Part shown: positions 1 to 64,000 of the stretch, one piece after another | How the letters are laid out: each line of letters starts with the position of its first letter | Numbering within the stretch: position 1 is the first letter of the stretch | Source of the DNA: an uncultured Gammaproteobacteria bacterium | GTDB taxonomy: Bacteria > Patescibacteriota > Microgenomatia > UBA10105 > UBA927 | Reading direction: 5' to 3' | Length of the DNA stretch: 64,000 nt | Assembly (NCBI GenBank): GCA_964609895.1 | Contig: CAZSTG010000005.1 | Coordinates: forward strand, 6,998 to 70,997 | Position numbers and translations under genes: made by a program | The notes under the pieces: model-generated | Told to the model about the DNA's origin: nothing | The model's input: only the letters and a program-made list of their open reading frames with translations | Database searches by the model: none

Positions 1-671
1 ATATCAACACCCTGAAAACCGGTTAATGTGCCCATATAGAGAATCTCATGGATGGTACAGTGCTCCCGCGGAATGATGATATCTCTGCGGAGTCTGATTC
101 CATTTGGAACAACAGTTTGATGTGCAAATGTTGTATGCCACTTTCTATTTCTCTTTTGTATCATGGAATCTGCATAATTCCATGTACAGCGTACATATCT
201 TGCGCATATTGCGTCCAACAGATGATACAGATAATTCAGCATTCTGTTGGAAAAACGGTTCTCCGCATAGTCTATAACGTAGTAAACTGACCGCACTGTT
301 CTACGACACCATTGCGACAGCAATCCTGCAAACGCGTTTATGTTGCCGGAACCGATACAAACATCAACCGGCCCCGTGGCTACTTTGAACAGCCAGAAAA
401 GCGAATAGAACAGGTCGATACCATACGCGCAGATCTCAGGTAAATGATGATCGATCGCCTCGTATTTTTTAACGAGTTTTCCGTTTACCCAATGTTCACA
501 ATAGGATTTTCTGATTGTATTGCTGCCCACATACCTATTTACATGTCCGATGAACAAAACTTCTTTTGCCTTTTGAGACAGAAGATAATCTCGTAGCTCA
601 TGAGGGGGACCGTAAATGAAGTCGTGACATATAACCGCAAATCTTCGCTTTTTGAAAAAATCCTGTGTCAT
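1..671 (-). CDS. Glycosyltransferase, GT-B fold (GT4/GT1-like). The 3' end is cut by the window edge (partial).
   Basis: Not in the ORF track because no stop falls in the window. Manual translation of the minus strand from ATG (rc of 669-671) gives MTQDFFKKRRFAVICHDFIYGPPHELRDYLLSQKAKEVLFIGHV...NAFAGLL...VYYVIDYAENRF...TVVPNGIRLRRDIIIPREH...ILYMGTLTGFQGVD, open to position 1. 'VVPNGI' and 'GTLTGFQGVD' are typical of the GT4 N-/C-domain junction. The start is 8 nt downstream of the stop at 680. Confidence 0.45.
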   Translation of the reverse strand, partial: MTQDFFKKRRFAVICHDFIYGPPHELRDYLLSQKAKEVLFIGHVNRYVGSNTIRKSYCEHWVNGKLVKKYEAIDHHLPEICAYGIDLFYSLFWLFKVATGPVDVCIGSGNINAFAGLLSQWCRRTVRSVYYVIDYAENRFSNRMLNYLYHLLDAICARYVRCTWNYADSMIQKRNRKWHTTFAHQTVVPNGIRLRRDIIIPREHCTIHEILYMGTLTGFQGVD

Positions 672-679
672 GCCATGTA

Positions 680-2410
680 CTATTGCCCGCTGCCGTTGTT
701 TGTAAGAAATAGTTGAATTTCCTTTGAAATATCCGTCAGTCTCTTAGAAGATCCGTCGTAGGAGAACCCTATCACCTGACCCGCGGAAAATTTTTTGTCA
801 TTGTAATCTTGCAAGAGCAACTCCTTGTCCCAATAATAGCCGAACCCCTTTCCTGAGGATTCTTCATACCATTGACTGCCAAAACCCCAGAGTCTTCTGC
901 TTACCGGCAGGAGACTATCTGGAACATTTCCCGATTTATAGTACCAAACCATCAAAATATAACCCGGATCGAGCTGCAACGGAACAGGATGATTCATGTA
1001 ATTATAGTAATTGGTATTTCCCGTCAGGTATATTACCGACTTACTGGGTAATGTCGGCAAAAGACGGGAAAATTCAGTCAATACTTGCTTGGTATCCTGA
1101 CCGTATATGACATTTAGATACACATCCCTGCGGATGAGAACCACTTGTTTATAAAAATACAACACACTTCCTGCGACTATAATTGCTGTTACCAGCAGTT
1201 TAGGAAGGGTTTTTGTAAATCTCTTGCGGAACGTATCCAAAATAATTGCCGTCATTATTCCAATCGGGATGATGCTGGCGTATACATATCTTGACTCAAC
1301 GTACGCAGTACCTCTCTGTGACAGATACACACTTATCGGAACAAAACTCAAAACGTAAAACAAAAGAGCTATAAGCAGCGTTTTTTGCTGTTTTTTATTC
1401 GTAGCATACGCAACACCGATTGTGATCGATAGGAAAAATGAGAAAACAACCGATAGAAAATCCGAAATGATGTTTTCTGATATAACACCGGCGCTATTTA
1501 TGTACGCTGCAATATTGGAATAATTAAAGTTTAAGAATCTCTCGGCCATGCGAAACATATACTTAGGAGGAATAAATGTCTGCGACAGCGATATGAATGG
1601 GTAAAAAACGGAGTTAAACAAAAATTTCAGCCAGAATGAACCGGTACTATCCGATGCCGTCAACACAATATTTTTCCCGTACATTGATATCATTCTATAG
1701 ACTCCAAGTGCAACCATCGGCAGTATCAATAGCAAATTGCTTTTCAGGATTTTTATGACACTTTGTCGGCCTTTTGAAATCAAATACTGAAAAACCGGCA
1801 AAAATATGAAAATATAGAAACTTGCATCCTTAAACAGAAAAGCCAAATAGCCGAATGCCCATGACAAAATATAATATCTTTTTTCTTCATTTTTCGAGTA
1901 CATCATCATGAACCATACGGACAACAATATGCATGTTGTTGATGTTGGCACCTGCGTAACGTTGGCTATCCATGTAAAAGCCTGATTTGCTATGCTTGCA
2001 GTCACAAAAAAGAGTCCGCTGAAAACGGCAATAAACGTATTCTTATTACATTTCTTAAGCAGGCCAAATACCAACAAACCGTTCACTATATGAAAAACAT
2101 AGGATGTTAATGCAAATGGAAGAAGATTAAATGGAAAATAATAATAGAATACATTAATAAGTAAACTCCCAAGCAATCTTCCCTTCCCCATCAGTAATTC
2201 GAAGACACTGAAATTAACAATCGTTGATTTCAAACCGTCGGTATAAATACCTGCCATAGAAAGCCATTCATCATTAAGATAATACAGCTGAGGCAATTTT
2301 TCATAGCTGTACAGCGTAATAAGGACAATGAGGACGAAATACAGAATAAAGATATATCTTTTCTTTAGATTCCCGATGAATCCGACACAAAAATCTTTAG
2401 GCTTTTTCAT
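680..2410 (-). CDS. Polytopic membrane protein with a C-terminal soluble domain, putative GT-C-type glycosyltransferase.
   Basis: 588-aa ORF (track 680..2446). The N-terminal ~400 aa are rich in hydrophobic helices ([20 protein letters not shown]...) and the C-terminal ~180 aa are hydrophilic. Start trimmed to M13 (cat at 2408-2410) to reduce overlap with fcl. Confidence 0.4.
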
Positions 2411-3359
2411 ACCCGCGGTGAACAAAGTTTTGAGTATACCAGTCAACAGTAGTTTTTAATCCTGTATCAAAGTCCGTTGTTGAGGCGAAATTAAATTCCC
2501 TTTTCGCCCGAGTGGTATCAAGCATTCTGCGCGGCTGGCCATCCGGCTTGGTTTTATCCCACACGATTTTGCCCTCATAACCGGTATACTTTTTAATCTT
2601 TTCAACCAAATCTTTTATGGATATTTCAAAACCTGCACCGATATTCACCGGATCGGATTTGTCATAGTACTCCAAAGAAAGCCTGATTGCTCTGGCAGCA
2701 TCTTCGACATACAAGAATTCACGTGTGGCTTTTCCCGTACCCCAGACGACAACCTCATTCATATGCTTTTCTTTTGCCTCTATCATACGACGGATAAGCG
2801 CGGGTATAACATGGGAAGATTCCGGATTGAAATTATCACCCGGTCCATATAAATTAACTGGCAATAAAAAGATGGAATTGAAATTATACTGCGCCCTGTA
2901 TGATTCGGATTGTACCAAAAGCATTTTTTTGGAAAGCCCATAGGGGGCATTTGTTTCCTCTGGATATCCATTCCATAAGTTTTCTTCCTTAAACGGAACT
3001 GGGGTGAATTTTGGATAACAGCAGATGGTTCCAAGAGCTACAAACTTTTCAACACCCGCCTTCCATGCTTCATGAATAAGTTGAACTCCCATCAGCAAAT
3101 TTTTGTAAAACATTTCCGCAGGATGTTCTCGATTATAGCCTATGCCGCCAACCATTGCGGCCAAATGAATAACACCATCAACTCCTTTTACCGCCTTTTT
3201 CACATCAGATAATCTGCAAAAGTTTAGCTCTTTTGAAGAAGGATAAAGCAGATGCTTTGCACCATGTTGTTGAAGCTCATGAATGACGTGCTTTCCTAAA
3301 AATCCGTTTCCTCCTGTAACAAGTATTGTCTTATTCCGTATGTCAAATGTTTTCTTCAT
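2397..3359 (-). CDS. fcl: GDP-L-fucose synthase (GDP-4-keto-6-deoxy-D-mannose 3,5-epimerase/4-reductase).
   Basis: [16 protein letters not shown] Rossmann motif plus [22 protein letters not shown] and PYGLSKK (YxxxK) follow the Fcl/GMER pattern. Start moved to the internal M (MKKTFDIR; cat 3357-3359), which is preceded by AAGAGGAG. Confidence 0.8.
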
Positions 3360-4374
3360 AATTTGTTTCTCCTCTTGATAGATACCAATAATAGTGCAGT
3401 GTAGGTTTTTTGAACACTCTAGACCATATTGTATCATCTGATACAGACCGAATATGTGTTTGTATATATCTCCGGTATCTAATAAGTGTCGGCAGCCGCC
3501 GTATATTCCACCATATGGCTCTTTGAATATTCCATGCCAGTTGATATTTCCCCTTAACCAATGAGGTCAGAAAAAACGCCTCACAGAATAGCAGATGGAT
3601 TGGCAGAATCTTTATCAACCAACCGCCGCTCAAGTTCTTTATATATGAGTGTATTCGGTTTTTAAATGAATGATATTGAATAAAGGCGTTATTCATCGAA
3701 CTGCTCGTTGCACCCATTTTATGATAGATAACGGATTTGTATGCGTACACAATCCTATACCCCGCCAGCCACACCCGATGACACATATCCGTTTCTTCAA
3801 AATACGCGAAATACGAAGGATCGAGGATATTTCCTTCAACTTCCACTTTTTTCAACACTGATTTTTTAAACATCATACACGCACCTTTTGCTGTGTAAAG
3901 GTCAATTTGTTTATCGTATTTCGGAGTATCTTTTGCGCCGAAACCGTAATGGTACAAAAATCCTGTCGGAGTTAAAAATGCCCCCACACTGTCATGTGTA
4001 TCAGGATGATCCATCAGAAGAATCTTACTTTGTGCTCCGCCGATTTTTTTGTCACTTCCCATTACTCTCACCAATTCTGTCAAAAACGTTTTTGTCACCC
4101 GTGTATCGTTATTTAAGAAAAGAATATACTCACCTTTTGCAACCTTGTACCCCACGTTATTCGCGTCAGAGAACCCAAGGTTTTCCTTATTGATGAGAAT
4201 TGTTGTTTTCGGATAGTTTTTCTTCACCCAAGATACTGATTCGTCTTTTGAAGCATTATCAACAAAGATAATTTCATAATTTTTATACTCTTGTTTGGAC
4301 AGACTATCAAAACAATCTGGTAGCCATCGAAGACCATTCCAATTAATAATAATGATTGACACTAGACCTTTCAT
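3343..4374 (-). CDS. Glycosyltransferase family 2.
   Basis: [24 protein letters not shown]...[13 protein letters not shown] is the GT2 N-terminal signature, with a DxD-like region later. There is a 4-nt ATGA overlap with the upstream gene. Confidence 0.8.
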
Positions 4375-5489
4375 GATAATCTTTCCGAATAAAACTTCTT
4401 AATAAATTTTGCGACATATGCTATCTGTTCCTGTGTGAGTTCCGGATACATCGGTAACGATACTAACTCTTCCGCATATTGTTCAGCATTTGGAAAATCT
4501 CCCTTTGTATAACCCAAATGTGAAAATGCACCGGTCAAATGAAGTGGAACGGGATAATGTATTAATGTCCCAACTCCATGATCTTTCAAATACTGCTGCA
4601 GTTCATCGCGATATTGAGCCCGAATTGCATAAATGTGAAACACACTTTGTCTGTCAGGAAGTAGCATCGGCATCACAATATCACTGCACCCATAAAGACA
4701 CTCATTATAATAGGAGGCGTTTTTTCTTCTTTGACTGTTCCATGCATCAAGATGTGACAATTTTTTACGAAGCACAGCAGCCTGAATCGAATCCAAACGG
4801 GAATTCACGCCGATAGATTCATGATGATATTTTGTTGTTTGCCCGTATTCCCTGAGCAAACGATACGTTTTGTCCAAATCATCATCATTTGTCGCAATGA
4901 CACCGCCATCCCCGTATGCACCAAGGTTCTTCCCCGGATAGAACGAAAATGCAGAAAATCTGCCGAAGGTACCTACTTTTTTGTTTTCATATACGGCGCC
5001 GTGTGCCTGACATGCGTCTTCTATAAGAAAAATTTCCTTGTTTTTTTCCTGAATCACCTGCTGAATACCTGATATATTTTCCGGTTGACCATAGAGGTGA
5101 ACTGCGATAATTGCTTTCGTTTTTTTGGTTATTTTTTTCCTAAGATCCGGCAGCGACATGCCGTAGTATTCGTCACTATCAACAAATACCGGACGAAGAT
5201 TATTACGCACTACCGCAACCGCGGTTGCATAAAACGTATTCACGGGAACGATAACCTCATCATCAGGTGACAAATGTAACGCTTCAATTCCCAAAATGAG
5301 CGCATCAGTACCTGAATTGACGGAAATGACATGTTTGACGCCTAAAAATGAAGCAAATTCTTCTTCAAAGGCGGCTACTTCCCTGCCTCCAATAAACTGC
5401 ATCTCATGAAAAATCCGACTGAATGATTCATTTACCTCAGACTGTATGGATACATATTGTTCCTGCAGATCCAGATACGGTACATTCAT
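4371..5489 (-). CDS. DegT/DnrJ/EryC1/StrS-family PLP-dependent sugar aminotransferase (FdtB-like).
   Basis: The N-terminus MNVPYLDLQEQY...EEEFASFLGVKHVISVNSGTDAL is characteristic of the DegT family. The length (372 aa) fits. Confidence 0.8.
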   Translation of the reverse strand: MNVPYLDLQEQYVSIQSEVNESFSRIFHEMQFIGGREVAAFEEEFASFLGVKHVISVNSGTDALILGIEALHLSPDDEVIVPVNTFYATAVAVVRNNLRPVFVDSDEYYGMSLPDLRKKITKKTKAIIAVHLYGQPENISGIQQVIQEKNKEIFLIEDACQAHGAVYENKKVGTFGRFSAFSFYPGKNLGAYGDGGVIATNDDDLDKTYRLLREYGQTTKYHHESIGVNSRLDSIQAAVLRKKLSHLDAWNSQRRKNASYYNECLYGCSDIVMPMLLPDRQSVFHIYAIRAQYRDELQQYLKDHGVGTLIHYPVPLHLTGAFSHLGYTKGDFPNAEQYAEELVSLPMYPELTQEQIAYVAKFIKKFYSERLS

Positions 5490-6016
5490 AGACTGTGCGT
5501 GTGGGCAATATCCTTTTTATGTTTTATAACACGGGCGGGGTTTCCGACAACCACCGCGTCATCCTCAACATCTTCGGTAACGACACTCCCTGCGCCGATA
5601 AGACAGTTTTTCCCGATATGAATGCCAGGCAGAATCGTCGCATTTGACCCGATGACAGTTCCGTCCCCCACAATAGCACCGCCTACTTCTTGGACGCATT
5701 TCGGACATGGCGGATACGGATCATCGGTAAACACAACATGGGGAGCGATAATAACGTTATTTCCGAGAGTAACCGATTCCAAAAAACACGATGTGTGAAT
5801 TTTTGTGTCATTGCCAATTTTATTACCCGGACCCAAATAGGAATTTACTCCCACCGAAACCCGATCACCGATCGTGTTCTGTTCCCGTATAACGGCATTA
5901 TGGCCGGTTACGAAACCGCTTCCATACACACTTCCGTCATAGATAACCGTCCCCGAGCGGACTATTGCATCTGGGTGCTGTTTTTTAAATGTCAGTTCAT
6001 CAATTATGTCTGCCAT
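5486..6016 (-). CDS. Hexapeptide-repeat (left-handed beta-helix) sugar N-acetyltransferase (FdtC/PglD-like).
   Basis: Repeated [LIV]G hexapeptides: VGVNSYLGPGNKIGNDTKIH...IGSNATILPGIHIGKNCLIGAGSVV. It lies between the aminotransferase and the cupin isomerase. Confidence 0.75.
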   Translation of the reverse strand: MADIIDELTFKKQHPDAIVRSGTVIYDGSVYGSGFVTGHNAVIREQNTIGDRVSVGVNSYLGPGNKIGNDTKIHTSCFLESVTLGNNVIIAPHVVFTDDPYPPCPKCVQEVGGAIVGDGTVIGSNATILPGIHIGKNCLIGAGSVVTEDVEDDAVVVGNPARVIKHKKDIAHTHSL

Positions 6017-6018
6017 AG

Positions 6019-6426
6019 CTACAGTAGTGAGTATGGAATAGTGTCCGGTGCGTCATGGTGATACGGTTTATCTGCATAATCAATCATCATTGCGGTTTCA
6101 GAAATGTTTTGAAATGCATGAGCAATATTTTTTCCTATAAATACCCGCTCGTATTCATCGTTATTCCCGTCTAAAACCCGTTCCATGCGTTCATGCGTCT
6201 TCATGTCCTCTGCAACAAGTTTCACTGTACCCGCAATCACGACAAACCACTCGTCTTTCGTCTTGTGATAATGATTTCCCCGTATGACGCCTCTTTGTTC
6301 AAAGGTCACAAAATATATCTGACCGAGTTTTTGATGGTCTTTCGACATTTCATCACCTTTAATAAAGTCAACGAGAAAACCCCGTTTATCTCTTCGTCTC
6401 ACTGCCTTATCAAAAACTATATTCAT
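6019..6426 (-). CDS. Small cupin, FdtA/WxcM-like sugar 3,4-ketoisomerase (putative).
   Basis: 135 aa with RGNHYHK...G...D motifs, resembling FdtA/QdtA-type dTDP-4-keto-6-deoxyglucose 3,4-isomerases. Sits next to an acetyltransferase and an aminotransferase, which is the fdtA-fdtC-fdtB arrangement. Confidence 0.55.
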   Translation of the reverse strand: MNIVFDKAVRRRDKRGFLVDFIKGDEMSKDHQKLGQIYFVTFEQRGVIRGNHYHKTKDEWFVVIAGTVKLVAEDMKTHERMERVLDGNNDEYERVFIGKNIAHAFQNISETAMMIDYADKPYHHDAPDTIPYSLL

Positions 6427-7418
6427 TATGTTTTCCTGTGAATCTTTTGTCTTCTTAAAATTGTAACACGCACCAGTTCAAATACCAAAGCTACGAAGGA
6501 AGCCATGGTCAACGGAAAATGATACAGCCATTCTTTCTTTCCCGTGATTATATATCCAACGACCGAAACACACAGAGGCAATACAAACAGTCCTGCATAT
6601 ATCGGCCATACCAGTTTTTTGAATTTTCTCATGGCTGAAAAATAGACGATTCTCTTTTTAATCCCGTATTCCGAGCCTAGCAGGTAATTGTCAAACGCCC
6701 ATCGCTGTTTTCTGAAATACTGAGACAATGAGGAGATGGTATGGTGTGCCACCTGAGCATGAGGGACATACGCAAGGTAATCCTTACGGGTAATCGCGTC
6801 CACAATGGGTAAAATATCGTCACCGGGATTAGCTCGTTCGTTTTCCTGTCTTCGTATCGTCGTTCCCTGCGCCAACGCAATCATCGGATAATCCACAGGC
6901 GAGAATTTATATATAATAGAATGTTCATTTTTCTGGATCGTTTGATAACATAATTCGAATGTTCTCGTATTTGACGCATTTCCATAGACAAAATGACTGA
7001 TCGGGTCGGTAAACATATTAATATATTTAGAGATCCAATAATCATTCTCTGTGCTCACCTGTATCGGATAGGTTATCATCACCCGTCCGTCCTTTTTAAA
7101 CGGGTATATGATATGAGTAATGAAGTCCGTACCGATAAGCTCGTTATCCGCAGCCAATATCGTCACGTACCGGCCGATTGCCTGTGACATACCCAGTGTT
7201 ACACCAAATTCGGCAAGTTTTTTGGGATTGTGAATGATCGTACAACCAAATTTTTTGCCTATCTCGATCGTCTGGTCTGTTGATCCGCCGTCACATAACA
7301 GAATTTCAATTTTTTCTTTCGGATACTGTTGTGCCTTGATGGAGGTAAGACAAAGCGGTAAATCCTGTTCACTATTGTATACCGGGATCACTATGGAAAG
7401 ATCAATTGATCGCGTCAT
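6426..7418 (-). CDS. Glycosyltransferase family 2 with C-terminal transmembrane helices.
   Basis: LSIVIPVYNSEQDLPLCLTSIKAQQY...LCDGGSTDQT is a GT2 signature. The C-terminus is hydrophobic (FVLPLCVSVVGYIITG). Start set at internal MTRSIDL (cat 7416-7418), directly after the upstream stop at 7420. Confidence 0.75.
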   Translation of the reverse strand: MTRSIDLSIVIPVYNSEQDLPLCLTSIKAQQYPKEKIEILLCDGGSTDQTIEIGKKFGCTIIHNPKKLAEFGVTLGMSQAIGRYVTILAADNELIGTDFITHIIYPFKKDGRVMITYPIQVSTENDYWISKYINMFTDPISHFVYGNASNTRTFELCYQTIQKNEHSIIYKFSPVDYPMIALAQGTTIRRQENERANPGDDILPIVDAITRKDYLAYVPHAQVAHHTISSLSQYFRKQRWAFDNYLLGSEYGIKKRIVYFSAMRKFKKLVWPIYAGLFVLPLCVSVVGYIITGKKEWLYHFPLTMASFVALVFELVRVTILRRQKIHRKT

Positions 7419-7419
7419 A

Positions 7420-8271
7420 TTATTTTTTACCAACATATGAGTAATATACCAACCCACAAAACCCCGCGGCAAATTCTGTGGTCTTCAAAAAAAGCATTCC
7501 TATACCCATAAAGGGATTGTGAAAAAGTTTCAGAGGATTTTTGAAAAAAAGCAGATACCGTGCAACGATGTTTGACTGTTTTCTGTAATACCCTCTGTTG
7601 GATACCTTTTGGGAATACATGTTCAGATTCTTTGCATAATAAAACTTTTTCCGCAGCGTTTTCCACAAAGACAGGCTTCCTTCATTATGCAGGATACACG
7701 ATGTAATTCTCCCGATTGCGTGTTCTCCCACCATATCATGTAAACGCTGCTGTATATCAAAGTCTTCCGGACCGGTCAACGATTCGTCATATCCGTGCAG
7801 TGCATTGAATGCTTCTTTTGCATAAAATCTGGCGGCTTCAATCCAATCAACGCCGACATAAAACGAACGTTCCAGCGCTTTGCAGTTGGCCCAAAATCCC
7901 GTTCCTATTGATATCTCCGGAATGACAAGTGCTGCCAACTTTACACCGCTTTTTTGTGACTTTATGATTTCATCGACGCATTTCTCAACGATGTCGTTTG
8001 CAAGCAGCATATCCGCATCCAAAAACAGAAGATACTCCCCTTTTGATTGCATTGCTCCAAAATTACGCTGGGCGGAACGTTCCGGCCCCTTGTCAACAAC
8101 CTGTATACCACAATTCTGAACAATTTCCCTTGTGTTATCTGAAGAATGATTGTCCACGACAATCACTTCCACATGCTTGTACGTCTGCTTGGTAATACTA
8201 TTAAGGCATGCGCCGATATGCAGCGCTTCATTTTTTGTCGTTATCACAATTGAAACAAGGGGAGTTTTCAT
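7420..8271 (-). CDS. Glycosyltransferase family 2.
   Basis: VSIVITTKNEALHIGACLNSITKQTY...VIVVDNHSSDNT, followed by LFLDADM (DxD). Confidence 0.75.
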   Translation of the reverse strand: MKTPLVSIVITTKNEALHIGACLNSITKQTYKHVEVIVVDNHSSDNTREIVQNCGIQVVDKGPERSAQRNFGAMQSKGEYLLFLDADMLLANDIVEKCVDEIIKSQKSGVKLAALVIPEISIGTGFWANCKALERSFYVGVDWIEAARFYAKEAFNALHGYDESLTGPEDFDIQQRLHDMVGEHAIGRITSCILHNEGSLSLWKTLRKKFYYAKNLNMYSQKVSNRGYYRKQSNIVARYLLFFKNPLKLFHNPFMGIGMLFLKTTEFAAGFCGLVYYSYVGKK

Positions 8272-8272
8272 A

Positions 8273-9610
8273 TCATTGTTCGTTATATCCGATCACCGTC
8301 CAAAGAGTCAGAAGTACGACAAACGCAAGAAGGAATCTATTGATCCATAGAAACGGCTTTTTCTTTGCAAGCTTCGGAAAAACCGCGGGCAATGCGCCAC
8401 ATGCCACCATGACAAGATATGTCCGAAAAACTGGATAAGAAAATCCGAATACTCTCCCCCAACTGCCGGCAAACATGGAAAGTCCAATAACAACAAATGA
8501 CAAGGCCGTCACAATATAATTTTTATTAACATATTCTTTGAAAAATACCGCAATGGCAATTGATAAAAACGGATAAAACGGATACCTGTACCATCCGTGC
8601 ATTGGTTCACTGGGGATGGCAAACACAAATACAGCAAAATACGCGAGGAATCCCAAAACAATAGGCAAATTCTTTTTCAGGTCTTTTGTGCTTAACCAGA
8701 TGATTGCAGCCCATCCAAAATAGATCCACCCATCAACAAGCAGCCTGTCTGCCGTAATCGGATCCCGAAACAAGACAAACAGACTGTCAAACGCCATATC
8801 GTAGCGCGCAAGCTGCAGTTTCCAGAGATTTCCAAACAATGCGGCATCCATGGAATATCCATATATGAGCCACCCGACAAGAAACAATACAGTTGCTCCT
8901 GCAACGATTCCGGCAGCCTTCCATTTTTTAGAAAAAAGAAACATGCAAATCACGGCAAGAGAAGCCGTGATCCACGGTATTTTTGCAAGCGGTAACAATC
9001 CGCAAAGCAGTGCTGTACCTGTCAAATATAACGTATTCAATCTTTTATTTTTCGGTTCGCTTTCAATATATCGATATGCAAAATAAAGTGCGAACAAAAA
9101 CAAAGGTATGAAAAAGTTTTCGTTTTGCACCAACCGTGATCCGATCACAACCGTTGGCAAAATAGCGTACACACAAGAAGCCAGTAAACCAACCACATTT
9201 CCATATACGGCATGTGCCAATACAAACACGGCAAATATGGAAATCACGCCCATCAGTAGTGCAAGCGGTCGCATTGTTGCAATAGTCACATCATCAAATG
9301 TACTTACTCCCCGAAGATTAGCGAATGTTCCTGCGACAATCCCAAATAATGGCGGATGTTCCAAGTACGGCTGTACAAGCGTGAAATGTGCACCCTGCGG
9401 ATTAAAGTATTCTGTTTTATTTGTATACACGGCATGGGGAGACCATGAAACAGGGACACCTGTATTGATGATGCTTACCCCCTGAAACGTCCATGCAAAT
9501 TCGTCAAATGTCGCCCCTTCCCTCGGCCACACACTCAAGTTATGATGACGAAGCAGACCCCCAACAAGAAGTATTGTTATGAATAGAATGGAAACAAGCC
9601 ATTTTTTCAT
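8273..9610 (-). CDS. GT-C membrane glycosyltransferase, ArnT/PMT (GT39/GT83)-like.
   Basis: 445 aa polytopic protein. The first loop, FDEFAWTFQG...LEHPPLFGIV, carries the D-E...hPPL motif typical of the PMT_2/ArnT family. Confidence 0.55.
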   Translation of the reverse strand: MKKWLVSILFITILLVGGLLRHHNLSVWPREGATFDEFAWTFQGVSIINTGVPVSWSPHAVYTNKTEYFNPQGAHFTLVQPYLEHPPLFGIVAGTFANLRGVSTFDDVTIATMRPLALLMGVISIFAVFVLAHAVYGNVVGLLASCVYAILPTVVIGSRLVQNENFFIPLFLFALYFAYRYIESEPKNKRLNTLYLTGTALLCGLLPLAKIPWITASLAVICMFLFSKKWKAAGIVAGATVLFLVGWLIYGYSMDAALFGNLWKLQLARYDMAFDSLFVLFRDPITADRLLVDGWIYFGWAAIIWLSTKDLKKNLPIVLGFLAYFAVFVFAIPSEPMHGWYRYPFYPFLSIAIAVFFKEYVNKNYIVTALSFVVIGLSMFAGSWGRVFGFSYPVFRTYLVMVACGALPAVFPKLAKKKPFLWINRFLLAFVVLLTLWTVIGYNEQ

Positions 9611-9611
9611 A

Positions 9612-10718
9612 CTATTTTTTAACCACGCTTGTCAGCAATGTCATACTTTGTTTCGCGACCGTATTCCAATGCAAGCTTTTTTCCCACGCCTTTCCATTTT
9701 TTTGAAACGCGGTGTATCTTTTTGTATCTTTATACAATTTGATTGCCTCGCGCGCCATGTCCTGCGGAGAATTATTCTGAATTACCACGCCGGTTTTTGC
9801 GTGTTGTACCACATCTTTCAGTCCTTCAACGTTATACACAACTGCAGGCGTTCCGACAGAGGCTGCTTCCAAGACTACCAGCCCCCATCCTTCTTTCACT
9901 GATGCATGAAGCAGTATATGTGCCCGCGACATGTATTCATATTTCTCAACTTCTGATACCGCTCCAATAAATGTCACGTTTTCTTTAATACCGTATTCTT
10001 CCACCATTTGCTCTAATTCATTCAAATATTTTTTTTCACCTTTGCCCACAATCCAAAGCTTTGCGTTCGTTTGCTCTCTTGTTATAAATGAAAACGCTTT
10101 TATCACCTCTTCTATTCCTTTCATACGCACAACGCGGGAAACAAAAATATACGTCGGCACAGACTCCTTTACTTCTTCAATTGCATGAATCCGTTTAATG
10201 ATAGGACACGGTATGGCAACACATTGTTCTTTCGGAATTCCCCATGAGGCGAGCTCATCAATCGTTGAGGGTGCATCCGTCCATATACGGCAGTGCCGGT
10301 ACCATCTGAATGCCCAACGTTCAAGAAGCTTCCCAATTGGTGCAATCGGCCACTTATACATATAGTCCCAAATCTCATCTGCTACTTCATGAATGAATGC
10401 AACCACAGGTGTGCGGGTAAACAATGGTGCAAAAAAAGGCAGTCCGTGTACTTCATCAACAATCACGTCATAATTTTTTCCTGCTGCCAAAACAAACAAA
10501 GGAGCTATCAAATGAATAGTGAGCATTCCACCAAAACGCAAAAACTCAACCCCTTCGATTGTCTCCTGACGGCTTTTTTGTTCATAATACCCGCCTGATA
10601 CCCACGTCACTGTATGCCCTGCCTTTGTCCACGCCTTTGTATGCTCAAACGTGACAATTTCAGCGCCTCCCGCGCTTGGATGCCATGGATCCCGCCAATT
10701 AAGAAGTAGTATGTTCAT
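9612..10718 (-). CDS. Glycosyltransferase family 4 (GT-B).
   Basis: MNILLLNWRDPWHPSAGGAEI at the N-terminus and the C-terminal E-x7-E region EGWGLVVLEAASVGTPAVV. Confidence 0.8.
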   Translation of the reverse strand: MNILLLNWRDPWHPSAGGAEIVTFEHTKAWTKAGHTVTWVSGGYYEQKSRQETIEGVEFLRFGGMLTIHLIAPLFVLAAGKNYDVIVDEVHGLPFFAPLFTRTPVVAFIHEVADEIWDYMYKWPIAPIGKLLERWAFRWYRHCRIWTDAPSTIDELASWGIPKEQCVAIPCPIIKRIHAIEEVKESVPTYIFVSRVVRMKGIEEVIKAFSFITREQTNAKLWIVGKGEKKYLNELEQMVEEYGIKENVTFIGAVSEVEKYEYMSRAHILLHASVKEGWGLVVLEAASVGTPAVVYNVEGLKDVVQHAKTGVVIQNNSPQDMAREAIKLYKDTKRYTAFQKNGKAWEKSLHWNTVAKQSMTLLTSVVKK

Positions 10719-10720
10719 AC

Positions 10721-11512
10721 TTATCCCACATTCACTCGAAAATTCAATTCCGGATCATAACGCCATTTTCGTTTGTTTGCATTGTCATAGTAATGACGAA
10801 TCCGAAGACGGTAAAACACAGCGAGCGTGTCCTTCATCATATTCCACACGGTCACTACTATTTTTTTCATGGTAATTGAGGAGGTGGCAACAGCAAAATT
10901 CAGTTCAACAGGCGCTTCATAAATTTTTGTATATCCTAAACGATTGGCAACAGCCAAAATTTCTATATCAAATGCAAATTGTTTGACAAGAAGGCGTGGC
11001 AATACATCTTCAAGCAATTTCCGCTTGTACAATTTCATTCCAACTTGCGAATCTCTGACGTGGATGCCAAACAATATATGTATTACTCGTTGATATCCCC
11101 AAGACAACACTCTCCGATACATTGGATATTCCACTTTCGAATCCGGATGACGTTTACTCCCAATCACTGCATCTGCATCCTGAAAATCAAACTGCGCAAG
11201 CATCGGCAAAAGCGCTTTTGCAGACAAATCGCCCCCTGCATCCATGAATCCGATCACATCCCCTTCCGCATGAGCACATCCATATCTGACTGCATACCCT
11301 TTTCCATGATTGGTCGCATACCCCACTAACTTCACCCGCTGATCCTTAATCTTTTGCACTTCCTCGCCGCTCTTGTCCAGATAGCCGTCAAGCACAGGAA
11401 TTATTTCAAAAGGAACAGTAATGGATTCGAGTACCTCCATAATCGCCCCGATATCACGTCTGATCGTTTTTTCTTGTTTATACACAGGAATAATGAGGCT
11501 GAATAATTTCAT
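10721..11512 (-). CDS. Glycosyltransferase family 2 (Dpm1-like).
   Basis: FSLIIPVYKQEKTI...VLDGYLDKSGEE followed by MDAGGD. Start corrected to MKLFSLII (cat 11510-11512), abutting the flippase stop. Confidence 0.75.
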   Translation of the reverse strand: MKLFSLIIPVYKQEKTIRRDIGAIMEVLESITVPFEIIPVLDGYLDKSGEEVQKIKDQRVKLVGYATNHGKGYAVRYGCAHAEGDVIGFMDAGGDLSAKALLPMLAQFDFQDADAVIGSKRHPDSKVEYPMYRRVLSWGYQRVIHILFGIHVRDSQVGMKLYKRKLLEDVLPRLLVKQFAFDIEILAVANRLGYTKIYEAPVELNFAVATSSITMKKIVVTVWNMMKDTLAVFYRLRIRHYYDNANKRKWRYDPELNFRVNVG

Positions 11513-12768
11513 ACATCCTTTCTTTTTACATACAGATAATACGCTCCAAGACCCAAAACAAGCAAGGCTGAAACGCCGATATTTATATAAATCACCTTCT
11601 GGATAGTCTGATGCCACATGGAAATACCGATAATTTGCAAAAGAGCACATACCACAGGGATAATCCATATCTTCGTTTTTCCCGTTGCCAAAAAAGTCGT
11701 AGTAAACATGTTACCTATGGAATACAGGACGAGAAACAAACCGAAGAGTCCCAAAAATGAGGATCCGCCAACATAGGATGAACCAAACAGTATGCTGATA
11801 ATGAAATTTGGAAACAAAAAGTACATCGCGGTAATTCCCAAAGAAATTGCAGTGACACTGAGAAGTCCAATACCTATGATCTGACCTGTTTTTTCCCCTT
11901 TTGCAGTACGTTCCGAAAGGATAGGATAAAACACCGTTGCAAGAATTGAGGATGCATAAAAAATAATTTTACCCAAAAGTGCCAGCGATGCGTAGACCCC
12001 CGCGTCAACAGCGGCAAAGTAATGACGAACCAAAATCATGTCCGTTGAATAAATAGAGGTCATACCAAGTGTCACCAAAAGTGTCGGAACCGCAAACAAA
12101 AACGCTTCCCGTTTCGTCAGATGCATTGGCGCTGGCTTTGCGGTAAACAAAAACCGAAGCGGCAAAAAATTCAACCCATACATAATTACAACTGATATCA
12201 GTGTCGCAACAAGCACGCCCATCACATAAAACTGCACCGCCGGGATACTGAGAAGCAGTTTTACGAGTACCGCGCTCGCACCCAATATACTTACCCAAAA
12301 AAACTTTTGGTATCCCTGCAGAACACTCGACATGATGACAGTCAGAAGCGAAAAAACAAAAATAAGATAGACGATTATAAACTTAATGGGAGACTGAATA
12401 TGTAAATATTTCGTGATGATGGGGGATGCCACAATAATGACCGGCAATAACGCCGTGCACATGATGATTGCAGCTTTTGTAACTCTGGTAAACAATGATT
12501 TTGTCTGACCAATCTCACCATGCGCTTTAAATCCTGATACAAATTTTATCAGCACGAGCGCGCCGACATTGAGTGGAACGGTAAATATATAAAAAATCGA
12601 CAAAAGTGACGACAATTCTCCGTATCCTGAGGGACCAATCCAACGCCCCATCAATAAGTGATATACATAGGAAGCAACATTTGCTCCCATAGAGCCCATG
12701 AACATGATCATGCTGTCTCTGGCAAGAGAATGAGATGCTATTTTTTGAATCAACGATTTTATCTTCAT
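11509..12768 (-). CDS. Wzx-like oligosaccharide flippase (MOP/polysaccharide biosynthesis protein family).
   Basis: 419 aa with ~12 predicted TM helices, a MATE/Wzx-like N-terminus (MIMFMGSMGANVASYVYHLLMGRWIGPSGYGE) and glycan-cluster context. Confidence 0.65.
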   Translation of the reverse strand: MKIKSLIQKIASHSLARDSMIMFMGSMGANVASYVYHLLMGRWIGPSGYGELSSLLSIFYIFTVPLNVGALVLIKFVSGFKAHGEIGQTKSLFTRVTKAAIIMCTALLPVIIVASPIITKYLHIQSPIKFIIVYLIFVFSLLTVIMSSVLQGYQKFFWVSILGASAVLVKLLLSIPAVQFYVMGVLVATLISVVIMYGLNFLPLRFLFTAKPAPMHLTKREAFLFAVPTLLVTLGMTSIYSTDMILVRHYFAAVDAGVYASLALLGKIIFYASSILATVFYPILSERTAKGEKTGQIIGIGLLSVTAISLGITAMYFLFPNFIISILFGSSYVGGSSFLGLFGLFLVLYSIGNMFTTTFLATGKTKIWIIPVVCALLQIIGISMWHQTIQKVIYINIGVSALLVLGLGAYYLYVKRKDV

Positions 12769-12769
12769 A

Positions 12770-13741
12770 TCATCTGTTTTTTGTGTGCAGGTGTATCTGT
12801 TTGTCTATCCACGTATAGGTCTGTCTCAGTCCTTCCTCAAGAGACACTCTTGGTTTCCACTGTAGCATACGTCTTGCTGCTTGGATATCAGCATTTCTCC
12901 CCCGTACACCCTGCGGCTTATATCTGTCGTGCGTGAGATGAATTTTTTTACCGGCAATGTCCGCAATAAGGAGTGCCATTTCATCAACGGATATCAATCT
13001 GTTAGAGCCTATGTTTACCGGCGTTCTCACCTCCGACCGCATCAATGCATCTATCCCTCTGATACAGTCATTTATATAGCAGTAAGATCGTGTTTGTTTC
13101 CCGTCCCCCCATACAGTAACAGTTCCGTTGTCCTCAGCTTCTGCGACTTTTCTGCAGAGAGCTGCGGGTGATTTTTCCCTGCCCCCTGTCCATGTTCCAA
13201 GCGGCCCATATACATTATGAAACCGCGCAATGCGCGTTTCCAACCCATAATCTTCATAATATGCAAGACACAACTGTTCCGCTGTCAGTTTCTCCCACCC
13301 ATATTTGGTATCAGGATCAGCAGGAAATGCATCGGATTCACGAAGTCCGCTATTTGCCATTCGCCGTTGCTTTTCCTTCGGATATACACATGCACTGGAA
13401 GAAAAAAAGAACCGATTCACCTTCTCGTTTTTTGCGCTCTCAAGCATGTTGATATTGATCAGCAGATTATCATGCATGATATCCGCATGCACCGAATCAA
13501 TAAATGCAACCCCTCCCATGTTTGCTGCAAAATTATATACTTCACTTACACCTCTCACAGCTTTCTTTGCATTTTTCGCGTCGCGAAGATCAAGCAGCAA
13601 ATATTCATCGGCAGCAGTTTTTTCAAACTCCGGTTTTTTGATATCTACACCACGAACACTATATCCCTTATCTTTCAAAAACTTCACCATGTGGTGACCG
13701 ATAAACCCGCCAGCTCCGGTAATAAGTGCTGTATGTTTCAT
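12770..13741 (-). CDS. NAD-dependent sugar-nucleotide epimerase resembling GDP-mannose 3,5-epimerase (GME).
   Basis: ITGAGGFIGHHMVKFLK...LLLDLRD...NFAANMGGVAFI...RFFFSSSACVYP matches the plant/bacterial GME pattern (GAGGFI...DLR...AADMGGMGFI...FFYASSACIYP) closely. Start set at MKHTALITG (cat 13739-13741). Confidence 0.55.
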   Translation of the reverse strand: MKHTALITGAGGFIGHHMVKFLKDKGYSVRGVDIKKPEFEKTAADEYLLLDLRDAKNAKKAVRGVSEVYNFAANMGGVAFIDSVHADIMHDNLLININMLESAKNEKVNRFFFSSSACVYPKEKQRRMANSGLRESDAFPADPDTKYGWEKLTAEQLCLAYYEDYGLETRIARFHNVYGPLGTWTGGREKSPAALCRKVAEAEDNGTVTVWGDGKQTRSYCYINDCIRGIDALMRSEVRTPVNIGSNRLISVDEMALLIADIAGKKIHLTHDRYKPQGVRGRNADIQAARRMLQWKPRVSLEEGLRQTYTWIDKQIHLHTKNR

Positions 13742-13746
13742 AACAT

Positions 13747-14430
13747 CTAAACAAAACGGTATTTCATAAGTGTCCAGAACGCCACCACTCCGTCTTTCCA
13801 TGTCAGTTTTTTTCCCTCGGAAAACTTCCTCCCAAAATATGAGATTGGAACCTCATAGATCTGGTGTCCTTTTTTCAGAATTTTCGCGGTTATTTCCGGT
13901 TCCATGTCAAACCGCTTTGACTCTATCCGCATTCCCGTAATCACAGCCTTCCGAAACACCTTGAATCCCGTCTCCATATCGGTAATATTGGCGTTGTACA
14001 ATATATTACACACAAGTGTCACAAATTTGTTTCCCTGCGCATACACAAACATGGTGGAAAGGTGTGGTCCGAGAAACCTTGACCCGTACACAACCTGCAC
14101 CTGTTTGTTGGTAAACGGTTCAAGAAGCACCGGATAGTCCTTCGGATCGTATTCCAGATCCGCATCCTGAAATAAAATAAAGTCTCCTGCTGCATGTTTT
14201 AGTCCAATAGTAACGGCACTTCCTTTTCCCTCATTTTTCTTTTTATATATCACTGTGACTTTTTTCTCCCATGCTTTCAATTTTTTCCTTGTCCCATCGG
14301 TTGACCCGTCATCCACGACAATAACCTGTTTGATCCAATGAGGAAGTACTGCGGCCGTGACACGACGTAAAATCTCGTCAATGGTGTGCACCTCATTGTA
14401 GACAGGGATAATAATGGATAATTTCTTCAT
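13747..14430 (-). CDS. Glycosyltransferase family 2 (Dpm1/GtrB-like, soluble).
   Basis: LSIIIPVYNEVHTIDEIL...VIVVDDGSTDGT followed by QDADLEY. Start corrected to MKKLSIII (cat 14428-14430), an ATGA overlap with the upstream gene. Confidence 0.75.
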   Translation of the reverse strand: MKKLSIIIPVYNEVHTIDEILRRVTAAVLPHWIKQVIVVDDGSTDGTRKKLKAWEKKVTVIYKKKNEGKGSAVTIGLKHAAGDFILFQDADLEYDPKDYPVLLEPFTNKQVQVVYGSRFLGPHLSTMFVYAQGNKFVTLVCNILYNANITDMETGFKVFRKAVITGMRIESKRFDMEPEITAKILKKGHQIYEVPISYFGRKFSEGKKLTWKDGVVAFWTLMKYRFV

Positions 14431-15539
14431 GCAATAAACCACCCGCGTAAAAAAAGAGCTGTAGCCATTATCTCGAAAACGGCGCTGACGGACAAGAGTG
14501 CTGTACGAACCTTCGCTGATTTGACGGCGCCGAGAATCATAAATAGCGGCACTGCTGCCAAAATATACCGAGGCATGGAAGAAAATGTGCCGGTAAGCGT
14601 AGGGATTGTGATAACCAACAGACAATACAAAAATGCCGCCAAGGAAATCTGTTTTCTTCCAAACCATAACACGATATACGAAACACCGGTCATCACAAAT
14701 TCAAGCACGGTCACAAGATAGGACATGATTGTCGGTTGCATATACGCAGTGACGATCATTTTCAGATATCGCCACACTACCTGTGGAGGAAAAATCAGTG
14801 TGCTCCCGCTTCTGTTTGCACCAAACGCAGACTGTACATGCATAAACAAAAACGGATCCTGTTGCGTTACATTCAAAAAATACATGTACCAAAACAATCC
14901 AACAGGCATCATACAGAATCCGATGAGGTCAATACCACGTATTTTTTTCGGCTTCCACTTTATATATTCAATCAATGCATATATAGCCAGACAAATACCG
15001 ACAATCCGAATTGCGCCGGCAACAGCTATCACAACGCCTGTCCACATGAACTGTTTCTTCGATACAAAATACATCACAAGAGCCACACACAGAAAAAACA
15101 GACCCTCAGTATACACCGCCCGAAAGAAAAAACTTGTCGGAAATGCAAGAATAAAAAGTATCGTAAACTTCGCATATTCGACTGATTTTTTTACCAGAAG
15201 CCGATATAAAACCATCAGTCCTATCAAAAATGAAACAAGTGAAATTCCTACACCTATATATTCGTACGATATCGGAACTATCTGATGAAACGCACGCAGT
15301 AGTAATGGATAGACAGGGAAAAATGCATGCGAATACTGATAATACCACGATTCAGCAATTTTTACGTAATGCACCCCGTCAAAATTTCCCCATGGAGAAA
15401 CACCAAAATAGCCGGTCCGTATCGGAATACTATCCGAAACCTTTTCTATCAGTTGCAAAAGTATCCCCCAAGCTGCAAACGCGAAGAAAACAAACTTATT
15501 TTTTTGCCAAAATTGTTTCATATACAGCAACGGTTTCAT
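14427..15539 (-). CDS. PIG-V/Gpi18 (GT76)-like mannosyltransferase-type GT-C membrane protein.
   Basis: FGVSPWGNFDGVHYVKIAESWYYQYSHAFFPVYPLL matches the conserved W-DG-hY-IAe-GY...AFFP-yP loop of the PIG-V family. 370 aa, polytopic. Confidence 0.5.
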   Translation of the reverse strand: MKPLLYMKQFWQKNKFVFFAFAAWGILLQLIEKVSDSIPIRTGYFGVSPWGNFDGVHYVKIAESWYYQYSHAFFPVYPLLLRAFHQIVPISYEYIGVGISLVSFLIGLMVLYRLLVKKSVEYAKFTILFILAFPTSFFFRAVYTEGLFFLCVALVMYFVSKKQFMWTGVVIAVAGAIRIVGICLAIYALIEYIKWKPKKIRGIDLIGFCMMPVGLFWYMYFLNVTQQDPFLFMHVQSAFGANRSGSTLIFPPQVVWRYLKMIVTAYMQPTIMSYLVTVLEFVMTGVSYIVLWFGRKQISLAAFLYCLLVITIPTLTGTFSSMPRYILAAVPLFMILGAVKSAKVRTALLSVSAVFEIMATALFLRGWFIA

Positions 15540-16551
15540 GAGCAGTTTTTTCCCAGCTGAATGTTTTTGCCCAAGCTATACTATCCATACACATCTTTTT
15601 TCTTGCCTGAGGCGATAATGAAAGCATAGTGAGTATTGTATCTGCCATATTTTCTACACTACTTGTATCCATCTTCAATGAAGGCCCTGCAATTTCAGAA
15701 AGGCTTGAATTGTCCCCTAAGACAACAGGACAGCCACATGCCATTGCCTCCAAAACAGGCAGTCCAAACCCTTCATATAATGAAGGCTCAACTAAACAAC
15801 ATGCCATGTTATATAAGACAGCTAAATCTTCCTGACTGACAAAACCCGTCATTGTGACATGATCTTCGAGATGCAAATCATGAATATTTTGTTCAATTTT
15901 TTGAGTCTCCGGTAATTCACTTTTTTTGAATGCCCCGCCAATCAGCACTAAGTGACTATTCTTCTTTTTTTGAAGAACTCGCAAAAAAGCCGATAACAGT
16001 CCAAGCACATTTTTATTCCAGTTTACGTCACCGACAAACAGCAAAAACTGCTCTGGCAATCGGTATTTTTCACCAATTGCCTGTTGCATTTGTTTATTCT
16101 GTTTGACGTCATAACCAGGAGTTGCTGCAGAATATACCACATGAATTTTGCTTTCCGGTATATGCACAATGCGTTCAACATCTTTTTTTGAACTTTTGGA
16201 AACCGTAATAATCCCATCTGCACGTTTTAAGGCAATTTTCTGCATGTTCCATTTTACTCTCCCCCGTATACCGGCAGGAAACTGTTCCGGAAACACCAAC
16301 GGGATCAGATCGTGAACCGTTACCACCGTAGGAATCGATTTTTCCCATGGTAATGTCAAAAAAAACGGATCGAAATAAGGATAATGCACTATTTCTGCTG
16401 TATCGGGTATTTTTTCACCTCGAGTAAAAAAACTATACGAATGCTTTGATTCATACCGCCGTAATGCATCAATAAGGTTTTTTGTATATACGCCCACTCC
16501 CCGCACGGCATGCCCAGAAGAAAGCGGAGTAATGTCTATTGCTATATTCAT
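15496..16551 (-). CDS. Glycosyltransferase family 4 (GT-B).
   Basis: MNIAIDITPLSSGHAVRGVGVYT...LYEGFGLPVLEAMACGCPVV (E-x7-E). Start corrected to M25 (cat 16549-16551), an ATGA overlap. Confidence 0.8.
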   Translation of the reverse strand: MNIAIDITPLSSGHAVRGVGVYTKNLIDALRRYESKHSYSFFTRGEKIPDTAEIVHYPYFDPFFLTLPWEKSIPTVVTVHDLIPLVFPEQFPAGIRGRVKWNMQKIALKRADGIITVSKSSKKDVERIVHIPESKIHVVYSAATPGYDVKQNKQMQQAIGEKYRLPEQFLLFVGDVNWNKNVLGLLSAFLRVLQKKKNSHLVLIGGAFKKSELPETQKIEQNIHDLHLEDHVTMTGFVSQEDLAVLYNMACCLVEPSLYEGFGLPVLEAMACGCPVVLGDNSSLSEIAGPSLKMDTSSVENMADTILTMLSLSPQARKKMCMDSIAWAKTFSWEKTAHETVAVYETILAKK

Positions 16552-18158
16552 ACATGTGCCCTTTTCCTGTATAAAAGTATACCTAATACAGCAAAAATCA
16601 CCAAACTCACCGCTGAAATCCAATCAGCCGCAAGACGGATACCCGTCTCCTCATATCGCAAATGGACGATGTGCGTTCCTTGGGGAACACGCACGTCGAG
16701 TGTACCTTCACGCTGATACGCAATCGGTGTCACTACCCCGTCAACAGAGGCAGTCCATCCCGGAAAATAAAGTATATGGAATCGGATGACCGTATCGCTA
16801 TCTAAGGTCACTGTATACCGACGATCAAGATATTTTTCACCCGACCCATCCACGATAATCGGGTTATTCTCCATATCCGTTGCAATTGTCAGCGACCGTG
16901 TTTCCTTCCAAGGTGTCCAGATGGTAGACAGGCTGTTGCCCATAGATGATGTGCCGTCGGTAAAATTCGGACGGGATGCGTAATATGCATCATTTCTTGG
17001 TTCATAGACCGCACCCCTCGTATATCCGAAAGAAAAAACCACAGACAGGAGCGCAAATACTATGATGAGCCATTTTTTCTTGATTACAGCGCCCACAACT
17101 GCCGCGATATAGGCAGTAACTGGAATAAGATACACAAGATATCGCCACGGATGCTGTATATATTGGATAACAGGCACTGTCTCCCAAAGACGTGCTGATG
17201 AGGGTAGTGTCATAAAAAGCGCCAACAGGAGTACTCCGGACAATCCAAAGAGTTCAGTCCTCTCCCTGCCTTTTATTTTCCTTGCCACAAGCAGAATGCC
17301 CGTAAGCATAATCCATATGATTGGTCCAATCCCTATCTGAAAAGACATTTTGCCTGTATTAACCCCAACTCCTGAAAAAGCAGTCCCCCATGACGGAATC
17401 AGAAGCTCGGCAATGCTTGCAAAGTGATCTCTGTAGTTGACTGTATTCAGCCCGACCATATATTTTGATTCAAAAATGGCCGGCAGCCAAAACCATGAAG
17501 CAAGACCGATACCAAGGAGCATATACCATACCCATTTCCAGTTTCGCCTCCAAAGAAGATATACCAGAAGAAACGGACCGAAAATAACCGTGAGAATGTT
17601 GTGACTGAGAATAATCCCCGCAATTGCTGCCGCAAACAGCATCGGTCTTTTTTCTTCCATGCTCCATAAAGCCATGAACATAAACGCAATTGCCCACACC
17701 TCTCCTATTGCCCCCCGTACATACAGTTCGACAAACCAATACGGCACATATGCGGATACGACCGTTCCGATAACTGCGGGAAACACACCGAACCGTTTCT
17801 TTAACCATAAAAAGCAAAAGACTGCTGCCGTGAGATATCCCAATGCGGAACTTATCTTGAAACTCTCAACAAATGCCACACCGATACTATGCAACAATGC
17901 TGAAACATAATTGGCAAATGGATACAAAAACTCAAATACGGGAAGACCGTATCCGCTGTTTATCGTCGGTGCCCATCGGGGAAACACATACCCAGCTTCG
18001 AGCATACGGAAAAACTCCATAAAACGGATAAAATGAAATTCGCCGTCATGCGTCGGCAGAAACCCTTTGCCAAAAAAGGGCAATACCGCGGCGACACAGC
18101 ACAAAAAAACAATGAATAATCCTAATATTGGCGCTGTCTTTTTATTTTTTGTGTTCAT
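16548..18158 (-). CDS. 'PTPS-related'-type large polytopic membrane protein (uncharacterised, probable GT-C glycosyltransferase). Paralog 1 of 4.
   Basis: N-terminal loop THDGEFHFIRFMEF...PRWAPTINSGYGLPVFEFLYP. About 13 TM helices, then a C-terminal extracytoplasmic ~130 aa (LYFPGWTASVDG...PQGTHIVHLRY) and a terminal TM. Paralogous to 21738..23396, 46589..48265 and 48267..49832. Confidence 0.6.
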   Translation of the reverse strand: MNTKNKKTAPILGLFIVFLCCVAAVLPFFGKGFLPTHDGEFHFIRFMEFFRMLEAGYVFPRWAPTINSGYGLPVFEFLYPFANYVSALLHSIGVAFVESFKISSALGYLTAAVFCFLWLKKRFGVFPAVIGTVVSAYVPYWFVELYVRGAIGEVWAIAFMFMALWSMEEKRPMLFAAAIAGIILSHNILTVIFGPFLLVYLLWRRNWKWVWYMLLGIGLASWFWLPAIFESKYMVGLNTVNYRDHFASIAELLIPSWGTAFSGVGVNTGKMSFQIGIGPIIWIMLTGILLVARKIKGRERTELFGLSGVLLLALFMTLPSSARLWETVPVIQYIQHPWRYLVYLIPVTAYIAAVVGAVIKKKWLIIVFALLSVVFSFGYTRGAVYEPRNDAYYASRPNFTDGTSSMGNSLSTIWTPWKETRSLTIATDMENNPIIVDGSGEKYLDRRYTVTLDSDTVIRFHILYFPGWTASVDGVVTPIAYQREGTLDVRVPQGTHIVHLRYEETGIRLAADWISAVSLVIFAVLGILLYRKRAHV

Positions 18159-19263
18159 GATATTTCCTCACGCCATATACAGCGACATATATACCAAGCG
18201 GAATAACCGTCAACAATGTCCGTGCCATTGGTCCGAATCCCCCATAGTAGCCCATGTATATATATGGAAGGTGCCGTAGTTCCAGCGCACATGACAGACA
18301 AAGTGTCCAACCGATAAGGAACGAGTGCTTCTTCATGTCAAAAAAAGCCGCAAAGACGATCAACCAGACGGCATACCACGGATACAATTCCTCACGGAGC
18401 GGGGCAAACACGAAAAACACAAAAGACATGAGGCTGTATGCATACAGAAGTATTCTGTCCCATGACACGTTTTTCAACACGAGAAGTGGTGCGAGCGCAA
18501 GCGTTGGTATCTTTGTCAACCATGAAAAAAGAAGAAAAAACAAACCAAACAGTTTCTTTTTTTGATGCCACAGATACAATCCGAGCATCGCAAACAGCAT
18601 CATCACGATATCATTGTGACCCGATACCAACACCTCTGTAAGAATGAGCGGATTGAATGCAAAAAACACCACATTTTTCTTTGACTTAGTGACATGATAG
18701 ATAAAATATACGAACAAAAGATATACGACTGCGTTTACCAACTTGAAAGAGATGATTGTTCTCCAGATATCTCCGCCACCGAGCATATGCGGCAAGGCGG
18801 TTATTCCAATCCATACGGGGCCATAGAGCGCAACTTTATTGGCAGCTCTCGTAAACGCAAGATACGGTTCATTTGGAATTTCAACGGGCATCACGATATA
18901 CGGATTCTCATGATGTGTGAACGCGACTTTTGCCGTCGTCATATAATTAAACAGATCATAACTTAATGCAGAAAAAGAACAAGCAAGTATCACTGTCGTC
19001 ATTCCTATCACAATCCATAGTTTTTTCCCTGAAACGAACAGTTTTTCTGAATGAAAAAGTGCATAGAGATACCAGCCTGTTAATCCCAAAAGAATCAAAC
19101 AACATATGAGTGCAGCCAGTGGTCGTTCGACATATACAATATGACGAAGTGGTTCAAACCATTGAAGAAGCATTGCGTTATTTGTGAGCGGAAGATTCAC
19201 ATCAATGAATCCATAAGAAAAAACGAAAAAAATAATCAGAATAGTCACATACAGTAATATCAT
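18142..19263 (-). CDS. Polytopic membrane protein, unknown GT-C-like family. Paralog of 51375..52562.
   Basis: 373 aa. Shares SYD(L/F)FNY..TAK....H.NPY(I/L)V.P and AFNPLI..E.LVS.HNDIVMM blocks with 51375..52562. ATGA overlap at 19260-19263. Confidence 0.5.
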   Translation of the reverse strand: MILLYVTILIIFFVFSYGFIDVNLPLTNNAMLLQWFEPLRHIVYVERPLAALICCLILLGLTGWYLYALFHSEKLFVSGKKLWIVIGMTTVILACSFSALSYDLFNYMTTAKVAFTHHENPYIVMPVEIPNEPYLAFTRAANKVALYGPVWIGITALPHMLGGGDIWRTIISFKLVNAVVYLLFVYFIYHVTKSKKNVVFFAFNPLILTEVLVSGHNDIVMMLFAMLGLYLWHQKKKLFGLFFLLFSWLTKIPTLALAPLLVLKNVSWDRILLYAYSLMSFVFFVFAPLREELYPWYAVWLIVFAAFFDMKKHSFLIGWTLCLSCALELRHLPYIYMGYYGGFGPMARTLLTVIPLGIYVAVYGVRKYHEHKK

Positions 19264-20405
19264 ATTCGTTTTCTACGATGCCTCTTCTGTATACCCGGTT
19301 TTGCAACCGAAAAAGCAGCCCATATCATCATGCTATAACAAATCGGTAGAAATGGAAGCAAATACCGTGCGTTCGCCTGACCTAACGACATAAAAACCGC
19401 ATATGTAATTATTGCGATCGCCGAAATTTGTAACGCAGGCTCAGTTTTTTTTATCATTGACCATACAGTATATATACTTGACACAATTCCAGAGCCTACG
19501 ACAACGGGCCAAGTCAATGACCAATGCGCATCTTTAATAACCGGAGAATTACCCCACCACACATACCATTTGTTCAAAAAAATGAGAGGCCAAATAGTGC
19601 CAAATCTATTCATTTTGCTATTATGATACCAATACAACCACTTCTGAACTTTCAATATCTCCATAACTGAATATTTATCAAACAAAAGACGTGAATACGC
19701 AGCCAACGTGCCAAAAAACAGAACAATGCCTCCAAAGATAATATATCCATAATATTTTGGTTTTTTTAATACTATATAGAGTGTTATAGCAACCATATAA
19801 ACAAACCCCATAACCCATACTTTCGTCATCATGGACGCGGTGAGGAATAAAAATGACAACACAATACACATTGGCTTTGATTTTTGTATGGCGTAAGAAG
19901 CAAAAATTATTGCATACAAAATAAATGTGATATGAAACATATCCAGCAAAGGAGTATACGTTAACTGATCCATAAATAATGGTTCGTGTAAGGCAACAAA
20001 TACCCCAAGAAGTGCAACGGGAGAATTCTTTGTCATCATCCAGATAAGTATATATATTCCAAAAAACAGCAGAGCAAAAAATACTGAAACAATAATATTC
20101 TCATTTCCGGTAAGAAAAATTGAAAGCCCGATAAGATATTTTCCGAGGGGCGGTTGAGTTGATTCCACCAATGTCGGATTTGCTCCTTTCAAATAGGCAC
20201 CGCCCGCATATGCATAAACGGTTTCATCAGGTAACCAGTATTTCCATTCCTTCATTGAATATTGCGAAGCCCCAAACATTTCCTTTAACGATTCATAACG
20301 TGTCCAATAGTCTAGAGCATATGTATCCTTATGCTGATAGAACATCCACCCGACACGAAAGCATATGAGGAACAAAAGAAGAATAGTAAAAACTTTTTTT
20401 ACCAT
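19260..20405 (-). CDS. Polytopic membrane protein, ArnT/PMT-like (hPPL motif). Putative.
   Basis: 381 aa. An extracytoplasmic loop ...TLVESTQPPLGKYLIGLSIFL follows TM1, as in PMT_2/ArnT-type GT-C proteins. Multiple TM helices. Confidence 0.4.
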   Translation of the reverse strand: MVKKVFTILLLFLICFRVGWMFYQHKDTYALDYWTRYESLKEMFGASQYSMKEWKYWLPDETVYAYAGGAYLKGANPTLVESTQPPLGKYLIGLSIFLTGNENIIVSVFFALLFFGIYILIWMMTKNSPVALLGVFVALHEPLFMDQLTYTPLLDMFHITFILYAIIFASYAIQKSKPMCIVLSFLFLTASMMTKVWVMGFVYMVAITLYIVLKKPKYYGYIIFGGIVLFFGTLAAYSRLLFDKYSVMEILKVQKWLYWYHNSKMNRFGTIWPLIFLNKWYVWWGNSPVIKDAHWSLTWPVVVGSGIVSSIYTVWSMIKKTEPALQISAIAIITYAVFMSLGQANARYLLPFLPICYSMMIWAAFSVAKPGIQKRHRRKRI

Positions 20406-20986
20406 GGAGCAACCGTTACATTTATATATGTATACTGTTGTTTGTTACCTTCCAACTCTCCAAGTAATGTGTGCCGTGTCTGCAGCGATGCATCAATAAG
20501 CGTGCCGATCGCCAAATCCGTAGCTTCTTCTTTTTCCGGTGTCCATTGAAATTCATCCGGCAGCCATTGTTTCATGTATGCGAGTGTCGATATATGCGTT
20601 TTCATAGCCTCAATGAGTATGGTCTTCTGACCACTCATGTCTTTTCCTTCACGTGTCCCCTGTTCCATAAGGGAGACGATGCCCGCAAGCGCTTCGTCGG
20701 ATCTTACAAGCGCATCTGTTGCAAGCAGATATTGTTTATATTCGAACAACGTTTTTGCTTCAACTAGATACTTATCCGACAGTCCGAGATGGTAGCGTAT
20801 CTGCGCAATTGTTCCCCAATGCCAATACCCTTTCAGGGTATCCGTAATTCGAGACACACGATACATTGTGTTCCCCGGCATAAAAGACGGGTATGGAAGA
20901 ACGTACTCGGCACGAACCAATGCCAAATGGCCAATGATAAATGATACATAAAAGAAAACGAGCAAATTAACAAAAAACCTTTTCAT
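20399..20986 (-). CDS. Hypothetical exported or membrane-anchored protein.
   Basis: 195 aa with an N-terminal signal/anchor MKRFFVNLLVFFYVSFIIGHLALVRA, then a hydrophilic, probably alpha-helical domain. I recognise no family motif. Confidence 0.45.
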   Translation of the reverse strand: MKRFFVNLLVFFYVSFIIGHLALVRAEYVLPYPSFMPGNTMYRVSRITDTLKGYWHWGTIAQIRYHLGLSDKYLVEAKTLFEYKQYLLATDALVRSDEALAGIVSLMEQGTREGKDMSGQKTILIEAMKTHISTLAYMKQWLPDEFQWTPEKEEATDLAIGTLIDASLQTRHTLLGELEGNKQQYTYINVTVAPW

Positions 20987-21741
20987 AGCATGTTTCTGTA
21001 TTTTTTATACGCAATCGGAAAGTGAAGCGCTGACCAATATGCAAACACCAGCCCATACCACCCGTCCATAAACCCTTTGTGCCTTACAAACAAAAGAAAA
21101 AACATTTTAACTGGTTGCCAAATCATATAAGAACACCATGTCCGGATATTCACGGGAATGTTTTTTTCCTTCATAAACATCGCAGTTAAACTCGTGTATG
21201 AATCGGCTTTTTTCCAATAATCCTCAGATGTTCTGTACGAATAATGCAGCATCGGCTCTTTGATATACCCGATAGCCCCGTCAACAGCAATTTGCTCATG
21301 GACATCTTTGCATGGCAGTTTTGCTTTCCCGTTTTTCACAAGACGAATCACGTAATCGGGATATTGCCCGCCTTTTTTCATGAAATGTCCCCAGAAATTA
21401 TTCCGTCTTGGAATATAATATCCGTTTATTTTTTCATCATTTTCATTCACAATCTGTAAAATTTCATCTTTTAACTCATCGGTAATCACTTCGTCAGCGT
21501 CCATCTGGAGAATCCATGTTCCTTTGCACGCATCCATAGCTTTTTGCTTGTTGATATGAAAAATAGCGGGATTACTCGCAGGAATAATGTGAGAAGTATA
21601 TTTTTTGGCAATAGTAACGGTCTTGTCTGTTGAGCCACCATCGACGACGACAATTTCATCCGTCCATGAAGCAACGGATGCAAGACATGCATCAAGATTT
21701 TTTTCTTCGTTATACACTGCAATCGCCACTGATAATTTCAT
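20983..21741 (-). CDS. Glycosyltransferase family 2 (WaaE/KdtX-like).
   Basis: KLSVAIAVYNEEKNLDACLASVASWTDEIVVVDGGSTDKT. Paralogous to 41855..42613 and 43514..44428. Start corrected to M11 (cat 21739-21741), overlapping the stop at 21738. Confidence 0.75.
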   Translation of the reverse strand: MKLSVAIAVYNEEKNLDACLASVASWTDEIVVVDGGSTDKTVTIAKKYTSHIIPASNPAIFHINKQKAMDACKGTWILQMDADEVITDELKDEILQIVNENDEKINGYYIPRRNNFWGHFMKKGGQYPDYVIRLVKNGKAKLPCKDVHEQIAVDGAIGYIKEPMLHYSYRTSEDYWKKADSYTSLTAMFMKEKNIPVNIRTWCSYMIWQPVKMFFLLFVRHKGFMDGWYGLVFAYWSALHFPIAYKKYRNML

Positions 21742-23396
21742 GCTCTTTTTTTCCATAGAAGTACTCCACATACTGTAATCAGCATAAGTCCAACTGTACT
21801 AAGTGTCACCATATCTGCAATATATCTGAGTTTCGTATCTTCAAAAACAATGTTGACCTCGTGTGTCCCTTCCGTCACCCGAAATGTGATGAGACCTCGA
21901 TATGTCGGATCCTGATATTGTACACCCGTCTGAACCCCATCAACATAGACCTTCCACCCTGGAAAATACAGCGTATTTTCCACAAGTCTTGCGGGCTCAC
22001 GTGCTTCCACGCGATATTCGCGCGTTGTCGTAGTCCTTTTCCCATGTGTGATGATCACTGCACCTTCTGCAATCTCTATGGGAGCCGTTGGTCGATGCTC
22101 CATGAACCGTACAGACCAAATCGGACTGCTTTCGCCTGTGTCGGTTGTTGATTCGTATACGCCACTATAAAAAGACTCCGATTTTTGACTGTACGCTTTT
22201 GGTTTCCACATAAAAACAGTTGATGCCACTGCAATAATGCAAAATATACTGACAATATAATTACCGACAAGCCGTTTATTCACTTTTCGTCGTTCAATAA
22301 TAGAGGCAATACTCACTCCTCCAAGAAGCGCAGATAAAAATACGGACACTGTGAGGAATCGCCATGGAAATTGGAACTTCTGAAGGAGCGAAATGTTCTG
22401 CCAAATAACATTTGATGCAGAAGTCATGATAAACAATGAACCAAAAAACAAGAGCGCGGCGCCAATAACAAATACACGGAGTGACCTCTCCTTCATTTTC
22501 CATACGACCAGCAGTGAGGCAAGCACGCCAATCCACTGGGCAACACCAACAGACTTCGTTATCTCATTCCCTTGTCCATAGTTCCATGGGGAATAAAAAA
22601 ACCATGAAAATGGAACAAATCTACTACCAAATTCATTTGCAGTTACGATGTCTCGAAGTGTATATTTTCCTTCAAAAAACGCTGGCACCCAAAAAAATGC
22701 GGCTATACTGAAACCCAATAAGAAAAAATATACAGACGGAATTAAAAAACGCAAAGATTTTTTACCTTGGGTGAAAAAAAGATATATCCAATATAGCCCA
22801 ATAATCGGCAAAAACATGATTGCTATGGCATTGTGAGACAAAATCAGTGCGCCAATGGACAACGTTAAACCAATGCCATGCATGAGCCGCCTGCCTTTTG
22901 AATAATCAGTGGTTTTTGACAATAAAAACAAAAAATAACAGATAAGCGGGGGAAACACAAATGCCATATGTTCACCAATTGCACCCCGTACATACAAGTC
23001 GACAAACCGGTACGGGGCAAACCCGTAGAGAATGGCTGCAATCATCCCTGCGCGTTTTCCGAACGCGGTCTTTATCCATACATACATGGCAAGAATGCTT
23101 GCGATAAACGCTGCGGCAAACACCATCTTGGTTGCATCAACATAGGAAAATCCGAACCAATGAAAGAATGAACCGACATAGGAAGACATCGGATACAAAA
23201 ACATAAGTATCGGATGTCCGTATCCCCAATTCAAATTACTCGCCCAACGTGGAACAATATTCCCTTCAGAAAGACTCGCAAAAAAACTTGCGATACGTGC
23301 GACATGATCCTGCCCATCATGTGTTATGGGCAGTCCCTGCGGAACAAGTCCTGTCAGAGGTGCAAGACTCACGATAAGAAGAATAATCCAGTTCAT
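21738..23396 (-). CDS. 'PTPS-related'-type polytopic membrane protein. Paralog 2 of 4.
   Basis: ITHDGQDHVARIASFFASLSEGNIVPRWASNLNWGYGHPILMFLYP. C-terminal LYFPGWKVYVDG...TEGTHEVNIVF plus a terminal TM. Confidence 0.6.
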   Translation of the reverse strand: MNWIILLIVSLAPLTGLVPQGLPITHDGQDHVARIASFFASLSEGNIVPRWASNLNWGYGHPILMFLYPMSSYVGSFFHWFGFSYVDATKMVFAAAFIASILAMYVWIKTAFGKRAGMIAAILYGFAPYRFVDLYVRGAIGEHMAFVFPPLICYFLFLLSKTTDYSKGRRLMHGIGLTLSIGALILSHNAIAIMFLPIIGLYWIYLFFTQGKKSLRFLIPSVYFFLLGFSIAAFFWVPAFFEGKYTLRDIVTANEFGSRFVPFSWFFYSPWNYGQGNEITKSVGVAQWIGVLASLLVVWKMKERSLRVFVIGAALLFFGSLFIMTSASNVIWQNISLLQKFQFPWRFLTVSVFLSALLGGVSIASIIERRKVNKRLVGNYIVSIFCIIAVASTVFMWKPKAYSQKSESFYSGVYESTTDTGESSPIWSVRFMEHRPTAPIEIAEGAVIITHGKRTTTTREYRVEAREPARLVENTLYFPGWKVYVDGVQTGVQYQDPTYRGLITFRVTEGTHEVNIVFEDTKLRYIADMVTLSTVGLMLITVCGVLLWKKRA

Positions 23397-23401
23397 ATTG
23401 T

Positions 23402-25021
23402 TTATTGTGCTATATGTATCGCAGCGCGTCCGTCCAGATATTTGATCACTCCTAAATTGGCATCGGGAATCTCGCTCGGAGTTCCGATATATAACGTCGT
23501 GCCGTCTTTTGTTTCGGTACTCCAGTTGATCGGCCTAAAATCATACACATCAAAATGGTTTTTCACTTCCCGAAATCCGCCGGACGCAGTACCACCTTCA
23601 AGCTGATATTTTTTTGGGTCGTATTTCGTATAGAACAAGAAAAACATATGCGGCTGTTCCAGCTTCGTCGAGACGACAATTTTTTTGTATTCACCCTTAT
23701 GTGCTTCTGCATACTCCACCGCTTGTTGATATCCATACTGCCAATAATCTGAGTACTCTTTATCCATGTGCACAAAATACATGTGCAGATAATACACAAC
23801 GTTAAACAACGCAAAAAATAAAATAACAGGCAGTGTTGTTTTTCTCCAATTTCTTCCATTCTTCATCCACACGATATACTCATATATTCCAAATGCCGTA
23901 AAAATCTGGAACACCGGCAAAAATACCAATGTACGGATTGCATGCGGAAGTCCTGTGGTTACAGAGGCAGGAATCGGTGCGAGAAACATCCAAACAAACA
24001 AAAACACAGCGAGTTTTCCGCCACGTTTTGCGATACTCACAATTCCCCAAAAAAGAAACGGAAGCTCAACAAGGTACAACAACCCCATGTCCGGTGCGTG
24101 ATGACGCGGAAGATCACCCTGCAAGAATAACCATTTGAATGAAAAGTGTGAAAGGTATCCGTCAACAACAGTTTTTACCCATACGATCCGCCGGTTATCA
24201 AACAACATACCGAAGGTATCGTTTCGTGCAATATCATCCTCAAGAAGCTTCACACTCGACGACAACAGTGCTGTCTGATCTGACAGGGAACTTGTCCCTT
24301 TAAGACGCATCAAAGTCGTCGGATTCGTAAACATGACAATCATCGGAATAACGGTTACAAGTCCGACTGCGACGGCTGCATACACTGTTTTTTTGTTCAA
24401 CCAAACTTCTTTCCAGTCAAGAACGGTTAAAAGCAGCAAAAACATCGGTGCGAATATCCGCTCGCTGTGATATGCATACAGAGACAGACCAAACAAAAGT
24501 GCACTCACCCACAATGTCTTTTTGTTTCTTAAAAAGAAATACGCAGCCCAGATATTGAGTGTCACACCGGTATTTGCCTCAAATGCGATGCGCGAAAACT
24601 GAATATGCCACGGAGAAACAGCAAGCAGGAATGCGGCAATAAGCGGAACACTTCCAATAATCTTTTTGTCTTTGCCCCATTTGAAAAGCAGTTCCCTGAC
24701 AAAAAAGAACGTACCGATAACGGCAAGTATTCCCATCAATGCTGATGGCAATCGAGTTGACCACACAGATAAACCAAATATCGCAACCGATGGGATGGTC
24801 ATATACATATATAATGGTGGCTTGTAATCATCAAATGACCGAAGGGACAAAGGAAATGCGGTGCCGTATTCATCTCTTCCCGTAAGCAAAACCGAATAGG
24901 CATTGTATCCGAGTGCCGCCTCATCCCAGTCGGGACTTGGCGGGGTCGCACCAAGATTCCACAACCTCACCATGGCCGCTACAAAGACAATCACTATCAA
25001 TACTATCCATGTTCGTTTCAT
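23402..25021 (-). CDS. GT-C glycosyltransferase, ArnT/PMT (GT39/83)-like. Tandem paralog A.
   Basis: WDEAALGYNAYSVLLTGRDEYGTAFPLSLRSFDDYKPPLYMYMT carries the DE...hPPL loop. Start corrected to MKRTWIVLIV (cat 25019-25021). Confidence 0.65.
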   Translation of the reverse strand: MKRTWIVLIVIVFVAAMVRLWNLGATPPSPDWDEAALGYNAYSVLLTGRDEYGTAFPLSLRSFDDYKPPLYMYMTIPSVAIFGLSVWSTRLPSALMGILAVIGTFFFVRELLFKWGKDKKIIGSVPLIAAFLLAVSPWHIQFSRIAFEANTGVTLNIWAAYFFLRNKKTLWVSALLFGLSLYAYHSERIFAPMFLLLLTVLDWKEVWLNKKTVYAAVAVGLVTVIPMIVMFTNPTTLMRLKGTSSLSDQTALLSSSVKLLEDDIARNDTFGMLFDNRRIVWVKTVVDGYLSHFSFKWLFLQGDLPRHHAPDMGLLYLVELPFLFWGIVSIAKRGGKLAVFLFVWMFLAPIPASVTTGLPHAIRTLVFLPVFQIFTAFGIYEYIVWMKNGRNWRKTTLPVILFFALFNVVYYLHMYFVHMDKEYSDYWQYGYQQAVEYAEAHKGEYKKIVVSTKLEQPHMFFLFYTKYDPKKYQLEGGTASGGFREVKNHFDVYDFRPINWSTETKDGTTLYIGTPSEIPDANLGVIKYLDGRAAIHIAQ

Positions 25022-25022
25022 A

Positions 25023-26681
25023 TTATTTCGCATCAAACAATACCAATCTGTCACTTCCGTCCAAAAGCGTGATTTTTTGAACGATGTGTGCGCCGTCGGG
25101 CACCCAACCCGCATCTCCTATATACAAAGCATTCTTTTCCAACGCCCCTGACGGCATGGCATCAATAAAGCGATATTTTCCAAACCCATACACATGATAA
25201 AAACCGGCCGTGTCAAATGTGGCATCCTTCAATTTCAAATATTCCGTCGGATCAAACACTGTATAAAACAACGTGTACATATATGGTCTGCCGATCGTTG
25301 ATGAAATATAAATTTTGTCGTAATTCGCTTCTATTTTTTGAGCTGCTTCAATTGCAGGTTTGTATCCATACTGCCATTCACCGGAATAGACTCCGGCATA
25401 ATGAGCGTAATAATTATGTACATAATATCCAATACTAAACGCATAGATACACACAAACACACTTCCAATTCCTATTGCTGCAGTTTTTTTGTACTTCCCG
25501 AATGTTTTTGCTACCCATCCGAAAATCACTGTTATTCCATATGCAACCAGTATCTGCCATACAGGAAGAGAGTTGAGAATCCGCAGTGCATGCGGTGTTT
25601 CACGGGCAGTTGCAGCAGGAACAATCGCAAGTAAAATCCAAACGAGCAATACCCATGCAATCTGCGGAGCTGTCACAAATAAGGTAATCAAACCGATTGC
25701 AAGAAGAGGAGCTTCTATCATATACATCTGTCCAACTACTTGCGTAGAAAACTTCGGATTCCCATCACCTTTTACAAATAGAAATGACGGCTGAAGATTG
25801 TCCGCAAAATGCCTGAGATAGGACAATGCATATCCGACACGACGGTTATGCAGTATTTTCCCAATCATCGAATTACCATCATATGCCATCCGTTCGTTTG
25901 AAGTTACGACTACAGAGGCATCTGTAAATATATTCACTTCTTCAAAGCGTAGTCGTGCTTCAGGTGATACAAGGTGCGGCACAATAGGTATCATCATAAA
26001 CGTTGCAATCACTGCACCCACAAGAAATTGTTTCCAACATGCAATAATTGATTTCCAAAATAGTACACAAAGAACTAATCCAAATAGTGGGACGAAATAT
26101 CGAGCACTATTAAATGTATAGACAGAAGATACAAACGGAAGCCATGCGACAATCCATACGTTGGGTTTACCAACCGCATTAAGAATCAGGTAAACACCAA
26201 GAACGACAAAAAATAATGCGATGTTTGCCTCAAATCCCGCTCTTGAGAGATTCACATGCCATGGGGAAACAGCAAGTACAGTGGATGAAAGAAGTGCAAT
26301 TTGTTGAATGGTGGCTTTTCCCAGTTTCGATAGGTAAAACAATCTCGTCACTAAAAAGAATGTGAGGAGCACGGTCAACGTACCGAACAACGCGGAAGGA
26401 AACCTGACGGCAAAATCAGTCAGTCCGAATATCCAAACAGACGGCACCGTGAGATATATGGCGAGGGGCGGTTTATAATCCCCATATGCTACGAATGTGT
26501 CTACAGGGAAAAATTTCCCATGCTCATCTTTTCCAATTTTCAAAATAGAATAGGCATTGTATCCGATAGACACTTCATCCCATGATAATGCAGGAGGTAT
26601 GGAAGCGACCTTGTTTATCCGCAAAAAGAATGCCCCCAGTGTAATACAGACAAGTGCGATAATTGTTCCTGCTTTTTTCAT
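25023..26681 (-). CDS. GT-C glycosyltransferase, ArnT/PMT-like. Tandem paralog B.
   Basis: WDEVSIGYNAYSILKIGKDEHGKFFPVDTFVAYGDYKPPLAIYLT is co-linear with 23402..25021. Confidence 0.65.
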   Translation of the reverse strand: MKKAGTIIALVCITLGAFFLRINKVASIPPALSWDEVSIGYNAYSILKIGKDEHGKFFPVDTFVAYGDYKPPLAIYLTVPSVWIFGLTDFAVRFPSALFGTLTVLLTFFLVTRLFYLSKLGKATIQQIALLSSTVLAVSPWHVNLSRAGFEANIALFFVVLGVYLILNAVGKPNVWIVAWLPFVSSVYTFNSARYFVPLFGLVLCVLFWKSIIACWKQFLVGAVIATFMMIPIVPHLVSPEARLRFEEVNIFTDASVVVTSNERMAYDGNSMIGKILHNRRVGYALSYLRHFADNLQPSFLFVKGDGNPKFSTQVVGQMYMIEAPLLAIGLITLFVTAPQIAWVLLVWILLAIVPAATARETPHALRILNSLPVWQILVAYGITVIFGWVAKTFGKYKKTAAIGIGSVFVCIYAFSIGYYVHNYYAHYAGVYSGEWQYGYKPAIEAAQKIEANYDKIYISSTIGRPYMYTLFYTVFDPTEYLKLKDATFDTAGFYHVYGFGKYRFIDAMPSGALEKNALYIGDAGWVPDGAHIVQKITLLDGSDRLVLFDAK

Positions 26682-27964
26682 ACAGAAAACGTTTTTTCCT
26701 CATCCAACAACTTCAAAATACCAATCATAAAAAGCGTTGCGATATATGCCACATGGCTGTTATTAAAATACCGACTTGTATACCAAAATAAAAACAGTGT
26801 GATTGCATGGATAACAAAAATAAATCCAATGGACTGATATTTCTTTAGCATTGTAACGCCGGCGATAAGCCCAGGGATCCCTATACCCAATTGCCACGCC
26901 ATAAACGGATAAAATGCGTGCGTATCACTGATTACGCGAAAACCAATAAGAAGCATGCCCAATCCATACCCTGATATCGGATAACTGTTTGGACTATTAC
27001 CTGACAGATAAAAAATCACACTGTCTAAAAATGCTTTCGCGTCCCACAAAAGAAATGGGGTAACAAATAGTGCGCCAACCACTCCACCGACGATGATATA
27101 CCCAAAAAACTGTTTCCATGACACTTTAGAAACCAATATGAGATACCCCAATACAACAGGCACGGCAAACCACGCGGTCTGTTTGGTAAGCGCAGCAAGT
27201 GCGACCATCATCGCACTCCACACATACTGTTTCTTACTGATTAAAAATACAGCGAGTACAAACCACCATAACACGAGCATGTCACTTCTTCCTTCAATTA
27301 AATATCCAATTGACGCAGGATTTAGTCCAATTGCCATAATTGCAAGACGAGCAATGTCTTTGTTTGAAAGCCACAAATATAACACAACCAAAAGTCCAAT
27401 TGTAGCTGCAAGAAGTGGCATCCTTCCGTCAAAATACCCAACAGTTCGCATGGACATAAAATAAAACGGATACGCGGACAGCAAATACCATGGTGGCATC
27501 ACAAAATGATATAAGGCAGGGTTTACCGCATCTTTATCACCTTCTCCGTATGTCCACTGCTCCATCGGCGTACCAAAATATGTTTCTTTATACGGATTTT
27601 TTCCGTCACCCAAATACCTGAGAGCCGCCTCAAGCTGCAAAATAATGTCATGTGTTTTATAATTCTGCCCCGGTGCAATGCGCCCACGATCCACAATAGC
27701 TGTGCCGATGCTTCCAACTAGCACAATAAGCACAATAGCCCATGTAAGTATGGTTTTTATGAGCTCAATCTTTTTTGCATTCCCTGATGCAAGCAACGAA
27801 TACAAAATATTGACGATATTGAGAAGAAAATAGAAAAGAAACAATACGTATGATGTACCCTCTCCAGGAGATATTTTATATCCCATGACCACCGGAACTG
27901 TAACAATAAAAAGAAGTGATGCCACGAACGCCGAAAAAAGATTTTTGCCTCCGAAGGTCTTCAT
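26678..27964 (-). CDS. Polytopic membrane protein of unknown family.
   Basis: 428 aa with at least 10 hydrophobic helices. ATGA overlap at 26678-26681. No diagnostic motif recognised. Confidence 0.45.
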   Translation of the reverse strand: MKTFGGKNLFSAFVASLLFIVTVPVVMGYKISPGEGTSYVLFLFYFLLNIVNILYSLLASGNAKKIELIKTILTWAIVLIVLVGSIGTAIVDRGRIAPGQNYKTHDIILQLEAALRYLGDGKNPYKETYFGTPMEQWTYGEGDKDAVNPALYHFVMPPWYLLSAYPFYFMSMRTVGYFDGRMPLLAATIGLLVVLYLWLSNKDIARLAIMAIGLNPASIGYLIEGRSDMLVLWWFVLAVFLISKKQYVWSAMMVALAALTKQTAWFAVPVVLGYLILVSKVSWKQFFGYIIVGGVVGALFVTPFLLWDAKAFLDSVIFYLSGNSPNSYPISGYGLGMLLIGFRVISDTHAFYPFMAWQLGIGIPGLIAGVTMLKKYQSIGFIFVIHAITLFLFWYTSRYFNNSHVAYIATLFMIGILKLLDEEKTFSV

Positions 27965-28004
27965 ACGATATATCTCATTGTATCATGGAAGAACGGCTTT
28001 TTCC

Positions 28005-29477
28005 TCACCGCGAGTAAAGAAATAACACTGAATTTCCTACGTGTTCTGCTTTCTCATACTTCCACTTGTCAAACGGTACATTCGGTGTATCAAGCGGACA
28101 AATTTCCGACCAACACATGATGCTCAGCTTTCCTGCTGGCGGTGCTTCCGGACATGCGTTCTCACAAATAATAAAGAGCCTTTTATTATCGACTTCATCG
28201 ATGGATACAGATGATAATCCATACAATTTGAAAAAATACCTGATATGTAAATCATTAAATGAACGGGAATTCATTACCGTGAATGCAAACGGCTGGCCAT
28301 CTGCAAGCAATGCAATTTTTTCGGTTATTGCCGTAATTCTCGGCAGGTCAGCATCAATGATCTTGTATGGGTGTATTGCTGTCCAAGAGATACAGCCTGC
28401 GCATATGGCCGCACCAATACTCACGACAATAATCATTCGTGTATGCACACTTGAAAGTGCGCCAGCCAGAAGCAAAAAAACAACAGGAATCAGCTGATAT
28501 GCATATTGCGGTTGTATCGTATCTTTATAGAACGCCAACACGCATACTCCAAAACAAAACCATACCACAAACAGCAATGATTCCCTGCTTCGTTTTATTC
28601 CATTCACAAGCAAAACAACACAAGCAATGCCGATAAGTGCACCTTTGTGTTCAAGAGCAATAACATATTTCCATAACGCTATGACGATCTCTCCCGCATT
28701 CATAATGTATGCCCGTTTTGAAAATAATGTATCCTTGTAGGACATCGTCGCGAAACTCCTCGTAATATCTATAAATCCGCGATTTGCCTCATACACGAGA
28801 AACGGATACAACAATGCACCTCCTACAATCACTGCTCCGGCTATCCATAACCATATTGATTTCTTTGTATCATTTTTTACCCGATGTATCACAATGGCGA
28901 TACAAACAATGCCCGTCGGAATCAGAGAAATAGCATTCACATAATGCAGTTGTATAAGTGCTGTCGCCGCAACAGCCATAGGGAGAAACCCCCAATATTT
29001 TTTCTTCTTTCCCACCAAAGATAAGGAAACAACTAGTAACAGTACAAAAAACGGAATGGGCGTCGGGTTCCACAATCGCCTGTCCTGCATAATAAGTATT
29101 GGCGAACATGCCATAAGCCAACTCACGATGTATGCCACCTGAAATCCGAACAGTGATGAGGCAACATATAAAAACAGCAGAATCGCCACGACGCTCAGTA
29201 CACACATTGCAATCGCGGGCACAACCGGATTAAATCCAAACAGCAAAAACGCAGGAGCAATAAGATAGTAATAGAATGGTCCTGTATACTGACCGGCACC
29301 GACAGTCGGACCGACGACAGGTACTGTCCGTTGCTCTACTGCTTTGTAAATTGCCAGTCCGTCTCTTCCCTGATCGCCCAAAAACTCCGTCGTGTCACCG
29401 ATTTTATACAATCTCAAACACAATGCCGCTGCAACAAGAAAACATATAAGGATGATGCGTCTGATGTTTTTCTGCAT
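28005..29477 (-). CDS. GT-C membrane glycosyltransferase, ArnT-like. Paralog of 53332..54873.
   Basis: LRLYKIGDTTEFLGDQGRDGLAIYKAV... aligns with the 53332 protein (LRLYKINEYMTFLGDEGRDVLVVKRM...). 490 aa, polytopic. Confidence 0.55.
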   Translation of the reverse strand: MQKNIRRIILICFLVAAALCLRLYKIGDTTEFLGDQGRDGLAIYKAVEQRTVPVVGPTVGAGQYTGPFYYYLIAPAFLLFGFNPVVPAIAMCVLSVVAILLFLYVASSLFGFQVAYIVSWLMACSPILIMQDRRLWNPTPIPFFVLLLVVSLSLVGKKKKYWGFLPMAVAATALIQLHYVNAISLIPTGIVCIAIVIHRVKNDTKKSIWLWIAGAVIVGGALLYPFLVYEANRGFIDITRSFATMSYKDTLFSKRAYIMNAGEIVIALWKYVIALEHKGALIGIACVVLLVNGIKRSRESLLFVVWFCFGVCVLAFYKDTIQPQYAYQLIPVVFLLLAGALSSVHTRMIIVVSIGAAICAGCISWTAIHPYKIIDADLPRITAITEKIALLADGQPFAFTVMNSRSFNDLHIRYFFKLYGLSSVSIDEVDNKRLFIICENACPEAPPAGKLSIMCWSEICPLDTPNVPFDKWKYEKAEHVGNSVLFLYSR

Positions 29478-29527
29478 ACGCCCTATGGCAAATGTAGGAA
29501 TATATATAGTATATAATAGATACGCAT
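29478..29527. promoter_or_regulatory. AT-rich divergent intergenic region, putative bidirectional promoter.
   Basis: 50 nt between divergent starts (cat 29475-29477, atg 29528-29530). TATAAT lies at 29513-29518, only about 9 nt upstream of the + strand ATG, which suggests a leaderless or short-leader transcript. The opposite strand has TATATT-like boxes. Confidence 0.35.
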
Positions 29528-31930
29528 ATGGTGCGTCGTCATAAGAAGATACTGATCGCCATTCTTTTTTTCCTCATGCTTGTCGGAGGGTTGTTTTATA
29601 AAACTGCCATCCACGGACATATTCCTTTTCCGGCAGACCTTTTACTTTCAGAATACGCCCCATTTCGACACACGGAATATTTCGGCTATGCATCGGGCGC
29701 TATCCCAAGTAAAGGACAATACTTTGACGTTGTTCGGGAACTGTACCCATGGAAAACTCTTGTCATCGACGCCATACGACAAAAAACACTGCCTTTATGG
29801 AATCCGTACAGTTTTTCGGGGACACCCCTTCTTGCAAATTACCAGTCGCAGGCGTTGTATCCACTTAGCTTCCTCTATCTTATTCTGCCGCAACACATTG
29901 CATGGACTATTATGATGATGCTTCAGCTGTTTCTAGGACTTGTGTTTATGTACCTGTTTGCACGCGTGATCGGCTTATCTGCACCGGCAGGTATACTTGC
30001 TGCAGTTGCATTTAACTTATCGAGTTTTTCCGTTGTCTGGACGGAATTCAACACGGTGTGGCATACCATTCTTTGGCTTCCCCTGCTCTTATATATTGTG
30101 GAAAGGGGAATAGCTCAGAAACAATTATCCGTTAAGCAGCAGTTGGTTTTTCTTTTTGCACTTTTTTCCAGCATCACAGCGGGACATCCGCAGGACTTTA
30201 TAAACGTATTCCTGTTTTTTGGCATATACACTTTTTTCCGAGTGATCACTTGTTCCTCATGGAATTCTAAGGAAAAAGTTTCATTTCTTATAAAAACGAT
30301 CGTTCCGATTGTGTGTATTGCTTTTTTGCTTGCTTCCATACAATTATTGCCGACCATCGAGCTGTTTACACTCTCTTCGCGCGTTCCGCATGATGTAGGA
30401 CATATTCTCTCAACTATGCTTGTACAACTCTGGCAACTGCCCATGCTTGTGTATCAGGATTTCTTCGGAAACCCCGCAACAAAGACGTACACCACGCCCG
30501 ATACCTACGTCGGTAAAACTATCTCCATCGGTGTTGTTGGCTTTTTGCTTGTCCTATGGTCGCTTCTTTCCAAGATACGAAATTGGCACAAAACGTTTTT
30601 TTCCTTGGTACTTGTATGTATGCTGTGCATATCCATCAGTTCTCCGATCACATACATCCTCTACCAGTTCCCTGTTCCCATTCTTTCCACGGGAACACCG
30701 ACAAGGAATTTGTTCATTCTTATGTTTGCCTTAGCGCTGCTTGCAGGCTTTGGTCTTGAAATGGTTCGCACAAAAAAATATTCAATCAGAAAAAATTGCA
30801 TTGTCACCTGCATAACCATTGCCCTTGTCTGGACAGTGGCATATATATTGCCGTCCGCTTTTCCATTTCTTCTTCCCTCTGTTCTCAAAAAAAGTGCAGT
30901 CATCATCACCGCACTCATGGGATGTTCCCTGTGTATACTCATCGCGGCAAAACAAAAATCCGTCTTTGCCTACGCTTTTATAGCGCTTGTCTCCATAGAA
31001 CTGGGATACGGATTCATAAAATTCAACCCCTTTGTTCCGGCAGATTTTCTCTATCCGGAGAATGAAACAATCACATATCTGCAAAAAAATTCCGGCATCA
31101 ACCGCTTCTGGGGGTATGGTACCGCACGGTTTGAGTCCAATCTCAATGTACAGTATCGCCTGTTTTCCACCGACGGCACGGATCCGCTGAATATCAAATG
31201 GTACAACCAGTTTATGCAGGCATCCAAAAACGGGAAACTTACACGCGTGTTTACCAGATCAACCCGTTCTGACTCGGGACTTGCCGAAGGATACGGTCCG
31301 CGTGATCTGCCTGATAACAGATACCGGTTGCGCATCATGGATCTGACCGGCGTCAAATATGTGCTGGACAGGCCGGAAAATCCAAAAGACAATTTCACAT
31401 TTGACGCTTCCCGTTTCATGCCGGTCACGACACTCAAAAACAACTATACAGTTTTTGAAAACAAACTTGTCTATCCGCGAGCATTTTTGGTGTCGACATA
31501 CAAAACATATGCATCCTTAGAATCCTTTGAAGAACAGTTTTTTGCGGATTCGTTTAATCCGAGAACGACGCTTCTCCTGCCGGAAAAAACAGCACCGATT
31601 CCAATACGAAGTGCAGATCATGCCACGGCCATAATCAGTTCCTATAAACCGGAGGAGGTTATTATTCAGACAGAAAGTGACGCACCGCAGCTTTTGTTTC
31701 TCTCGGACGCGTATGCACCGGGATGGATTGCCACGGTTGACAACCGGAGGACGGAAGTGCTGCGTGCCGACTATGCATTCCGCGCCGTTGCTGTGCCTGA
31801 AGGATCACACACCATTCGGTTCATCTACAGACCCACCAGCGTAACATCGGGGTTCATCGGAACGTGCGTCGGTATTATTCTTCTTGGAATCTTTCTCGAA
31901 GTTGGCATCATAAAGAAAAAAAAGAAATAA
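29528..31930 (+). CDS. YfhO-family membrane protein (GT-C glycosyltransferase). Paralog 1 of 3.
   Basis: 800 aa. ELYPWKTLVIDAIRQKTLPLWNPYSFSGTPLLANYQSQALYPLSFLYLILP is the hallmark N-terminal YfhO loop. Many TM helices, a large C-terminal outside domain and a terminal TM plus KKKKK tail. Confidence 0.75.
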   Translation: MVRRHKKILIAILFFLMLVGGLFYKTAIHGHIPFPADLLLSEYAPFRHTEYFGYASGAIPSKGQYFDVVRELYPWKTLVIDAIRQKTLPLWNPYSFSGTPLLANYQSQALYPLSFLYLILPQHIAWTIMMMLQLFLGLVFMYLFARVIGLSAPAGILAAVAFNLSSFSVVWTEFNTVWHTILWLPLLLYIVERGIAQKQLSVKQQLVFLFALFSSITAGHPQDFINVFLFFGIYTFFRVITCSSWNSKEKVSFLIKTIVPIVCIAFLLASIQLLPTIELFTLSSRVPHDVGHILSTMLVQLWQLPMLVYQDFFGNPATKTYTTPDTYVGKTISIGVVGFLLVLWSLLSKIRNWHKTFFSLVLVCMLCISISSPITYILYQFPVPILSTGTPTRNLFILMFALALLAGFGLEMVRTKKYSIRKNCIVTCITIALVWTVAYILPSAFPFLLPSVLKKSAVIITALMGCSLCILIAAKQKSVFAYAFIALVSIELGYGFIKFNPFVPADFLYPENETITYLQKNSGINRFWGYGTARFESNLNVQYRLFSTDGTDPLNIKWYNQFMQASKNGKLTRVFTRSTRSDSGLAEGYGPRDLPDNRYRLRIMDLTGVKYVLDRPENPKDNFTFDASRFMPVTTLKNNYTVFENKLVYPRAFLVSTYKTYASLESFEEQFFADSFNPRTTLLLPEKTAPIPIRSADHATAIISSYKPEEVIIQTESDAPQLLFLSDAYAPGWIATVDNRRTEVLRADYAFRAVAVPEGSHTIRFIYRPTSVTSGFIGTCVGIILLGIFLEVGIIKKKKK

Positions 31931-31969
31931 TATCCCGACATACAGGATACTCTTTTTCCCCGCCTCTTT

Positions 31970-33523
31970 TTATGGAACTGTATACCCGTATGTTTTTATT
32001 CCTGCAGATACCTCATCCGTTATTCTCTGCATTATTGATTTTTTGACGTATATACAGGATGGCTTGTTGGAATTAAGCAGTTGTACATACAGATCCTTGA
32101 CATCTGCAGACAGATAACCGGATTCGACATCACCGTTTCTGCATGCACCGGCATAAAATGTCGGCGGGTACATCTGAAACATCTCGTTTCGCGCCTGCCG
32201 ATATATCGAAAATTCCGGCATAATTGATGTATACCATGAGTATTTGTACGCAGTCGGCACGCCTGCGACAAAATAAATTGGATCTTCCCACATCTCGACA
32301 AACATGGTGTCACCGGGTGCTGAAAGCAGACGTATCACTTCCCCTTTGGCAAAATAATTTCCGTACCCGTTGTTAAATTCCGTTTGGGTATCTATACGTT
32401 CATGAATATATGATGAGGGAGAAAGTATCACATACACAGTGAAAAGACCCCATACACCAAACAAAATAAAACGGATTATACGTTCTGTTTTCCCTTTGTT
32501 TGACGCAAAAACACACATCATGGTTACGGCAAGAAAAATTCCATACCAAGGGATAAGATGAAAGGCATCGTAATACAGACTTCCGACCGGAACGACACGC
32601 AAATTTGCAGCTGCAAGCAGAATACATACCGTGCCCACAAGCATAAACCGTTTGTTTCGCACCGTCTCGTAGAGGATAAATGCAAGAAACAATATTGACA
32701 GTATAAACAGAACATTCTGAAAGACATTTCCCAACCCGCTGACAACCGCAAATAACGGATACGCGATAATTTGTGCCGCTGTATCAATCGTCCATGCCTG
32801 CACTCCGACTTCCATCTGAAAATTCACGGCAATCACATTAAAAAAATATTCTTTCAACGGAAGTACCGCAAGGGTCATAGCATGCAGCAATGCAAATATC
32901 AGAATCCCTCGTATACAATCTTGATTTTTGGCCTTCCATGAAAACATCATCAATAAAGTATATGCAACGATTGCCCATGGCATAAACGGCTCACGCATCC
33001 AAAAAATAAACCACGCGCATACAGCTGCAAGCACATACTCCCAATGATACAATTCCTTTTTGTACAAAAGTGAAACAATGAGCATGGTACTGTACATCAT
33101 CGGATAGACAATCAGTCCTTCCGCAAGAAATCTGTCACCGAAAATGTAAAATTTTGTTGTTTCAAAAACTACAAGCGACGCCCATGCGGGAACGCCAAAC
33201 CGGAGAATAAGAAAAACTCCGCATATGTCTGCAAACACGAGCGCGGCAATCCGGTGAAATTTCACCAGCTCAAACAGTGTTGCGGGATCGGTACTATACT
33301 GAACAGCCGCACTTATATACGCCATGAACGGCTGATGGTTAAAAAATATCTGACTGTAGAGCTGTTTTCCCTGAAGTATAAAATCCCCTGCGCCGAAATT
33401 AAAACAGTCATCAAAACAGCCGAATGCGCCGACGCGTTTCAGGAGAAAAAATGAGATACCGGCAAAAATAATCTGATAACAGAGTATCAGAAAAATTCTT
33501 GCCGCAGGTATTTTACCTCTCAT
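31970..33523 (-). CDS. Polytopic membrane protein of unknown family.
   Basis: 517 aa with a hydrophobic N-terminal two-thirds and a C-terminal hydrophilic region. Convergent with the YfhO gene upstream. Confidence 0.45.
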   Translation of the reverse strand: MRGKIPAARIFLILCYQIIFAGISFFLLKRVGAFGCFDDCFNFGAGDFILQGKQLYSQIFFNHQPFMAYISAAVQYSTDPATLFELVKFHRIAALVFADICGVFLILRFGVPAWASLVVFETTKFYIFGDRFLAEGLIVYPMMYSTMLIVSLLYKKELYHWEYVLAAVCAWFIFWMREPFMPWAIVAYTLLMMFSWKAKNQDCIRGILIFALLHAMTLAVLPLKEYFFNVIAVNFQMEVGVQAWTIDTAAQIIAYPLFAVVSGLGNVFQNVLFILSILFLAFILYETVRNKRFMLVGTVCILLAAANLRVVPVGSLYYDAFHLIPWYGIFLAVTMMCVFASNKGKTERIIRFILFGVWGLFTVYVILSPSSYIHERIDTQTEFNNGYGNYFAKGEVIRLLSAPGDTMFVEMWEDPIYFVAGVPTAYKYSWYTSIMPEFSIYRQARNEMFQMYPPTFYAGACRNGDVESGYLSADVKDLYVQLLNSNKPSCIYVKKSIMQRITDEVSAGIKTYGYTVP

Positions 33524-33579
33524 AGTTGTCTTCTTGACCGACTGCTTCTATCATAATACATAGCGCTGTTATTTAATAT

Positions 33580-35325
33580 ATGAACCGGCTTTCGAAAAAT
33601 TCCGTCTTTCTCTTTCATCTTCTCACCATTCTCATTGTTGCGGTTCTGTGTCGTTTTCTTTTTCTGGATACCATACCGACCGGTATCACGAATGATGAGC
33701 TGGACTACGTACTCAACGCAAAATCCCTATGGATGACAGGAAAAGACATGAGTCAGCGTTGGTCGCCTTACTTTTTGACACCTCCGACAGGGACGTTCCC
33801 GATGGCGGAACTTCCTTCTGTTTTAATGGCGCCTTTTGTCGGCCCATTGCCGTTATCACTGTTTACCGCCAGATTCGGATATGCATGTATCGGTTCATTA
33901 CTGTCCATACTCCTGTATTTTCTATCCTACCGTTTATTCCGTTCACAAAAAATCAGCTTTATTGTCGGATTATGCGTTGCCGTAAATCCATGGTGTATAT
34001 TTTTCAGCAGAACGGGATTGGATGCACCTGTCGCAGTATTTTTTTATTATCTGTTCTTCTTTTTTGCTTTGTCAAAAAATTCGTTCGCATACATCCTGTC
34101 ATTCCTTTCATTTTCTGTCGCATTTTTTTCTTATATCGGCACAAAACTTATCGCTATCCCGCTTTCAGCGCTGCCTCTGATTCTGCTTCAAAGCAGGAAA
34201 AATGGCGACAAACGAAAGGCAGGACTACTTATCCTCCTCAGTGTAGGATTAACCGTATTTTTTATATACAACGCCGAGCATGCAGCGACAAAGACACGCA
34301 TGGGTGAACTCTTTTTTCCGACGAACGCGATTGTGACATCCGACGTTGATGGCGAAAGGAAGTTAAGCATACCGAGCCCAGCCACTCATCTTTTTGTAAA
34401 CAAGGTCACTTCCTATGTAAGTATTTCACTATCCAAATACCTCAACGCATTTTCTCCAAATATATTGTTTCTGAACGGAGATACCAGATCCGCATTTTCT
34501 GTGTGGACGCACGGATATTTTTATATCATTGATATATTTTTTCTCCTGTTCGGATTTGCGGTCATGTTTCACGCACACAAGAAACAACTGCTGTTTCTCC
34601 TCGGAATCATACTTCTGTCTCCGATACCGACTGTATTAAGCACAGTGGGAGTCAGCTATCCGATACGTTCATCGCTGTTGTTTCCGGCGCTCCTTCTTAT
34701 CATTGGCTATGGAATCAGTGCCTGTACCGATTACCTGAAAACTAAAAAGGTTTTCTTCCCTGTCACATTCCTTATTGTATTGGTGTACCTCTTTTCTGTT
34801 GCTCATTTTCTGTTTATCTATATCTTTAGAAATCCGGTAGCCAATTCAGAAGGCTTTGATTTCAGTTCACGGATTGTTTCCTCTTATCTATTACGAAGCG
34901 GCGCAAAAACTCCAATTACGGTATTTACAGGTTCACCAAAAACACTGTACAAACAGTATATTTTTTATGCAAACATCTATGATGCAGACACAATCTCCTC
35001 TTTGGCAGACGCTTCAAACGATACTGTTTTTTCAAGTACCACGGTGACATTCAAGGCCTGTACCCAATTTGACAGGAAAGATATATCCGGCACATATATC
35101 GTGGAGCCATCGCTTGCCTGTGAAAGCATACCAAGAAAGGATATAAAAATTGAGATTGCCCAACTCGCCGATGCCGGTACTATCTACAGAATTTATAACG
35201 ATCGACTCTGCAACGCATCACAACGTCTTCCCTATCCAAAACTGAATTCCTTACATGATGTATCTGTTGAAACATTGACAGACAGCGAATTCTGCAGCCT
35301 CTATATCACAGGAGAAAAAGAATAG
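33580..35325 (+). CDS. GT-C-like polytopic membrane protein with a C-terminal soluble domain.
   Basis: 581 aa. The first loop TNDELDYVLNAKSLWMTGKDMSQ...PFVGPLPLSLF resembles ArnT/PMT loop 1 (D-E/D...PL). About 11 TM helices, then roughly 170 aa hydrophilic. Confidence 0.45.
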   Translation: MNRLSKNSVFLFHLLTILIVAVLCRFLFLDTIPTGITNDELDYVLNAKSLWMTGKDMSQRWSPYFLTPPTGTFPMAELPSVLMAPFVGPLPLSLFTARFGYACIGSLLSILLYFLSYRLFRSQKISFIVGLCVAVNPWCIFFSRTGLDAPVAVFFYYLFFFFALSKNSFAYILSFLSFSVAFFSYIGTKLIAIPLSALPLILLQSRKNGDKRKAGLLILLSVGLTVFFIYNAEHAATKTRMGELFFPTNAIVTSDVDGERKLSIPSPATHLFVNKVTSYVSISLSKYLNAFSPNILFLNGDTRSAFSVWTHGYFYIIDIFFLLFGFAVMFHAHKKQLLFLLGIILLSPIPTVLSTVGVSYPIRSSLLFPALLLIIGYGISACTDYLKTKKVFFPVTFLIVLVYLFSVAHFLFIYIFRNPVANSEGFDFSSRIVSSYLLRSGAKTPITVFTGSPKTLYKQYIFYANIYDADTISSLADASNDTVFSSTTVTFKACTQFDRKDISGTYIVEPSLACESIPRKDIKIEIAQLADAGTIYRIYNDRLCNASQRLPYPKLNSLHDVSVETLTDSEFCSLYITGEKE

Positions 35326-35334
35326 AAAAAGTAT

Positions 35335-36243
35335 TTACAAGATCCTGTCTGACATGTTCCACAGTTTCGATTGCGTTTGACGTTTTATAACGATCAGAGG
35401 ATAACGAAGTATAGCCGACATATATCCCTGTATAAACGCCAGATCTCCCCGCAAAAGTGCCTGCAGAAGCCGTATCGGTGTCCAAAACATGTGAGATGCA
35501 AAAATGGAAAAATCGCTGAGGTTTTTCCAGATAAACGTAAACTGATTTCTGTAGGAAATCCGTAAGACATCGCGAGACGTATATTTACTTTTAATGACTC
35601 CTGACTCATGATAATGTCCGACAACGCTTTTGGGTTCAAATACAATCTTCCATCCTGCTTTCCTCGCCCTATACGACAAGTCGATATCTTCCCAATAAAA
35701 TGGGGAAAACAATGCATCCATTCCTCCGAGCATATTCCACATAGTTCTTCTGAACGCACCACTTCCTCCTGATACCCATGCCGTGTCCGTCTTATCAACT
35801 TCTCCGCGTTCATGAATATAATACCCTTTGTTCCATTTTGCTGTACCTCTTCCCCGAAGAACTGTTTTTCCATGCTCCAGACTTTTCTCAAGACACCCGA
35901 CTGCGAACACATCGCCTTCCTTAAAATGTTCAAGGAGTGGCTCCAGATATCCTTTTTCCGGTTCAACATCGGTATTTAATAGCACCACGATATCACCTGT
36001 TGCGTGTTTTACTCCGCTGTTGACGTTCACCGCAAATCCGCCCTGTTTTTTGTTGGCAACCACAATGACATCAGGAAAATTCTTTTTTATGTATTCTACT
36101 GATCCGTCAGACGACGCATCATCACACACGATAATCTCCGCCCCGTTGGATGCATCAATGGTACGGCGCAGATGTTTTTCCATGAGATACACACCATTCC
36201 AGTTTGGAATAACGACTGAAACAGTTGGTGATTTTTCACTCAT
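35335..36243 (-). CDS. Glycosyltransferase family 2.
   Basis: VSVVIPNWNGVYLMEKHL...IIVCDDASSDGS followed by LLNTDVEP. Start corrected to MSEKSPTVSVV (cat 36241-36243). Confidence 0.75.
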   Translation of the reverse strand: MSEKSPTVSVVIPNWNGVYLMEKHLRRTIDASNGAEIIVCDDASSDGSVEYIKKNFPDVIVVANKKQGGFAVNVNSGVKHATGDIVVLLNTDVEPEKGYLEPLLEHFKEGDVFAVGCLEKSLEHGKTVLRGRGTAKWNKGYYIHERGEVDKTDTAWVSGGSGAFRRTMWNMLGGMDALFSPFYWEDIDLSYRARKAGWKIVFEPKSVVGHYHESGVIKSKYTSRDVLRISYRNQFTFIWKNLSDFSIFASHMFWTPIRLLQALLRGDLAFIQGYMSAILRYPLIVIKRQTQSKLWNMSDRIL

Positions 36244-36247
36244 AGGT

Positions 36248-38506
36248 TTATCTATATTGTACCCTAACCTCATGCGTTCCGTCAGGAACAATACATCCGA
36301 AGAATATATAGTTTACCCTGACAATGTCCGTTTTTCTTTTATCGATAAACACTTCCCAGTGTGGATCCATCATGTTCCCAATGACCAAGAACCTCGCATT
36401 CTTCGATGCTGTTTGAAGTATCATTCTGTCACCTTCATAGGAGGTAATATCAACGGTATCATCAGCAAATTCTTCCCCGACGATGAACCCTTCATCTTCA
36501 AGCACTGCACTTTTCCCCGGAATAAACTCTTTTGAATACAGTCTTTTCATCACATCTTCTTTTGATTTTTCAAAAAAGAATTGTTCTGCAAAATAGACCC
36601 TTGGCACTTTGGTAACAACCGAATACAATTTTGTTGTTCCCTCTTCCCGTAAAAGCCTGACTAGTGGCGAGTTGATCGTATCCATAGAAAGAATATAATG
36701 CACGTTTAACAAAGCAAACAGTGGTGAGGTGATTGTTTTTGGCGAAATGATGCGGTTAAATCCGAACGGCGGCTTGATATTTGGTTCCCCTCGCTCCATC
36801 GCAGCGATATATTCCTCATACCGGCTTTGGTACATCGGGTCATATCCCGCGACAGATTCAATATCGTAATAACTTAAGACATTGGGAGGAATAAGTCTGT
36901 CATCTGTTGCAAGCACACGGAACGGTTTTTTTATCTGTTGCAGTTGTTCGATAATTTCGGTTTTCGGGAAAAAATATGACGTATCTGTAAATGGAGTAAA
37001 CTTCCATCCAAATCGGAGGAGCTCAAATGATAACAATAAAACTACTCCAATACACACGAACGTCCGCGCAGTTTTCCATGATGATTTCATCCATACAAGA
37101 ATGATAGAAACACAAAATATTACTCCATACAGTGCAGTCGGAAGAATAAGATTATTTTTAGCAACACTGATATTTGCAACTGGAATATATGGTTTGAGTA
37201 CGCTCAGCCAAGCTCCAAAAAGCACGATACCAACCCCAATAACTACCGTCATGCATTGCCTTTTCTTTGAGCCTTTTTGTAATTCTGAAATACCATAAGC
37301 TGCCAATATGGAAAGACTAAAATCAACAATGCTTAATAATCTTGTAGGCTGTAAGGATGAAAGAAATGGAACATGAAACACATAGGGCAACCGCGCAACA
37401 GGAGAATCTACCGCAAACAATAAACAGAGAGCAACGATTGCTCCCCAAAATACAGTTGTCTTTGATAGACCAACAATGGCAAGGATAAGACCAATAACCC
37501 CTATGTAGCCGACCAGTTCACCATAATTCCATGTTCCCCAGTAATTTAATGTTGTTGGATTTCCAAAAAAATCAGGTACTATAAACTGGATAAGATGCCG
37601 AAGTGGTATAAAAAATCCTTCAGCTTGCCACACAGCACCAATGCTTCTTGCACTTGTAAGATATAAAGAAATAAACCGAGCCCAGACAGGAAACGTTATG
37701 GCAATAATAAGAAGAGGAGTAAGAATATGCATAAGATATATCCTTTTTATGTTCATCCCCCGATGTGTCCATAACGCATAAAGACAAAAGAGCACCATGC
37801 TGTAAAAAAACACCTGTATGTGTCCTGCAAAAAATGACGAGACAACGGAGAAAATAAAAAGAAGCCTCCATAGTCCTTTTCTTTTGCCTTCATGTATTTT
37901 TTCAAACGAAAGAAGCAGAAGCGGCAGCCACAATAGTGTTGAACCAATAGTTCCCCACGTAAGCCAGGAAATTGAAAATCCTGAGAATGAAAAACACACG
38001 GCTCCTGTTACTGCGCCAAGTGACGAAACTTTTTTGTGCCGTAAAAACAGATACAGAAATATCCCTGCAAGAAGCGGTTGACTAATAATGAGAATAGTCC
38101 AAGCAACTTCAAACGGAAATACAAAAAACAAAACGTTTAAAGGATACAGTGCGCCTGATTGAATGTTTCCTAATAGTGGAACCCCGGAAAATGATGTAGC
38201 ATCCCAGAGCGGCATATGACCCGCCTTCAATGCTTCAATAACCTGTTTTCTCCATGGAATCTGCTGTCTAATTGGGTCAGTGATCAAAAAATTCTTATAC
38301 GGTACGCCGTTTTGAAACGTATGCGCATATGCGTCCCGCCATGGATGATACAGACCCACAAGATCATCAGAAGGAATGGGCAACTTTGCAAAACACACTG
38401 TTTTATAAAAAAACACAAAAACAAGAATCGCAAAACACCCAATTGTTAGAATGTCCTGATAGCGTTTGAGAAAGGATCGTACTTTGTCAATAAATGTTAC
38501 TTGCAT
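36248..38506 (-). CDS. YfhO-family membrane protein. Paralog 2 of 3.
   Basis: IRQQIPWRKQVIEALKAGHMPLWDATSFSGVPLLGNIQSGALYPLNVLFFVFP. 752 aa. The C-terminal DPHWEVFIDKRKT...PDGTHEVRVQYR module has no terminal TM. Confidence 0.7.
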   Translation of the reverse strand: MQVTFIDKVRSFLKRYQDILTIGCFAILVFVFFYKTVCFAKLPIPSDDLVGLYHPWRDAYAHTFQNGVPYKNFLITDPIRQQIPWRKQVIEALKAGHMPLWDATSFSGVPLLGNIQSGALYPLNVLFFVFPFEVAWTILIISQPLLAGIFLYLFLRHKKVSSLGAVTGAVCFSFSGFSISWLTWGTIGSTLLWLPLLLLSFEKIHEGKRKGLWRLLFIFSVVSSFFAGHIQVFFYSMVLFCLYALWTHRGMNIKRIYLMHILTPLLIIAITFPVWARFISLYLTSARSIGAVWQAEGFFIPLRHLIQFIVPDFFGNPTTLNYWGTWNYGELVGYIGVIGLILAIVGLSKTTVFWGAIVALCLLFAVDSPVARLPYVFHVPFLSSLQPTRLLSIVDFSLSILAAYGISELQKGSKKRQCMTVVIGVGIVLFGAWLSVLKPYIPVANISVAKNNLILPTALYGVIFCVSIILVWMKSSWKTARTFVCIGVVLLLSFELLRFGWKFTPFTDTSYFFPKTEIIEQLQQIKKPFRVLATDDRLIPPNVLSYYDIESVAGYDPMYQSRYEEYIAAMERGEPNIKPPFGFNRIISPKTITSPLFALLNVHYILSMDTINSPLVRLLREEGTTKLYSVVTKVPRVYFAEQFFFEKSKEDVMKRLYSKEFIPGKSAVLEDEGFIVGEEFADDTVDITSYEGDRMILQTASKNARFLVIGNMMDPHWEVFIDKRKTDIVRVNYIFFGCIVPDGTHEVRVQYR

Positions 38507-39567
38507 AAAGACTGCAAAAGCAAATCATACTGTTTATTGAATGTATCCGTCGAAAACCGTGACACTTCCTTCTTCGCTTCCGCAATGATTTTTTTGTTTG
38601 CCGAAGTTGGTTTCATCGCTTCATACGTTGCGCGCTCAAGCTCTTTTGTTGTATTCCACACATACCCAGTCTTTTTATGTATCACTATTTCCGGCTGTCC
38701 TCCTCCGTTATACACAACGGGTATACACCCACTTGCCATTGCCTCAACGGTGGTAATACCAAAGTGTTCCATATTTTTTGGATCGGTTTCCCCGAATCCT
38801 GCCGCATGCCAGTATATGGATGCATGACCATACAGTGTTTGTAATTCCCTGTAGGAACAATTCACGAAAAATTCAATGTCATATCCTTTTGCCATATTCT
38901 TTAATGATGCAACATACGCTGTATCTGTCGGAAGGCATCCGCCTGCAAGAATAAGCTTCCAACCTGTCATTTCTTTCGCCTTTTTCATTTCTATAAAAGT
39001 CTTAATCAATACATCCTGCTTTTTTGCGCTGTAGAGTGCATTAAATCTTCCAACACTCACAATAGTCTTTGTTTTTGCCTTGTTTTCAAACCCTTCAATC
39101 CCAACCGGCGGATATATGACGGACACTGGGATGGTGATACTTTTATCGAGATTGTTTTTAGTGAACTCTGAATTTACTACAACTTGCTGATAATGCGTCG
39201 CTTTCCATGGATGCATGGCAATACGGGAAAACGGCACCTGAAAATGAATAATGTTATGTCTGGCAAGTGTTGTCGGTACACTGCCGTCGCTTAGGAAAAA
39301 AATGAGGTCATACAATGACGATTCAATGAGTTTCCGAACGAGCCTACGGCTTCCAAATATGTTTGGAACCACATGCACAGTACGGACATCTAATCCAAAT
39401 CTATCAATTGCCTGCGTAATAATTGTTTTGTCATCCCAAAAAAGAGAAACATCGTGTGTTTTTGACCAGTGCTCAGCCAGTGTCAATACATACCGTTCCC
39501 CACCACCAAGAGAATCAAAATACGGGTTATAGATTCCTATCTTTAGCTTTTTCGTTTTTTTGTCCAT
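38497..39567 (-). CDS. Glycosyltransferase family 4.
   Basis: KIGIYNPYFDSLGGGERYVL at the N-terminus and GFGITTVEAMASGCIPVV (E-x7-E) at the C-terminus. Start uncertain (M1 at 39579 or M5 at 39567). Both overlap the upstream stop. Confidence 0.7.
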   Translation of the reverse strand: MDKKTKKLKIGIYNPYFDSLGGGERYVLTLAEHWSKTHDVSLFWDDKTIITQAIDRFGLDVRTVHVVPNIFGSRRLVRKLIESSLYDLIFFLSDGSVPTTLARHNIIHFQVPFSRIAMHPWKATHYQQVVVNSEFTKNNLDKSITIPVSVIYPPVGIEGFENKAKTKTIVSVGRFNALYSAKKQDVLIKTFIEMKKAKEMTGWKLILAGGCLPTDTAYVASLKNMAKGYDIEFFVNCSYRELQTLYGHASIYWHAAGFGETDPKNMEHFGITTVEAMASGCIPVVYNGGGQPEIVIHKKTGYVWNTTKELERATYEAMKPTSANKKIIAEAKKEVSRFSTDTFNKQYDLLLQSLCK

Positions 39568-41858
39568 AAAGCAATACAAACAATAACGCCACTACTTACC
39601 AATGATACTATCACCCCTACTCGAAAACCAATGGGATGATATCTATATTCTACTATGTGTTCTCCTTTTGGGACTGCTACTGCTCTAAAATCATAATCAG
39701 CTCGATACACTTTTGTTTTTTTGCCATCAATTGTTGCTTCCCACCCTGCATCATAGACATCAGACAAAAACAACAGTTTCGGCGATTCGCTTGTTGTTTT
39801 CAGCATTACTTGATTCGGGGTATATTCCGTAATCTGCACTTCGCCCGATCCGGATGTAGGCTCGATATCGGGTGTTGTTTCCAATATGAGTGAATTTCTT
39901 CTGTCAAAATCGGGAGCAAACAACCTGTCAATGATTTTTTGATCATCAGTTATTACCTCATAGGAAGATGCAAAAAAAGCTCTTGGGAAACTTTTTGTAT
40001 AGACATAGACTTCATACTGTCCGTCTTCATAGGTCTTCTGCATATCTCCATTTTCATATTGCCACACGGGAAATGCCCAGACATTCCTTCCGTCACTGAC
40101 CCGTTGCAGGATATACCGGACGCCCAAAAGTTGTAATGTCTGATCTTTGTATCTTCCATGTTTGTCAAACATCACAACAGATCTGTCACCAGAAGCTACA
40201 ATACCGCTTGATGCAGCGTTCAGAAATTCCGCGTACCGTCCCTGATACATCGCGTCATACCCTTCAATAAGCGGCAGTCGGGATGTCATACCCACTTCTC
40301 CTCCGATGTTTCCGAAAACCCTATACGTACCGATTTCCCGTTTGAGGTGTGTCAACACATTCATCTCCGGATAGACATATTTTTTCTCATCAAACGGCAT
40401 CCATTTGGACGAGAACCGGTACATATCAAACATAGTAACAACAATAAGTACAAAAACAGGGATCATATACCATTTCATTTTCTTCAAAAACCCAAGCCCC
40501 ATGGACACGAGTGCCACACTGAGAAGTGCTGTCGGCAACAGCAGATTTCTTTTTGCAATACTGTTTGCGTCATTCGTAAATGGCTCAATCACAAACATGA
40601 CAAACCATACTCCTACCAATATAAGCGCTGTTCCTGCAGCAAACAGGTAAAAACCAGACGGTTTTTTGGTTTTCCATGAGGCTATAAGCGCATCCAAACC
40701 AAATCCTGCAAGAACGGCAAGCGAACAACTGCACAGGATAATGATGCGGGAAGCGGCGCTTGTTGAAACAACCGGAAGTTTTAATGCAAACAGCAGATCA
40801 TTCAGCGGCGTCGGATAGGCAAGAAAAAGCGAAAACAACGCAAGAACCGAAAAAAACCGGATATATCCTTTCAGATTCCTGACCATTGCAAAACAGGCAA
40901 GGAGTAATGGAATAACCCCCACATAGCTTGCCCATTCAGCGTAATGCCCGAACCAGTCATTCCGTGTTACCGGATTTCCGTAGAAATCCGGAGAAAACAA
41001 GGTCACAATATATTGCCAAGGGATAACTTCTCCTTTTATAAAACTGGTGCTCCTTGTGGAGGACAGATATGATTGCAGTGTCAATATAATCTGCGGTGCC
41101 ACGACTGATATTCCAAACACAGACACGAGACCAAGAGCTATTCCTCGGGCAAAATTTCTTGTTGACAGTGTTACAAACAAGATATAAAGAAGTATTCCAC
41201 CAGCAACATACAGTGATATTTGAAAATGCCCAGACACAAAAGAAAGCGCAAGACTTGCCGCCAATAGTATGAGATACCGCCAGTTCCCTTTCTTTATGTA
41301 AACCGTCACTGCCCACAACGCGTACGGCAAACATAATGCTGCATAACCGAGAGTTCCATACGCCATCCATGTCGTCATAAATCCGCAAAACATAAACGAA
41401 ATAGCACTCAATAGAGCAGCACTCTTGGATCTTTCTAAAGACCGCATAAACACGTACATGCCCACACCTGCAAGGAGAGGTTGAAGTAAGACTAAAACAC
41501 TCCATGCATCAATAAATGAAAACAGGAAAAAAAGCACATTAAACGGCGAAAACACTGCAGATTGATAGTTGGCAGCATGCGGGGTACCCGCAAAACTATA
41601 CGGATTCCATAATGGAATTTGTGCAATTTTGAAGCTATCTATTGTAATATTTTTCCATGGAAAAATCTGGCTAATAACATCCGGCATCGCGTTGTTTTTC
41701 ACGGGCATGCCGTATGACGTATTCCATGGAGGAAAAAACGTCGCCAGATAACTGGAAGGAAACGGAACAAGACCTTTTCCAAAATACGGAAAACAGAACG
41801 CAATCCACAAGAGAACAATTGCAAAAATAGGAATAATCAAAAGCAGTTTCTTTTTCAT
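39543..41858 (-). CDS. YfhO-family membrane protein. Paralog 3 of 3.
   Basis: ISQIFPWKNITIDSFKIAQIPLWNPYSFAGTPHAANYQSAVFSPFNVLFF. C-terminal LSDVYDAGWEATIDGKKTKVYRADYDFRAVAVPKGEH plus a terminal TM. Start corrected to MKKKLLLII (cat 41856-41858). Confidence 0.7.
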   Translation of the reverse strand: MKKKLLLIIPIFAIVLLWIAFCFPYFGKGLVPFPSSYLATFFPPWNTSYGMPVKNNAMPDVISQIFPWKNITIDSFKIAQIPLWNPYSFAGTPHAANYQSAVFSPFNVLFFLFSFIDAWSVLVLLQPLLAGVGMYVFMRSLERSKSAALLSAISFMFCGFMTTWMAYGTLGYAALCLPYALWAVTVYIKKGNWRYLILLAASLALSFVSGHFQISLYVAGGILLYILFVTLSTRNFARGIALGLVSVFGISVVAPQIILTLQSYLSSTRSTSFIKGEVIPWQYIVTLFSPDFYGNPVTRNDWFGHYAEWASYVGVIPLLLACFAMVRNLKGYIRFFSVLALFSLFLAYPTPLNDLLFALKLPVVSTSAASRIIILCSCSLAVLAGFGLDALIASWKTKKPSGFYLFAAGTALILVGVWFVMFVIEPFTNDANSIAKRNLLLPTALLSVALVSMGLGFLKKMKWYMIPVFVLIVVTMFDMYRFSSKWMPFDEKKYVYPEMNVLTHLKREIGTYRVFGNIGGEVGMTSRLPLIEGYDAMYQGRYAEFLNAASSGIVASGDRSVVMFDKHGRYKDQTLQLLGVRYILQRVSDGRNVWAFPVWQYENGDMQKTYEDGQYEVYVYTKSFPRAFFASSYEVITDDQKIIDRLFAPDFDRRNSLILETTPDIEPTSGSGEVQITEYTPNQVMLKTTSESPKLLFLSDVYDAGWEATIDGKKTKVYRADYDFRAVAVPKGEHIVEYRYHPIGFRVGVIVSLVSSGVIVCIALWTKKRKS

Positions 41859-42613
41859 TTTTTTAGTTGTTTTGCTTCCTGCTTTTCCCACAGTTTTGCG
41901 TACGTAATAAACATGCTGAATGCCTGATACATACTTTCAATCCATCCAGCTGCTCCGGCCTTCCATCCGCCTTGACTAAAAAATGAATTGGTAAATGCAG
42001 TTCCCATAACACGAATAAAACGCCACCAGGACATTTTGGGGTGCCCAGCAGAGAGGCGTAATTCTGCCTCAATATCAGACCATTCATTTGTTTTTTTAAC
42101 CATTTCTACAATAGTTCTATGGGTGTTATGTTCCAAAGGCTCCTTCAATGTTCCAATTGCTCCTTGAATAACTGCATGTTCATGCAATTTTCCCTCCCAA
42201 GATACCAATGCGCTTTTTTTAATCAGCCGCACCATTTTGTCTTTTGTAGGCCAACGATGCCCTAGGTAATAATTTGTGCGCAAAATATAATACGCTGCCG
42301 CTTCACCATCTCGTATTTTCTCCACAATTTCTTTTTGTAGCGCATCTGTTATTATTTCGTCCGCATCAACATATAAAAGCCACTCACCAGTTGCTGCCTT
42401 TGCTCCAGCATCACGAAGTGCTGAAAAATATGCCCCTGGTTTTTCAACAACAACTGCATTTGCCTTTTTAGCACGTTGTACAGTCTCATCCGTTGAGCCA
42501 TTATCAACAACGATAATCTCATAAGCAAACCTGACGTGTTCAATACATGCAAGAATTCGAGCTGCTTCATTTTTGGCAATAATGATGACACTACACGTGT
42601 TTTGTTGGTTCAT
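41855..42613 (-). CDS. Glycosyltransferase family 2 (WaaE/KdtX-like).
   Basis: CSVIIIAKNEAARILACIEHVRFAYEIIVVDNGSTDET. Paralog of 20983 and 43514. Confidence 0.75.
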   Translation of the reverse strand: MNQQNTCSVIIIAKNEAARILACIEHVRFAYEIIVVDNGSTDETVQRAKKANAVVVEKPGAYFSALRDAGAKAATGEWLLYVDADEIITDALQKEIVEKIRDGEAAAYYILRTNYYLGHRWPTKDKMVRLIKKSALVSWEGKLHEHAVIQGAIGTLKEPLEHNTHRTIVEMVKKTNEWSDIEAELRLSAGHPKMSWWRFIRVMGTAFTNSFFSQGGWKAGAAGWIESMYQAFSMFITYAKLWEKQEAKQLKK

Positions 42614-43517
42614 ATTGTTTTCCAAAACGATTACACATCCAATCCATTACTGCTTTTTTCCGTATCGCCGAAGCTGTAAACAGAAAACGTATTGCTTCCC
42701 GTACAAGCGCGCATTTTGTCCTGAGGGGTGCATATCGCATACCGAGAAGTAGTCTGTTCCGAGTAAAATAGTATTCATGAATCGGGTTTCCCGGCCTGCC
42801 GGAAGATCCTGCATTTACATGCCAGACTACGGATGTCGGTGTGTACACTATTTTCCATCCCGCCCGCTTCATGCGGAGATTCCAATCCAGATCTTCAAGG
42901 TACAGAAAAAAACGGTCATCAAGCATCCCGACACGCCTGACCACCTCCGACCGTACAACCAATGAGCATCCTGTAATAAAAGGTGTTTCTTCCGCCACAT
43001 CGTATTGTCCGTGATCCACTTCGTCCACCCCCCGATGAGATGCATACATATTCTTCCAATCAACAAGACCGCCCGCATACCAAAACACCCTGCCACGTTC
43101 AGCGTCCGTATACCTGTCATGATGATATTCATGATTCGGAGCAAAATATATTTTCGATCCGGTTGCACCGACAGTCGGGTCGTCAAATGCCGAAACGAAT
43201 GACAATACGTTCGTGTCAACTATCGTATCGTTGTTCAGAAGCCAGATAAGATCGACCTTCTCCCGTAATGCGTAGCTCATACCAATATTATTCCCGCCAG
43301 TAAATCCTGCATTTGTCTTGTTTTCGATAAGTGTTATATGGGGAAATTTCTTTTTGATGATGCGCACCGAATCATTTGTTGATCCATTATCAACAACAAC
43401 GGGAAGGAGCGTGTTCCCGCCCAGCGTTACTCTGGATAGTGATTCTACACACGCTACGGTGTCGTCTTTCCCGTTCCAATTTACGATGATAACCGCAATG
43501 GTATACTTCTTTTTCAT
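42591..43517 (-). CDS. Glycosyltransferase family 2 (rhamnosyltransferase/WbbL-like).
   Basis: YTIAVIIVNWNGKDDTVACVESL...VVVDNGSTNDS...NAGFTGGNN. Start corrected to MKKKYTIAV (cat 43515-43517). Confidence 0.75.
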   Translation of the reverse strand: MKKKYTIAVIIVNWNGKDDTVACVESLSRVTLGGNTLLPVVVDNGSTNDSVRIIKKKFPHITLIENKTNAGFTGGNNIGMSYALREKVDLIWLLNNDTIVDTNVLSFVSAFDDPTVGATGSKIYFAPNHEYHHDRYTDAERGRVFWYAGGLVDWKNMYASHRGVDEVDHGQYDVAEETPFITGCSLVVRSEVVRRVGMLDDRFFLYLEDLDWNLRMKRAGWKIVYTPTSVVWHVNAGSSGRPGNPIHEYYFTRNRLLLGMRYAPLRTKCALVREAIRFLFTASAIRKKAVMDWMCNRFGKQYEPTKHV

Positions 43518-44428
43518 GTTCTCAGTGTCAGACTTTTTCTCCGTATCTTTTTGATAATGTTGGAAACGACATTCTTTGAATCCCGCATTGATGCAGTTAA
43601 TGTCCAATACGAAATTTCCTTTGCCCGTTCACGTAACTCGCCGGATACGGCATCAAGCTGAATATTGCGCTCTTCACATTTGTCCATTTCCCATTTTTTT
43701 GCAAAGGTACAAAAGGAATAGAATGCCTGAAAAAGCGCAAGCACCAACCCATGCAGTCCATCCTTAAATCCGCCCTCCGCAAAATAAATCTTAATAAAAT
43801 CAGAAATGGGAAACCGGAGCGCATCATACCAAGCAAGTTGATAGTTGCTTTCAGTTAAGGTTATTGCTTCACTTGTTGACGCTCTATCAATTTTTGCCAG
43901 ATACTGCGAAACGGACTCATAATTATAGTGAACGTACGGCTCCTCCAACTCAGCGGTTTTCCCCTCAACTTCTATATATTCGTGAATATGAACGCAGGGG
44001 AATTTCCCCTTGTTGTTCCTGAACAGCCGAAGTTGTTTGTCTGGCCACCATAATCCGTGCTGTATCCATTTTCCAAAGGAATAATTTTTTCTTTTGATCC
44101 AGAAGCCGTTTTCCTCAGGATTGGACGCAATAACTTTTTTTATTTCTCTTGCCAATTCCGTTGGTATGACCTCATCATCATCCAGATTCAATATCCAGTC
44201 CCCTGTCGCTTTGGAAAAACCAAAGTTCTTATTGGTATTGAGCATCAGTTGGTTTGGTTTGATAAATACGAGCTTGGTAAACTTTTTTGCAACTGCTGCC
44301 GTGTTGTCCGTTGACGTGTTGTCCACGACGACAATTTCATCTGCGATACCCTTCAGCGATGTTAAACACCGTTCAAGCGATACAGCCTTGTTATAAACGG
44401 AAATAACGACACTCAGTGTATGTTTCAT
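43514..44428 (-). CDS. Glycosyltransferase family 2 (WaaE/KdtX-like).
   Basis: LSVVISVYNKAVSLERCLTSLKGIADEIVVVDNTSTDNT. Start corrected to MKHTLSVV (cat 44426-44428). Confidence 0.75.
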   Translation of the reverse strand: MKHTLSVVISVYNKAVSLERCLTSLKGIADEIVVVDNTSTDNTAAVAKKFTKLVFIKPNQLMLNTNKNFGFSKATGDWILNLDDDEVIPTELAREIKKVIASNPEENGFWIKRKNYSFGKWIQHGLWWPDKQLRLFRNNKGKFPCVHIHEYIEVEGKTAELEEPYVHYNYESVSQYLAKIDRASTSEAITLTESNYQLAWYDALRFPISDFIKIYFAEGGFKDGLHGLVLALFQAFYSFCTFAKKWEMDKCEERNIQLDAVSGELRERAKEISYWTLTASMRDSKNVVSNIIKKIRRKSLTLRT

Positions 44429-44429
44429 A

Positions 44430-45875
44430 CTATTTCTCCTTTGCAACATGGACAACATCCATAATTCTTCTTTTTTCCGTCAGCCACAGAATTGCTGCAT
44501 ATAGCACAATACCTACAGCACCGATGATGATCAAACGCATCCATGTATACGGCGCAGAAGGCACCGTGACAAGATACCATCCCGATTGCACGAGGGCAGC
44601 AAAAAACGGCCATTTTACGCTGCTCATGAACGAAAAATCTGCGATCTTTTTTCCCAGCCAAACAACCAATCCCAGAGTGGAGGTCAGCAAGACCAAACTC
44701 ATTGACACCCCGTTAAACCCGAAGAAATGCACCATTGTTATTGTCAGAATCCACGTGCCTATAGTCCAAAACACCATCAAATAGAGTGTTGTCCTAATTT
44801 TGCCGACAGCGTTTAACGCATTGGTGAGTGGTGTGGAAAATCCTGCAAGAATCGATGCGACGACAAACAAAGCAAACGAAAATAGGGCAGGCTCCCATTT
44901 ACCGTATTTGGGAATCAGGGAAACGGCAGGTCCGATAAAGAACAGCAACGCCACGGAAATCGGAAACATGGTTGTAGCAAGTCCAAACAAAATTTTTTCT
45001 ATCGCGTGACCCAAATGAACTTTTGATTCCTGAAGCCGTGAGAACGCGGGGAACGTCACACGGATAACACTGTCCATAATAAGCCGTAATGGCACCTCAG
45101 CCCATTTTTTTGCCCAACCGATATACCCAACTTCTGTAAATGTTAAAATCTTACCCAGAAAAACAGTCATCAAATCGTCTTTCAGAAGCGACAAAAACGA
45201 ATTGAATTGAAACGGTACACCGAATTTGAGTAGTCGTTTTGCGACGGGCTTTGCGATACCGAAACGGATACGCCATGGAGAAACGATATACATGAGAACA
45301 AGGCCGATCAAAGCTCTTGTCAACACAGCATACGTGAAACTGGTTATGCCGAACCCCTTCCACGCCAACAACACAGCAACCGCATAAAATCCGACAGTCT
45401 CGGCAATCTGCGGAATAATCAGTGTATTAAAATTCAATTTTCTTTCCAAAAGAATGGAGGGAATGGTTTTCAGCGAAGAGAAGAAAAAAGAAACAATAAG
45501 TGCGCGGAGCAGCAGAATGCCTGCCGCATCCAGTCCATAAAATCCGGCAATATAGGGCGCGGCAATGAAAACAATGGTGCTGAGAGGCAGCACAAGCATC
45601 TGCTGAATGGTAAAGGTTGTAGACAGATCATCTTCAGACAGCTGTTCTTTTTTTTGAATCAACGCAGCCGCCAATCCCACGTCAGAGAAATACGAAAGAA
45701 ACGAAATGATTGCAGAAACCACATAATAGATACCGAATGTTGCGGGGTTCAGAAAAATCGTCAAAAGAAATGTCGAAGCAAATGCTATAATCTGCAGCAA
45801 AAACGTTCTTGAGGTCAACGCAAGAATCCCCGTCAAAGACTTTTTCTTGATGGTGGCAATATCAATTTCTTCCAT
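44430..45875 (-). CDS. Wzx-like oligosaccharide flippase (MOP superfamily).
   Basis: About 480 aa with at least 12 TM helices. ...ALIQKKEQLSEDDLSTTFTIQ is typical of Wzx N-terminal regions. Start uncertain (M29 at 45875; the track extends to 45959). Confidence 0.65.
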   Translation of the reverse strand: MEEIDIATIKKKSLTGILALTSRTFLLQIIAFASTFLLTIFLNPATFGIYYVVSAIISFLSYFSDVGLAAALIQKKEQLSEDDLSTTFTIQQMLVLPLSTIVFIAAPYIAGFYGLDAAGILLLRALIVSFFFSSLKTIPSILLERKLNFNTLIIPQIAETVGFYAVAVLLAWKGFGITSFTYAVLTRALIGLVLMYIVSPWRIRFGIAKPVAKRLLKFGVPFQFNSFLSLLKDDLMTVFLGKILTFTEVGYIGWAKKWAEVPLRLIMDSVIRVTFPAFSRLQESKVHLGHAIEKILFGLATTMFPISVALLFFIGPAVSLIPKYGKWEPALFSFALFVVASILAGFSTPLTNALNAVGKIRTTLYLMVFWTIGTWILTITMVHFFGFNGVSMSLVLLTSTLGLVVWLGKKIADFSFMSSVKWPFFAALVQSGWYLVTVPSAPYTWMRLIIIGAVGIVLYAAILWLTEKRRIMDVVHVAKEK

Positions 45876-46611
45876 ACCGTTTCGGTAGTTTTTTCCATGG
45901 TTTTGCGGTAAAAAGCCGCTGTAGCCCTTCCAGATCTCCCTGAGCTGTTTTGATAACACGAACCGTTGAGCCCGGATTATCTATCCACGTCACCGGTTCC
46001 TCATAGATACGATATCCCAATTTTTCCGCAAGAATGAGCAGTTCCGAATCAAAAAACCATGCGTTGTCAACGACGTGCGGAAGCAGCATTTTTGCGGCTT
46101 CATCAGTAATGGCTTTAAATCCGCATTGCGCATCACCAAATTTCACGAAAAACACCATTTTTATCAATAAAATATACATTTTTGACGTAAACGTGCGCAG
46201 CATGCTTCTCCCGTACACGCGGGACGCAAACGAATTCCTTGTACCGATGGCAATGTCATATCCCCGCATGAGAGACCGCACGAGCGGAGGCAAATGCTTT
46301 AAATCAGTCGACAAATCGACATCCATGTAACAATGAAGATCCGCATTTGTTTCCAGCCATGCCTTTTTTACCGCTCTTCCTCTTCCTTTTTCCTCAAGTC
46401 TGAGTACACGGACAGCTGCATATTTTTTTGCAAGCTTTTTGGATATTGCAGGAGTAGTATCGGTTGATGCGTTATCTGCAATGGTAATGGACCAACTCAC
46501 ATCAGAAAGATACGACGTCAGAAACGTGATAAGTGTTTCCGTATGCGCTTCTAGTTCGGCTTCCTCGTTATAGACAGGAATAACAATATCAAGTGTTGGC
46601 TTTTTTTCCAT
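45862..46611 (-). CDS. Glycosyltransferase family 2, Dpm1/GtrB-like polyprenyl-phosphate sugar synthase (putative).
   Basis: LDIVIPVYNEEAELEAH...ITIADNASTDTT...DVDLSTD. About 250 aa, soluble. Directly follows a PTPS-related GT-C gene. Confidence 0.7.
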   Translation of the reverse strand: MEKKPTLDIVIPVYNEEAELEAHTETLITFLTSYLSDVSWSITIADNASTDTTPAISKKLAKKYAAVRVLRLEEKGRGRAVKKAWLETNADLHCYMDVDLSTDLKHLPPLVRSLMRGYDIAIGTRNSFASRVYGRSMLRTFTSKMYILLIKMVFFVKFGDAQCGFKAITDEAAKMLLPHVVDNAWFFDSELLILAEKLGYRIYEEPVTWIDNPGSTVRVIKTAQGDLEGLQRLFTAKPWKKLPKRYGRN

Positions 46612-48265
46612 AAATATATATCGCACCGATGGCAAGCAGTCCCACTATGCTCATCCAGTTTCCGAGCATCCGAACCGGCGTGTCACGAAAGCGCAATTCT
46701 ATTATACTCATTCCCTCCTGTATATTCACGGAAGTAAGACCGTATGTAATCTTGGGATATACTTGTTTCCCGTTGACCGTCATCTGCCAACCTGGAAACC
46801 ACGCCTTACGTATCGTAATCTTCTGTGCTGTATCGCTTTTGATTTCCGCAAGAAAAAAAGTACTTGATTCGATAAGCTTCGTCACGGAAAACGTACTTTC
46901 CCCAACAACGGTGACTTTAGCCACTTCGCCTACCGCGGTAGGTCGTACGATGTCGGATGGAAGATACTCATCGGAAATTTTTGACTTGTAAAACCGTAAT
47001 TCCTCAAAACTTTCAAACGCGCTGCTGTCACGCACGTATTGCGTCTGCGGAACAAACAGCTTGACGTTTACCAGCATGGTAGAAACGATGATACCACTCG
47101 CCAACAGTATTCTGACGAAAGGTATACGGAAAACGGAAACAACATATGCTGCGCCTACAGCAATCCCCATCATACCGAATGCCAATAACCTCCACGGATA
47201 CTGGATAAATGCTGTATACGGGATCATGCGCCAAAGAGGTGCCGACTGTGCAAGCATACCGGCTGAACACAACAACACAAACACGGTCGCCACCTTCATA
47301 TATGCATTTTTTTCCTGCACCTTTCTGTTCTTTCTCATATACAGCAGCAGAGAGACGGCGGCCGCAAAAAACACAACATGCAGTCTCCCAAATTTGAATG
47401 ACATACCGTCCACACAGCCTGAAGCTGAACCGGCAAATCCCCATGGCGAATTCCACAACTGCGAAATACAGACGAAATGGTCAAAAAATGTTGTACCTGC
47501 AGACTGTACCATTGCGGTTACCGACGTCGCATACATCTCAAGGAGCGCGGGAAGCCAAAAAAATCCGGAAAGCAAAAGTCCCAGAATAGCAACACCGACG
47601 GGAACCATAATATCCTTTTTTGTCAGTCTATGCCTTACCAGCTTCACTGCCCAGAATATACATATTCCCAAAAGCAGCATCGCACACGTCAAAAAACCAA
47701 AAATGGTGTGCGCGGTAATGACACCCGCAAGGGCAAGTCCCGCGCATGCCGTTTGTGCCACAAAATGTTTTTCCTTCAGTGCACGAATCAATCCCGACAG
47801 GACAAGCGGAACCAGAGCAATCGCCCAGTATTCCCCTACTGATCCGCGAACGTATATCTGTACGGCATGATAGGGAGCAAAAAGAAACACGATGGCACCT
47901 GCAAGCGCAGCTATTGTACCGAATGCAGGCAACAACAATGCATATAATGTTATAGGCGCAAGCACCGCACCGATGCCAAACATGATTTTTGTTGCAATAA
48001 CACTGTCTAGTCCGACTGCATACAGAAATCCGCCGACATAATACGGCAACGGTCCATAAAAATTAAACACCGGATATCCCAAACCGAATCCGAGATCAGA
48101 AACCATACGGACGGGAAATTGCCCGTCCCGAAGTGCACGTCCCATAACAACAACCCTGGCAACCTGTGTGTCATCATGCATGGGAAAATATCCGGCAGAA
48201 AACAACGGCTTGATGGAAAAAAATGACAATAGGATAATGCACAGCAACCCAAAATACTTTTTCAT
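46589..48265 (-). CDS. 'PTPS-related'-type polytopic membrane protein. Paralog 3 of 4.
   Basis: YFPMHDDTQVARVVVMGRALRDGQFPVRMVSDLGFGLGYPVFNFYGP. C-terminal AWFPGWQMTVNG...QEGMSIIELRF plus a terminal TM. Start corrected to MKKYFGLL (cat 48263-48265). Confidence 0.6.
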   Translation of the reverse strand: MKKYFGLLCIILLSFFSIKPLFSAGYFPMHDDTQVARVVVMGRALRDGQFPVRMVSDLGFGLGYPVFNFYGPLPYYVGGFLYAVGLDSVIATKIMFGIGAVLAPITLYALLLPAFGTIAALAGAIVFLFAPYHAVQIYVRGSVGEYWAIALVPLVLSGLIRALKEKHFVAQTACAGLALAGVITAHTIFGFLTCAMLLLGICIFWAVKLVRHRLTKKDIMVPVGVAILGLLLSGFFWLPALLEMYATSVTAMVQSAGTTFFDHFVCISQLWNSPWGFAGSASGCVDGMSFKFGRLHVVFFAAAVSLLLYMRKNRKVQEKNAYMKVATVFVLLCSAGMLAQSAPLWRMIPYTAFIQYPWRLLAFGMMGIAVGAAYVVSVFRIPFVRILLASGIIVSTMLVNVKLFVPQTQYVRDSSAFESFEELRFYKSKISDEYLPSDIVRPTAVGEVAKVTVVGESTFSVTKLIESSTFFLAEIKSDTAQKITIRKAWFPGWQMTVNGKQVYPKITYGLTSVNIQEGMSIIELRFRDTPVRMLGNWMSIVGLLAIGAIYIYGKKANT

Positions 48266-48266
48266 G

Positions 48267-49832
48267 TTATTTTTTTCTAGTTTTTTTGTGCGACGCTGTC
48301 GTTTTGGCAACCGCAAACCAGATACAGGAAACGACATATACTATACCGAATACCGCGCTTGCCACATCGGCAAGAAATCGTCCTGGTGTTTCGCGGAATT
48401 CCATATACAGATGATGCTTCCCTTCAGGAACCGCAATGCGCATAAACCCGTAAGGGTTATCTGACAGTATTTTTACCGGTGCGTCGTCAAGCATCGCTCC
48501 CCATCCCGGATAATACACAGTGTTTATCTGTAATTCACTCTTGGATTCCGCATCAATCACAACATCTATTCGCTGTGTGGTAATTATTTTTTCTTCTATC
48601 TTTCCGTTGCCCGTAAAGAATTCTACCTTTTTTGTAACGCGCGTCGACATTTGTTTTGCCGCCCAGCGCGGCATATACTCGTCATGCACGGTCGTAGTCG
48701 ATTCGTTCGTCGTAAAATATCCTTCAGGATGTATGACACTTTCCGCCTGTATGTATTGAGTACCCCACACTGCCACCAAAAACATAATCAGACAAACGGC
48801 ATATAAAATCGCCCCTTTTTTTGCCTTATGCAGCGCGGCTCCGATCATCCACGGGCCGACAATAACCATATAGGATAGCCACCGGAATGGAAATTGGATA
48901 ACCTTGACAAAATCCGCTATGCGCCAGAAAAAGGCGCTCGCCCGTGAAGCAAAATAAACACTGACTGCAAAAAACGCAAGAAAAAATACCGTTTCCCTTT
49001 TCTGCTGCATCGGCCGCTTGAATGCCATATATAATGCGGCGATAAAAAACGGAAAGCTTGCGAGCATCAGAGAATTGCTTATGGAAAAATAGGCGCCGGG
49101 ATTGGAAATAACCGTTGTGTCAAAATTGACAAACCGCCGTTCAAACAACGCAGGAAGCCAAAAAAATGAAGACATACCGATGCCAACAATGAACTGCGGC
49201 ATAAGACTCCACTGTTTTTTCAGCATGATGTACAACAGGATCAGAGGAATAAAAAATGCCGCAAGGGTGTTATGACTTATGGCCGTTACCGCAATCACTG
49301 GTGCAAGCAGCCATGTCTTTTTTGACTCCACGATATACATCGCACACGGCAAAAGCCCCAGCACAAGAACCTCCCCCACTGATCCCCTTTTGAACATATC
49401 AAACAGCAGATAGGGCATCAACAGATATGACAACGCGCCTGTTATGCTCGCAATTCCTGAAAATGAACGGCGTAGCCACAAAAACATTCCTATCACCCCG
49501 ATTGCCACTGATCCGACAAGGATTACCTCTACGGATGTCTGAAACGGTACTCCGGCTGCGTGCAGGATGCTTCCGATATACATAAAACCGGGATATAAAA
49601 AGTTCGCGACAGGATACCCATAACTCTGGTTCAACCTGCCTAAAAATCTGACTGGAAACTGACCTTCACGAAAACTTTGGTAAAATGCGGACAAACGGAT
49701 TACCATCCAATTCCCGTCGTCCGTCACCAGCATACCTTCACGAAAAACGGGAAATAACACGACAAAAGCTGCAACGAGCAAGGCACAAATACTGAGCAGC
49801 ACATATATTTTTTTATTCATACGAAGGAACAC
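48267..49832 (-). CDS. 'PTPS-related'-type polytopic membrane protein. Paralog 4 of 4 (divergent motif).
   Basis: MLVTDDGNWMVIRLSAFYQSFREGQFPVRFLGRLNQSYGYPVANFLYP, with TDDG in place of HDG/HDD. C-terminal VYYPGWGAMLDD...PEGKHHLYMEF plus a terminal TM. Confidence 0.6.
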   Translation of the reverse strand: MFLRMNKKIYVLLSICALLVAAFVVLFPVFREGMLVTDDGNWMVIRLSAFYQSFREGQFPVRFLGRLNQSYGYPVANFLYPGFMYIGSILHAAGVPFQTSVEVILVGSVAIGVIGMFLWLRRSFSGIASITGALSYLLMPYLLFDMFKRGSVGEVLVLGLLPCAMYIVESKKTWLLAPVIAVTAISHNTLAAFFIPLILLYIMLKKQWSLMPQFIVGIGMSSFFWLPALFERRFVNFDTTVISNPGAYFSISNSLMLASFPFFIAALYMAFKRPMQQKRETVFFLAFFAVSVYFASRASAFFWRIADFVKVIQFPFRWLSYMVIVGPWMIGAALHKAKKGAILYAVCLIMFLVAVWGTQYIQAESVIHPEGYFTTNESTTTVHDEYMPRWAAKQMSTRVTKKVEFFTGNGKIEEKIITTQRIDVVIDAESKSELQINTVYYPGWGAMLDDAPVKILSDNPYGFMRIAVPEGKHHLYMEFRETPGRFLADVASAVFGIVYVVSCIWFAVAKTTASHKKTRKK

Positions 49833-49833
49833 A

Positions 49834-51357
49834 TTACAGCTTCTTCGGAAGCTCTATTTTGTATAAAAAAGTATATACGTTTTTGCTATTCCCTTTTTGA
49901 TATTTCGAAACCAATGTCATCGGCCATCTGTACGCATTTGCATCCTGTTTTTGATACACAACATAATAGGTATCTTTTTCTTCGGCGGATCGCAGAATCT
50001 CGGATGGTATTATTTCCGGAGGCGGCCATATACCGTGTATTTCAATATTGGCATTCTTCCAAAGGTATATTTCGAGTGCAAACGGATATAAACCGAATGT
50101 TCCCTCCGTATACACCGCTATGGGTTTTCTTTGTGCCTGCGTTTCCAGTATGGCCACAATTTCGTTGGTTCCCCATCCCGACGGCCAGTCATCAATGTAT
50201 TGACCGATGTCGGATTTGGGAATCGGGGCGTGTTGAATATCCGTCACAATCTGTACGGACAATTTGATTGCGGAAAAACATACAAGTCCGACCAGTACCA
50301 TACTCAATAATTTCGGACGGATCTTCTGCAACAGAACATCAAACGTGTACGCGGCAAGGACAAGCAGCGGCATGGACATAAACAGCACATACCGCGGATA
50401 CAGGACTTTCCCGAACAGGGCAAGAGCAAAAAACGGGGCAAACCACCATCCTACCAGCACCAGTTTTTCCATGGGTTTTTTCCAGAACACCACCAGTGAT
50501 GCAAGCGCCGCAATAAAAACGGGCGGAGTCAGATATCTAATCATCCAGTCAAATTCCCCATGCAGATTTCCTCTCCAGAACCGGAACGGGTGTGTCATCC
50601 ATTCGCTGAAAGTATAGATAAATGTCGTATCTTTCTGCGCAATAATGTAAAAATACGGAGACAACCGCAAAATGCTGTAGATTGCCTGAGACAACACGAC
50701 GACAATGAGTGCCAGCCCTCCCCATGTAGCCAATCTTTTCATGACACGCTTCTCTTTATAGTTAAAAAGGAGCAGTGACAGAGGCAACAGATAGAGACTG
50801 AAGTTCGCCGATGTCTTATTGAGCATACCGACACCGATCGACAACCCTAAAATAAGTGCGACATCAAGCCGCAATCGGCGGGCAAGTAATACACTAATAT
50901 AGGAGTTCCAGATAAAAAACGCTGCAACCCACGCGTCATACAGTGCCATACGGTCATACATAACGGTAAACGGACAAATAAGATACAAAAAAGCCGCAAT
51001 GACGCCGATACGCTTGTTTTTAAATAACTCGAAACCCAGCGCATACATACCCCACATTCCTATAAAACCCGCAACAACTGACACCATCCTCCCTGCTTGA
51101 AGCGGATCCGCAATCAGCCGCATAGCAGCCATAACAAACCATGTGAATAAAGGCTGTTTACCATCCGTCAGGGAAATAAACCTCCAAGATGCGTCATTTC
51201 CCCCTATCTGACTCCAGCGAAGATAGATCGCTTCATCTGTGAATATGGGCAATGCGGTAAGATTGGTCAGCCTCGAAATGACGTAAAGAATGGATATGCC
51301 GATCAGCCACGTTATTGGGCTTTTGAGAAGCCGTTTGAGTAATCCCATACTCTCCAT
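49834..51357 (-). CDS. GT-C glycosyltransferase, PMT_2/ArnT (GT39/83)-like.
   Basis: PIFTDEAIYLRWSQIGGNDASWRFISLTDGKQPLFTWFVMA carries the DE...PL loop. Polytopic. Start corrected to MESMGLLKRL (cat 51355-51357). The track's 53-aa N-terminal extension overlaps the upstream gene. Confidence 0.65.
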   Translation of the reverse strand: MESMGLLKRLLKSPITWLIGISILYVISRLTNLTALPIFTDEAIYLRWSQIGGNDASWRFISLTDGKQPLFTWFVMAAMRLIADPLQAGRMVSVVAGFIGMWGMYALGFELFKNKRIGVIAAFLYLICPFTVMYDRMALYDAWVAAFFIWNSYISVLLARRLRLDVALILGLSIGVGMLNKTSANFSLYLLPLSLLLFNYKEKRVMKRLATWGGLALIVVVLSQAIYSILRLSPYFYIIAQKDTTFIYTFSEWMTHPFRFWRGNLHGEFDWMIRYLTPPVFIAALASLVVFWKKPMEKLVLVGWWFAPFFALALFGKVLYPRYVLFMSMPLLVLAAYTFDVLLQKIRPKLLSMVLVGLVCFSAIKLSVQIVTDIQHAPIPKSDIGQYIDDWPSGWGTNEIVAILETQAQRKPIAVYTEGTFGLYPFALEIYLWKNANIEIHGIWPPPEIIPSEILRSAEEKDTYYVVYQKQDANAYRWPMTLVSKYQKGNSKNVYTFLYKIELPKKL

Positions 51358-51374
51358 TATAACGGAATAAACAG

Positions 51375-52562
51375 CTATCTTACAAATACCTCCCCTTGCT
51401 GCTTTTTCGCATGCATCCGCTTCTTTCTTCCTTCTCCTATGATTGCAATTAGGACACTCAACACAATCGGTACCCATGTCACCCAGAGTTTTATCAGCGG
51501 CACCGGTGCATTCCAATTGCCAAAATACAAAAACGGAGCATACTGAAGCAAAAATCCGAGAGATACACCTGCACTGACAATCAACACTGCAGTCAAATCA
51601 GGCACCAGCGCGACAAACGGAACAATCCACACCCAATACCATGATAGTGCTTCACGCTGCGTTAATACGGCCAAAAAACCGATGACCATACAACTGAGGG
51701 TTATGCGACGCTTCCAACCAGTAAAAAATGCCGGAATCAAAAAAATCGTCATCAACTTCATGGCGACGGATCCGGACAGAAGCAGCCATGACAACCATTT
51801 TCTGTTTTTCCTATAGAGAATAATGGCCCATATGGCCAGAGCCATCATAACGATATCATTGTGCGGACTCACCAGACATTCAATAATTATTAAGGGGTTA
51901 AACGCAAATACCGCAATGCCGAACACAGCTCTCTCGGCATCTTCATGCTCCAGAATTTTTCCAATTCCCATTGCCACAGCAATATACGCCAACGCTATGA
52001 GCAGTTTTAGATTCCAGATAAGTGGAAGAAAATATCCGAATCCGAAAAAAAACGGCACCAGGGTCACCATAATCCATAACGGTGTGTATGCACTTGCAAG
52101 ATGTGTCCAATGCATGAAGGAAAGCCATGAATCAAATCCCGCAAACTGAAGCGGAGTCACAAGATATGGATTTTTATGATAGATAAGCACGGTTTTGGCG
52201 GTAAACAGGTAATTAAAAAAATCATACGAAAATGCGGGATACGAAAACACCGTTGCCAAAACAAGCACGGCAATAATAGTCCATACTTCTCTGCCATGCA
52301 GTTTTTGGTTTTTCACCATCTTCAATACGAAGGCATACAATACAAACAACGAAAGTATGAGTCCGACGAACATGCCTGTTGACAGTGGACGATCAAAATA
52401 TCCGATATGTTGAAACCACGTCTGAATGGAACGCCATATACTGACATTCGTAAGCGTCAACGCCAGATCCACCTGTGTATATGAATACGCAAAAAGCAGT
52501 ACGCCAACAAGCGCATATGCGGCAACAAAAATCCAGCCAAGGGGCGAAATGTGTTTTTTCAT
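51375..52562 (-). CDS. Polytopic membrane protein, unknown GT-C-like family. Paralog of 18142..19263.
   Basis: Shares SYDFFNYLFTAKTVLIYHKNPYLVTPL and AFNPLIIIECLVSPHNDIVMM blocks with 18142..19263. Start corrected to MKKHISPL (cat 52560-52562). Confidence 0.5.
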   Translation of the reverse strand: MKKHISPLGWIFVAAYALVGVLLFAYSYTQVDLALTLTNVSIWRSIQTWFQHIGYFDRPLSTGMFVGLILSLFVLYAFVLKMVKNQKLHGREVWTIIAVLVLATVFSYPAFSYDFFNYLFTAKTVLIYHKNPYLVTPLQFAGFDSWLSFMHWTHLASAYTPLWIMVTLVPFFFGFGYFLPLIWNLKLLIALAYIAVAMGIGKILEHEDAERAVFGIAVFAFNPLIIIECLVSPHNDIVMMALAIWAIILYRKNRKWLSWLLLSGSVAMKLMTIFLIPAFFTGWKRRITLSCMVIGFLAVLTQREALSWYWVWIVPFVALVPDLTAVLIVSAGVSLGFLLQYAPFLYFGNWNAPVPLIKLWVTWVPIVLSVLIAIIGEGRKKRMHAKKQQGEVFVR

Positions 52563-52569
52563 GAATATG

Positions 52570-53328
52570 TTACTGTTTCCGGTAAATGCCTTTCCATGCA
52601 TTGATCCGGATATGCAGTATATCAAGAAGTCCTTCCCATGAATCCTTCAGAGGATTGACCCGCCGTGTTTCCACATAGTGCCACTCAACGGGAATTTCCC
52701 TGATTTTATATCCGAGTGTTTTTGCTAGAAACAACACTTCTATATCAAATCCGGCCGTCACCATGGCGCCCGTTACTGTTTTTTGTTTCCCGTACAAGGA
52801 TAAATGACGGAAAATATCCTGTGCGACTTCACGTTTAAATGCCTTAAAACCGCACTGTGTGTCGGAAATCCCCTTCAGTCCAAGAATCACCGTCCGAAGC
52901 AGCATAAATCCGCGTGCCATTATCCGACGCAACAATGGTGCTCCCTCTCTTTTGCTTTTCCGTGATCCGATGACTACATCAAATCCTTTTTCAAACCATG
53001 GAAGCAGTTTTTCAACCTCAGGAAGCGGCGTTGCCTGATCCAAATCACTGAAAAGCACCATCTTTCCCTTTGCTGCAAAAATGCCTGTCATCACTGTTGC
53101 AGCCTTGCCTTGATGCGGATTCCGGATAATCCTGACGCGGGAATGCTTACCGATACACTCCTCCGTAAGGTTTACCGTGTTATCCGACGAACCGTCATCC
53201 ACCACAATAAGTTCCCATGCGTATGTTCTTGCCTCAAGATACCGAAGCACTTTGTCAAAAGCGCCGAGGCGAATATTTGTTTCTTCGTTATATGCGGGGA
53301 TGACAACCGATAAAAAAGGTATTTCCAT
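52570..53328 (-). CDS. Glycosyltransferase family 2, Dpm1/GtrB-like polyprenyl-phosphate sugar synthase.
   Basis: LSVVIPAYNEETNI...LIVVDDGSSDNT...FSDLDQATP...VVIGSR. About 250 aa with no TM, a classic DPM1-type architecture. Confidence 0.8.
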   Translation of the reverse strand: MEIPFLSVVIPAYNEETNIRLGAFDKVLRYLEARTYAWELIVVDDGSSDNTVNLTEECIGKHSRVRIIRNPHQGKAATVMTGIFAAKGKMVLFSDLDQATPLPEVEKLLPWFEKGFDVVIGSRKSKREGAPLLRRIMARGFMLLRTVILGLKGISDTQCGFKAFKREVAQDIFRHLSLYGKQKTVTGAMVTAGFDIEVLFLAKTLGYKIREIPVEWHYVETRRVNPLKDSWEGLLDILHIRINAWKGIYRKQ

Positions 53329-53331
53329 ATA

Positions 53332-54873
53332 CTACTCTCTATAATGAACGAGTTTATATATTTTAACAACTGACACATCCCATACGCCAGCAATCTCCGC
53401 TCTCCCAAAGCCTGCGACTTCCCAAAGTGAATTCCCGAGGGGCTGACAGAAAATATCTTCGCACACAATCAAAAGCTGCTCCGTCACTGTATTCCGCTGG
53501 GGATCGTTTTCTGCATTTTCAATTACAACGGGCTTGTGATTCCATATCTCAAAAAAATACCGATATGCATGATCGGAATTGCCGGTTGTGATGAGCGCAA
53601 AATTAAATGGCTTGCCGTCTGTATGGCTGACGATTTCTTTTGCAATGTTTTCCACCTGTGACAACTGGTTATTTGGCGCAAACACAAACGGTCGCCCCTG
53701 CCAGTTGAAAGCAAGAAGTGCGGCAATACACAGGCCTCCTGCAATTTTCCCGATTCCTCGGATATGGAACACATCAACCAAAAAAAGCGCCGTCAGAAAA
53801 AACGGCAGCGGATACATGATGCCGAAGTAATAATCATATATGTTTTTCTTATATACCCCAAAGAAAAATAGCGGAACGATAAGCCATGCAAGCATCATGA
53901 AAAATGTATGCATATCTTTTTCGCTCTTGTTTTTTCTCGATCTGATATAGTGAGTCAGAAGCGCACATAACCCGCCGAGTGCAAGCAACACTTCTCCTAA
54001 AATCCACATGTTTTTCATGGGTTGTTTAATTCCTCCCAATGTTCCCGCTTCAGGAATGCGGAGAAGAAATCTCCCAAACAGACGCAAGAACACATCCTGC
54101 ATGTTTCCCATAAAATGTGACAGGACAAACCCCGTGTCCTTACCGGCGAAAATAAACTCAAGAATGGCGCGCGTGTTTAAAAATCCGTGACGTACCTCAA
54201 ACGCCAAAAAAGGCGAAAATCCGACGACGACACCGAGCATGCCCAAAAGAATATCGCGAATCTTCACACGTTGTATGGAAAAAAGAACAATAACCACCTC
54301 GGCAACGATAAGAAACAGATACGTGTAATGCAGCTGTATCCCGATGCCTGCACACAGACCGACCCAAAACAGCAATGAGAAGTTTCGCTTCTCCCGTGCT
54401 AACCAGAGAAGATACAAAGAAAGCAAGGCAAAAAACGGTACGATGTTCGGATTCCACGAGGATCTAGAAAAGGAAATGACAATAGGCGACACTGCATACA
54501 GCGCGGCAGCTAGAAGTCCAACAGGTTTGGAAAACCATTTGGTTCCAACAAGATATGTCAAACAGACTGTCGCAATCCCAAACAAGGCAACCATGACTGC
54601 AGGACCCACGGGATTTAGTTTCCATGCCCACAGAAACGGTGCCATGAAATAATAATACACAGGTCCCATAAAAAATCCGCCGACAGATGCGGTCGGACCA
54701 AGCAGGGTAAATTTTCCGTCAACGATCATCCGTTTGACCACCAGTACGTCACGACCTTCATCGCCGAGAAACGTCATGTATTCATTGATTTTATACAGCC
54801 GAAGATACGCAGCTACAGCAAGAATAACAAGAAGCGGAATCCACTGAATAGCACGCCTGACAACATGTTTCAT
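53332..54873 (-). CDS. GT-C membrane glycosyltransferase, ArnT-like. Paralog of 28005..29477.
   Basis: LRLYKINEYMTFLGDEGRDVLVVKRMIVDGKFTLLGPTASVGGFFMGPVYYYF. 513 aa, polytopic. Confidence 0.55.
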   Translation of the reverse strand: MKHVVRRAIQWIPLLVILAVAAYLRLYKINEYMTFLGDEGRDVLVVKRMIVDGKFTLLGPTASVGGFFMGPVYYYFMAPFLWAWKLNPVGPAVMVALFGIATVCLTYLVGTKWFSKPVGLLAAALYAVSPIVISFSRSSWNPNIVPFFALLSLYLLWLAREKRNFSLLFWVGLCAGIGIQLHYTYLFLIVAEVVIVLFSIQRVKIRDILLGMLGVVVGFSPFLAFEVRHGFLNTRAILEFIFAGKDTGFVLSHFMGNMQDVFLRLFGRFLLRIPEAGTLGGIKQPMKNMWILGEVLLALGGLCALLTHYIRSRKNKSEKDMHTFFMMLAWLIVPLFFFGVYKKNIYDYYFGIMYPLPFFLTALFLVDVFHIRGIGKIAGGLCIAALLAFNWQGRPFVFAPNNQLSQVENIAKEIVSHTDGKPFNFALITTGNSDHAYRYFFEIWNHKPVVIENAENDPQRNTVTEQLLIVCEDIFCQPLGNSLWEVAGFGRAEIAGVWDVSVVKIYKLVHYRE

Positions 54874-54879
54874 AAATAA

Positions 54880-56004
54880 TTACGTCCGTTTTTTCCAGAT
54901 AACGCGGGAATACATACCGTAATTCCACAGCATCAATAGCGATGTACCGATTAAAAAGTATAGGAAATATAATGATTCTCCGAACAGACGTGTTCCCAAT
55001 TCTATTGTTCCCGTCTGAATGAAAATTACCCCGAACAGTGATGTTCCGTAAAACTGCACCAACTTCAACACATACGATTGAACCGATGTGATTTTCTGTT
55101 CCTTGAACGTCCACACGTTGTTAAGGTTAAAATTAGAAAATATTGCGGCCGCCGCGCCAATAAGGTTGGCAATTGATGCTGTCAGTCCGACCCATTCACG
55201 AAATATGACAAGAAGAACGGCATTCAGAATAAATCCGATGCCTCCGACAACCAGAAATTTTCCAAATGCTCCGTATCGGATGTCATGAACAAGTGACGAT
55301 GCCACATACAATAATACGTTTTTTATATATTCCCCCGGTGCAATTTTGGAATGTCCGTATTTCCTGTCTGTAAAATGAATCGGCACTTCTACAATCTTGG
55401 CGCCGTGGGCAATTGCCTTATGCAAAAATGCTATCTGGAATACATACCCGCTGTATGCTTTCATTTCACCGGCAAATTGCTCATAATATTTTTTCCTGTA
55501 TGCACGAAATCCGCCTGTCCAATCGTGTGTTTTGGGAAACCGTAACCCGAATCTGACAATCGCATTGCCGACAATGCTGAAAATTTTCCGGTGCAGTCCC
55601 CAGTTTTCCGGTATTGATCCGTTTTTGATATACCGGCTTCCCACAACAAAATCCGCCCCGTCATCGATGGCCTGCATAAACAAGGGGATTCGCGTAGGAT
55701 CATGGGATAAATCACAATCCATTTGTATAATAATCTCTGCCTGCAGATGCTCCACTGCATACGCCATTCCGCGAAGTAGTGCCCTTCCTAATCCTTCCTT
55801 TTTTCCTGTGATGATATGCGTATCTTTATGTGTTTTCATGTACGCATGCACAACGTCTCCGGTACCATCAGGAGACAAGTCGTCCACGACCAGAAACGCC
55901 ATCACATGATTCTTTATCCTGCCGGCCTGCTCATGAAGTGCGTCAAGCAGCGTGATAATATTTTCACGTTCATTGTACGTTGGGAGGATAATGACCGTCT
56001 TCAT
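54880..56004 (-). CDS. GT2 Dpm1/GtrB-like synthase fused to a C-terminal GtrA-like 4-TM domain.
   Basis: MKTVIILPTYNERENI...LVVDDLSPDGT...QMDCDLSHDP...VVGSRY, then GKFLVVGGIGFILNAVLLVIFREWVGLT...FSNFNLNNVWTFK, which is a GtrA-family signature. Start corrected to M44 (cat 56002-56004). Confidence 0.75.
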   Translation of the reverse strand: MKTVIILPTYNERENIITLLDALHEQAGRIKNHVMAFLVVDDLSPDGTGDVVHAYMKTHKDTHIITGKKEGLGRALLRGMAYAVEHLQAEIIIQMDCDLSHDPTRIPLFMQAIDDGADFVVGSRYIKNGSIPENWGLHRKIFSIVGNAIVRFGLRFPKTHDWTGGFRAYRKKYYEQFAGEMKAYSGYVFQIAFLHKAIAHGAKIVEVPIHFTDRKYGHSKIAPGEYIKNVLLYVASSLVHDIRYGAFGKFLVVGGIGFILNAVLLVIFREWVGLTASIANLIGAAAAIFSNFNLNNVWTFKEQKITSVQSYVLKLVQFYGTSLFGVIFIQTGTIELGTRLFGESLYFLYFLIGTSLLMLWNYGMYSRVIWKKRT

Positions 56005-56029
56005 ACAGTTTTCCGGTCCGTTTGACAGG

Positions 56030-56989
56030 TTAGACCCGTTCTCGCCAATAGTTGAGAAGGTCTTCCATTGTTTTTTCAAATGGGATTTCCGGCTTCCATC
56101 CTGTTTTTGCCACAAATTTACTATTGTCGCCAATAAGAACCGGAACTTCAGACGGACGCATACGTGCTGGATCCTGTCTGATCTCCACTTTCACTTTACT
56201 CATGCCGATAAGCATATTGAGCATGTCTTTGATCACGACTGCGTTCCCTGTACAGATATTATATACGTCTCCCGCATCGCATTTTTCAACTGCAAGCAGG
56301 TATCCTCGCACCATATCACGGACATCCGTCCAGTCCCGTTGCGCTTCAAGATTACCGACATGGATCACCGGTTCCAGTTTGCCTTTTTCTATCATCGCAA
56401 TCTGTTTTGCAAAATTGGATGTTACAAATGTCTCACCGCGTCTCGGACCGGTGTGATTGAATCCTCTTGTTCGGATAATGTTCATGCCATAGGAGCAAAA
56501 ATATTGATATCCGAGATAGTCCATGGCAACTTTTGAAACGCCGTATGGGCTCTGTGGCCGAAGCGGATTTGTCTCCTTAATCGGCACTTCATCCGGATGA
56601 ACCAACCCATATTCTTCACTTGAACATGCAATCTGGATGGCAGGATTGATTTTCGCCTGACGAACCGCTTCAAAAAGGTTTGCTGATCCGATAATGTTGA
56701 CTTCCAGTGTTACAGACGGTGATACCCATGATGTTGGAACGAAGGACTGGGCTGCAAGATGAAAAATATAATCAGGACGAATCCTTGAAATGGTTCCGTA
56801 TAAACTATGGGAATCTAAAATATCAGCATCTTCCAAATGGAGTTGTGGTTTAATGCCTTCAATAAGATCCATGCGGGATCGAGGCCTGCTTAATCCATAG
56901 ACTTCAAAACCTTTGGAAAGCAAAAGTTCCGCCATGTGGCTTCCTACGAAACCACCGATTCCTGTTATAAGTGCTTTTTTAGCTGCCAT
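56030..56989 (-). CDS. GDP-4-keto-6-deoxy-D-mannose reductase (Rmd)-like short-chain dehydrogenase.
   Basis: KKALITGIGGFVGSHMAELL...PYGVSKVAMD (YxxxK)...DPARMRPSEV...KTGWKPEI parallels Rmd (DPARMRRAE...TGWKPEI). 319 aa. AGGAGG lies 10 nt upstream. Confidence 0.6.
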   Translation of the reverse strand: MAAKKALITGIGGFVGSHMAELLLSKGFEVYGLSRPRSRMDLIEGIKPQLHLEDADILDSHSLYGTISRIRPDYIFHLAAQSFVPTSWVSPSVTLEVNIIGSANLFEAVRQAKINPAIQIACSSEEYGLVHPDEVPIKETNPLRPQSPYGVSKVAMDYLGYQYFCSYGMNIIRTRGFNHTGPRRGETFVTSNFAKQIAMIEKGKLEPVIHVGNLEAQRDWTDVRDMVRGYLLAVEKCDAGDVYNICTGNAVVIKDMLNMLIGMSKVKVEIRQDPARMRPSEVPVLIGDNSKFVAKTGWKPEIPFEKTMEDLLNYWRERV

Positions 56990-57055
56990 ACAGATGTTCC
57001 TCCTTACCTTTCTAGAATGTAGGTATATTATACCGTAAACTTTTATAAAACGATA
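56990..57055 (-). promoter_or_regulatory. Putative internal sigma70-type promoter plus RBS for the rmd-like gene.
   Basis: On the minus strand: ...TTTACGGTATAATATACC...AAGGAGGAACATCTGATG. TATAAT is the rc of 57027-57032 and AGGAGG is the rc of about 57008-57013. This is one of the very few gaps over 60 nt in the window. Confidence 0.4.
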
Positions 57056-58354
57056 TTACATTCTGCCAACGCCGAAATATCTATACCCCAGATCTTTCAT
57101 TGTCTGCGGATCATACATGTTTCTTCCGTCAAACAACACTCTGTCTTTTAAACCTTTTGCAAGTCGAACCATATCAAGCTGTTTAAATTCATTCCATTCA
57201 GTTACGACAACAACTGCATCAGCACCATTTGCCGCTTCATATGCCGACGTTGCGTACGTTACACCATCAGGCAACACCTTCTTTGCATTCTCCATAGCAA
57301 CTGGATCATAGGCTTTGACTATGGCACCGTCTTTTATAAGCGCTGAAATAATAGTAATGGATGGAGCAAACCGCATATCATCCGTATCCGGTTTGAACGA
57401 TAGCCCCAACACACCAATTGTTTTTCCTTTCACATGGTCATTAAAGTGCTTCTTGATCTTGTCAATAAAATGCACCCGAGCTTCATCATTAATCTCATCT
57501 GTTGCCTTCAGCAATGTAAAGTCGTACTCATAGTTTCTTGCAATGGCTATGAGTGCTTTGACATCTTTTGGAAAACAGCTCCCCCCGTAACCAACACCGG
57601 GATATAAAAAGTTTCGTCCGATTCGGCTGTCAAGTCCAACGCCTTCGAGCACCTTTTCAACATCCGCCCCGACTTTTTCCGATAAAAATGCCATTGCGTT
57701 TGCAAATGAAATTTTCACAGATAACATGGAGTTGGCTGCATATTTGATAAGCTCTGCTGTTTCCACATTACATAACACAAGTTTGGTATCAATGGGTTTG
57801 TGGAGATCAATCATCATTTTCTGCGCTCTGTCGGATGTTGTTCCAATAACTACCCGTTGCGGATGTTGGGTATCACCAACCGCCTGTCCTTGACGCAAAA
57901 ATTCCGGACAGGAGCAAATGGCAAAGGAAGAACCTGCGGGTTTGACCTCGTCAAGTATCTCGCCAACCTTTTTGTTTGTTCCAGGCGGCACCGTGCTCTT
58001 CACAGACACAACCTTATATCCTGTCAGGTTCTTACCAATTTCCCGAGCCGCATTAAATACTTCAGTAAGATCGGCATCTCCTGTTGGTTTTGGCGGTGTA
58101 CCAACTGCTATGAAAATAATTTCTGACGGCACAACAGCTTCTTTATATTCAAGGGTAAAAATAAGCCGTCCCGCATTAACGTTTCTCTTTACAATCTCTG
58201 AAAGTCCCGGTTCATAGAATGTTGCTATACCCTGTTTCAGTTTTTCAATTTTTTCCTTATTCCGTCCGACAACCCATACTGTATTACCGAGATCGGCAAA
58301 TATTGCCGCCGTCACCAACCCGACATATCCGTGACCGATAAACGCAACTGTCAT
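57056..58354 (-). CDS. ugd: UDP-glucose 6-dehydrogenase.
   Basis: MTVAFIGHGYVGLVTAAIFADLGNTV...IFIAVGTP... and ...GGSCFPKDV (catalytic Cys). 432 aa. AGGAGG upstream. Confidence 0.85.
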   Translation of the reverse strand: MTVAFIGHGYVGLVTAAIFADLGNTVWVVGRNKEKIEKLKQGIATFYEPGLSEIVKRNVNAGRLIFTLEYKEAVVPSEIIFIAVGTPPKPTGDADLTEVFNAAREIGKNLTGYKVVSVKSTVPPGTNKKVGEILDEVKPAGSSFAICSCPEFLRQGQAVGDTQHPQRVVIGTTSDRAQKMMIDLHKPIDTKLVLCNVETAELIKYAANSMLSVKISFANAMAFLSEKVGADVEKVLEGVGLDSRIGRNFLYPGVGYGGSCFPKDVKALIAIARNYEYDFTLLKATDEINDEARVHFIDKIKKHFNDHVKGKTIGVLGLSFKPDTDDMRFAPSITIISALIKDGAIVKAYDPVAMENAKKVLPDGVTYATSAYEAANGADAVVVVTEWNEFKQLDMVRLAKGLKDRVLFDGRNMYDPQTMKDLGYRYFGVGRM

Positions 58355-58375
58355 AATACATTCCTCCTAAAAAAT

Positions 58376-59260
58376 TTATACTGCTTCCTGCTTTTTTACT
58401 TCCTCAAGTCCCTCTTGTACCGTATGAAGATGTACGCCTAATGCGTCAATCCTGTCATGCCGGAGCGCCGCTTTTTTCGGAATTGCCGCCCTTCCTTTAA
58501 AAAACTCCGCATATGTCGTTTTTCCGACCAGCTGCACATCAAGACCGAACGTACGTGCGATAAGCACCATCATGTCATAAGGAGCAATCGGCTGTTCACT
58601 CGGTACATGAAAAATACCGCTCCCATTCTCTCGGACAATTGCGTCGACTGCAACTGCCAAATCGTCGATAAATGTGCATGTGAAAATCTGATCGGTCGGA
58701 GCGGCGACAGAAAGATTATCAGCCAGCCTGTTTCTTATCCGATGGACAAAATCCAACTTTGTTTTTTCGTTCATCCCTTTCGGATAGGCACGATACGGAT
58801 TTCCGATGCGGACGATCACACCCATCGCGCCCAGCTCCTTTACAGCCTCTTCTCCGTGAAATTTTGTCTCCGTATAAAAACTTAAAGGATTCGGTGTATC
58901 GTTTTCATTATATGCATCCTTCGTTCCGTCAAACACATAATCGGTTGATATATACAGCAGATGTTTTCCGAATTTCCTACACAGCGAAACGATTGATTTT
59001 GTTGCATCAACATTCACTTTCCATGCAACACTGTGTTCCCGCAAGTCTTTTTCTTTTTCAGCACCCTGTACATCTGTATATGCTGCAAAATGAAATACCC
59101 ATGGCGCATCAGATGCTGCAAACCGTTTCTCAAGTGCCGCGGCGTCCGTAATGTCAATGCCTGTCTCAAGACTCAAATTCTCAAAAGCATATGCCGACGA
59201 TAAAAGATCGACAACTCTTGATCCGACCATGCCGGTCAGTCCGGTTCCTAGAATATTCAT
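58376..59260 (-). CDS. rmlD: dTDP-4-dehydrorhamnose reductase.
   Basis: MNILGTGLTGMVGSRV...YISTDYVFDG...PLSFYTETK. 294 aa. 4-nt overlap with rmlB. Confidence 0.8.
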   Translation of the reverse strand: MNILGTGLTGMVGSRVVDLLSSAYAFENLSLETGIDITDAAALEKRFAASDAPWVFHFAAYTDVQGAEKEKDLREHSVAWKVNVDATKSIVSLCRKFGKHLLYISTDYVFDGTKDAYNENDTPNPLSFYTETKFHGEEAVKELGAMGVIVRIGNPYRAYPKGMNEKTKLDFVHRIRNRLADNLSVAAPTDQIFTCTFIDDLAVAVDAIVRENGSGIFHVPSEQPIAPYDMMVLIARTFGLDVQLVGKTTYAEFFKGRAAIPKKAALRHDRIDALGVHLHTVQEGLEEVKKQEAV

Positions 59261-60276
59261 TGCCGCTGCTCCCCATATTGTTTCTCATAATATGACTGGT
59301 ATGCACCGGTTTTTATATTTTTCCACCATTCTGTATGTTCCTGATACCAGACGACGGTTTTTTCCAGCCATGCATCAAATCCGTATTGCGGTTTCCATCC
59401 CAGTTCTTTGTTTATTTTTGTCCAGTCAATCGCATATCGTCTGTCGTGTCCGAGTCTGTCTTTGACAAACTCAATCAGCGATTCGTCGCGACCCATAATT
59501 TTCAATATCTTTTTTACTACATCAAGATTAGAAATATCTTCCGTCACGCCGCCGACACAATACGTTTCTCCGATCTTCCCACGGTTCAATACCGCATCAA
59601 TTGCCCGACAGTGATCCTCAACATACAGCCAGTCCCTGACGTTTAATCCGTCACCGTACACAGGAATAGTTTTTCCTTCCAGAATATTGGTAATTGTCAG
59701 TGGAATGAATTTCTCAGGAAATTGCAGCGGTCCATAGTTATTGGAACAATTGGTGATCGTGACGGGCAATCCGTATGTGTCATGATATGCCCGAACAATA
59801 TGGTCGGAACCTGCTTTGCTTGCCGAGTAGGGGCTATGCGGATCGTATTTCGTCAATTCATCAAATTTATTGGAACTACCCAAATCCAACGATCCGAAGA
59901 CCTCATCCGTTGAGACATGATGAAAACGTTTCACAGACAACTGTACCGCTGCTTCCAACAACACCTGTGTTCCCAGCACGTTTGTTTTCACAAAAGGGGA
60001 TGCATCAAGAATGGAGCGATCCACATGACTTTCCGCAGCAAAATGCACCACTGTATCACATCCTGTCATCGCAGCTGTTACTTCAGGAGCAATACAGATG
60101 TCGCCTTTGATAAACTGATACCGGTTGCTTTGTTCTATGCTTTTCAGGTTTTCCAGATTCCCCGCATAGGTGAGTGCATCAAAATTCACCACTGTATCAT
60201 CAGGATGCTCGCGCAACCAATAAAGGATGAAGTTTGATCCAATAAATCCTGCACCGCCTGTAACAAATAGCTTCAT
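59257..60276 (-). CDS. rmlB: dTDP-glucose 4,6-dehydratase.
   Basis: MKLFVTGGAGFIGSNF...HFAAESHVDRS...PYSASKAGSDHIVRAYHDTYGLPVTITNCSNNYGP. Start corrected to M17 (cat 60274-60276). Confidence 0.9.
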   Translation of the reverse strand: MKLFVTGGAGFIGSNFILYWLREHPDDTVVNFDALTYAGNLENLKSIEQSNRYQFIKGDICIAPEVTAAMTGCDTVVHFAAESHVDRSILDASPFVKTNVLGTQVLLEAAVQLSVKRFHHVSTDEVFGSLDLGSSNKFDELTKYDPHSPYSASKAGSDHIVRAYHDTYGLPVTITNCSNNYGPLQFPEKFIPLTITNILEGKTIPVYGDGLNVRDWLYVEDHCRAIDAVLNRGKIGETYCVGGVTEDISNLDVVKKILKIMGRDESLIEFVKDRLGHDRRYAIDWTKINKELGWKPQYGFDAWLEKTVVWYQEHTEWWKNIKTGAYQSYYEKQYGEQRQ

Positions 60277-60281
60277 ATGTT

Positions 60282-60755
60282 TTATGTTATTTTTGTATTG
60301 GTGATCGGTTTTCCCTGCACCCAATCATACCCAATCGTCTTGTCGTCATATTGAATCCGTCCTTCTTCTTTCGGATCGTATGTTTTACTTGTGGCATAAA
60401 CAAAATCACATGGACCTTCAAGAACCTTCATGCCGTGCGCGACACCTGCAGGAATTTTCAACACAATATTATCCGGTTCTTCCCCCAGTATATATTCCAT
60501 TGTTTCCCCTTTTGTCAAAGACCCCTCGCGGGTATCATAGAGTGCTGCTTTGATCTTACCTTTTACACAAAACCACCAGTCAATCTGTGTGGTGTGGACG
60601 TGCCACGCCTTGACCACGCCTTCCACCATAAATGAATGGGAAAGTTGTCCGAATCCTTCGGAAAAAAATTCATCCGTATTTCTGATAATTTCTTCAAAAT
60701 ATCCCCGTTCGTCAGGATGTCGTACCAATTTCTTAATCATCACACCGTCAATCAT
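60282..60755 (-). CDS. rmlC: dTDP-4-dehydrorhamnose 3,5-epimerase.
   Basis: RGYFEEIIRNTD...AWHVHTTQIDWWFCVKGKIKAALYDTR. 157 aa cupin. Confidence 0.85.
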   Translation of the reverse strand: MIDGVMIKKLVRHPDERGYFEEIIRNTDEFFSEGFGQLSHSFMVEGVVKAWHVHTTQIDWWFCVKGKIKAALYDTREGSLTKGETMEYILGEEPDNIVLKIPAGVAHGMKVLEGPCDFVYATSKTYDPKEEGRIQYDDKTIGYDWVQGKPITNTKIT

Positions 60756-61489
60756 ATGGTTCCTTTCTTCATTTTTTCCGCTACCTGATTGTTTGCGCGC
60801 AAAAGCTCATCATACGACGTTCCCGCATCCACCCACCAGTCAATGATCTCACAAGTCAATTTTCCGTCACGAAGATACATGTTATTCAGATCCGTCACTT
60901 CCAGTTCACCCCGTGCAGAAGGCGATAGCTGCTTGATGTAGTCAAACACTTTATTGTCGTACATGTAAATACCGGTTTGCGCAATATCGGATTTCGGCGC
61001 AGACGGTTTTTCTTCTATGGACAACACGTTTCCTTTATCATCCACTTCAATAACACCATATTGTTTTGCATCCATGTGCATATGGATACCAAACACTTTT
61101 GCGCCTGTTTTTTGCTTTTCAAACGCCTCGACCGCCGGACGGAGATTATAGTCAAATATGTTATCGCCGAGAATAACCATAAGCGGCTCATCATGGGTAA
61201 ACTCTTCAGCAAGCGCAATCGCGTCGGCGATTCCCCCTTTAGGGTTATTCTGCACGCCGTAATACAGACGCATGCCGAATTCTTCACCGGATGTCAGGAG
61301 ATTGGCAAACTGTGCGATCGATTCCCCGCCTGTAGTAAGCAGTACTTCTTTCACACCTGCCCGTTGCATGGCTTCTATCGGATAGTAAATCATCGGTTTG
61401 TTATATACCGGCAACAAATGCTTGTTTGTCACAAGCGTCAACGGACGAAGTCGGGTTGCCAAACCTCCAGCTAATATTAATCCCTGCAT
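60752..61489 (-). CDS. rmlA: Glucose-1-phosphate thymidylyltransferase (short form).
   Basis: MQGLILAGGLATRLRPLTLVTNKHLLPVYNKPMIYYPIE...ILGDNIF. AAGGAG RBS upstream. Confidence 0.85.
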   Translation of the reverse strand: MQGLILAGGLATRLRPLTLVTNKHLLPVYNKPMIYYPIEAMQRAGVKEVLLTTGGESIAQFANLLTSGEEFGMRLYYGVQNNPKGGIADAIALAEEFTHDEPLMVILGDNIFDYNLRPAVEAFEKQKTGAKVFGIHMHMDAKQYGVIEVDDKGNVLSIEEKPSAPKSDIAQTGIYMYDNKVFDYIKQLSPSARGELEVTDLNNMYLRDGKLTCEIIDWWVDAGTSYDELLRANNQVAEKMKKGTI

Positions 61490-61531
61490 ATGTACCGCTC
61501 CTTTCCCTCTAATGAAATACTGTTGTTTGTA

Positions 61532-61780
61532 TTACGTCCACAATATTGTCAGTAGCAATACCACTGCGATTGCACCGACAAGACAATATTCTATCACAAC
61601 TTTCGGATGGAGATCTTCTTCGAGACTATGATAGATAATTCCCCAAATGACGTATGAGACTGCCGTAGCGACACCGATATACATCTGCATCACCTTATCG
61701 TTTGCGGCTCCCCAAAACGTCCACACGCCTGTTATCAGAATAATCAAAAGCACTATGTAATTGACATGCGTTAATTTCAT
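61532..61780 (-). CDS. Small membrane protein (2-3 TM), unknown.
   Basis: 82 aa, hydrophobic (IVLLIILITGVWTFWGA...LVGAIAVVLLLTILW). ATGA overlap with the upstream CAP gene. Confidence 0.4.
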   Translation of the reverse strand: MKLTHVNYIVLLIILITGVWTFWGAANDKVMQMYIGVATAVSYVIWGIIYHSLEEDLHPKVVIEYCLVGAIAVVLLLTILWT

Positions 61781-62751
61781 AACAATACTCCGCGTCTTAC
61801 AATGGTAAGCGCGATAAAAAAGGCCGTGAAAAACAGGATGTGCGCCATATTGTGTCCTGCAACACGGGCAATTCTTTTTTTGGAAACAATGATGCCATCG
61901 ATGACGAGAATTCCAATCAAGAGACCCATAAATAAAAATGCCACGTCGCGGGTCAGTGTGGGAATGTTGATCATCGGCTTTTCCGACACGCTGGAAAACA
62001 TGGTGGACAACACATCAAGAACCGGTGTCGGCTTCGCGGCGGATACAGGAACAATACTTACAGGTGGAACAACCTGCTCTTCAATCTCTCTTTTGGTCTG
62101 TTCTCCAAGCTGTGTGGATTCCGGAGCAACTTCCACAACTGCGGCCTGTTCTGGTACCACCGTTTTCGCAGGCTCACGGAGCGCCAGAGCTTCGCTCGCC
62201 CCGAACATCTGCACAACTAGCGTCGTTTCTTCCCCGTTTAAGACACCATTCACGATGGCAAATCCTATATCCTGATATGCGGGTTTTATAATATTGTCCC
62301 GATGCGTCGGTGAAGCCATCCATGCATCAATAACTCCCTGACTTGTGGAAAAATTTTTCGCCAGATTTTCTCCTGCTACCGTGTAGGTATATCCCGCCTG
62401 CTGGATAAACGTCCATGGCGTTTTCCCTTCAGGACTGTTATGAGCCCAATAGTCGTTGGCGAACATATCCTGTGCTTTCAGCGCCGCTGCTTGAGACAGC
62501 GTTACATTATACGTCAAGGGAGATAATCCCAACTCTTGCCTTTTGGCATTTGTTCCGCCGAGCAGCTGGTCAACCCGAATGTCTGTCGCATAACCAAGCA
62601 CGTTTGGAAATTCCCGATGCATAATACGGACGCCAAAATTGAAAATTGCAAAAATAAGGACATAACAGAGCATGGAATCAAGGTGTAATGCTTTTGCCCT
62701 GTGATTATTGGAAAGATACGGAACAAAAAAATGACGCAGGAAACGCTCCAT
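61777..62751 (-). CDS. CAP/SCP/PR-1-domain protein with an N-terminal TM and a C-terminal TM anchor.
   Basis: NAKRQELGLSPLTYNVTLSQAAALKAQDM...YWAHNSPEG...GENLAKN...AWMASPTHRDNI is a CAP-domain signature. It is followed by an E/P/V-rich linker and a TM (FLFMGLLIGILVIDGIIV). Confidence 0.6.
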   Translation of the reverse strand: MERFLRHFFVPYLSNNHRAKALHLDSMLCYVLIFAIFNFGVRIMHREFPNVLGYATDIRVDQLLGGTNAKRQELGLSPLTYNVTLSQAAALKAQDMFANDYWAHNSPEGKTPWTFIQQAGYTYTVAGENLAKNFSTSQGVIDAWMASPTHRDNIIKPAYQDIGFAIVNGVLNGEETTLVVQMFGASEALALREPAKTVVPEQAAVVEVAPESTQLGEQTKREIEEQVVPPVSIVPVSAAKPTPVLDVLSTMFSSVSEKPMINIPTLTRDVAFLFMGLLIGILVIDGIIVSKKRIARVAGHNMAHILFFTAFFIALTIVRRGVLL

Positions 62752-62803
62752 ATAAATATCATACCTATTTACCCATAAAAATACCAGACATGAAGGCTGT
62801 CAT

Positions 62804-63139
62804 CTACTTCCATTTGTCTTCTTCGTAGGGGATTTCAAGAGATTCGTCTGCAAAAGTGCCGTTCACCGGAATATTAAGCAGATACCCGAGTGTTTTTGCT
62901 ATTGCAACACCGACACGCCGGCCGGTAAATGAGCCATGATCCACGAGCACGGTAATATCCTGTATGTCCGAAAGTGTAACGTCATGCTTTTTGAGCGCTT
63001 CCGCTATATATGGAAGGATTACCTGAGAATGGGAAGTCTTTTCTTCATTTGCAAGCGTTTCCGTGAATCCGTTTCCCGCAATTGTCACCGTAGTTTTTTT
63101 TGTTTCCCGCGGATCAATCGTCAGATGTACTGTTTTCAT
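62804..63139 (-). CDS. tsaB: Short TsaB/YeaZ-like protein (N-terminal domain only).
   Basis: MKTVHLTIDPRE...HGSFTGRRVGVAIAKTLGY matches the TsaB GSFTGLRVG motif. Only about 111 aa from MKTVHL (cat 63137-63139); the track M1 gives 138 aa. Confidence 0.55.
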   Translation of the reverse strand: MKTVHLTIDPRETKKTTVTIAGNGFTETLANEEKTSHSQVILPYIAEALKKHDVTLSDIQDITVLVDHGSFTGRRVGVAIAKTLGYLLNIPVNGTFADESLEIPYEEDKWK

Positions 63140-63720
63140 AGCAAAACCGCTCCTTGACGGATAATACGATAGGGCGACACAGTACAATCCACAACTGTTG
63201 AAACCTTGCCGACAGGACACACCCCCGGCACAACAAAATCAACCTTGCTTGTCAATTCTGGATTCAAATCCTCCAAACGATATGGGGTAGCCTCCCCATG
63301 CATATTCGCGGATGGTCCGACTATGGGCACTTCCACACCGAAAAGAATCTGTTGCAGCACCTCATGCTTTGGGTGGCGTAAGCCGACAGTTTTACCGCCG
63401 CCGCGGATGGGGGAGTAGATTAATTCTGTTCGGCATGCATCCACAATCGTTAACGCTCCCGGCCAATATGTTTTCATAAGACGTCGTACAATATCTGATG
63501 GTTGCAGATACAAGGGGAGTGCTCTATCCATACCGCCGACCAATACAGGTAGTGCCTGTGTCACGGGTCGTTTCCGAACAGCAAACACCCGATCTACCGC
63601 GTCGGGTTTATCAATACGACAACCAATTCCGAATGCCGTATCCGTCGGAAAAATTATTATTCCGCCGGAATTCAACACGGAAATTGCTCTCTGAATGTAT
63701 TCTGTCTTGTTTTCAGACAT
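63136..63720 (-). CDS. tsaC: L-threonylcarbamoyladenylate synthase (YrdC/Sua5 domain).
   Basis: GGIIIFPTDTAFGIGC...YWPGALTIV...LRHPKHEV...PIVGPSANMHGEATP are YrdC-fold motifs. 194 aa. Confidence 0.8.
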   Translation of the reverse strand: MSENKTEYIQRAISVLNSGGIIIFPTDTAFGIGCRIDKPDAVDRVFAVRKRPVTQALPVLVGGMDRALPLYLQPSDIVRRLMKTYWPGALTIVDACRTELIYSPIRGGGKTVGLRHPKHEVLQQILFGVEVPIVGPSANMHGEATPYRLEDLNPELTSKVDFVVPGVCPVGKVSTVVDCTVSPYRIIRQGAVLL

Positions 63721-64000
63721 ATGTTATTTCTATCCTCCGTTCCTGATCAGCCTTTCCACAGGAAAACCGTATATCCACCCGTTTCTTTGGCAGTAAACTC
63801 CCCAGACGCTCAGCCCATTCGATAAGGACAATATTGCGGCTGTCATCAAAAATTTCCTGCACACCCACATCCTCAATACTTTGCTGCGTATTTATCCGGT
63901 ACAGATCAAGATGGTACAAAAACCGGTCGACAGCTTTCAGCCGATGACGTCGTACAATAATAAAAGTGGGAGAGAGCAGGCGAGAGGTAATACCTAATCC
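63713..64000 (-). CDS. tsaE: tRNA t6A ATPase TsaE/YjeE, C-terminal part. The N-terminus runs off the window end.
   Basis: MYHLDLYRINTQQSIEDVGVQE...NIVLIEWAERL resembles the H(F/L)DLYR(L/I)...EW motifs of TsaE. The P-loop would lie beyond 64000. Overlaps the tsaC start by 8 nt. Confidence 0.5.
   Translation of the reverse strand, partial: GLGITSRLLSPTFIIVRRHRLKAVDRFLYHLDLYRINTQQSIEDVGVQEIFDDSRNIVLIEWAERLGSLLPKKRVDIRFSCGKADQERRIEITYV

Follow-up and report, generated by a model that had tools for sequence, protein, structure and literature searches.

YfhO-type and related GT-C enzymes glycosylate teichoic acids using C55-P-sugars from CsbB/GtrB-type GT2 enzymes (PMC5836110, PMC8035078), and streptococcal surface proteins are likewise glycosylated by YfhO-type or related GT-C enzymes (PMC5856776, PMC12041528). 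Eukaryotes building N-glycan precursors in the ER and mycobacteria building lipomannan/lipoarabinomannan follow the two-phase logic that we propose here for a locus of about 62 kb that represents about 6% of the DNA of a tiny-genome, uncultured Microgenomates (Candidate Phyla Radiation) bacterium. The window, i.e., the whole analysed stretch of 64,000 nucleotides, probably holds the greater part of a cell-envelope glycan locus of 65-75 kb that encodes an ER-like two-phase lipid-linked glycan pathway, which differs from Wzy polymerisation.

Positions 1-62751 contain 54 ORFs, the number given in an earlier note on this DNA, and 52 of them lie on the minus strand instead of the 51 counted there; the sole plus-strand ORFs are 29528-31930 and 33580-35325 (Table 1). 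The near absence of intergenic DNA is borne out by a coding fraction of about 0.99 and a widest intergenic gap of 66 nt. With gene starts taken from independent gene calls and orthologue lengths, the junctions between same-strand genes (n = 49) have a median of -4 nt, 43 of the 49 are at 20 nt or less, and 12 are exact 4-nt overlaps. This gene spacing suggests translational coupling and mega-operon transcription across the locus. Pfam and NCBIfam yield 13 GT2 (about 14 had been claimed), 4 GT4, 21 polytopic GT-C-type proteins (about 20 claimed), 2 Wzx-type flippases, and 11 sugar-nucleotide genes. The total of 38 glycosyltransferases agrees with the more than 35 expected, and the GT4 and flippase counts are as predicted, with the fourth GT4 being the ORF 3-671. 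The left edge of the window cuts this gene, and the locus continues beyond position 1, which had wrongly been taken as its start. The description of all genes as carbohydrate-related goes slightly too far, since 3 genes are not (20399-20986, 61532-61780, and 61777-62751). The last of these marks the right border set in the earlier note.

Table 1. Features of positions 1-62751. Fractions of 80 refer to loci among the best 80 of 153 relatives; PPS, polyprenol-phosphate-sugar-synthase.
Position	Strand	Feature	Evidence
3-671	-	GT4 glycosyltransferase, N-terminal 222 aa of 385 aa	P0241 100% identical, carries PF00534/PF13692
680-2410	-	GT-C, PMT_2 type, 576 aa, at least 8 TM helices	Pfam PMT_2; N-D-E-W motif in loop 1
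2397-3359	-	NAD-dependent epimerase/reductase, GDP-L-fucose-synthase-like	Pfam Epimerase E = 1.5e-55; NCBIfam Fcl 285 bits, under cutoff 500
3343-4374	-	GT2	Pfam; same subfamily as 35335-36243 and 42591-43517 (paralogue comparison)
4371-5489	-	DegT/DnrJ/EryC1-type sugar aminotransferase	Pfam E = 4.7e-111
5486-6016	-	Hexapeptide-repeat sugar N-acetyltransferase, NeuD/PglB/VioB-like	Pfam, NCBIfam
6019-6426	-	Cupin protein, FdtA/WxcM/WbuC-like sugar isomerase	Pfam, NCBIfam
6426-7436	-	GT2, two C-terminal TM helices	Pfam, TM count
7420-8271	-	GT2	Pfam
8273-9610	-	GT-C, PMT_2 type, 445 aa	Pfam E = 1.9e-10; F-D-E-F motif in loop 1
9612-10718	-	GT4	Glycos_transf_1 E = 5.5e-43
10721-11512	-	GT2, PPS-like	Pfam, paralogue comparison; best sub-threshold NCBIfam matches PgfS, PpgS; start placed at 11512 from AGGA site
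11509-12768	-	Wzx/MOP-type flippase number 1, 12 TM helices	Polysacc_synt weak; orthologue carries PF13440
12770-13801	-	NAD-dependent epimerase/dehydratase	Pfam, NCBIfam
13747-14430	-	GT2, AglJ/ArnC/PpgS-like candidate PPS	Pfam; AglJ E = 4.1e-33, under cutoff
14427-15458	-	GT-C, PIG-V/Gpi18-like (GT76-type), 343 aa	Homologues carry PF04188, some also PMT_2 or GT87; protein itself without match in Pfam scans
15496-16551	-	GT4	Pfam
16548-18158	-	GT-C, family B (PTPS_related type, YfhO-like C-terminus)	Pfam YfhO C-terminal match; H-D-G motif; paralogue of 21738-23396, 46589-48265, 48267-49820
18142-19263	-	GT-C, MptA_B family	Precomputed PF26314; 30% identical to 51375-52601
19260-20405	-	GT-C, PMT_2 type, 381 aa	Pfam
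20399-20986	-	195-aa protein, one N-terminal TM helix	Orthologue in closest relative; DUF5667 E = 0.0024, under cutoff; no Pfam match above cutoff in Pfam scans
20983-21756	-	GT2	Pfam; same subfamily as 41855-42613 and 43514-44428 (paralogue comparison)
21738-23396	-	GT-C, family B, 552 aa, 10 TM helices	E = 6e-70 to 16548-18158; 99% hhalign probability to YfhO family
23402-25114	-	GT-C, PMT_2 type	Pfam; W-D-E motif; true start probably near 25021-25033
25023-26681	-	GT-C, PMT_2 type	Pfam; 34% identical to 23402-25114; D35 and E36 conserved
26678-27964	-	GT-C, GT87 (PimE-like family)	PF09594 26.2 bits vs cutoff 25
28005-29477	-	GT-C, PMT_2 type	Pfam; 29% identical to 53332-54873
29528-31930	+	GT-C, YfhO family, 800 aa	YfhO E = 2.2e-28
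31970-33523	-	GT-C-fold enzyme, family without Pfam model	GT-C fold; invariant FGCFDDCF motif directly after TM1
33580-35325	+	GT-C, related to PMT_2 paralogues 23402-25114 and 25023-26681	E = 3e-19 and 2e-18; N-D-E-L motif
35335-36243	-	Core GT2 (Glyco_tranf_2_3 type)	Pfam; 64/80
36248-38506	-	Core GT-C, YfhO family, 752 aa	Pfam; 72/80
38497-39567	-	Core GT4	Pfam; 74/80
39543-41858	-	Core GT-C, YfhO family, 771 aa	Pfam; scan query
41855-42613	-	Core GT2	Pfam; 75/80
42591-43517	-	Core GT2, rhamnosyltransferase/GlfT1-like (sub-threshold)	Pfam, NCBIfam; 72/80
43514-44428	-	Core GT2	Pfam; 68/80
44430-45875	-	Core Wzx/MOP flippase number 2 (Polysacc_synt_3)	E = 2.7e-52; NCBIfam O-glycosylation flippase/TuaB-like, under cutoffs; 67/80
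45862-46611	-	Core GT2, PPS-like (PgfS/ArnC/Dol-P-hexose transferase type)	Pfam, NCBIfam; place taken by 52570-53328-like GT2 in more distant genomes
46589-48265	-	Core GT-C, PTPS_related (family B)	Pfam; 95-98% hhalign probability to YfhO; H54 and D55 conserved
48267-49820	-	Core GT-C, family B	Paralogy; 97-99% hhalign probability to YfhO; D38 and D39 conserved; no match of its own in Pfam scan
49834-51357	-	Core (closer relatives) GT-C, PMT_2 type	E = 6.6e-14; D94 and E95 conserved; 41/80
51375-52601	-	Core (closer relatives) GT-C, MptA_B family	Precomputed PF26314; 25/80, often truncated by locus end
52570-53328	-	GT2, PPS-like	Pfam; PgfS E = 8.8e-21, Dol-P-hexose transferase E = 2e-18, ArnC E = 7e-18, all sub-cutoff
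53332-54873	-	GT-C, PMT_2/PMT type	Pfam; NCBIfam Agl23-like, weak
54880-56004	-	GT2 fused to GtrA/DPMS TM domain; PPS-like, with built-in GtrA-type module	PF00535 and PF04138; NCBIfam
56030-56989	-	NDP-sugar 4,6-dehydratase, GDP-mannose-dehydratase-like	GDP_Man_Dehyd E = 1.3e-84; gmd 196 bits, under cutoff 415
57056-58354	-	UDP-glucose/GDP-mannose dehydrogenase	Pfam, all three domains
58376-59260	-	RmlD-type dTDP-4-dehydrorhamnose reductase	Pfam
59257-60324	-	RmlB-type dTDP-glucose 4,6-dehydratase	Pfam; start probably 60276
60282-60755	-	RmlC-type 3,5-epimerase	Pfam
60752-61489	-	RmlA-type glucose-1-phosphate nucleotidyltransferase; first sugar gene in transcription order	Pfam; AGGAG Shine-Dalgarno site
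61532-61780	-	Small two-TM membrane protein	DUF5656 E = 8.8e-5, under cutoff; same strand as and overlapping 61777-62751
61777-62751	-	CAP-domain membrane protein, not a carbohydrate enzyme, 3 TM helices	PF00188 E = 6e-20

All 21 polytopic proteins have a link to the GT-C superfamily. Pfam scans provide it for 14 and precomputed Pfam for 2 more (PMT_2, YfhO, GT87, MptA_B, PTPS_related); paralogy or profile comparison connects another 3, and PIG-V-type homologues connect 1. Their paralogue families are joined by a remote-homology network in the paralogue and profile comparisons, and by Pfam, profile comparison, and fold the large membrane ORFs belong to GT-C families instead of transporters or other non-GT families. 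A short Lys/Arg-rich N-terminus is followed by TM1 and a loop of 50-90 aa in 19 of the 21, and loop 1 of these proteins carries a conserved D-E, D-D, or H-D-G motif, an acidic signature at least 90% conserved across orthologue sets. In an N-in topology, the loop after TM1 is expected to be the catalytic loop on the outside face, a placement that the earlier note proposed to check; this fit of 19 of the 21 comes from hydropathy, a crude guide to topology, and 14427-15458 and 18142-19263 do not have the simple N-terminus/TM1/long-loop pattern. The GT-C enzymes outnumber the cytoplasmic glycosyltransferases by 21 to 17, as had been claimed.

Pfam confirms GT2 and GT4 as the families of the cytoplasmic glycosyltransferases. 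The best NCBIfam matches of five GT2s (10721-11512, 13747-14430, 45862-46611, 52570-53328, and 54880-56004) are polyprenol-phosphate glycosyltransferases (PgfS, Dol-P-hexose transferase, ArnC, AglJ, PpgS). As all NCBIfam matches in this locus, these included, fall far short of the curated thresholds, they do not identify a sugar, a linkage, or an acceptor. Since these five best match polyprenol-phosphate-sugar synthases, lipid-phosphate-monosaccharide donors are predicted to be supplied, and together with the 21 GT-C enzymes they support the suggestion that an extracytoplasmic glycoconjugate is built from such donors. The 11 sugar-nucleotide genes represent about four recognisable routes and not the six or more pathways first proposed. 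One comprises RmlABCD and another UDP-glucose dehydrogenase; a third combines a GDP-mannose-dehydratase-like enzyme and two Fcl-like reductases, and a fourth, for an acetamido-deoxy-sugar, has a cupin, an aminotransferase, and an acetyltransferase.

A hidden Wzy was considered and rejected for both candidate membrane ORFs, as 14427-15458 is PIG-V/Gpi18-like and 31970-33523 has a GT-C fold. Pfam scans of the window and of 42 kb of the closest relative detect no Wzy_C, Wzz, or ABC transporter/exporter, in line with the earlier view that Wzy and Wzz are not recognisable; a single Wzz match (E = 0.088) is at chance level. In the same two regions there is no STT3/PglB oligosaccharyltransferase, no WWD motif, and no LCP or priming transferase. 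The proposed line lacks its first and last steps, as the locus shows no recognisable priming phosphoglycosyltransferase, oligosaccharyltransferase, or final ligase.

Scanning with the 39543-41858 protein gives a closest match of 74% identity on a 1.02 Mb contig, followed by Gottesmanbacteria, Levybacteria, and Woesebacteria; judged by its sequence, the source is a Gottesmanbacteria-like Microgenomates member. Synteny, a comparison proposed in the earlier note, was read from the best 80 of 153 relatives: the block 35335-49820 is colinear in nearly all of these loci and reaches 52601 in closer relatives, while the flanks vary. Among the ORFs of these best 80 of 153 loci, 88% (1013/1146) have a homologue in the window. 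The core consists of 13 genes (35335-52601), including its own Wzx, and appears to have been inherited vertically across Microgenomates. The other Wzx lies in the variable periphery (1-35325), where PMT_2 and YfhO paralogues are expanding. Paralogues within the window are 24-37% identical, whereas orthologues between genomes are 43-90% identical, and thus the duplications are old.

In the proposed pathway, the 11 enzymes at the locus ends would produce dTDP-rhamnose, UDP-glucuronate, a GDP-6-deoxyhexose, and an acetamido-deoxy-sugar. At the cytoplasmic face, GT4 and GT2 enzymes would then assemble a short oligosaccharide attached to a lipid carrier in the membrane, and a Wzx/MOP flippase would flip this intermediate to the outer face of that membrane. 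In addition, the five Dpm1/GtrB/ArnC-like GT2s, one of them GtrA-fused, would charge polyprenol phosphate with single sugars, and outside the membrane the 21 GT-C enzymes would use these lipid-phosphate sugars to extend and branch the glycan, one linkage each. The core should make a conserved glycan that the periphery should diversify, and the final acceptor may be a surface protein or S-layer, a membrane lipid, a lipoglycan, or a peptidoglycan/wall polymer. The single assembly line is an assumption of this pathway, and two or more separate products are equally compatible with the locus; the two flippases and the conserved-versus-variable split fit separate products. The locus, with its group-conserved 13-gene core, points to an undescribed cell-surface glycan in Microgenomates.

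The glycan gene array occupies positions 1-62751 of the window and continues past its left edge. A six-frame ORF listing with a greedy gene call gives 57 ORFs in the window, 54 of them within the array. Start sites follow independent gene calls on short contigs of metagenome run SRR8925774 (same sample), which match the window exactly, then orthologue lengths, and otherwise the first start codon; the few large overlaps in the locus are an artefact of the last choice. The coding share of the array is 99% and its widest gap measures 66 nt. The same-strand junctions (n=49) have a median of -4 nt, with 12 exact 4-nt overlaps and 43 junctions at 20 nt or less. Only 29528-31930 and 33580-35325 lie on the plus strand. 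The tight packing and strand bias described in the earlier note are real, as the recount of junctions, gaps and strands shows. A single minus-strand gene lies between the two plus-strand ones, and these three divide the locus into five units: a minus-strand run of 24 genes from 62751 to 35335, a second of at least 27 genes from 29477 to past position 1 (both runs measuring about 27-29 kb), and the three single genes between both runs.

The window has a GC content of 39-47% and a negative GC skew all along. GC rises from ~0.39-0.43 in the variable left part (1-22000) to ~0.44-0.47 in the conserved right part (44000-64000), which fits differing histories or constraints for the variable periphery (1-35325) and the conserved core (35335-52601). 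The tRNA scan found no tRNA in the window, and the promoter scan returned promoter-like sites at or below shuffle expectation. Terminator-like hairpins with T-runs number 37 in 40001-60000 (19.6 shuffle-expected) and 32 in 1-20000 (15.9 expected). Almost all of them lie inside the T-rich coding sequence of membrane proteins, and the three intergenic ones are weak; the excess probably arises from runs of Phe and Leu codons, not from real terminators. A strong Shine-Dalgarno sequence (AGGAGG or AGGAG, at a spacing of 8-9 nt) precedes the sugar-nucleotide genes 56030-56989, 57056-58354 and 60752-61489, in the stretches 56989-57010, 58354-58375 and 61489-61510, respectively. In contrast, most glycosyltransferase genes have no recognisable Shine-Dalgarno and are A-rich upstream or overlap the preceding stop codon. 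This contrast may reflect differing modes or levels of translation initiation inside one transcript.

Pfam scans were run on all 57 ORFs, of which nine gave no match. The locus holds 38 glycosyltransferases (13 GT2, 4 GT4, and 21 GT-C), two flippases, 11 sugar-nucleotide enzymes, and three other genes. The sugar-nucleotide set comprises RmlA, RmlB, RmlC, RmlD, UDP-glucose dehydrogenase, a GDP-mannose-dehydratase-like enzyme, two epimerase/reductases, a DegT aminotransferase, a hexapeptide acetyltransferase, and an FdtA/WbuC-like cupin. ORF 3-671 is the N-terminal part (222 residues) of a GT4 that is 385 aa long. Neither this ORF nor 39543-41858 had a match in PDB by sequence. Flippase 44430-45875, which belongs to the core, carries PF13440 (E = 2.7e-52), and its best NCBIfam model is 'O-glycosylation flippase', far under the curated cutoff. 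Flippase 11509-12768 has a weak match of its own and an orthologue with PF13440. No locus protein reaches a curated NCBIfam cutoff, hence no specific sugar or linkage is named. At the right end of the array (61532-62751, minus strand), the CAP protein, which has a cysteine-rich secretory protein domain, shows one TM helix at the N-terminus, two at the C-terminus, and a linker rich in Pro, Glu, and Val. Its gene overlaps a small two-TM gene (weak DUF5656 match) by 4 nt, and both stand upstream of the glycan genes in the same orientation.

Features of the glycan gene array and its right flank
Feature	Window position	Number or residues	Basis or remark
GT2		13	Pfam
GT4		4	three by direct Pfam; the fourth is 3-671
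PMT_2		8	Pfam; two exactly at gathering score, one under
YfhO		4	Pfam; one a weak C-terminal match only
GT87		1	Pfam
PTPS_related		1	Pfam
Polysacc_synt flippases		2	Pfam
Sugar-nucleotide enzymes		11	Pfam
GT2 subfamily of predicted synthases	10721-11512, 13747-14430, 45862-46611, 52570-53328, 54880-56004	5	all-against-all BLAST
Conserved loop-1 residues	49834-51357	D94/E95	
Conserved loop-1 residues	48267-49820	D38/D39	
Conserved loop-1 residues	46589-48265	H54/D55	
Conserved loop-1 residues	25023-26681	D35/E36	
Conserved loop-1 residues	31970-33523	D38/D39	
Non-carbohydrate	20399-20986		no assigned family
Non-carbohydrate	61532-61780		small membrane protein
Non-carbohydrate	61777-62751		CAP domain
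t6A tRNA-modification gene	62804-63220		TsaB-like
t6A tRNA-modification gene	63136-63720		TsaC/Sua5
t6A tRNA-modification gene	63713-64000		TsaE

Besides the flippases, hydropathy identifies 21 polytopic proteins with at least seven TM helices, seven of which have no direct Pfam match. The assignment to GT-C is made by direct Pfam match for 14 (three at or under the gathering score), by precomputed PF26314 for two, by PF04188 homologues for one, and by BLAST or hhalign for three; the last, 31970-33523, is not placed by sequence. The PF26314 (MptA_B family) proteins 18142-19263 and 51375-52601 share 30% identity. Proteins 21738-23396 and 48267-49820 are paralogues of the PTPS_related/YfhO-like 16548-18158 and 46589-48265 (E = 1e-31 to 6e-70). 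BLAST likewise makes 33580-35325 a paralogue of two PMT_2 proteins, 23402-25114 and 25023-26681 (E ~1e-18). Protein 14427-15458 has 1199 homologues, many of them with PF04188 (PIG-V/Gpi18-type mannosyltransferase). A GT-C component of the YfhO/GtrC type is present, with YfhO Pfam matches at E = 2.2e-28, 6.5e-21, and 1.2e-29, and the best models for the YfhO paralogues in NCBIfam, all sub-threshold, are PgfM1 and PgfM2. The GT87 match (PF09594, 26678-27964) stands at 26.2 bits, barely above its cutoff of 25. Profile-profile comparison joins the PTPS_related-type family to the YfhO family at 91-99% probability, YfhO to PMT_2 at 88-91%, the PMT_2 subfamilies among themselves at 97-99%, and PMT_2 to the PIG-V-like protein 14427-15458 at 73%.

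The GT-C proteins show 7-12 hydropathy peaks each, against the 8-13 TM helices with an inside N-terminus by which the class was judged. By the same crude method, 19 of the 21 have a short Lys/Arg-rich N-terminus, TM1, and then a loop of 50-90 residues. In most of them, a D-E, D-D or H-D-G motif lies no more than ~15 residues past TM1, and orthologue alignments of nine families show acidic residues of this loop conserved at 90% or more. The YfhO paralogue 29528-31930 has no conserved acidic residue in loop 1 in a 13-sequence set. The Lys/Arg-rich N-termini, together with the positive-inside rule, predict that the catalytic loop lies outside the membrane; outward-facing GT-C active sites are therefore plausible on this crude test of topology. 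Paralogues in the window are 24-37% identical, whereas orthologues between genomes reach 43-90%, so the GT-C expansion is old and not a recent amplification. To our knowledge, the locus is the densest single-site gathering of GT-C enzymes on record.

Protein 31970-33523 (minus strand) is a 517-aa membrane protein with 364 homologues, none of them named and none with a Pfam domain. An alignment of 55 sequences shows an invariant FGCFDDCF directly past TM1 and four invariant cysteines (C36, C40, C461, and C490). Compared with the window's other GT-C families using these 55 sequences, its profile reaches a probability of at most 37%, which is no link; an earlier profile comparison, built on one homologue only, was uninformative. 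Its GT-C placement is therefore by fold alone. The AlphaFold model (pLDDT 92.3, pTM 0.92) has yeast Pmt4 as its top structural match, with ALG12, ALG3, ALG9, ALG6, PIG-M, AglB, AftA, AftB, PimE, and EmbA as further neighbours; the likeness to AftA and AftB is structural only, at 10-12% identity. Judged from the model, 31970-33523 seems to represent a GT-C family still without a sequence model.

All-against-all BLAST separates the GT2 proteins into subfamilies. The best NCBIfam models for one subfamily of five are PgfS, dolichyl-phosphate hexose transferase, ArnC, AglJ, and PpgS, all under curated cutoffs, which indicates a putative class of polyprenol-phosphate-sugar synthases with the sugar not specified. 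One of them, 54880-56004, is a GT2 with a C-terminal GtrA/DPMS TM domain (PF04138, E = 3.7e-14); the locus has no free-standing GtrA/GtcA gene, and GtrA occurs only in this fusion. Four of the five lie next to GT-C genes, but with 39% of genes being GT-C this adjacency is not significant and was rejected as a meaningful signal. The best matches of the other GT2 proteins elongate lipid-linked glycans (EpsD, MftF-like, rhamnosyltransferase, and GlfT1), and the weak NCBIfam matches of the GT4 proteins include diacylglycerol and phosphatidylglycerol glycosyltransferases.

Several components of known glycan pathways are absent. In line with the earlier note, which recognised neither Wzy nor Wzz, there is no Pfam match to Wzy_C or EpsG in the window or in two stretches of the closest relative, and the sole window match to Wzz (PF02706) is not credible at E = 0.088. 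An ABC transporter domain occurs in none of the 57 ORFs, and there is no Wzm/Wzt exporter. No LCP ligase was found in the window or in the two stretches of the closest relative. Priming phosphoglycosyltransferases (PF00953, PF02397) are absent from the window and from loci L085 and L087, the regions that the search covered. An oligosaccharyltransferase of the STT3/PglB/AglB or PglL type was sought and rejected, with no PF02516 or PF04932 and no WWD motif in any window protein. The two stretches of the closest relative likewise lack a Wzz, an ABC exporter, a priming transferase, and an oligosaccharyltransferase. The window also has no Pfam match to the Emb/Aft arabinosyltransferase families or to phosphatidylinositol-anchor enzymes, and no S-layer, pilin or Ser/Thr-rich target gene. 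The locus offers no candidate gene for priming, with which the assembly would begin, or for transfer to the acceptor, with which it would end.

One genome per GTDB species was scanned with the YfhO protein 39543-41891, which gave 153 relatives; the best 80 were analysed, and all are Microgenomates-type MAGs. The top match, at 74% identity, is a 'Microgenomates group bacterium' with a 1.02 Mb contig, followed by Candidatus Gottesmanbacteria at 63-48% and then by Woesebacteria, Levybacteria, and other Patescibacteria down to 43%. Read along the window from 49820 down to 35335, the gene order 48267-49820, 46589-48265, GT2, Wzx, GT2, GT2, GT2, YfhO, GT4, YfhO, GT2 is near-universal in the 80 loci, and in the closer half of them it reaches 49834-51357 and 51375-52601. 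The order of this 13-gene core is conserved across Gottesmanbacteria, Levybacteria, and Woesebacteria. The core contains a Wzx flippase, five cytoplasmic glycosyltransferases, one predicted polyprenol-phosphate-sugar synthase, and six GT-C proteins. Homologues in the window exist for 1013 of the 1146 ORFs (88%) of the 80 loci. Beyond the core, relatives carry variable PMT_2 and YfhO paralogues, and SAM methyltransferases and 513-653-aa proteins without a Pfam match also recur. The closest relative, GCA_049287205.1, keeps the entire arrangement, both opposite-strand genes included, across 61 kb or more (from ~563 kb to 624.4 kb) and at 62-90% identity. Left of its homologue of 3-671, it has ~9 kb of further glycosylation genes up to a ferredoxin-type gene, from which the content left of the window is deduced. 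On the right, housekeeping t6A genes, on the minus strand, directly adjoin the locus. These genes and the chromosomal synteny across species speak against a phage, plasmid or mobile-element origin. The TsaB-like ORF has only 111-138 aa and aligns to no more than positions 27-85 of the TsaD/TsaB profile, which has 264 positions; it may be a truncated or minimal form.

Dozens of GTDB representative MAGs titled 'uncultured Gammaproteobacteria bacterium' (L005, L006, L008, L010, and others) and one titled 'Candidatus Pacearchaeota archaeon' (L062) have the same core at 45-61% identity; presumably these titles are placeholders or wrong labels, or the contigs were misbinned. Behind the core, many Gottesmanbacteria carry a SAM methyltransferase of ~288 aa and a ~569-aa protein without a Pfam match (L020:16562-19197; same position in L022, L023, L024, L026, L032, L033, L038, L040, L042, and L046), a pair that the window lacks. 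In Levybacteria, a methyltransferase of 197 aa stands farther downstream, separated from the core by a GT2 like 13747-14430 and more genes. The methyltransferases near the core suggest O-methylated sugars in relatives. Insertions within the core (L043:7938-9203 and L064:6119-7441) carry a type I phosphodiesterase/alkaline-phosphatase-family gene or a PEP-utilising mobile domain gene, a hint that some lineages may attach phosphate-containing substituents.

The enzyme families present point to a lipid-linked assembly in two phases, the preferred and likely reading, each step of which is predicted from sequence. Activated sugars would be produced first and added on the cytoplasmic face by the GT4 and GT2 enzymes, and the intermediate would then be flipped to the outer face by a Wzx/MOP protein. 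Outside, the GT-C enzymes would lengthen and branch the glycan, using polyprenol-phosphate monosaccharides supplied by the Dpm1/GtrB-like GT2 proteins. The conserved core and variable periphery may correspond to a conserved glycan and its lineage-specific elaboration, and candidate acceptors are a surface or S-layer protein, a membrane lipid, and peptidoglycan. In a bolder reading, which is less likely than not, the core would encode a pathway, shared by the whole class Microgenomates, for a new envelope glycoconjugate, an ER-like assembly line replacing teichoic acids or lipoglycans, with the periphery as an antigenic or host-recognition layer and 31970-33523 as an uncovered GT-C family.

The same two-phase logic is found in the ER lipid-linked oligosaccharide pathway (ALG, Dpm1/Alg5, and Rft1) and the archaeal Agl pathway. 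Their order is that of the proposal: cytoplasmic GT4 and GT2 enzymes acting from nucleotide sugars, a MOP-superfamily flippase-like protein, and a far-side GT-C series fed with polyprenol-phosphate sugars by Dpm1-type GT2 enzymes. The likeness extends to the ALG proteins, PIG-M, and AglB among the structural neighbours of 31970-33523 and to the PIG-V-like enzyme. In contrast, the locus has no STT3/AglB-type oligosaccharyltransferase and no Alg7/WecA-type priming enzyme, and its families are the bacterial PMT_2, YfhO, PTPS_related, GT87, and MptA_B rather than ALG; thus, the comparison is one of function, not of membership. The only well-studied bacterial system known to us with a comparable number of GT-C enzymes on polyprenol-phosphate sugars is that of lipomannan, lipoarabinomannan, and arabinogalactan in mycobacteria and corynebacteria (PimA/B, PimE, MptA/B/C, Emb, Aft, and Ppm1). 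The locus shares GT87 and MptA_B members with it, and AftA, AftB, PimE, and EmbA are near 31970-33523 in structure. However, the mycobacterial genes lie dispersed in a genome of 4 Mb, in contrast to the 21 GT-C genes here, which share one locus of a ~1 Mb genome. Moreover, the locus lacks Emb/Aft sequence families, is dominated by YfhO and PTPS_related, has Wzx flippases, and belongs to an unrelated, monoderm-like CPR bacterium.

The three-component systems (GtrA/GtrB/GtrC, CsbB-GtcA-YfhO, ArnC-ArnT, and GacI-GacK-GacL) combine a GT2 polyprenol-phosphate-sugar synthase, a flippase, and an outward-acting GT-C (PMC5836110, PMC8035078). The locus has YfhO-family members and the GT2-GtrA fusion, but known systems of this type have one GT-C and one side-chain sugar, in contrast to 21 GT-C proteins and ~5 predicted synthases. 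The Streptococcus mutans Pgf operon (PgfS, PgfM1, PgfE, and PgfM2), a Gram-positive-type surface glycosylation machinery (PMC5856776, PMC12041528), is the nearest NCBIfam neighbour of the YfhO paralogues and several GT2 proteins, and both have an epimerase. The Pgf-model scores of 18-74 bits are far under the curated cutoffs of 500-1500, so the locus proteins are not Pgf orthologues; the operon has four genes, and the locus has more than 50. By analogy, the locus looks like greatly multiplied Gram-positive three-component systems and streptococcal Pgf machinery.

Several independent, co-located pathways, namely a peptidoglycan-linked secondary wall polysaccharide and separate three-component decoration systems, are a real possibility, if short of probable. 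Flippases are present twice, as are sets of GT4, GT2, and polyprenol-phosphate-sugar-synthase-like genes; the core is kept in 80 species while the flanks vary, and opposite-strand genes split the locus into at least five predicted transcription units. The Rml genes speak for a wall polysaccharide rich in rhamnose, like that of streptococci. However, neither part is accompanied by an LCP ligase, ABC exporter or priming enzyme, and the retention of the whole arrangement of more than 61 kb in the closest relative suggests selection on the ensemble. This explanation also overlaps with the preferred two-phase assembly and is not exclusive of it.

The locus may instead serve mainly protein O-glycosylation, which is somewhat unlikely. 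In this scheme, Ser/Thr-rich stretches of pilins, an S-layer protein or secreted proteins would receive sugars directly from PMT_2/YfhO-type GT-C enzymes, and the Wzx branch would supply an oligosaccharide, en bloc or stepwise, on the models of actinobacterial Pmt and S. mutans Pgf. Acetamido-deoxy-sugars and rhamnose are typical of S-layer glycans. The PgfM1/PgfM2, PgfS, and 'O-glycosylation flippase' models as nearest neighbours and Pmt4 as the top structural match of 31970-33523 agree with it. Moreover, glycosylated S-layers have been proposed for CPR (PMC5220378), and disordered Ser/Thr regions are glycosylated by GT-C enzymes in streptococci (PMC12041528). Against this, the NCBIfam matches are all far under curated cutoffs, the window has neither a target gene nor a PglL or PglB-type oligosaccharyltransferase, and 21 GT-C proteins are far beyond the needs of any known system of this kind.

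Rather unlikely is a membrane-anchored lipoglycan akin to lipomannan/lipoarabinomannan, in which a membrane glycerolipid would first be glycosylated inside by GT4 enzymes and, once flipped, be extended with polyprenol-phosphate sugars into a long branched glycan by GT87, MptA/B-type, and other GT-C enzymes. The GT87 (PimE family) protein, the two MptA_B-family members, and the four GT4 enzymes with their weak glycerolipid glycosyltransferase matches are consistent with such a product, and a lipid acceptor without a polyprenol-PP link would agree with the lack of a polyprenol-priming phosphoglycosyltransferase. On the other hand, the GT87 score is marginal, Emb/Aft Pfam families and phosphatidylinositol-related genes are missing, the GT4 matches are equally compatible with various acceptors, and Wzx-type flippases favour a polyprenol-PP-oligosaccharide intermediate. 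Finally, a classical Wzx/Wzy heteropolysaccharide of O-antigen or capsule type, with a polymerase and chain-length regulator too divergent to spot, could draw on two Wzx-type flippases, many cytoplasmic glycosyltransferases, and the notorious divergence of Wzy proteins, but it is largely refuted and highly improbable, as Wzy_C, a credible Wzz, a priming transferase, and an export component are all absent and all 21 non-flippase polytopic proteins are placed in GT-C. These include the two initially unassigned ones in which a hidden Wzy was sought, 14427-15458 with its PIG-V-type homologues and 31970-33523 with its GT-C fold.

Every single enzyme class in the locus is already known, and the many glycosyltransferases and rmlABCD of CPR genomes have been noted before (PMC5220378). 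The searchable part of the literature, which is incomplete, holds no account of a single locus with 21 GT-C proteins, of the Microgenomates 13-gene core or of the 31970-33523 family. What would surprise a specialist is the scale of the locus within a 1 Mb genome. Although the parts are conventional, the core provides a concrete entry point to the essentially uncharted CPR envelope, and the locus supplies a defined set of genes to express in other hosts, a lineage marker, and a new GT-C family for structural work and enzymology. If the bolder reading is true, ultra-small episymbionts would possess an ER-like lipid-linked-oligosaccharide assembly. Genomes of ~1 Mb that have lost most biosynthesis nevertheless spend 60-75 kb (~6-7% of the 1 Mb contig) on one glycan locus. 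An outlay of this size implies a role at the centre of how they live; host attachment, protection or phage defence are candidates.

Follow-up and report, generated by a model that had tools for sequence, protein, structure and literature searches.

The window analysed here, a 64,000-nt stretch of DNA, carries on its minus strand a cupin gene, a hexapeptide acetyltransferase gene and a DegT aminotransferase gene between two GT2 glycosyltransferase genes (GT2up and GT2dn), followed by an Fcl-like extended SDR and a polytopic membrane protein as the next operon gene (Table 1). The last base of the GT2up stop TAA is shared with the cupin ATG (6426); the cupin stop TAG (6021-6019) is followed by CT and then by the acetyltransferase ATG at 6016, a gap of 2 nt. 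A common ATGA holds the acetyltransferase stop and the DegT start (4-nt overlap at 5489-5486), and another couples the DegT stop to the GT2dn start (4374-4371). The segment from GT2up to GT2dn is thus a translationally coupled operon segment, and the gene order, strand, 2-nt gap and 4-nt overlaps given in a preliminary description of the locus hold on reading the sequence. The domain matches of the operon proteins are far beyond chance, with Pfam E-values of 4.7e-111 (DegT_DnrJ_EryC1), 1.9e-19 (Hexapep), 4.5e-17 to 2.9e-10 (cupin families) and 1.5e-55 (Epimerase).

Table 1. Genes of the module and of related sugar pathways in the window
Feature	Position	Strand	Basis
GT2up glycosyltransferase	6426..7436	-	PF00535 73.5 bits
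Cupin, 135 aa, predicted NDP-4-keto-6-deoxyhexose 3,4-ketoisomerase	6019..6426	-	Family and profile scores, invariant residues, fold model, linkage
LbH N-acetyltransferase, 176 aa, short QdtC/FdtC-like form	5486..6016	-	Hexapep 68.9 bits; PDB matches
DegT PLP-dependent sugar 3-aminotransferase, 372 aa, QdtB/FdtB/DesV/WlaRG clade	4371..5489	-	PF01041 371.9 bits
GT2dn glycosyltransferase	3343..4374	-	PF00535 91.7 bits
Fcl-like extended SDR, 320 aa	2397..3359	-	NF047922, PDB Fcl matches
Polytopic membrane protein, 576-aa gene call	680..2410	-	Weak PMT_2 (GT-C-like)
GME-like gene	12770..13801		329 bits to Arabidopsis GME
RMD-like SDR with PRRG motif	56030..56989	-	2pk3 score, motif comparison, NCBI names
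ugd	57056..58354
rmlA-like/rmlC/rmlB/rmlD block	58376..61489	-	Family profile scores

The top PDB matches of the DegT protein are all sugar 3-aminotransferases, at 222-370 bits (7b0d 370, QdtB 317, DesV 313, 7n63 284, 5u1z 273, WbpE 226), while 4-aminotransferases reach at most 165 bits (Per 165, PseC-type 2fn6 117, ArnB 103, PglE-type 1o61 101), a margin of at least 57 bits. The PLP lysine K187 is present in the motif FYPGK187NLG. Since NCBIfam has no 3-aminotransferase model, the best named matches there are 4-aminotransferases (PseC 221 bits, WecE-type 192), all under their cut-offs; these names would fit a 4-aminotransferase making a 4-acetamido-4,6-dideoxyhexose of the Qui4NAc/Fuc4NAc type, with the cupin as an accessory. 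Against the structural scores, and with an acetyltransferase that resembles 3-N-acetyltransferases and not the PglD/PerB/VioB class, such a product is very improbable, and the clustering with ArnB/PglE named beforehand as refuting, or with PseC/Per, was not seen. The PDB matches of the acetyltransferase are led by QdtC (110 bits, E=8.5e-31), followed by the FdtD/WxcM-like 4mzu (78.8), 7s43 (72.7) and WlbB (63), so that the earlier assignments as 3-aminotransferase and as FdtC/QdtC-type acetyltransferase are both supported.

FdtA/B/C of Aneurinibacillus thermoaerophilus produce dTDP-Fuc3NAc and QdtA/B/C of Thermoanaerobacterium thermosaccharolyticum produce dTDP-Qui3NAc. As in these systems, a small cupin, a DegT 3-aminotransferase and an LbH N-acetyltransferase lie side by side in the window with RmlA and RmlB in the cluster, the best structural matches include QdtB and QdtC, and the three FdtA histidines are kept in the cupin. 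The acetyltransferase differs in being aligned only to residues 76-222 of QdtC, and the module differs in including a membrane-anchored GT2, which is fused in some relatives. The cupin differs as well: PF14667 (62.6 bits) is its top Pfam model, ahead of FdtA (40.6) and RmlC (40.5), which tie; searched as a single sequence against the PDB it scores highest with the cupin domain of CapF and with an archaeal RmlC (31 bits each, QdtA 22); and it is only ~20-22% identical to FdtA/QdtA. On these grounds we rejected it as an FdtA/QdtA orthologue. The trio had been described as the canonical FdtA/FdtC/FdtB (or QdtA/C/B) route, of which the pathway is well supported and the word canonical is not.

CapF (Cap5F) of Staphylococcus aureus carries a C-terminal cupin that acts as a Zn-binding C3-epimerase of UDP-4-keto-6-deoxy-HexNAc. 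The window cupin has the same GNH(Y/W)H...E...H motif with identical spacing, its best Pfam and NCBIfam matches cover that CapF domain, and the tightest core superposition of its model is with CapF (rmsd 1.2-1.5 A over 102 columns). H52, H54 and H103 are invariant in the family and align with FdtA His49/His51/His95, described as an active-site cluster (PMC2943079). Glu59 is also invariant and, with GNHYH, CapF-like, whereas FdtA and 7n67 have Gln there; judged from sequence, H52/H54/E59/H103 form a complete classic cupin metal-binding motif, and the protein belongs to a non-canonical, CapF-related clade. The model (pLDDT 95.7) is matched by RmlC, CapF and Qdt/FdtA folds alike; QdtA, 7n67 and FdtA give target-normalised TM scores of 0.72-0.77 and are of equal size class, and a Foldseek search with the model did not separate epimerases from isomerases (all with E-values between 6e-9 and 1e-7).

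These likenesses raise the possibility that the cupin is an epimerase, of the CapF C3 or the RmlC 3,5 type, and that the shift from 4-keto to 3-keto is spontaneous or takes place on the aminotransferase; a sister cupin clade is indeed SDR-linked or SDR-fused, as CapF is. Slow spontaneous 3,4-ketoisomerisation has been reported for a GDP-4-keto-6-deoxy sugar, and for some pathways to 3-amino sugars no isomerase is known (PMC8944477). Profiles of the family point the other way. With a profile of 52 sequences, the Helicobacter canadensis ketoisomerase 7n67 (40.8 bits) and FdtA (38.5) rank first over full length, and an HMM of the DegT-linked cupins places ketoisomerases (49.6 and 49.6 bits) above CapF (43.1) and RmlC (33-39), whereas that of the SDR-linked sister clade strongly favours CapF (90.2 bits, against 28-34). 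The DegT-linked cupins also have residues of their own, R94 (40/41 versus 12/42) and W/Y122. Moreover, a separate true RmlC is encoded in the window, so the cupin is not needed in that role, and unlike CapF it stands alone, with no adjoining or fused reductase and with an aminotransferase and an acetyltransferase as partners. Checking the cupin against FdtA/QdtA gave a divided result: taken by itself it scores at much the same level with the CapF cupin domain, RmlC and FdtA; the histidines and the family-profile ranking agree with FdtA, while the best single-sequence and Pfam matches are CapF, RmlC and PF14667.

The neighbourhood of the cupin was followed in 32 related loci (cupin identity of at least 39%, flanks of at least 3 kb). 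An orthologous DegT gene lies within 5 kb of the cupin in 27 of them and a QdtC-like acetyltransferase within that distance in 21, with one or the other present in 29; the commonest order is GT2-cupin-acetyltransferase-DegT, and no other candidate 3-keto-forming enzyme recurs in the related loci. In some related loci (such as L005) cupin and acetyltransferase occur with no DegT within 6 kb. FdtD/WxcM (PDB 4mzu), whose LbH domain is the second-best PDB match of the window acetyltransferase, is a bifunctional N-acetyltransferase-isomerase. In a WWE3 bacterium (L050), cupin and acetyltransferase are naturally fused, with DegT as the next gene; the fusion mirrors this enzyme, albeit in reversed order with the cupin N-terminal, and differs from the separate genes of the window. 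The tight and recurrent pairing with a 3-aminotransferase and not with a reductase is to be expected of an isomerase, and we regard the epimerase alternative as unlikely. We infer the isomerase role of the cupin mainly from gene context, backed by the conserved histidines and the profile scores and not by orthology; in a pathway that is otherwise ordinary, the isomerase step appears to be carried out by a cupin family that keeps the full metal-binding motif.

Altogether, the product of the three genes is very probably a nucleotide-linked 3-acetamido-3,6-dideoxy sugar destined for a glycan of the cell surface. The pathway call is well supported by the aminotransferase and acetyltransferase matches and by the cupin context, together with the DegT-linked profile that favours ketoisomerases. 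In the full reading, to which we give a probability of about 0.7, the block turns an NDP-4-keto-6-deoxyhexose, most likely dTDP-4-keto-6-deoxy-D-glucose from RmlA-like and RmlB at 59-61.5 kb, into an NDP-3-acetamido-3,6-dideoxyhexose. The cupin would convert the 4-keto sugar to its 3-keto isomer via an enediol(ate), using His52/His54/His103 and probably a metal bound by His52/His54/Glu59/His103. By strong homology, DegT would then transaminate C3 with PLP on Lys187; homology is also good for N-acetylation of the 3-amino group by the QdtC-like LbH enzyme. Conserved adjacency and fusions suggest transfer of the sugar by the flanking GT2s. The product would be Fuc3NAc or Qui3NAc, Arg15 and His103 of the cupin, at FdtA-type positions, giving a weak hint of the inverting (Fuc3NAc) outcome.

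Concerning the substrate, RmlB (59257-60324) scores 475 bits to TIGR01181, above the cut-off of 365, and by curated threshold no other protein of the window is a clear 4,6-dehydratase; the RmlA-like protein (60752-61489; 245 bits) falls below its cut-off. With RmlC (60282-60755; PF00908, 91.5 bits) and RmlD (58376-59260), the block would supply dTDP-4-keto-6-deoxyglucose and dTDP-L-rhamnose. The rml genes, like the Rmd-like, GME-like and ugd genes, had been named before, and the analysis bears this out. Since rmlAB are linked to the module in only 1 of 53 related loci, and lie 52 kb from it here, we infer the nucleotide carrier. This weak linkage would also suit another nucleotide sugar, either GDP-4-keto-6-deoxymannose leading to GDP-3-acetamido-3,6-dideoxymannose (N-acetyl-mycosamine type) or UDP-4-keto-6-deoxy-HexNAc: the nearest SDR genes handle GDP-sugars (Fcl-like two genes downstream, GME and RMD/GMD-like in the cluster), and CapF, the cupin's relative, reportedly uses a UDP-sugar. 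However, DegT scores far higher with QdtB and DesV, which act on dTDP-sugars (313-317 bits), than with GDP-perosamine synthase (165) or the UDP-specific WbpE (226), the acetyltransferase is closest to the dTDP-specific QdtC, and an ORF sweep found no UDP-GlcNAc 4,6-dehydratase in the window beside RmlB, which makes a GDP- or UDP-linked substrate quite unlikely.

The Fcl-like SDR, outside the conserved module, would be a separate GDP-6-deoxy-L-hexose synthase. An fcl-like gene was correctly described, with one correction to its start: the ORF of 2397-3437 almost certainly starts at 3359, its Met27, where GAGGAG precedes the ATG. On a Logan contig of the same sequence, the gene was independently called at 320 aa, and the matches to the family start at residue 35 of the ORF. 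The protein scores 285 bits to NF047922, under the equivalog cut-off of 500, and 213-223 bits to PDB Fcl entries; it is 37% identical over 313 residues to E. coli Fcl/GMER (219 bits, in agreement with the PDB entries), and its T/C/Y/K/H align with the catalytic S107/C109/Y136/K140/H179. The assignment as fcl-like is thereby supported, the protein being probably a GDP-4-keto-6-deoxymannose 3,5-epimerase/4-reductase of the GDP-L-fucose synthase type.

No conventional gmd lies near it: when every ORF of the window was searched with phmmer, no more than five extended SDRs, two cupins and a single nucleotidyltransferase, a single DegT and a single LbH came up, and hence no separate gmd or manC within the window. 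The reported absence of gmd thus stands for a stand-alone gene but may in part be due to how the genes are named. Although the Rmd-like protein scores 305 bits to 2pk3 (A. thermoaerophilus RMD) and 160-177 to GMDs, its PRRG motif is of the dehydratase type, and NCBI gives the name GDP-mannose 4,6-dehydratase to proteins that share at least 90% identity with it, so that it is possibly a GDP-mannose 4,6-dehydratase or a bifunctional GMD/RMD. The glycan composition proposed earlier (L-Rha, Fuc3NAc/Qui3NAc, L-Fuc, D-Rha, L-Gal/L-Gul, GlcA) is speculation.

The product sugar is probably transferred by GT2up, the partner conserved upstream of the cupin. Its GT-A domain is N-terminal and its two TM helices are C-terminal (TM-like segments spanning ORF residues 286-312 and 316-339), and on the Logan contig of the same sequence the gene is called at 336 aa; in a profile search only about its first 100 residues match generic GT2 structures. 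In 19 of 53 related loci an orthologue (at least 120 bits) is found upstream of the cupin at a distance of no more than 200 nt, and GT2-cupin (P0129) and cupin-GT2 (P0133) fusions occur. The membrane protein at the end of the run has about 9 TM-like segments and matches PF13231 at threshold (26.1 bits).

All five open reading frames that the preliminary description had placed on the minus strand between positions 2397 and 6426 are present. The junctions, read from the sequence, also agree with it: the cupin and acetyltransferase genes are 2 nt apart, and ATGA overlaps occur at the acetyltransferase/DegT and DegT/GT2 boundaries. Since the stop codon of a further GT2 gene upstream overlaps the start of the cupin gene by one base, at least six genes appear to be translationally coupled. 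Pfam assignments are unambiguous, with E-values of 4.7e-111 (DegT), 1.5e-55 (Epimerase), 6.4e-26 (GT2) and 1.9e-19 (Hexapep). The fcl-like gene exists as proposed, with its start corrected from 3437 to 3359, where the ATG is preceded by a Shine-Dalgarno-like GAGGAG and which agrees with a 320-aa gene call on an identical Logan contig.

Coordinates of the features discussed, in the window and at related loci
Feature	Sequence	Position	Strand	Length (aa)
Fcl-like SDR	window	2397-3359	minus	320
GT2, downstream of DegT	window	3343-4374	minus	
DegT aminotransferase	window	4371-5489	minus	372
LbH acetyltransferase	window	5486-6016	minus	176
Cupin	window	6019-6426	minus	135
GT2, upstream of cupin	window	6426-7436	minus	
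GME-like gene	window	12770-13801		
Wzx-like flippase	window	44430-45959		
GtrA-fused GT2	window	54880-56133		
Rmd-like SDR	window	56030-56989	minus	
rml block (RmlA-like/RmlC/RmlB/RmlD)	window	58376-61489		
RmlA-like, short form	window	60752-61489	minus	245
Thiolase variant of the module	L003	6408-9789		
Adjacent cupin and LbH acetyltransferase	L005, Logan SRR29054603_25621	6001-7047		
RfbH	L034	13978-15306		
Cupin-acetyltransferase fusion	L050, WWE3 bacterium GW2011_GWC2_41_23, LCBB01000002	9989-10978		329

The DegT protein matches PF01041 with 371.9 bits and carries its PLP lysine, K187, in FYPGKNLG. When compared to all PDB sequences it scored 370 bits with 7b0d, 317 with QdtB, 313 with DesV, 284 with 7n63, 273 with C. 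jejuni 5u1z, 264 with 3uwc and 226 with WbpE, while the best 4-aminotransferase, perosamine synthase (Per), reached 165 bits and ArnB, the PglE-type 1o61, the PseC-type 2fn6 and WecE lay at 101-117 bits (103 for ArnB, 101 for 1o61). The protein is thus closer to the 3-aminotransferases, and the clustering with 4-aminotransferases that the preliminary description had named as one of two cases against its proposal is ruled out by these scores. The top NCBIfam names, PseC and WecE, all fall under their cut-offs and arise because NCBIfam has no 3-aminotransferase model. A literature search on 7b0d and 7b0m, the top aminotransferase match, gave nothing useful on the substrate. The LbH protein has its best matches with QdtC (110 bits), 4mzu, an FdtD/WxcM-like acetyltransferase domain (78.8), 7s43 (72.7) and WlbB (63), all of them 3-amino-sugar N-acetyltransferases, when compared to about 30-36 bits for the PglD/PerB/VioB class (PerB 30, VioB 36). 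Judged by these scores it fits the QdtC/FdtC-type LbH 3-N-acetyltransferases, as a predicted member that is shorter than the 273-aa chain of QdtC.

The cupin does not complete a canonical FdtA/FdtC/FdtB (or QdtA/C/B) trio, as had been proposed. It scores best on PF14667 (62.6 bits, as compared to 40.6 on the FdtA family PF05523, cut-off 23, and 40.5 on the RmlC family PF00908). Against the PDB, the single sequence has its top scores, of about 31 bits, with both an archaeal RmlC and the cupin domain of CapF, followed by 5tpu (24) and QdtA (22). A 52-sequence family profile reverses this order, with 40.8 bits for the H. canadensis ketoisomerase 7n67, 38.5 for FdtA in a full-length alignment, 34 for CapF and 31 for RmlC, the lead of the ketoisomerases over CapF being only 5-7 bits. 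PF14667, a model of 111 positions named 'Polysacc_synt_C' in the Pfam copy used, ranks first both for these cupins and for CapF-type cupin fusions, and its name is misleading for a cupin domain. The cupin was rejected as an RmlC: it scores 31.2 bits on TIGR01221 (cut-off 155.75) and its fold is not of RmlC size. Like FdtA, QdtA and Tyl1a, single-domain cupins of about 135-145 aa, it is devoid of the N- and C-terminal extensions of RmlC. Besides, a separate RmlC is encoded between rmlA and rmlB (PF00908, 91.5 bits; 27 bits shared with the module cupin), so that rhamnose synthesis does not require the module cupin. The gene at the predicted isomerase step belongs to an uncharacterised, rare CapF-related clade, which has about 300 clusters at 50% identity among 1.84 billion representatives (about 295 cluster representatives at E <= 1e-10) and is labelled in public databases only as 'RmlC-like' or carries no name.

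An AlphaFold model of the cupin (pLDDT 95.7) gave near-equal Foldseek E-values, from 6e-9 to 1e-7, for RmlC, ChmJ, CapF, QdtA, FdtA and 7n67. The core superposes most closely on that of CapF, with an rmsd of 1.2-1.5 A over 102 columns, while the target-normalised TM is 0.75 for QdtA, 0.77 for 7n67 and 0.72 for FdtA versus 0.5-0.6 for RmlCs. The sequence displays an exact cupin motif 1, G46-x5-H52-Y-H54-x4-E59-x6-G66 (G-x5-H-x-H-x4-E-x6-G), together with the motif-2 histidine H103, and these residues are invariant across the family, the three histidines in 83 relatives. In the profile alignment H52, H54 and H103 correspond to FdtA His49, His51 and His95 (chain numbering offset by 2), a cluster for which a passage of PMC2943079 proposes a role as C3-C4 proton shuttle. 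Position 59 is a Gln in FdtA and 7n67 and a Glu at identical spacing in the Zn-binding CapF cupin, whose GNHWHH...E...H motif aligns with the three-His, one-Glu putative metal site of the window protein. In CapF, however, the partner SDR 4-reductase is fused or adjacent, while the window cupin adjoins a GT2 and the acetyltransferase instead.

In order to examine genomic context, we searched 80 loci with cupin relatives from species-representative genomes, and in addition several metagenome contigs, with the window proteins, and counted linkage where the cupin was at least 39% identical to that of the window and had at least 3 kb of flank on each side (n=32). A DegT orthologue (at least 250 bits) lies within 5 kb at 27 of the 32 loci, a QdtC-like acetyltransferase within 3 kb at 21/32, and one or the other at 29/32; the commonest order, GT2-cupin-acetyltransferase-DegT (16 loci), is that of the window. 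Cupins below 39% identity, from Nitrospinota, archaea and others, adjoin RmlD-, Fcl- or GME-like SDRs, with DegT near in only 4/18, and SDR linkage or fusion of the cupin was seen only in them. Within this sister clade (loci L056-L084, from Nitrospinota, Methanosarcinales, Woesearchaeota and others) the cupins lie next to extended SDRs or are fused with them, and two proteins, P0196 (493 aa) and P0267 (433 aa), are SDR-cupin fusions of CapF architecture; the arrangement resembles CapF-type epimerase/reductase systems, either split or fused. An HMM of the DegT-linked clade gives 49.6 bits each for FdtA and 7n67, 43.1 for CapF and 33-39 for RmlC, while that of the SDR-linked clade gives 90.2 bits for CapF and 28-34 for the ketoisomerases. 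The clades also differ in R94, found in 40/41 DegT-linked cupins versus 12/42 of the others, and in W/Y122. An SDR was rejected as a constant fifth module member, nearby SDRs being frequent but heterogeneous (GalE-like, dehydratase-like, Fcl/GME-like); thus no SDR is core, and the Fcl-like gene, which is not conserved at related loci, is treated as a separate pathway. Linkage of the module to rmlA/rmlB is essentially absent there (1/53).

Fusions also link the genes of the module. In one 329-aa protein, at L050, an N-terminal cupin precedes a C-terminal FdtD-like LbH acetyltransferase, the domain order opposite to that of FdtD/WxcM, and the end of its gene is overlapped by a DegT gene; as no second example turned up among 85 loci, this Rosetta-stone evidence is thin. 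The metagenomic GT2-cupin P0129 (471 aa) and cupin-GT2 P0133 (313 aa) match the GT2-cupin adjacency and suggest that the two act as a unit. An Arn-like module, in which the upstream GT2 would be a polyprenyl-phosphate glycosyltransferase of ArnC/GtrB/DPMS type, is compatible with its architecture (a GT-A domain and two C-terminal TM helices) but otherwise unsupported, ArnC and GtrB reaching just 30 bits and a 20-sequence profile matching only the generic N-terminal ~100 residues.

What stands of the proposed pathway is a 3-acetamido-3,6-dideoxyhexose route fed by RmlAB, next to an Fcl-type enzyme. The RmlA-like enzyme and RmlB would form dTDP-4-keto-6-deoxyglucose, RmlB scoring above its curated threshold and the RmlA-like protein, a short form, at 245 bits against a TIGR01207 cut-off of 360, which makes its sugar-1-phosphate/nucleotide specificity less certain than that of RmlB. 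The cupin would then yield the 3-keto sugar through an enediolate, DegT would by homology aminate C3, the LbH enzyme, likewise by homology, would acetylate the 3-amino group, and the adjacent GT2s would transfer the sugar. From the conserved 3-aminotransferase linkage we infer that the cupin converts an NDP-4-keto-6-deoxyhexose to its 3-keto isomer, since a 3-aminotransferase requires a 3-keto sugar, for whose formation the cupin is the one candidate that recurs. The invariant three-His, one-Glu motif suggests, speculatively and by analogy with cupin-type phosphoglucose isomerases, that a metal assists. His103 and Arg15 of the cupin sit where, according to a passage of PMC2943079, the inverting FdtA (His95, Arg15) and the retaining QdtA (Arg97, Tyr17) differ, and the engineered QdtA Y17R/R97H (4zu7) is among the Foldseek matches of the model. 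The two residues may point to Fuc3NAc, a weak hint because both are ancestral in the cupin superfamily.

Bacterial surfaces are known to carry 3-acetamido-3,6-dideoxyhexose, and in that respect the finding is ordinary; the new element is an isomerase step seemingly filled by an unstudied cupin clade. A bolder reading, to which we give a probability of roughly 40%, is that the cupin may represent an unrecognised class of metal-dependent NDP-hexose 3,4-ketoisomerases. Such a class would have arisen from CapF-type epimerase cupins, separately from the metal-free FdtA/QdtA/Tyl1a family, and would be part of a conserved GT2-cupin-acetyltransferase-aminotransferase module widespread in Patescibacteria (CPR). 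In a further version, the cupin may be the long-sought 3,4-ketoisomerase for GDP-4-keto-6-deoxymannose or another non-dTDP substrate. If confirmed, the clade would amount to another way of carrying out sugar 3,4-ketoisomerisation besides the known one, probably with the help of a metal. It would also allow better annotation of CPR glycan clusters, and the module could serve as a marker from which 3-amino sugars are predicted in uncultured lineages. To our knowledge, the envelopes of CPR bacteria are almost uncharacterised.

Several related loci vary the module. In L003 and L004 (Logan SRR22388339 / SRR22387915), genes for a thiolase and a 3-hydroxyacyl-CoA dehydrogenase separate the cupin from a 263-aa LbH acyltransferase, which suggests on-site supply of 3-hydroxybutanoyl-CoA and an N-(3-hydroxybutanoyl) instead of an acetyl group on the same amino sugar. 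L005 is an exception, with the cupin and LbH acetyltransferase adjacent and no DegT within 6 kb of the pair, which is surrounded by genes for radical-SAM/B12 proteins, for a PMT_2 protein and for a UDP-GlcNAc 2-epimerase. At L034, in a related genome, the module is directly followed by RfbH (CDP-6-deoxy-D-xylo-4-hexulose 3-dehydrase, 537 bits); 3,6-dideoxyhexose and 3-amino-sugar genes are clustered at this locus.

The Fcl-like protein scores 285 bits on the GDP-L-fucose synthase model NF047922, under the cut-off of 500. It is 37% identical to E. coli Fcl, with a score consistent with the match to PDB 1bsv, and its T/C/Y/K/H align with Ser107/Cys109/Tyr136/Lys140/His179. We take it for a separate, putative GDP-6-deoxy-L-hexose synthase. 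The absence of gmd from the window was confirmed, as a sweep of all window ORFs revealed no additional SDR, nor any additional nucleotidyltransferase. The Rmd-like SDR is closest overall to the A. thermoaerophilus RMD 2pk3 (305 bits versus about 175 for GMDs). It has, however, the dehydratase-type motif NHTGPRRGETFVT, the counterpart of NHESPRRGETFVT in E. coli GMD, with PRRG where Arg185 lies in P. aeruginosa GMD, within the pattern NH(E/T)(S/G)P-x-R-G. The same position reads PRRG in E. coli GMD, PLRG in P. aeruginosa GMD and PRRS in the C. jejuni heptose dehydratase, while both structurally characterised RMDs (2pk3, 6x3b) have PGQ (GPGQ). The significance of Arg185, an Arg in dehydratases and a Gln in RMDs, was reportedly noted by King et al. 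in 2009. Proteins at least 90% identical to the Rmd-like SDR, from Microgenomates and Gottesmanbacteria, are named GDP-mannose 4,6-dehydratase by NCBI. The SDR may itself supply GDP-4-keto-6-deoxymannose, possibly as a bifunctional enzyme, and its motif may explain why a separate gmd is absent, a simple explanation for the 'missing' gene in these small genomes. The converse kind of bifunctionality is known from the GMD of P. aeruginosa (PMC3584063).

Nearly all of the window (positions 1-64000) belongs to a single long glycan super-cluster whose genes almost all run in one direction, on the minus strand, and which is rich in GT2, GT4 and GT-C-like membrane proteins. The names given to near-identical proteins point to a Patescibacteria genome of Microgenomates type. 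At least 14 GT2, 3 GT4 and some 10 large polytopic proteins of the GT-C-like PMT_2/YfhO/PTPS_related kinds are encoded, and the super-cluster also holds the Wzx-like flippase, the GtrA-fused GT2, rmlACBD, ugd and GME. It takes up a very large share of a CPR genome that is probably about 1 Mb in size.

What the first reader, a model, noticed from the sequence alone, without database searches (positions are those of the whole stretch)
12770..13741. GDP-mannose 3,5-epimerase (GME)-like enzyme in a bacterial surface-glycan cluster
The motif string GAGGFIGHH...LLLDLRD...NFAANMGGVAFI...RFFFSSSACVYP tracks the plant GME signature (the vitamin-C pathway enzyme that makes GDP-L-galactose/GDP-L-gulose) much better than it tracks generic UDP-Glc 4-epimerases. 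Bacterial GME homologs are rare, and L-galactose or L-gulose in a prokaryotic glycoconjugate would be unusual. The gene sits between a Wzx flippase and a Dpm1-like GT2.
Basis: partly seen in the sequence, partly recalled or inferred. Interest (0 to 1): 0.55.

Follow-up and report, generated by a model that had tools for sequence, protein, structure and literature searches.

The report
GDP-mannose 3,5-epimerase gene, optional cassette
The gene is almost certainly a GDP-mannose 3,5-epimerase, the enzyme that makes activated L-galactose/L-gulose, in the surface-sugar operon of a tiny uncultured (Microgenomates/CPR) bacterium. Such genes are common and already characterised in bacteria, so it is a routine family member whose one unusual trait is that close relatives carry or lack it as a clean one-gene cassette.

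Summary
Window 12770-13741 (minus strand) encodes a 323-aa extended SDR containing all four quoted motifs. Its best solved relatives are plant GDP-mannose 3,5-epimerases (GME): 329 bits and 49% identity, against about 110 bits for the next family. All eight diagnostic GME residues are conserved: Ser116, Cys118, Tyr147, Lys151, Asn176, Lys190, Arg218 and Arg282. A bootstrapped tree places the protein with Arabidopsis GME (98% split support), not with GalE, HldD, RmlB, Gmd or Fcl. An AlphaFold model superposes on GME crystal structures (TM 0.94). The neighbours are a weakly scoring MOP/Wzx-family flippase and a GT2 whose best solved match is Dol-P-mannose synthase.

The rarity claim fails. At least 533 species-representative genomes across many bacterial and archaeal phyla encode a relative. 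More than 8000 90%-identity clusters exist. A bacterial GME was characterised in 2019.

One new point emerged. In the conserved Microgenomates operon, GME is an accessory one-gene cassette. It is present at 5 directly inspected GT2|flippase junctions and absent from 9, and the two states are interleaved on the flippase tree.

Verdict: new member of a known kind, with modest interest. Enzyme activity and the L-sugar's destination remain inferred.

The parts
12770..13741 (-). GDP-mannose 3,5-epimerase (GM35E/GME) coding sequence, 323 aa plus stop
13697..13717 (-). codons for the NAD+-binding glycine motif GAGGFIG (residues 9-15)
   Evidence: G9, G11, G12 and G15 invariant in 120 homologues
13388..13396 (-). 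codons for Ser116-Ala117-Cys118: the triad serine and the catalytic acid/base cysteine (At S143/C145)
13289..13303 (-). codons for Tyr147...Lys151 (YxxxK, At Y174/K178)
13172..13174 (-). codon for Lys190 (At K217), the catalytic base that separates GME (Lys) from GDP-fucose synthase (His)
   Evidence: PMC8787198
12896..12898 (-). codon for Arg282 (At R306), the arginine proposed to acidify the catalytic cysteine
   Evidence: PMC6678494
13747..14430 (-). upstream GT2 (227 aa), polyprenol-phosphate-sugar-synthase-like (DPM1/ArnC/AglJ type); its start overlaps the stop of the upstream gene by 4 nt
14427..15539 (-). multi-pass membrane protein (370 aa); no Pfam hit itself, but homologues carry PF04188 (Gpi18/PIG-V-type GT-C mannosyltransferase), GT87 or PMT_2
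11509..12768 (-). downstream MOP/Wzx-family flippase-like membrane protein (419 aa)
10721..11512 (-). second GT2 (263 aa), weaker Dol-P-Man-synthase-like match; part of the conserved block
9612..10718 (-). GT4 glycosyltransferase of the conserved block
15496..16551 (-). GT4 glycosyltransferase of the conserved block
2397..3359 (-). paralogous GDP-L-fucose-synthase-like SDR (Cys/His pair), another GDP-mannose-derived branch in the same window
56030..56989 (-). GMD/RMD-like SDR (best solved match GDP-6-deoxy-D-lyxo-4-hexulose reductase 2pk3, E=5e-90), a third GDP-mannose-derived branch

Best explanation
The gene encodes a functional GDP-mannose 3,5-epimerase (GM35E/GME) of a Microgenomates-group (CPR/Patescibacteria) bacterium. 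By analogy with the Arabidopsis and Methylacidiphilum enzymes, tightly bound NAD+ with Tyr147 (assisted by Ser116 and Lys151) oxidises C4 of GDP-alpha-D-mannose. Cys118 and Lys190, on opposite faces, then deprotonate and reprotonate C5 and C3, with Arg282 tuning the cysteine. The 4-keto intermediate is reduced back to give GDP-beta-L-galactose, with GDP-L-gulose as a side product. The gene is tightly packed and probably co-transcribed in an operon built around GDP-mannose and polyprenol-phosphate-mannose chemistry. That operon holds a DPM1-like GT2, Gpi18-, MptA/B- and PMT_2-like GT-C enzymes, GT4 and GT2 transferases and a MOP flippase. GME therefore diverts part of the GDP-mannose pool into an activated L-hexose, which one of the operon's transferases adds to a lipid-linked cell-surface glycan. 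In this lineage GME is an optional single-gene cassette, so the L-sugar is a strain-variable decoration rather than a core component. Shown here: family membership, catalytic residues, fold, gene context and the presence/absence polymorphism. Inferred: enzyme activity, product ratio, which transferase uses the product and what the final glycan is.
For: Sequence: Arabidopsis GME E=3e-97, 329 bits, against 111 bits or less for any other solved family, with 49.4% identity. That is about the same as the characterised bacterial MfGM35E shows to AtGME (50.5%, PMC6678494). All eight residues that the GM35E review uses to define the family are conserved (S143, C145, Y174, K178, N203, K217, R243, R306). 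In the same alignment columns Fcl has His, and GalE, HldD, RmlB and Gmd lack the Cys/Lys pair. Tree: the GME split has 98.2% support and GME+Fcl 96.2% in 500 bootstraps. Structure: the AF2 model has pLDDT 91.2, and the top 14 Foldseek PDB hits are all plant GMEs at TM 0.94 and rmsd 1.8 A, with the next tier 14 orders of magnitude weaker in E-value. Context: the GT2's best PDB hit is Dol-P-Man synthase 5mlz. Homologues of the upstream membrane protein are Gpi18-like GT-C. The flippase family is assigned through homologues. Fcl-like and RMD-like GDP-sugar enzymes lie in the same window. Genes are separated by 1-5 nt or overlap by 4 nt. Cassette: the conserved block carries GME in the window, L082, L083, L092 and the P0126 contig. 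It lacks GME in L088-L091 and L093-L097. The indel matches the ORF exactly.
Against: No biochemistry was done, so activity and product ratio are inferred from homology. No phosphomannomutase or GDP-mannose pyrophosphorylase was found in the 64-kb window by tblastn with E. coli CpsG/CpsB, so the substrate supply is assumed to be encoded elsewhere. No transferase allele co-varies with GME presence, so the user of GDP-L-Gal or GDP-L-Gul is unidentified. The flanking GT2 is equally conserved in GME-less loci and is therefore unlikely to be dedicated to the L-sugar. Some family members are fused to UDP-Glc/GDP-Man dehydrogenase domains, which hints that not every clade member acts on plain GDP-mannose.
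Confidence: 0.85

Rival explanations
1. The protein is a GME-family enzyme, but the physiologically used product is GDP-L-gulose (the C5 epimer), as proposed for bleomycin biosynthesis and the Thermoplasma acidophilum L-gulose lipid. The downstream transferase would be an L-gulosyltransferase.
For: GM35Es release GDP-L-gulose as a side product and also GDP-altrose. Prokaryotic L-gulosides are the documented natural examples (PMC8787198). Nothing in the sequence analysis distinguishes L-Gal-using from L-Gul-using systems.
Against: GDP-L-galactose is the major product of the characterised GM35Es, including the bacterial one (PMC6678494, PMC8787198). Fusion of a family member to a NodZ-like fucosyltransferase domain (P0255) fits L-Gal better, because L-Gal is a 6-hydroxy analogue of L-fucose and fucosyltransferases are known to accept GDP-L-Gal.
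Confidence: 0.1
2. The protein is a GME-fold 3,5- (or 5-) epimerase acting on a different GDP-sugar made nearby, such as GDP-mannuronate, GDP-D-rhamnose (6-deoxy-mannose) or a GDP-heptose.
For: Library relatives at 45-46% identity are fused to UDPG/GDP-Man dehydrogenase domains (P0273, P0298). The window encodes an RMD-like enzyme that would make GDP-D-rhamnose.
Against: The window's own dehydrogenase is a UDP-glucose dehydrogenase (4a7p E=2e-122, against GDP-Man DH at 3e-55) and lies 43 kb away. All sugar- and phosphate-contacting residues named for AtGME are conserved. Identity to AtGME equals that of the bacterial enzyme proven to use GDP-mannose.
Confidence: 0.04
3. The protein is a misread generic SDR, such as a UDP-hexose 4-epimerase, ADP-heptose 6-epimerase or GDP-fucose synthase, and the GME likeness is superficial.
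For: NCBI annotates close homologues only as 'NAD-dependent epimerase/dehydratase family protein'. The best NCBIfam model is GDP-L-fucose synthase.
Against: That Fcl hit scores 144 bits against a 500-bit cut-off, and NCBIfam simply returned no GME model. Identity to E. coli Fcl, GalE and HldD is 29%, 23% and 22%, against 49% to AtGME. The Lys190/Arg282 pattern is the GME pattern, not the Fcl one. The tree and the fold search both place it with GME.
Confidence: 0.01

Closest known systems
MfGM35E, GDP-mannose 3,5-epimerase of Methylacidiphilum fumariolicum SolV (UniProt I0K0X9; Gevaert et al. 2019, PMC6678494)
   Same: A bacterial, compact GME without plant-type extensions. It is about 50% identical to Arabidopsis GME (50.5%, against 49.4% here). 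It has the same GxxGxxG, S/Y/K triad, Cys/Lys pair and conserved Arg, and a proposed role in a surface glycan.
   Different: Its sequence could not be retrieved here, so no direct alignment or tree placement was made. It comes from a thermoacidophilic verrucomicrobium, where LPS is the suggested destination. The window organism is a CPR bacterium whose operon is dominated by GT-C enzymes, and there the gene is an optional cassette.
Arabidopsis thaliana GME (PDB 2c59/2c54/2c5a/2c5e) and Myrciaria dubia GME (8sg0/8skb)
   Same: Same fold (TM 0.94, rmsd 1.8 A over 324 columns), 49% identity, and every catalytic and substrate-contact residue named in the literature is conserved.
   Different: The plant enzymes carry N-terminal extensions of about 27 residues and C-terminal extensions of about 35 residues that are absent here (aligned range 34-343 of 379). 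They feed vitamin C and cell-wall synthesis rather than a bacterial lipid-linked glycan. AtGME has the GxxGxxA variant, while this protein has GxxGxxG.
GDP-L-fucose synthase (Fcl/WcaG/GMER)
   Same: It is the sister family in the tree (96% support). It is also an SDR that performs C3/C5 epimerisation on a GDP-4-keto sugar with a catalytic Cys. A paralogue of this type sits in the same window (2397-3359).
   Different: Only 28-29% identity. The catalytic base is His rather than Lys, and E. coli Fcl has Lys rather than Arg at the Arg282 position. Fcl needs a 4-keto-6-deoxy substrate from Gmd and consumes NADPH, whereas GME recycles its own NAD+.
Prokaryotic L-gulose routes: BlmG-type enzymes of the bleomycin cluster and the Thermoplasma acidophilum L-gulose lipid pathway (as reviewed in PMC8787198)
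   Same: They are proposed to use a GME or GME-like epimerase on GDP-mannose to supply an L-hexose for a prokaryotic glycoconjugate.
   Different: Those systems use the minor product L-gulose in a secondary metabolite or a membrane lipid.

Membership tests
GDP-mannose 3,5-epimerase (GM35E/GME; CEP1, extended SDR) | Extended-SDR Rossmann fold with an N-terminal glycine motif GxxGxxG/A for NAD+ | tested here: met
   GAGGFIG at residues 9-15. PF01370 E=7e-48. AF2 model pLDDT 91.2 superposes on GME crystal structures at TM 0.94.
GDP-mannose 3,5-epimerase (GM35E/GME; CEP1, extended SDR) | Catalytic triad [ST]xnYx3K for C4 oxidation/reduction (At S143, Y174, K178) | tested here: met
   Ser116, Tyr147 and Lys151 align to these positions and are invariant in 120 homologues.
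GDP-mannose 3,5-epimerase (GM35E/GME; CEP1, extended SDR) | Cys/Lys acid-base pair for the C5 and C3 epimerisations (At C145, K217). Lys rather than His separates GME from GMER/Fcl. | tested here: met
   Cys118 and Lys190. In the same columns Fcl has C/H, Gmd and RmlB have E/F, GalE has T/G and HldD has A/S.
GDP-mannose 3,5-epimerase (GM35E/GME; CEP1, extended SDR) | Arg that acidifies the catalytic Cys (At R306), the diphosphate-binding Arg (R243) and the conserved Asn (N203) | tested here: met
   Arg282, Arg218 and Asn176. E. coli Fcl has Lys at the R306 position.
GDP-mannose 3,5-epimerase (GM35E/GME; CEP1, extended SDR) | Phylogenetic placement with a characterised GME rather than with other nucleotide-sugar SDRs | tested here: met
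   NJ tree of 25 SDRs, 314 columns, 500 bootstraps. The split containing the window protein, AtGME and 13 prokaryotic homologues has 98.2% support. Limitations: distance method, small outgroup sample, and MfGM35E not included.
GDP-mannose 3,5-epimerase (GM35E/GME; CEP1, extended SDR) | Catalyses GDP-D-mannose to GDP-L-galactose (plus GDP-L-gulose) | not testable with these tools
   Needs recombinant enzyme and an HPLC/NMR assay.
GDP-L-fucose synthase (GMER/Fcl) | Cys/His catalytic pair and a score above the NCBIfam NF047922 cut-off | tested here: not met
   Lys190 instead of His. NF047922 scores 144 bits against a 500-bit cut-off.
UDP-glucose 4-epimerase (GalE) / ADP-heptose 6-epimerase (HldD) | Score above the TIGR01179 / TIGR02197 cut-offs, and grouping with E. 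coli GalE or HldD | tested here: not met
   82.9 bits against 262.3 and 68.7 against 274.6. Identity is 22-23%, and both are separated from the protein in the tree.
Wzx / MOP-superfamily oligosaccharide flippase (neighbour 11509-12768) | Match to PF01943/PF13440 above the gathering threshold | tested here: inconclusive
   The protein itself scores PF01943 at 20.2 bits against 28.2, although over the full profile length. Homologues at 50-90% identity carry PF01943/PF13440 and the NCBI name 'oligosaccharide flippase family protein'.
Polyprenol-phosphate sugar synthase GT2 (DPM1/ArnC/GtrB/AglJ type; neighbour 13747-14430) | GT2 catalytic domain most similar to polyprenol-phosphate glycosyltransferases. 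Donor and lipid acceptor are demonstrated biochemically. | tested here: inconclusive
   The best PDB hits are Dol-P-Man synthase 5mlz (4e-20) and ArnC (2e-15). The best NCBIfam hits are AglJ, ArnC and PpgS, all below their cut-offs. Activity was not testable.

The most novel reading that the evidence does not exclude
In Microgenomates (CPR) bacteria, a one-gene GME cassette that is repeatedly gained or lost at a fixed site in a conserved GDP-mannose/polyprenol-P-mannose glycan operon acts as a strain-level switch. It would add L-galactose or L-gulose to the cell surface in place of, or on top of, D-mannose or L-fucose residues, using existing promiscuous transferases. This would be a cheap route to surface-antigen or phage/host-receptor variation in episymbiotic bacteria.
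Probability: 0.25. Interest if true: 0.5.

Novelty: new member of a known kind. Interest (0 to 1): 0.3.

Why it matters
As a gene identification it matters little. GM35E is a well-defined family with crystal structures and a characterised bacterial member, and this work shows relatives in hundreds of prokaryotic species.

There are two practical points. First, NCBI's HMM library returned no GME model, so these genes, including this one and its CPR relatives, are deposited as generic 'NAD-dependent epimerase/dehydratase'. L-galactose/L-gulose capacity is therefore invisible in most bacterial annotations.

Second, the clean presence/absence of the gene inside an otherwise conserved CPR surface-glycan operon is a natural experiment. 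GME-plus and GME-minus variants even occur in the same metagenome. That contrast could be used to learn what L-sugars do on the surface of these uncultured, host-dependent bacteria and which glycosyltransferases accept GDP-L-galactose, which also has biocatalytic interest.

Tried and rejected
1. Co-variation of a transferase allele with GME. The downstream GT4 (9612-10718) looked bimodal: 83-87% identity in GME-plus loci and 61-65% in three GME-minus loci. However, GME-minus L091 and L093 carry the 'plus-type' allele (85-89% and 83%), so the idea was rejected.

2. Deletion scar. The 56-bp GT2-flippase spacer of GME-less L088 shows no similarity to GME genes beyond shuffled controls. The direction of change, gain or loss, is undetermined.

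3. Compositional sign of recent transfer. GC and GC3 of GME (0.448/0.41) are within the range of its neighbours.

4. Promoter and terminator scans of 8-20 kb. Promoter-like sites are at chance level, and there is no terminator flanking GME.

5. Donor specificity of the two GT4s from solved relatives. The best hits are UDP-sugar enzymes at weak scores, which is uninformative.

6. ManB/ManC in the window by tblastn with the E. coli proteins. None were found.

7. Organism name from exact-match cluster look-up. No names were returned. Taxonomy was inferred instead from named homologues of the flippase and the membrane protein.

8. The first bootstrap figure of 69% was an artefact of counting rooted clades in arbitrarily rooted NJ replicates. 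It was recomputed on splits as 98.2%.

9. A literature search for Patescibacteria plus L-galactose found nothing relevant.
Full report
OBSERVATION. The minus strand carries an ORF ending at 12770. Its longest reading starts at 13801 (343 aa). The in-frame ATG at 13741 gives a 323-aa protein beginning MKHTALITGAGGFIGHH. The closest orthologues on long contigs (P0004, P0005, P0006, P0008) are all 323 aa and their gene calls start at the equivalent Met. All four quoted motifs are present, at residues 9, 48, 70 and 110.

WHAT THE PROTEIN IS. Pfam sees only the generic SDR families (PF01370 E=7e-48, PF16363). NCBIfam returns no model that the protein passes. The best is GDP-L-fucose synthase at 144 bits against a 500-bit cut-off, with GalE at 83 against 262 and HldD at 69 against 275. 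So NCBIfam returned no GME model.

Against all PDB sequences the picture is sharp. Arabidopsis GME (2c59, 2c54, 2c5a, 2c5e) scores 326-329 bits (E about 1e-97) and Myrciaria GME (8sg0) scores 318 bits. The next family reaches only 111 bits.

Identity to AtGME is 49.4% over 308 aligned positions. That is essentially what the biochemically characterised bacterial enzyme MfGM35E shares with AtGME (50.5%; PMC6678494).

The GM35E review (PMC8787198) lists the residues that define the family and separate it from GalE and from GDP-fucose synthase. These are S143/Y174/K178 (triad), C145/K217 (acid/base pair, where Fcl has His instead of Lys), R306 (acidifies the Cys, where Fcl has Lys), R243 and N203. 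All eight are conserved here as S116, Y147, K151, C118, K190, R282, R218 and N176.

A joint alignment included E. coli Fcl, Gmd, RfbB, RfbD, GalE and HldD, taken from annotated K-12 loci, together with the window's own SDR paralogues. Only the GME group shows the S-C-Y-K-N-K-R-R pattern.

A neighbour-joining tree (25 sequences, 314 columns) groups the window protein with AtGME and 13 prokaryotic homologues. On splits, 500 bootstraps give 98.2% for the GME group and 96.2% for GME+Fcl as sisters. An earlier figure of 69% came from counting rooted clades and is superseded.

An AlphaFold2 model built on 120 homologues has mean pLDDT 91.2. Its 14 best Foldseek matches in the PDB are all plant GMEs (TM 0.94, rmsd 1.8 A, E about 1e-40). 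The next matches, UDP-xylose synthase and GalE, are at E about 1e-26.

HOW COMMON IT IS. The claim that bacterial homologues are rare does not hold.
- The 90%-clustered protein collection returns the maximum 8000 scored candidates, all at E<=1e-20. The best 120 are 59-81% identical, and JGI already names several of them GDP-D-mannose 3',5'-epimerase.
- The best 80 of these (51-60% identity) span Planctomycetia, Acidobacteriota, Chloroflexota, Actinomycetota, Gemmatimonadota, Bacteroidota, Proteobacteria, Firmicutes, Omnitrophota, Staskawiczbacteria (CPR), Bathyarchaeota and Methanoregula.
- In the 50%-identity library, 1018 cluster representatives score E<=1e-30.
- In 83 loci, the neighbours within 3 kb of GME recurrently include WcaJ-like priming transferases (13 loci), Gmd (8), Fcl (7) and WcaI-like GT4 (8). 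GME in polysaccharide clusters is thus the norm.
- The literature already covers a characterised bacterial GM35E (PMC6678494) and discusses roles in LPS, bleomycin (L-gulose) and the Thermoplasma L-gulose lipid (PMC8787198).

ORGANISM AND SURROUNDINGS. Homologues of the downstream membrane protein at 76-77% identity are annotated in a Microgenomates group bacterium and a Candidatus Gottesmanbacteria bacterium. Homologues of the upstream membrane protein point the same way. The window therefore comes from a Microgenomates-group CPR/Patescibacteria bacterium.

Nearly the whole 64 kb is one glycosylation region, with almost all genes on the minus strand. It contains:
- at least 15 GT-C-type membrane proteins (PMT_2, YfhO, GT87, PTPS_related, plus several large membrane proteins with no hit);
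- about a dozen GT2s and three GT4s;
- a strong Polysacc_synt_3 flippase at 44430-45959;
- rmlABCD, a UDP-glucose dehydrogenase, and an aminotransferase/acetyltransferase/FdtA-like trio;
- a GDP-fucose-synthase-like SDR (2397-3359; PDB Fcl E=6e-65);
- an RMD/GMD-like SDR (56030-56989; best hit 2pk3, E=5e-90).

The immediate neighbours were checked individually.
- The 227-aa GT2 just upstream of GME (13747-14430) is most similar to P. furiosus Dol-P-mannose synthase (5mlz, E=4e-20), then to ArnC. Among NCBIfam models it is closest to AglJ, ArnC, PpgS and Dol-P-hexose transferase. 'Dpm1-like' is a fair description.
- The 419-aa downstream protein reaches only 20.2 bits on PF01943 (cut-off 28.2), though across the whole profile. 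Its homologues carry PF01943/PF13440 and the name oligosaccharide flippase. 'Wzx-family' is reasonable but rests on transitivity.
- The 370-aa membrane protein upstream of the GT2 has no Pfam hit itself. Its homologues carry PF04188 (Gpi18/PIG-V mannosyltransferase), GT87 or PMT_2.

The block therefore looks built around GDP-mannose and polyprenol-phosphate-mannose. No ManB or ManC is in the window. Gene spacing is 1-5 nt or 4-nt overlaps, and pattern scans show no internal promoter or terminator signal above chance. This is consistent with one transcription unit.

THE CASSETTE. This is the one result that goes beyond confirmation. The block MptA/B-like - YfhO-like - GT4 - (Gpi18-like) - GT2 - [GME] - flippase - GT2 - GT4 - PMT_2 is conserved in related contigs, with flanking proteins 70-90% identical to the window's.

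GME sits between the GT2 and the flippase in five directly inspected cases: the window, L082, L083, L092 and the P0126 contig.

In nine other contigs the GT2 and the flippase are directly adjacent. These are L088 (a 1.02-Mb Microgenomates contig), L089 (Gottesmanbacteria), L090, L091 and L093-L097.

Further details of the polymorphism:
- L082 and L088 align at 80-85% nucleotide identity on both sides, and the difference is exactly the GME ORF against a 56-bp spacer.
- On a tree of the flippase proteins, GME-plus and GME-minus loci are interleaved. GME-plus P0131 is sister to GME-minus P0128. More than one gain or loss event is therefore needed.
- L082 (plus) and L091 (minus) come from the same sample.
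- GME orthologues are less similar (70-72%) than most flanking proteins.
- No scar, no compositional anomaly and no co-varying transferase allele were found.

MECHANISM, WITH SHOWN AND INFERRED STEPS SEPARATED. Shown: family membership, intact catalytic apparatus, fold, operon context and accessory status. Inferred from the characterised family (PMC8787198, PMC6678494): NAD+-dependent transient C4 oxidation by Tyr147; C5 and C3 proton exchange by Cys118 and Lys190; then re-reduction, giving GDP-L-galactose with GDP-L-gulose as a by-product.

Further inferred: one of the operon's Leloir transferases adds the L-hexose to a lipid-linked glycan that the MOP protein flips. The flanking DPM1-like GT2 is equally conserved in GME-less loci, so it is probably not the dedicated user. 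Because L-galactose is a 6-hydroxy analogue of L-fucose and fucosyltransferases accept GDP-L-Gal, a promiscuous fucosyl- or mannosyl-transferase is a plausible user. A library relative fused to a NodZ-like fucosyltransferase domain (P0255) fits this idea. It remains speculation for this locus.

VERDICT. The identification as GME is supported with high confidence. The premise that made it interesting, rarity in bacteria, is not supported. It is a new member of a known, widespread and biochemically characterised family. The accessory-cassette behaviour in a CPR surface-glycan operon is a modest, new and testable side result.

Noticed in passing
homologues P0076, P0084, P0092, P0109 (alignment A1): Four of 120 close GME homologues (about 62% identical) have the catalytic Cys replaced by Leu or Val, and two of them also have the catalytic Lys replaced by Arg. 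The rest of the active site is intact. They may be inactive or functionally shifted GME paralogues.
   Followed up: no
library proteins P0255, P0273, P0298, P0244, P0367: GME domains occur fused to a NodZ-like (GT23) fucosyltransferase domain, to complete UDP-Glc/GDP-Man dehydrogenase modules, to an FkbM methyltransferase and to a GT2 domain. The fusions hint at partner enzymes and possibly at GDP-uronate substrates in some clades.
   Followed up: partly
window 680-56133: About 55 kb of almost uninterrupted glycosylation genes, nearly all on the minus strand: at least 15 GT-C-type membrane proteins (PMT_2, YfhO, GT87, PTPS_related, Gpi18-like), about 12 GT2, 3 GT4 and two MOP flippases. No phosphoglycosyl-transferase (WbaP/WecA-type) was detected in the ORFs scanned.
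   Followed up: partly
window 21738-23396, 31970-33523, 33580-35325, 48267-49832, 51375-52625: Five large (416-581 aa) predicted membrane proteins inside the glycan region have no Pfam hit at E<=1e-3. They are probably further divergent GT-C enzymes or polymerases.
   Followed up: no
window 4371-6426: A DegT/PseC-type aminotransferase, a hexapeptide acetyltransferase and an FdtA-like cupin isomerase lie together, with rmlABCD at 58376-61489. This suggests synthesis of a dTDP-3-acetamido-3,6-dideoxyhexose.
   Followed up: no
window 6019-6426 and 60282-60755: Two small cupin-type (RmlC/FdtA-like) proteins score above threshold on Pfam PF14667 'Polysacc_synt_C', which is nominally the C-terminal domain of MOP flippases (62.6 and 30.5 bits). 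This is an odd cross-hit that may reflect the Pfam model rather than biology.
   Followed up: no
window 56030-56989 and 2397-3359: The window has an RMD-like reductase (closest to 2pk3) and an Fcl-like GDP-fucose synthase, but no clear canonical GDP-mannose 4,6-dehydratase. The RMD-like enzyme may be bifunctional, or Gmd is encoded elsewhere.
   Followed up: partly
window 14427-15539 versus L082 5224-6321, L089, L090, L095-L097: The Gpi18-like membrane protein upstream of the GT2 is itself variable. It is 76-82% identical in most relatives, only 45% in L082, and absent from several blocks. It is a second variable position in the operon.
   Followed up: partly
L083 11149-11499: A small 23S_rRNA_IVP-family gene (116 aa) is inserted between the GT4 and PMT_2 genes of the otherwise syntenic block in one relative.
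   Followed up: no
window 12770-13741 and NCBI homologues P0040, P0097: There is an annotation gap. NCBIfam returned no model that recognises GME, so NCBI records name these proteins only 'NAD-dependent epimerase/dehydratase family protein', while JGI names them GDP-D-mannose 3',5'-epimerase.
   Followed up: yes
window 61777-63720: Beyond the glycan region lie a CAP/SCP-domain secreted protein, a TsaD/TsaB-like fragment and a Sua5/YrdC protein. These are the only housekeeping-type genes in the window.
   Followed up: no
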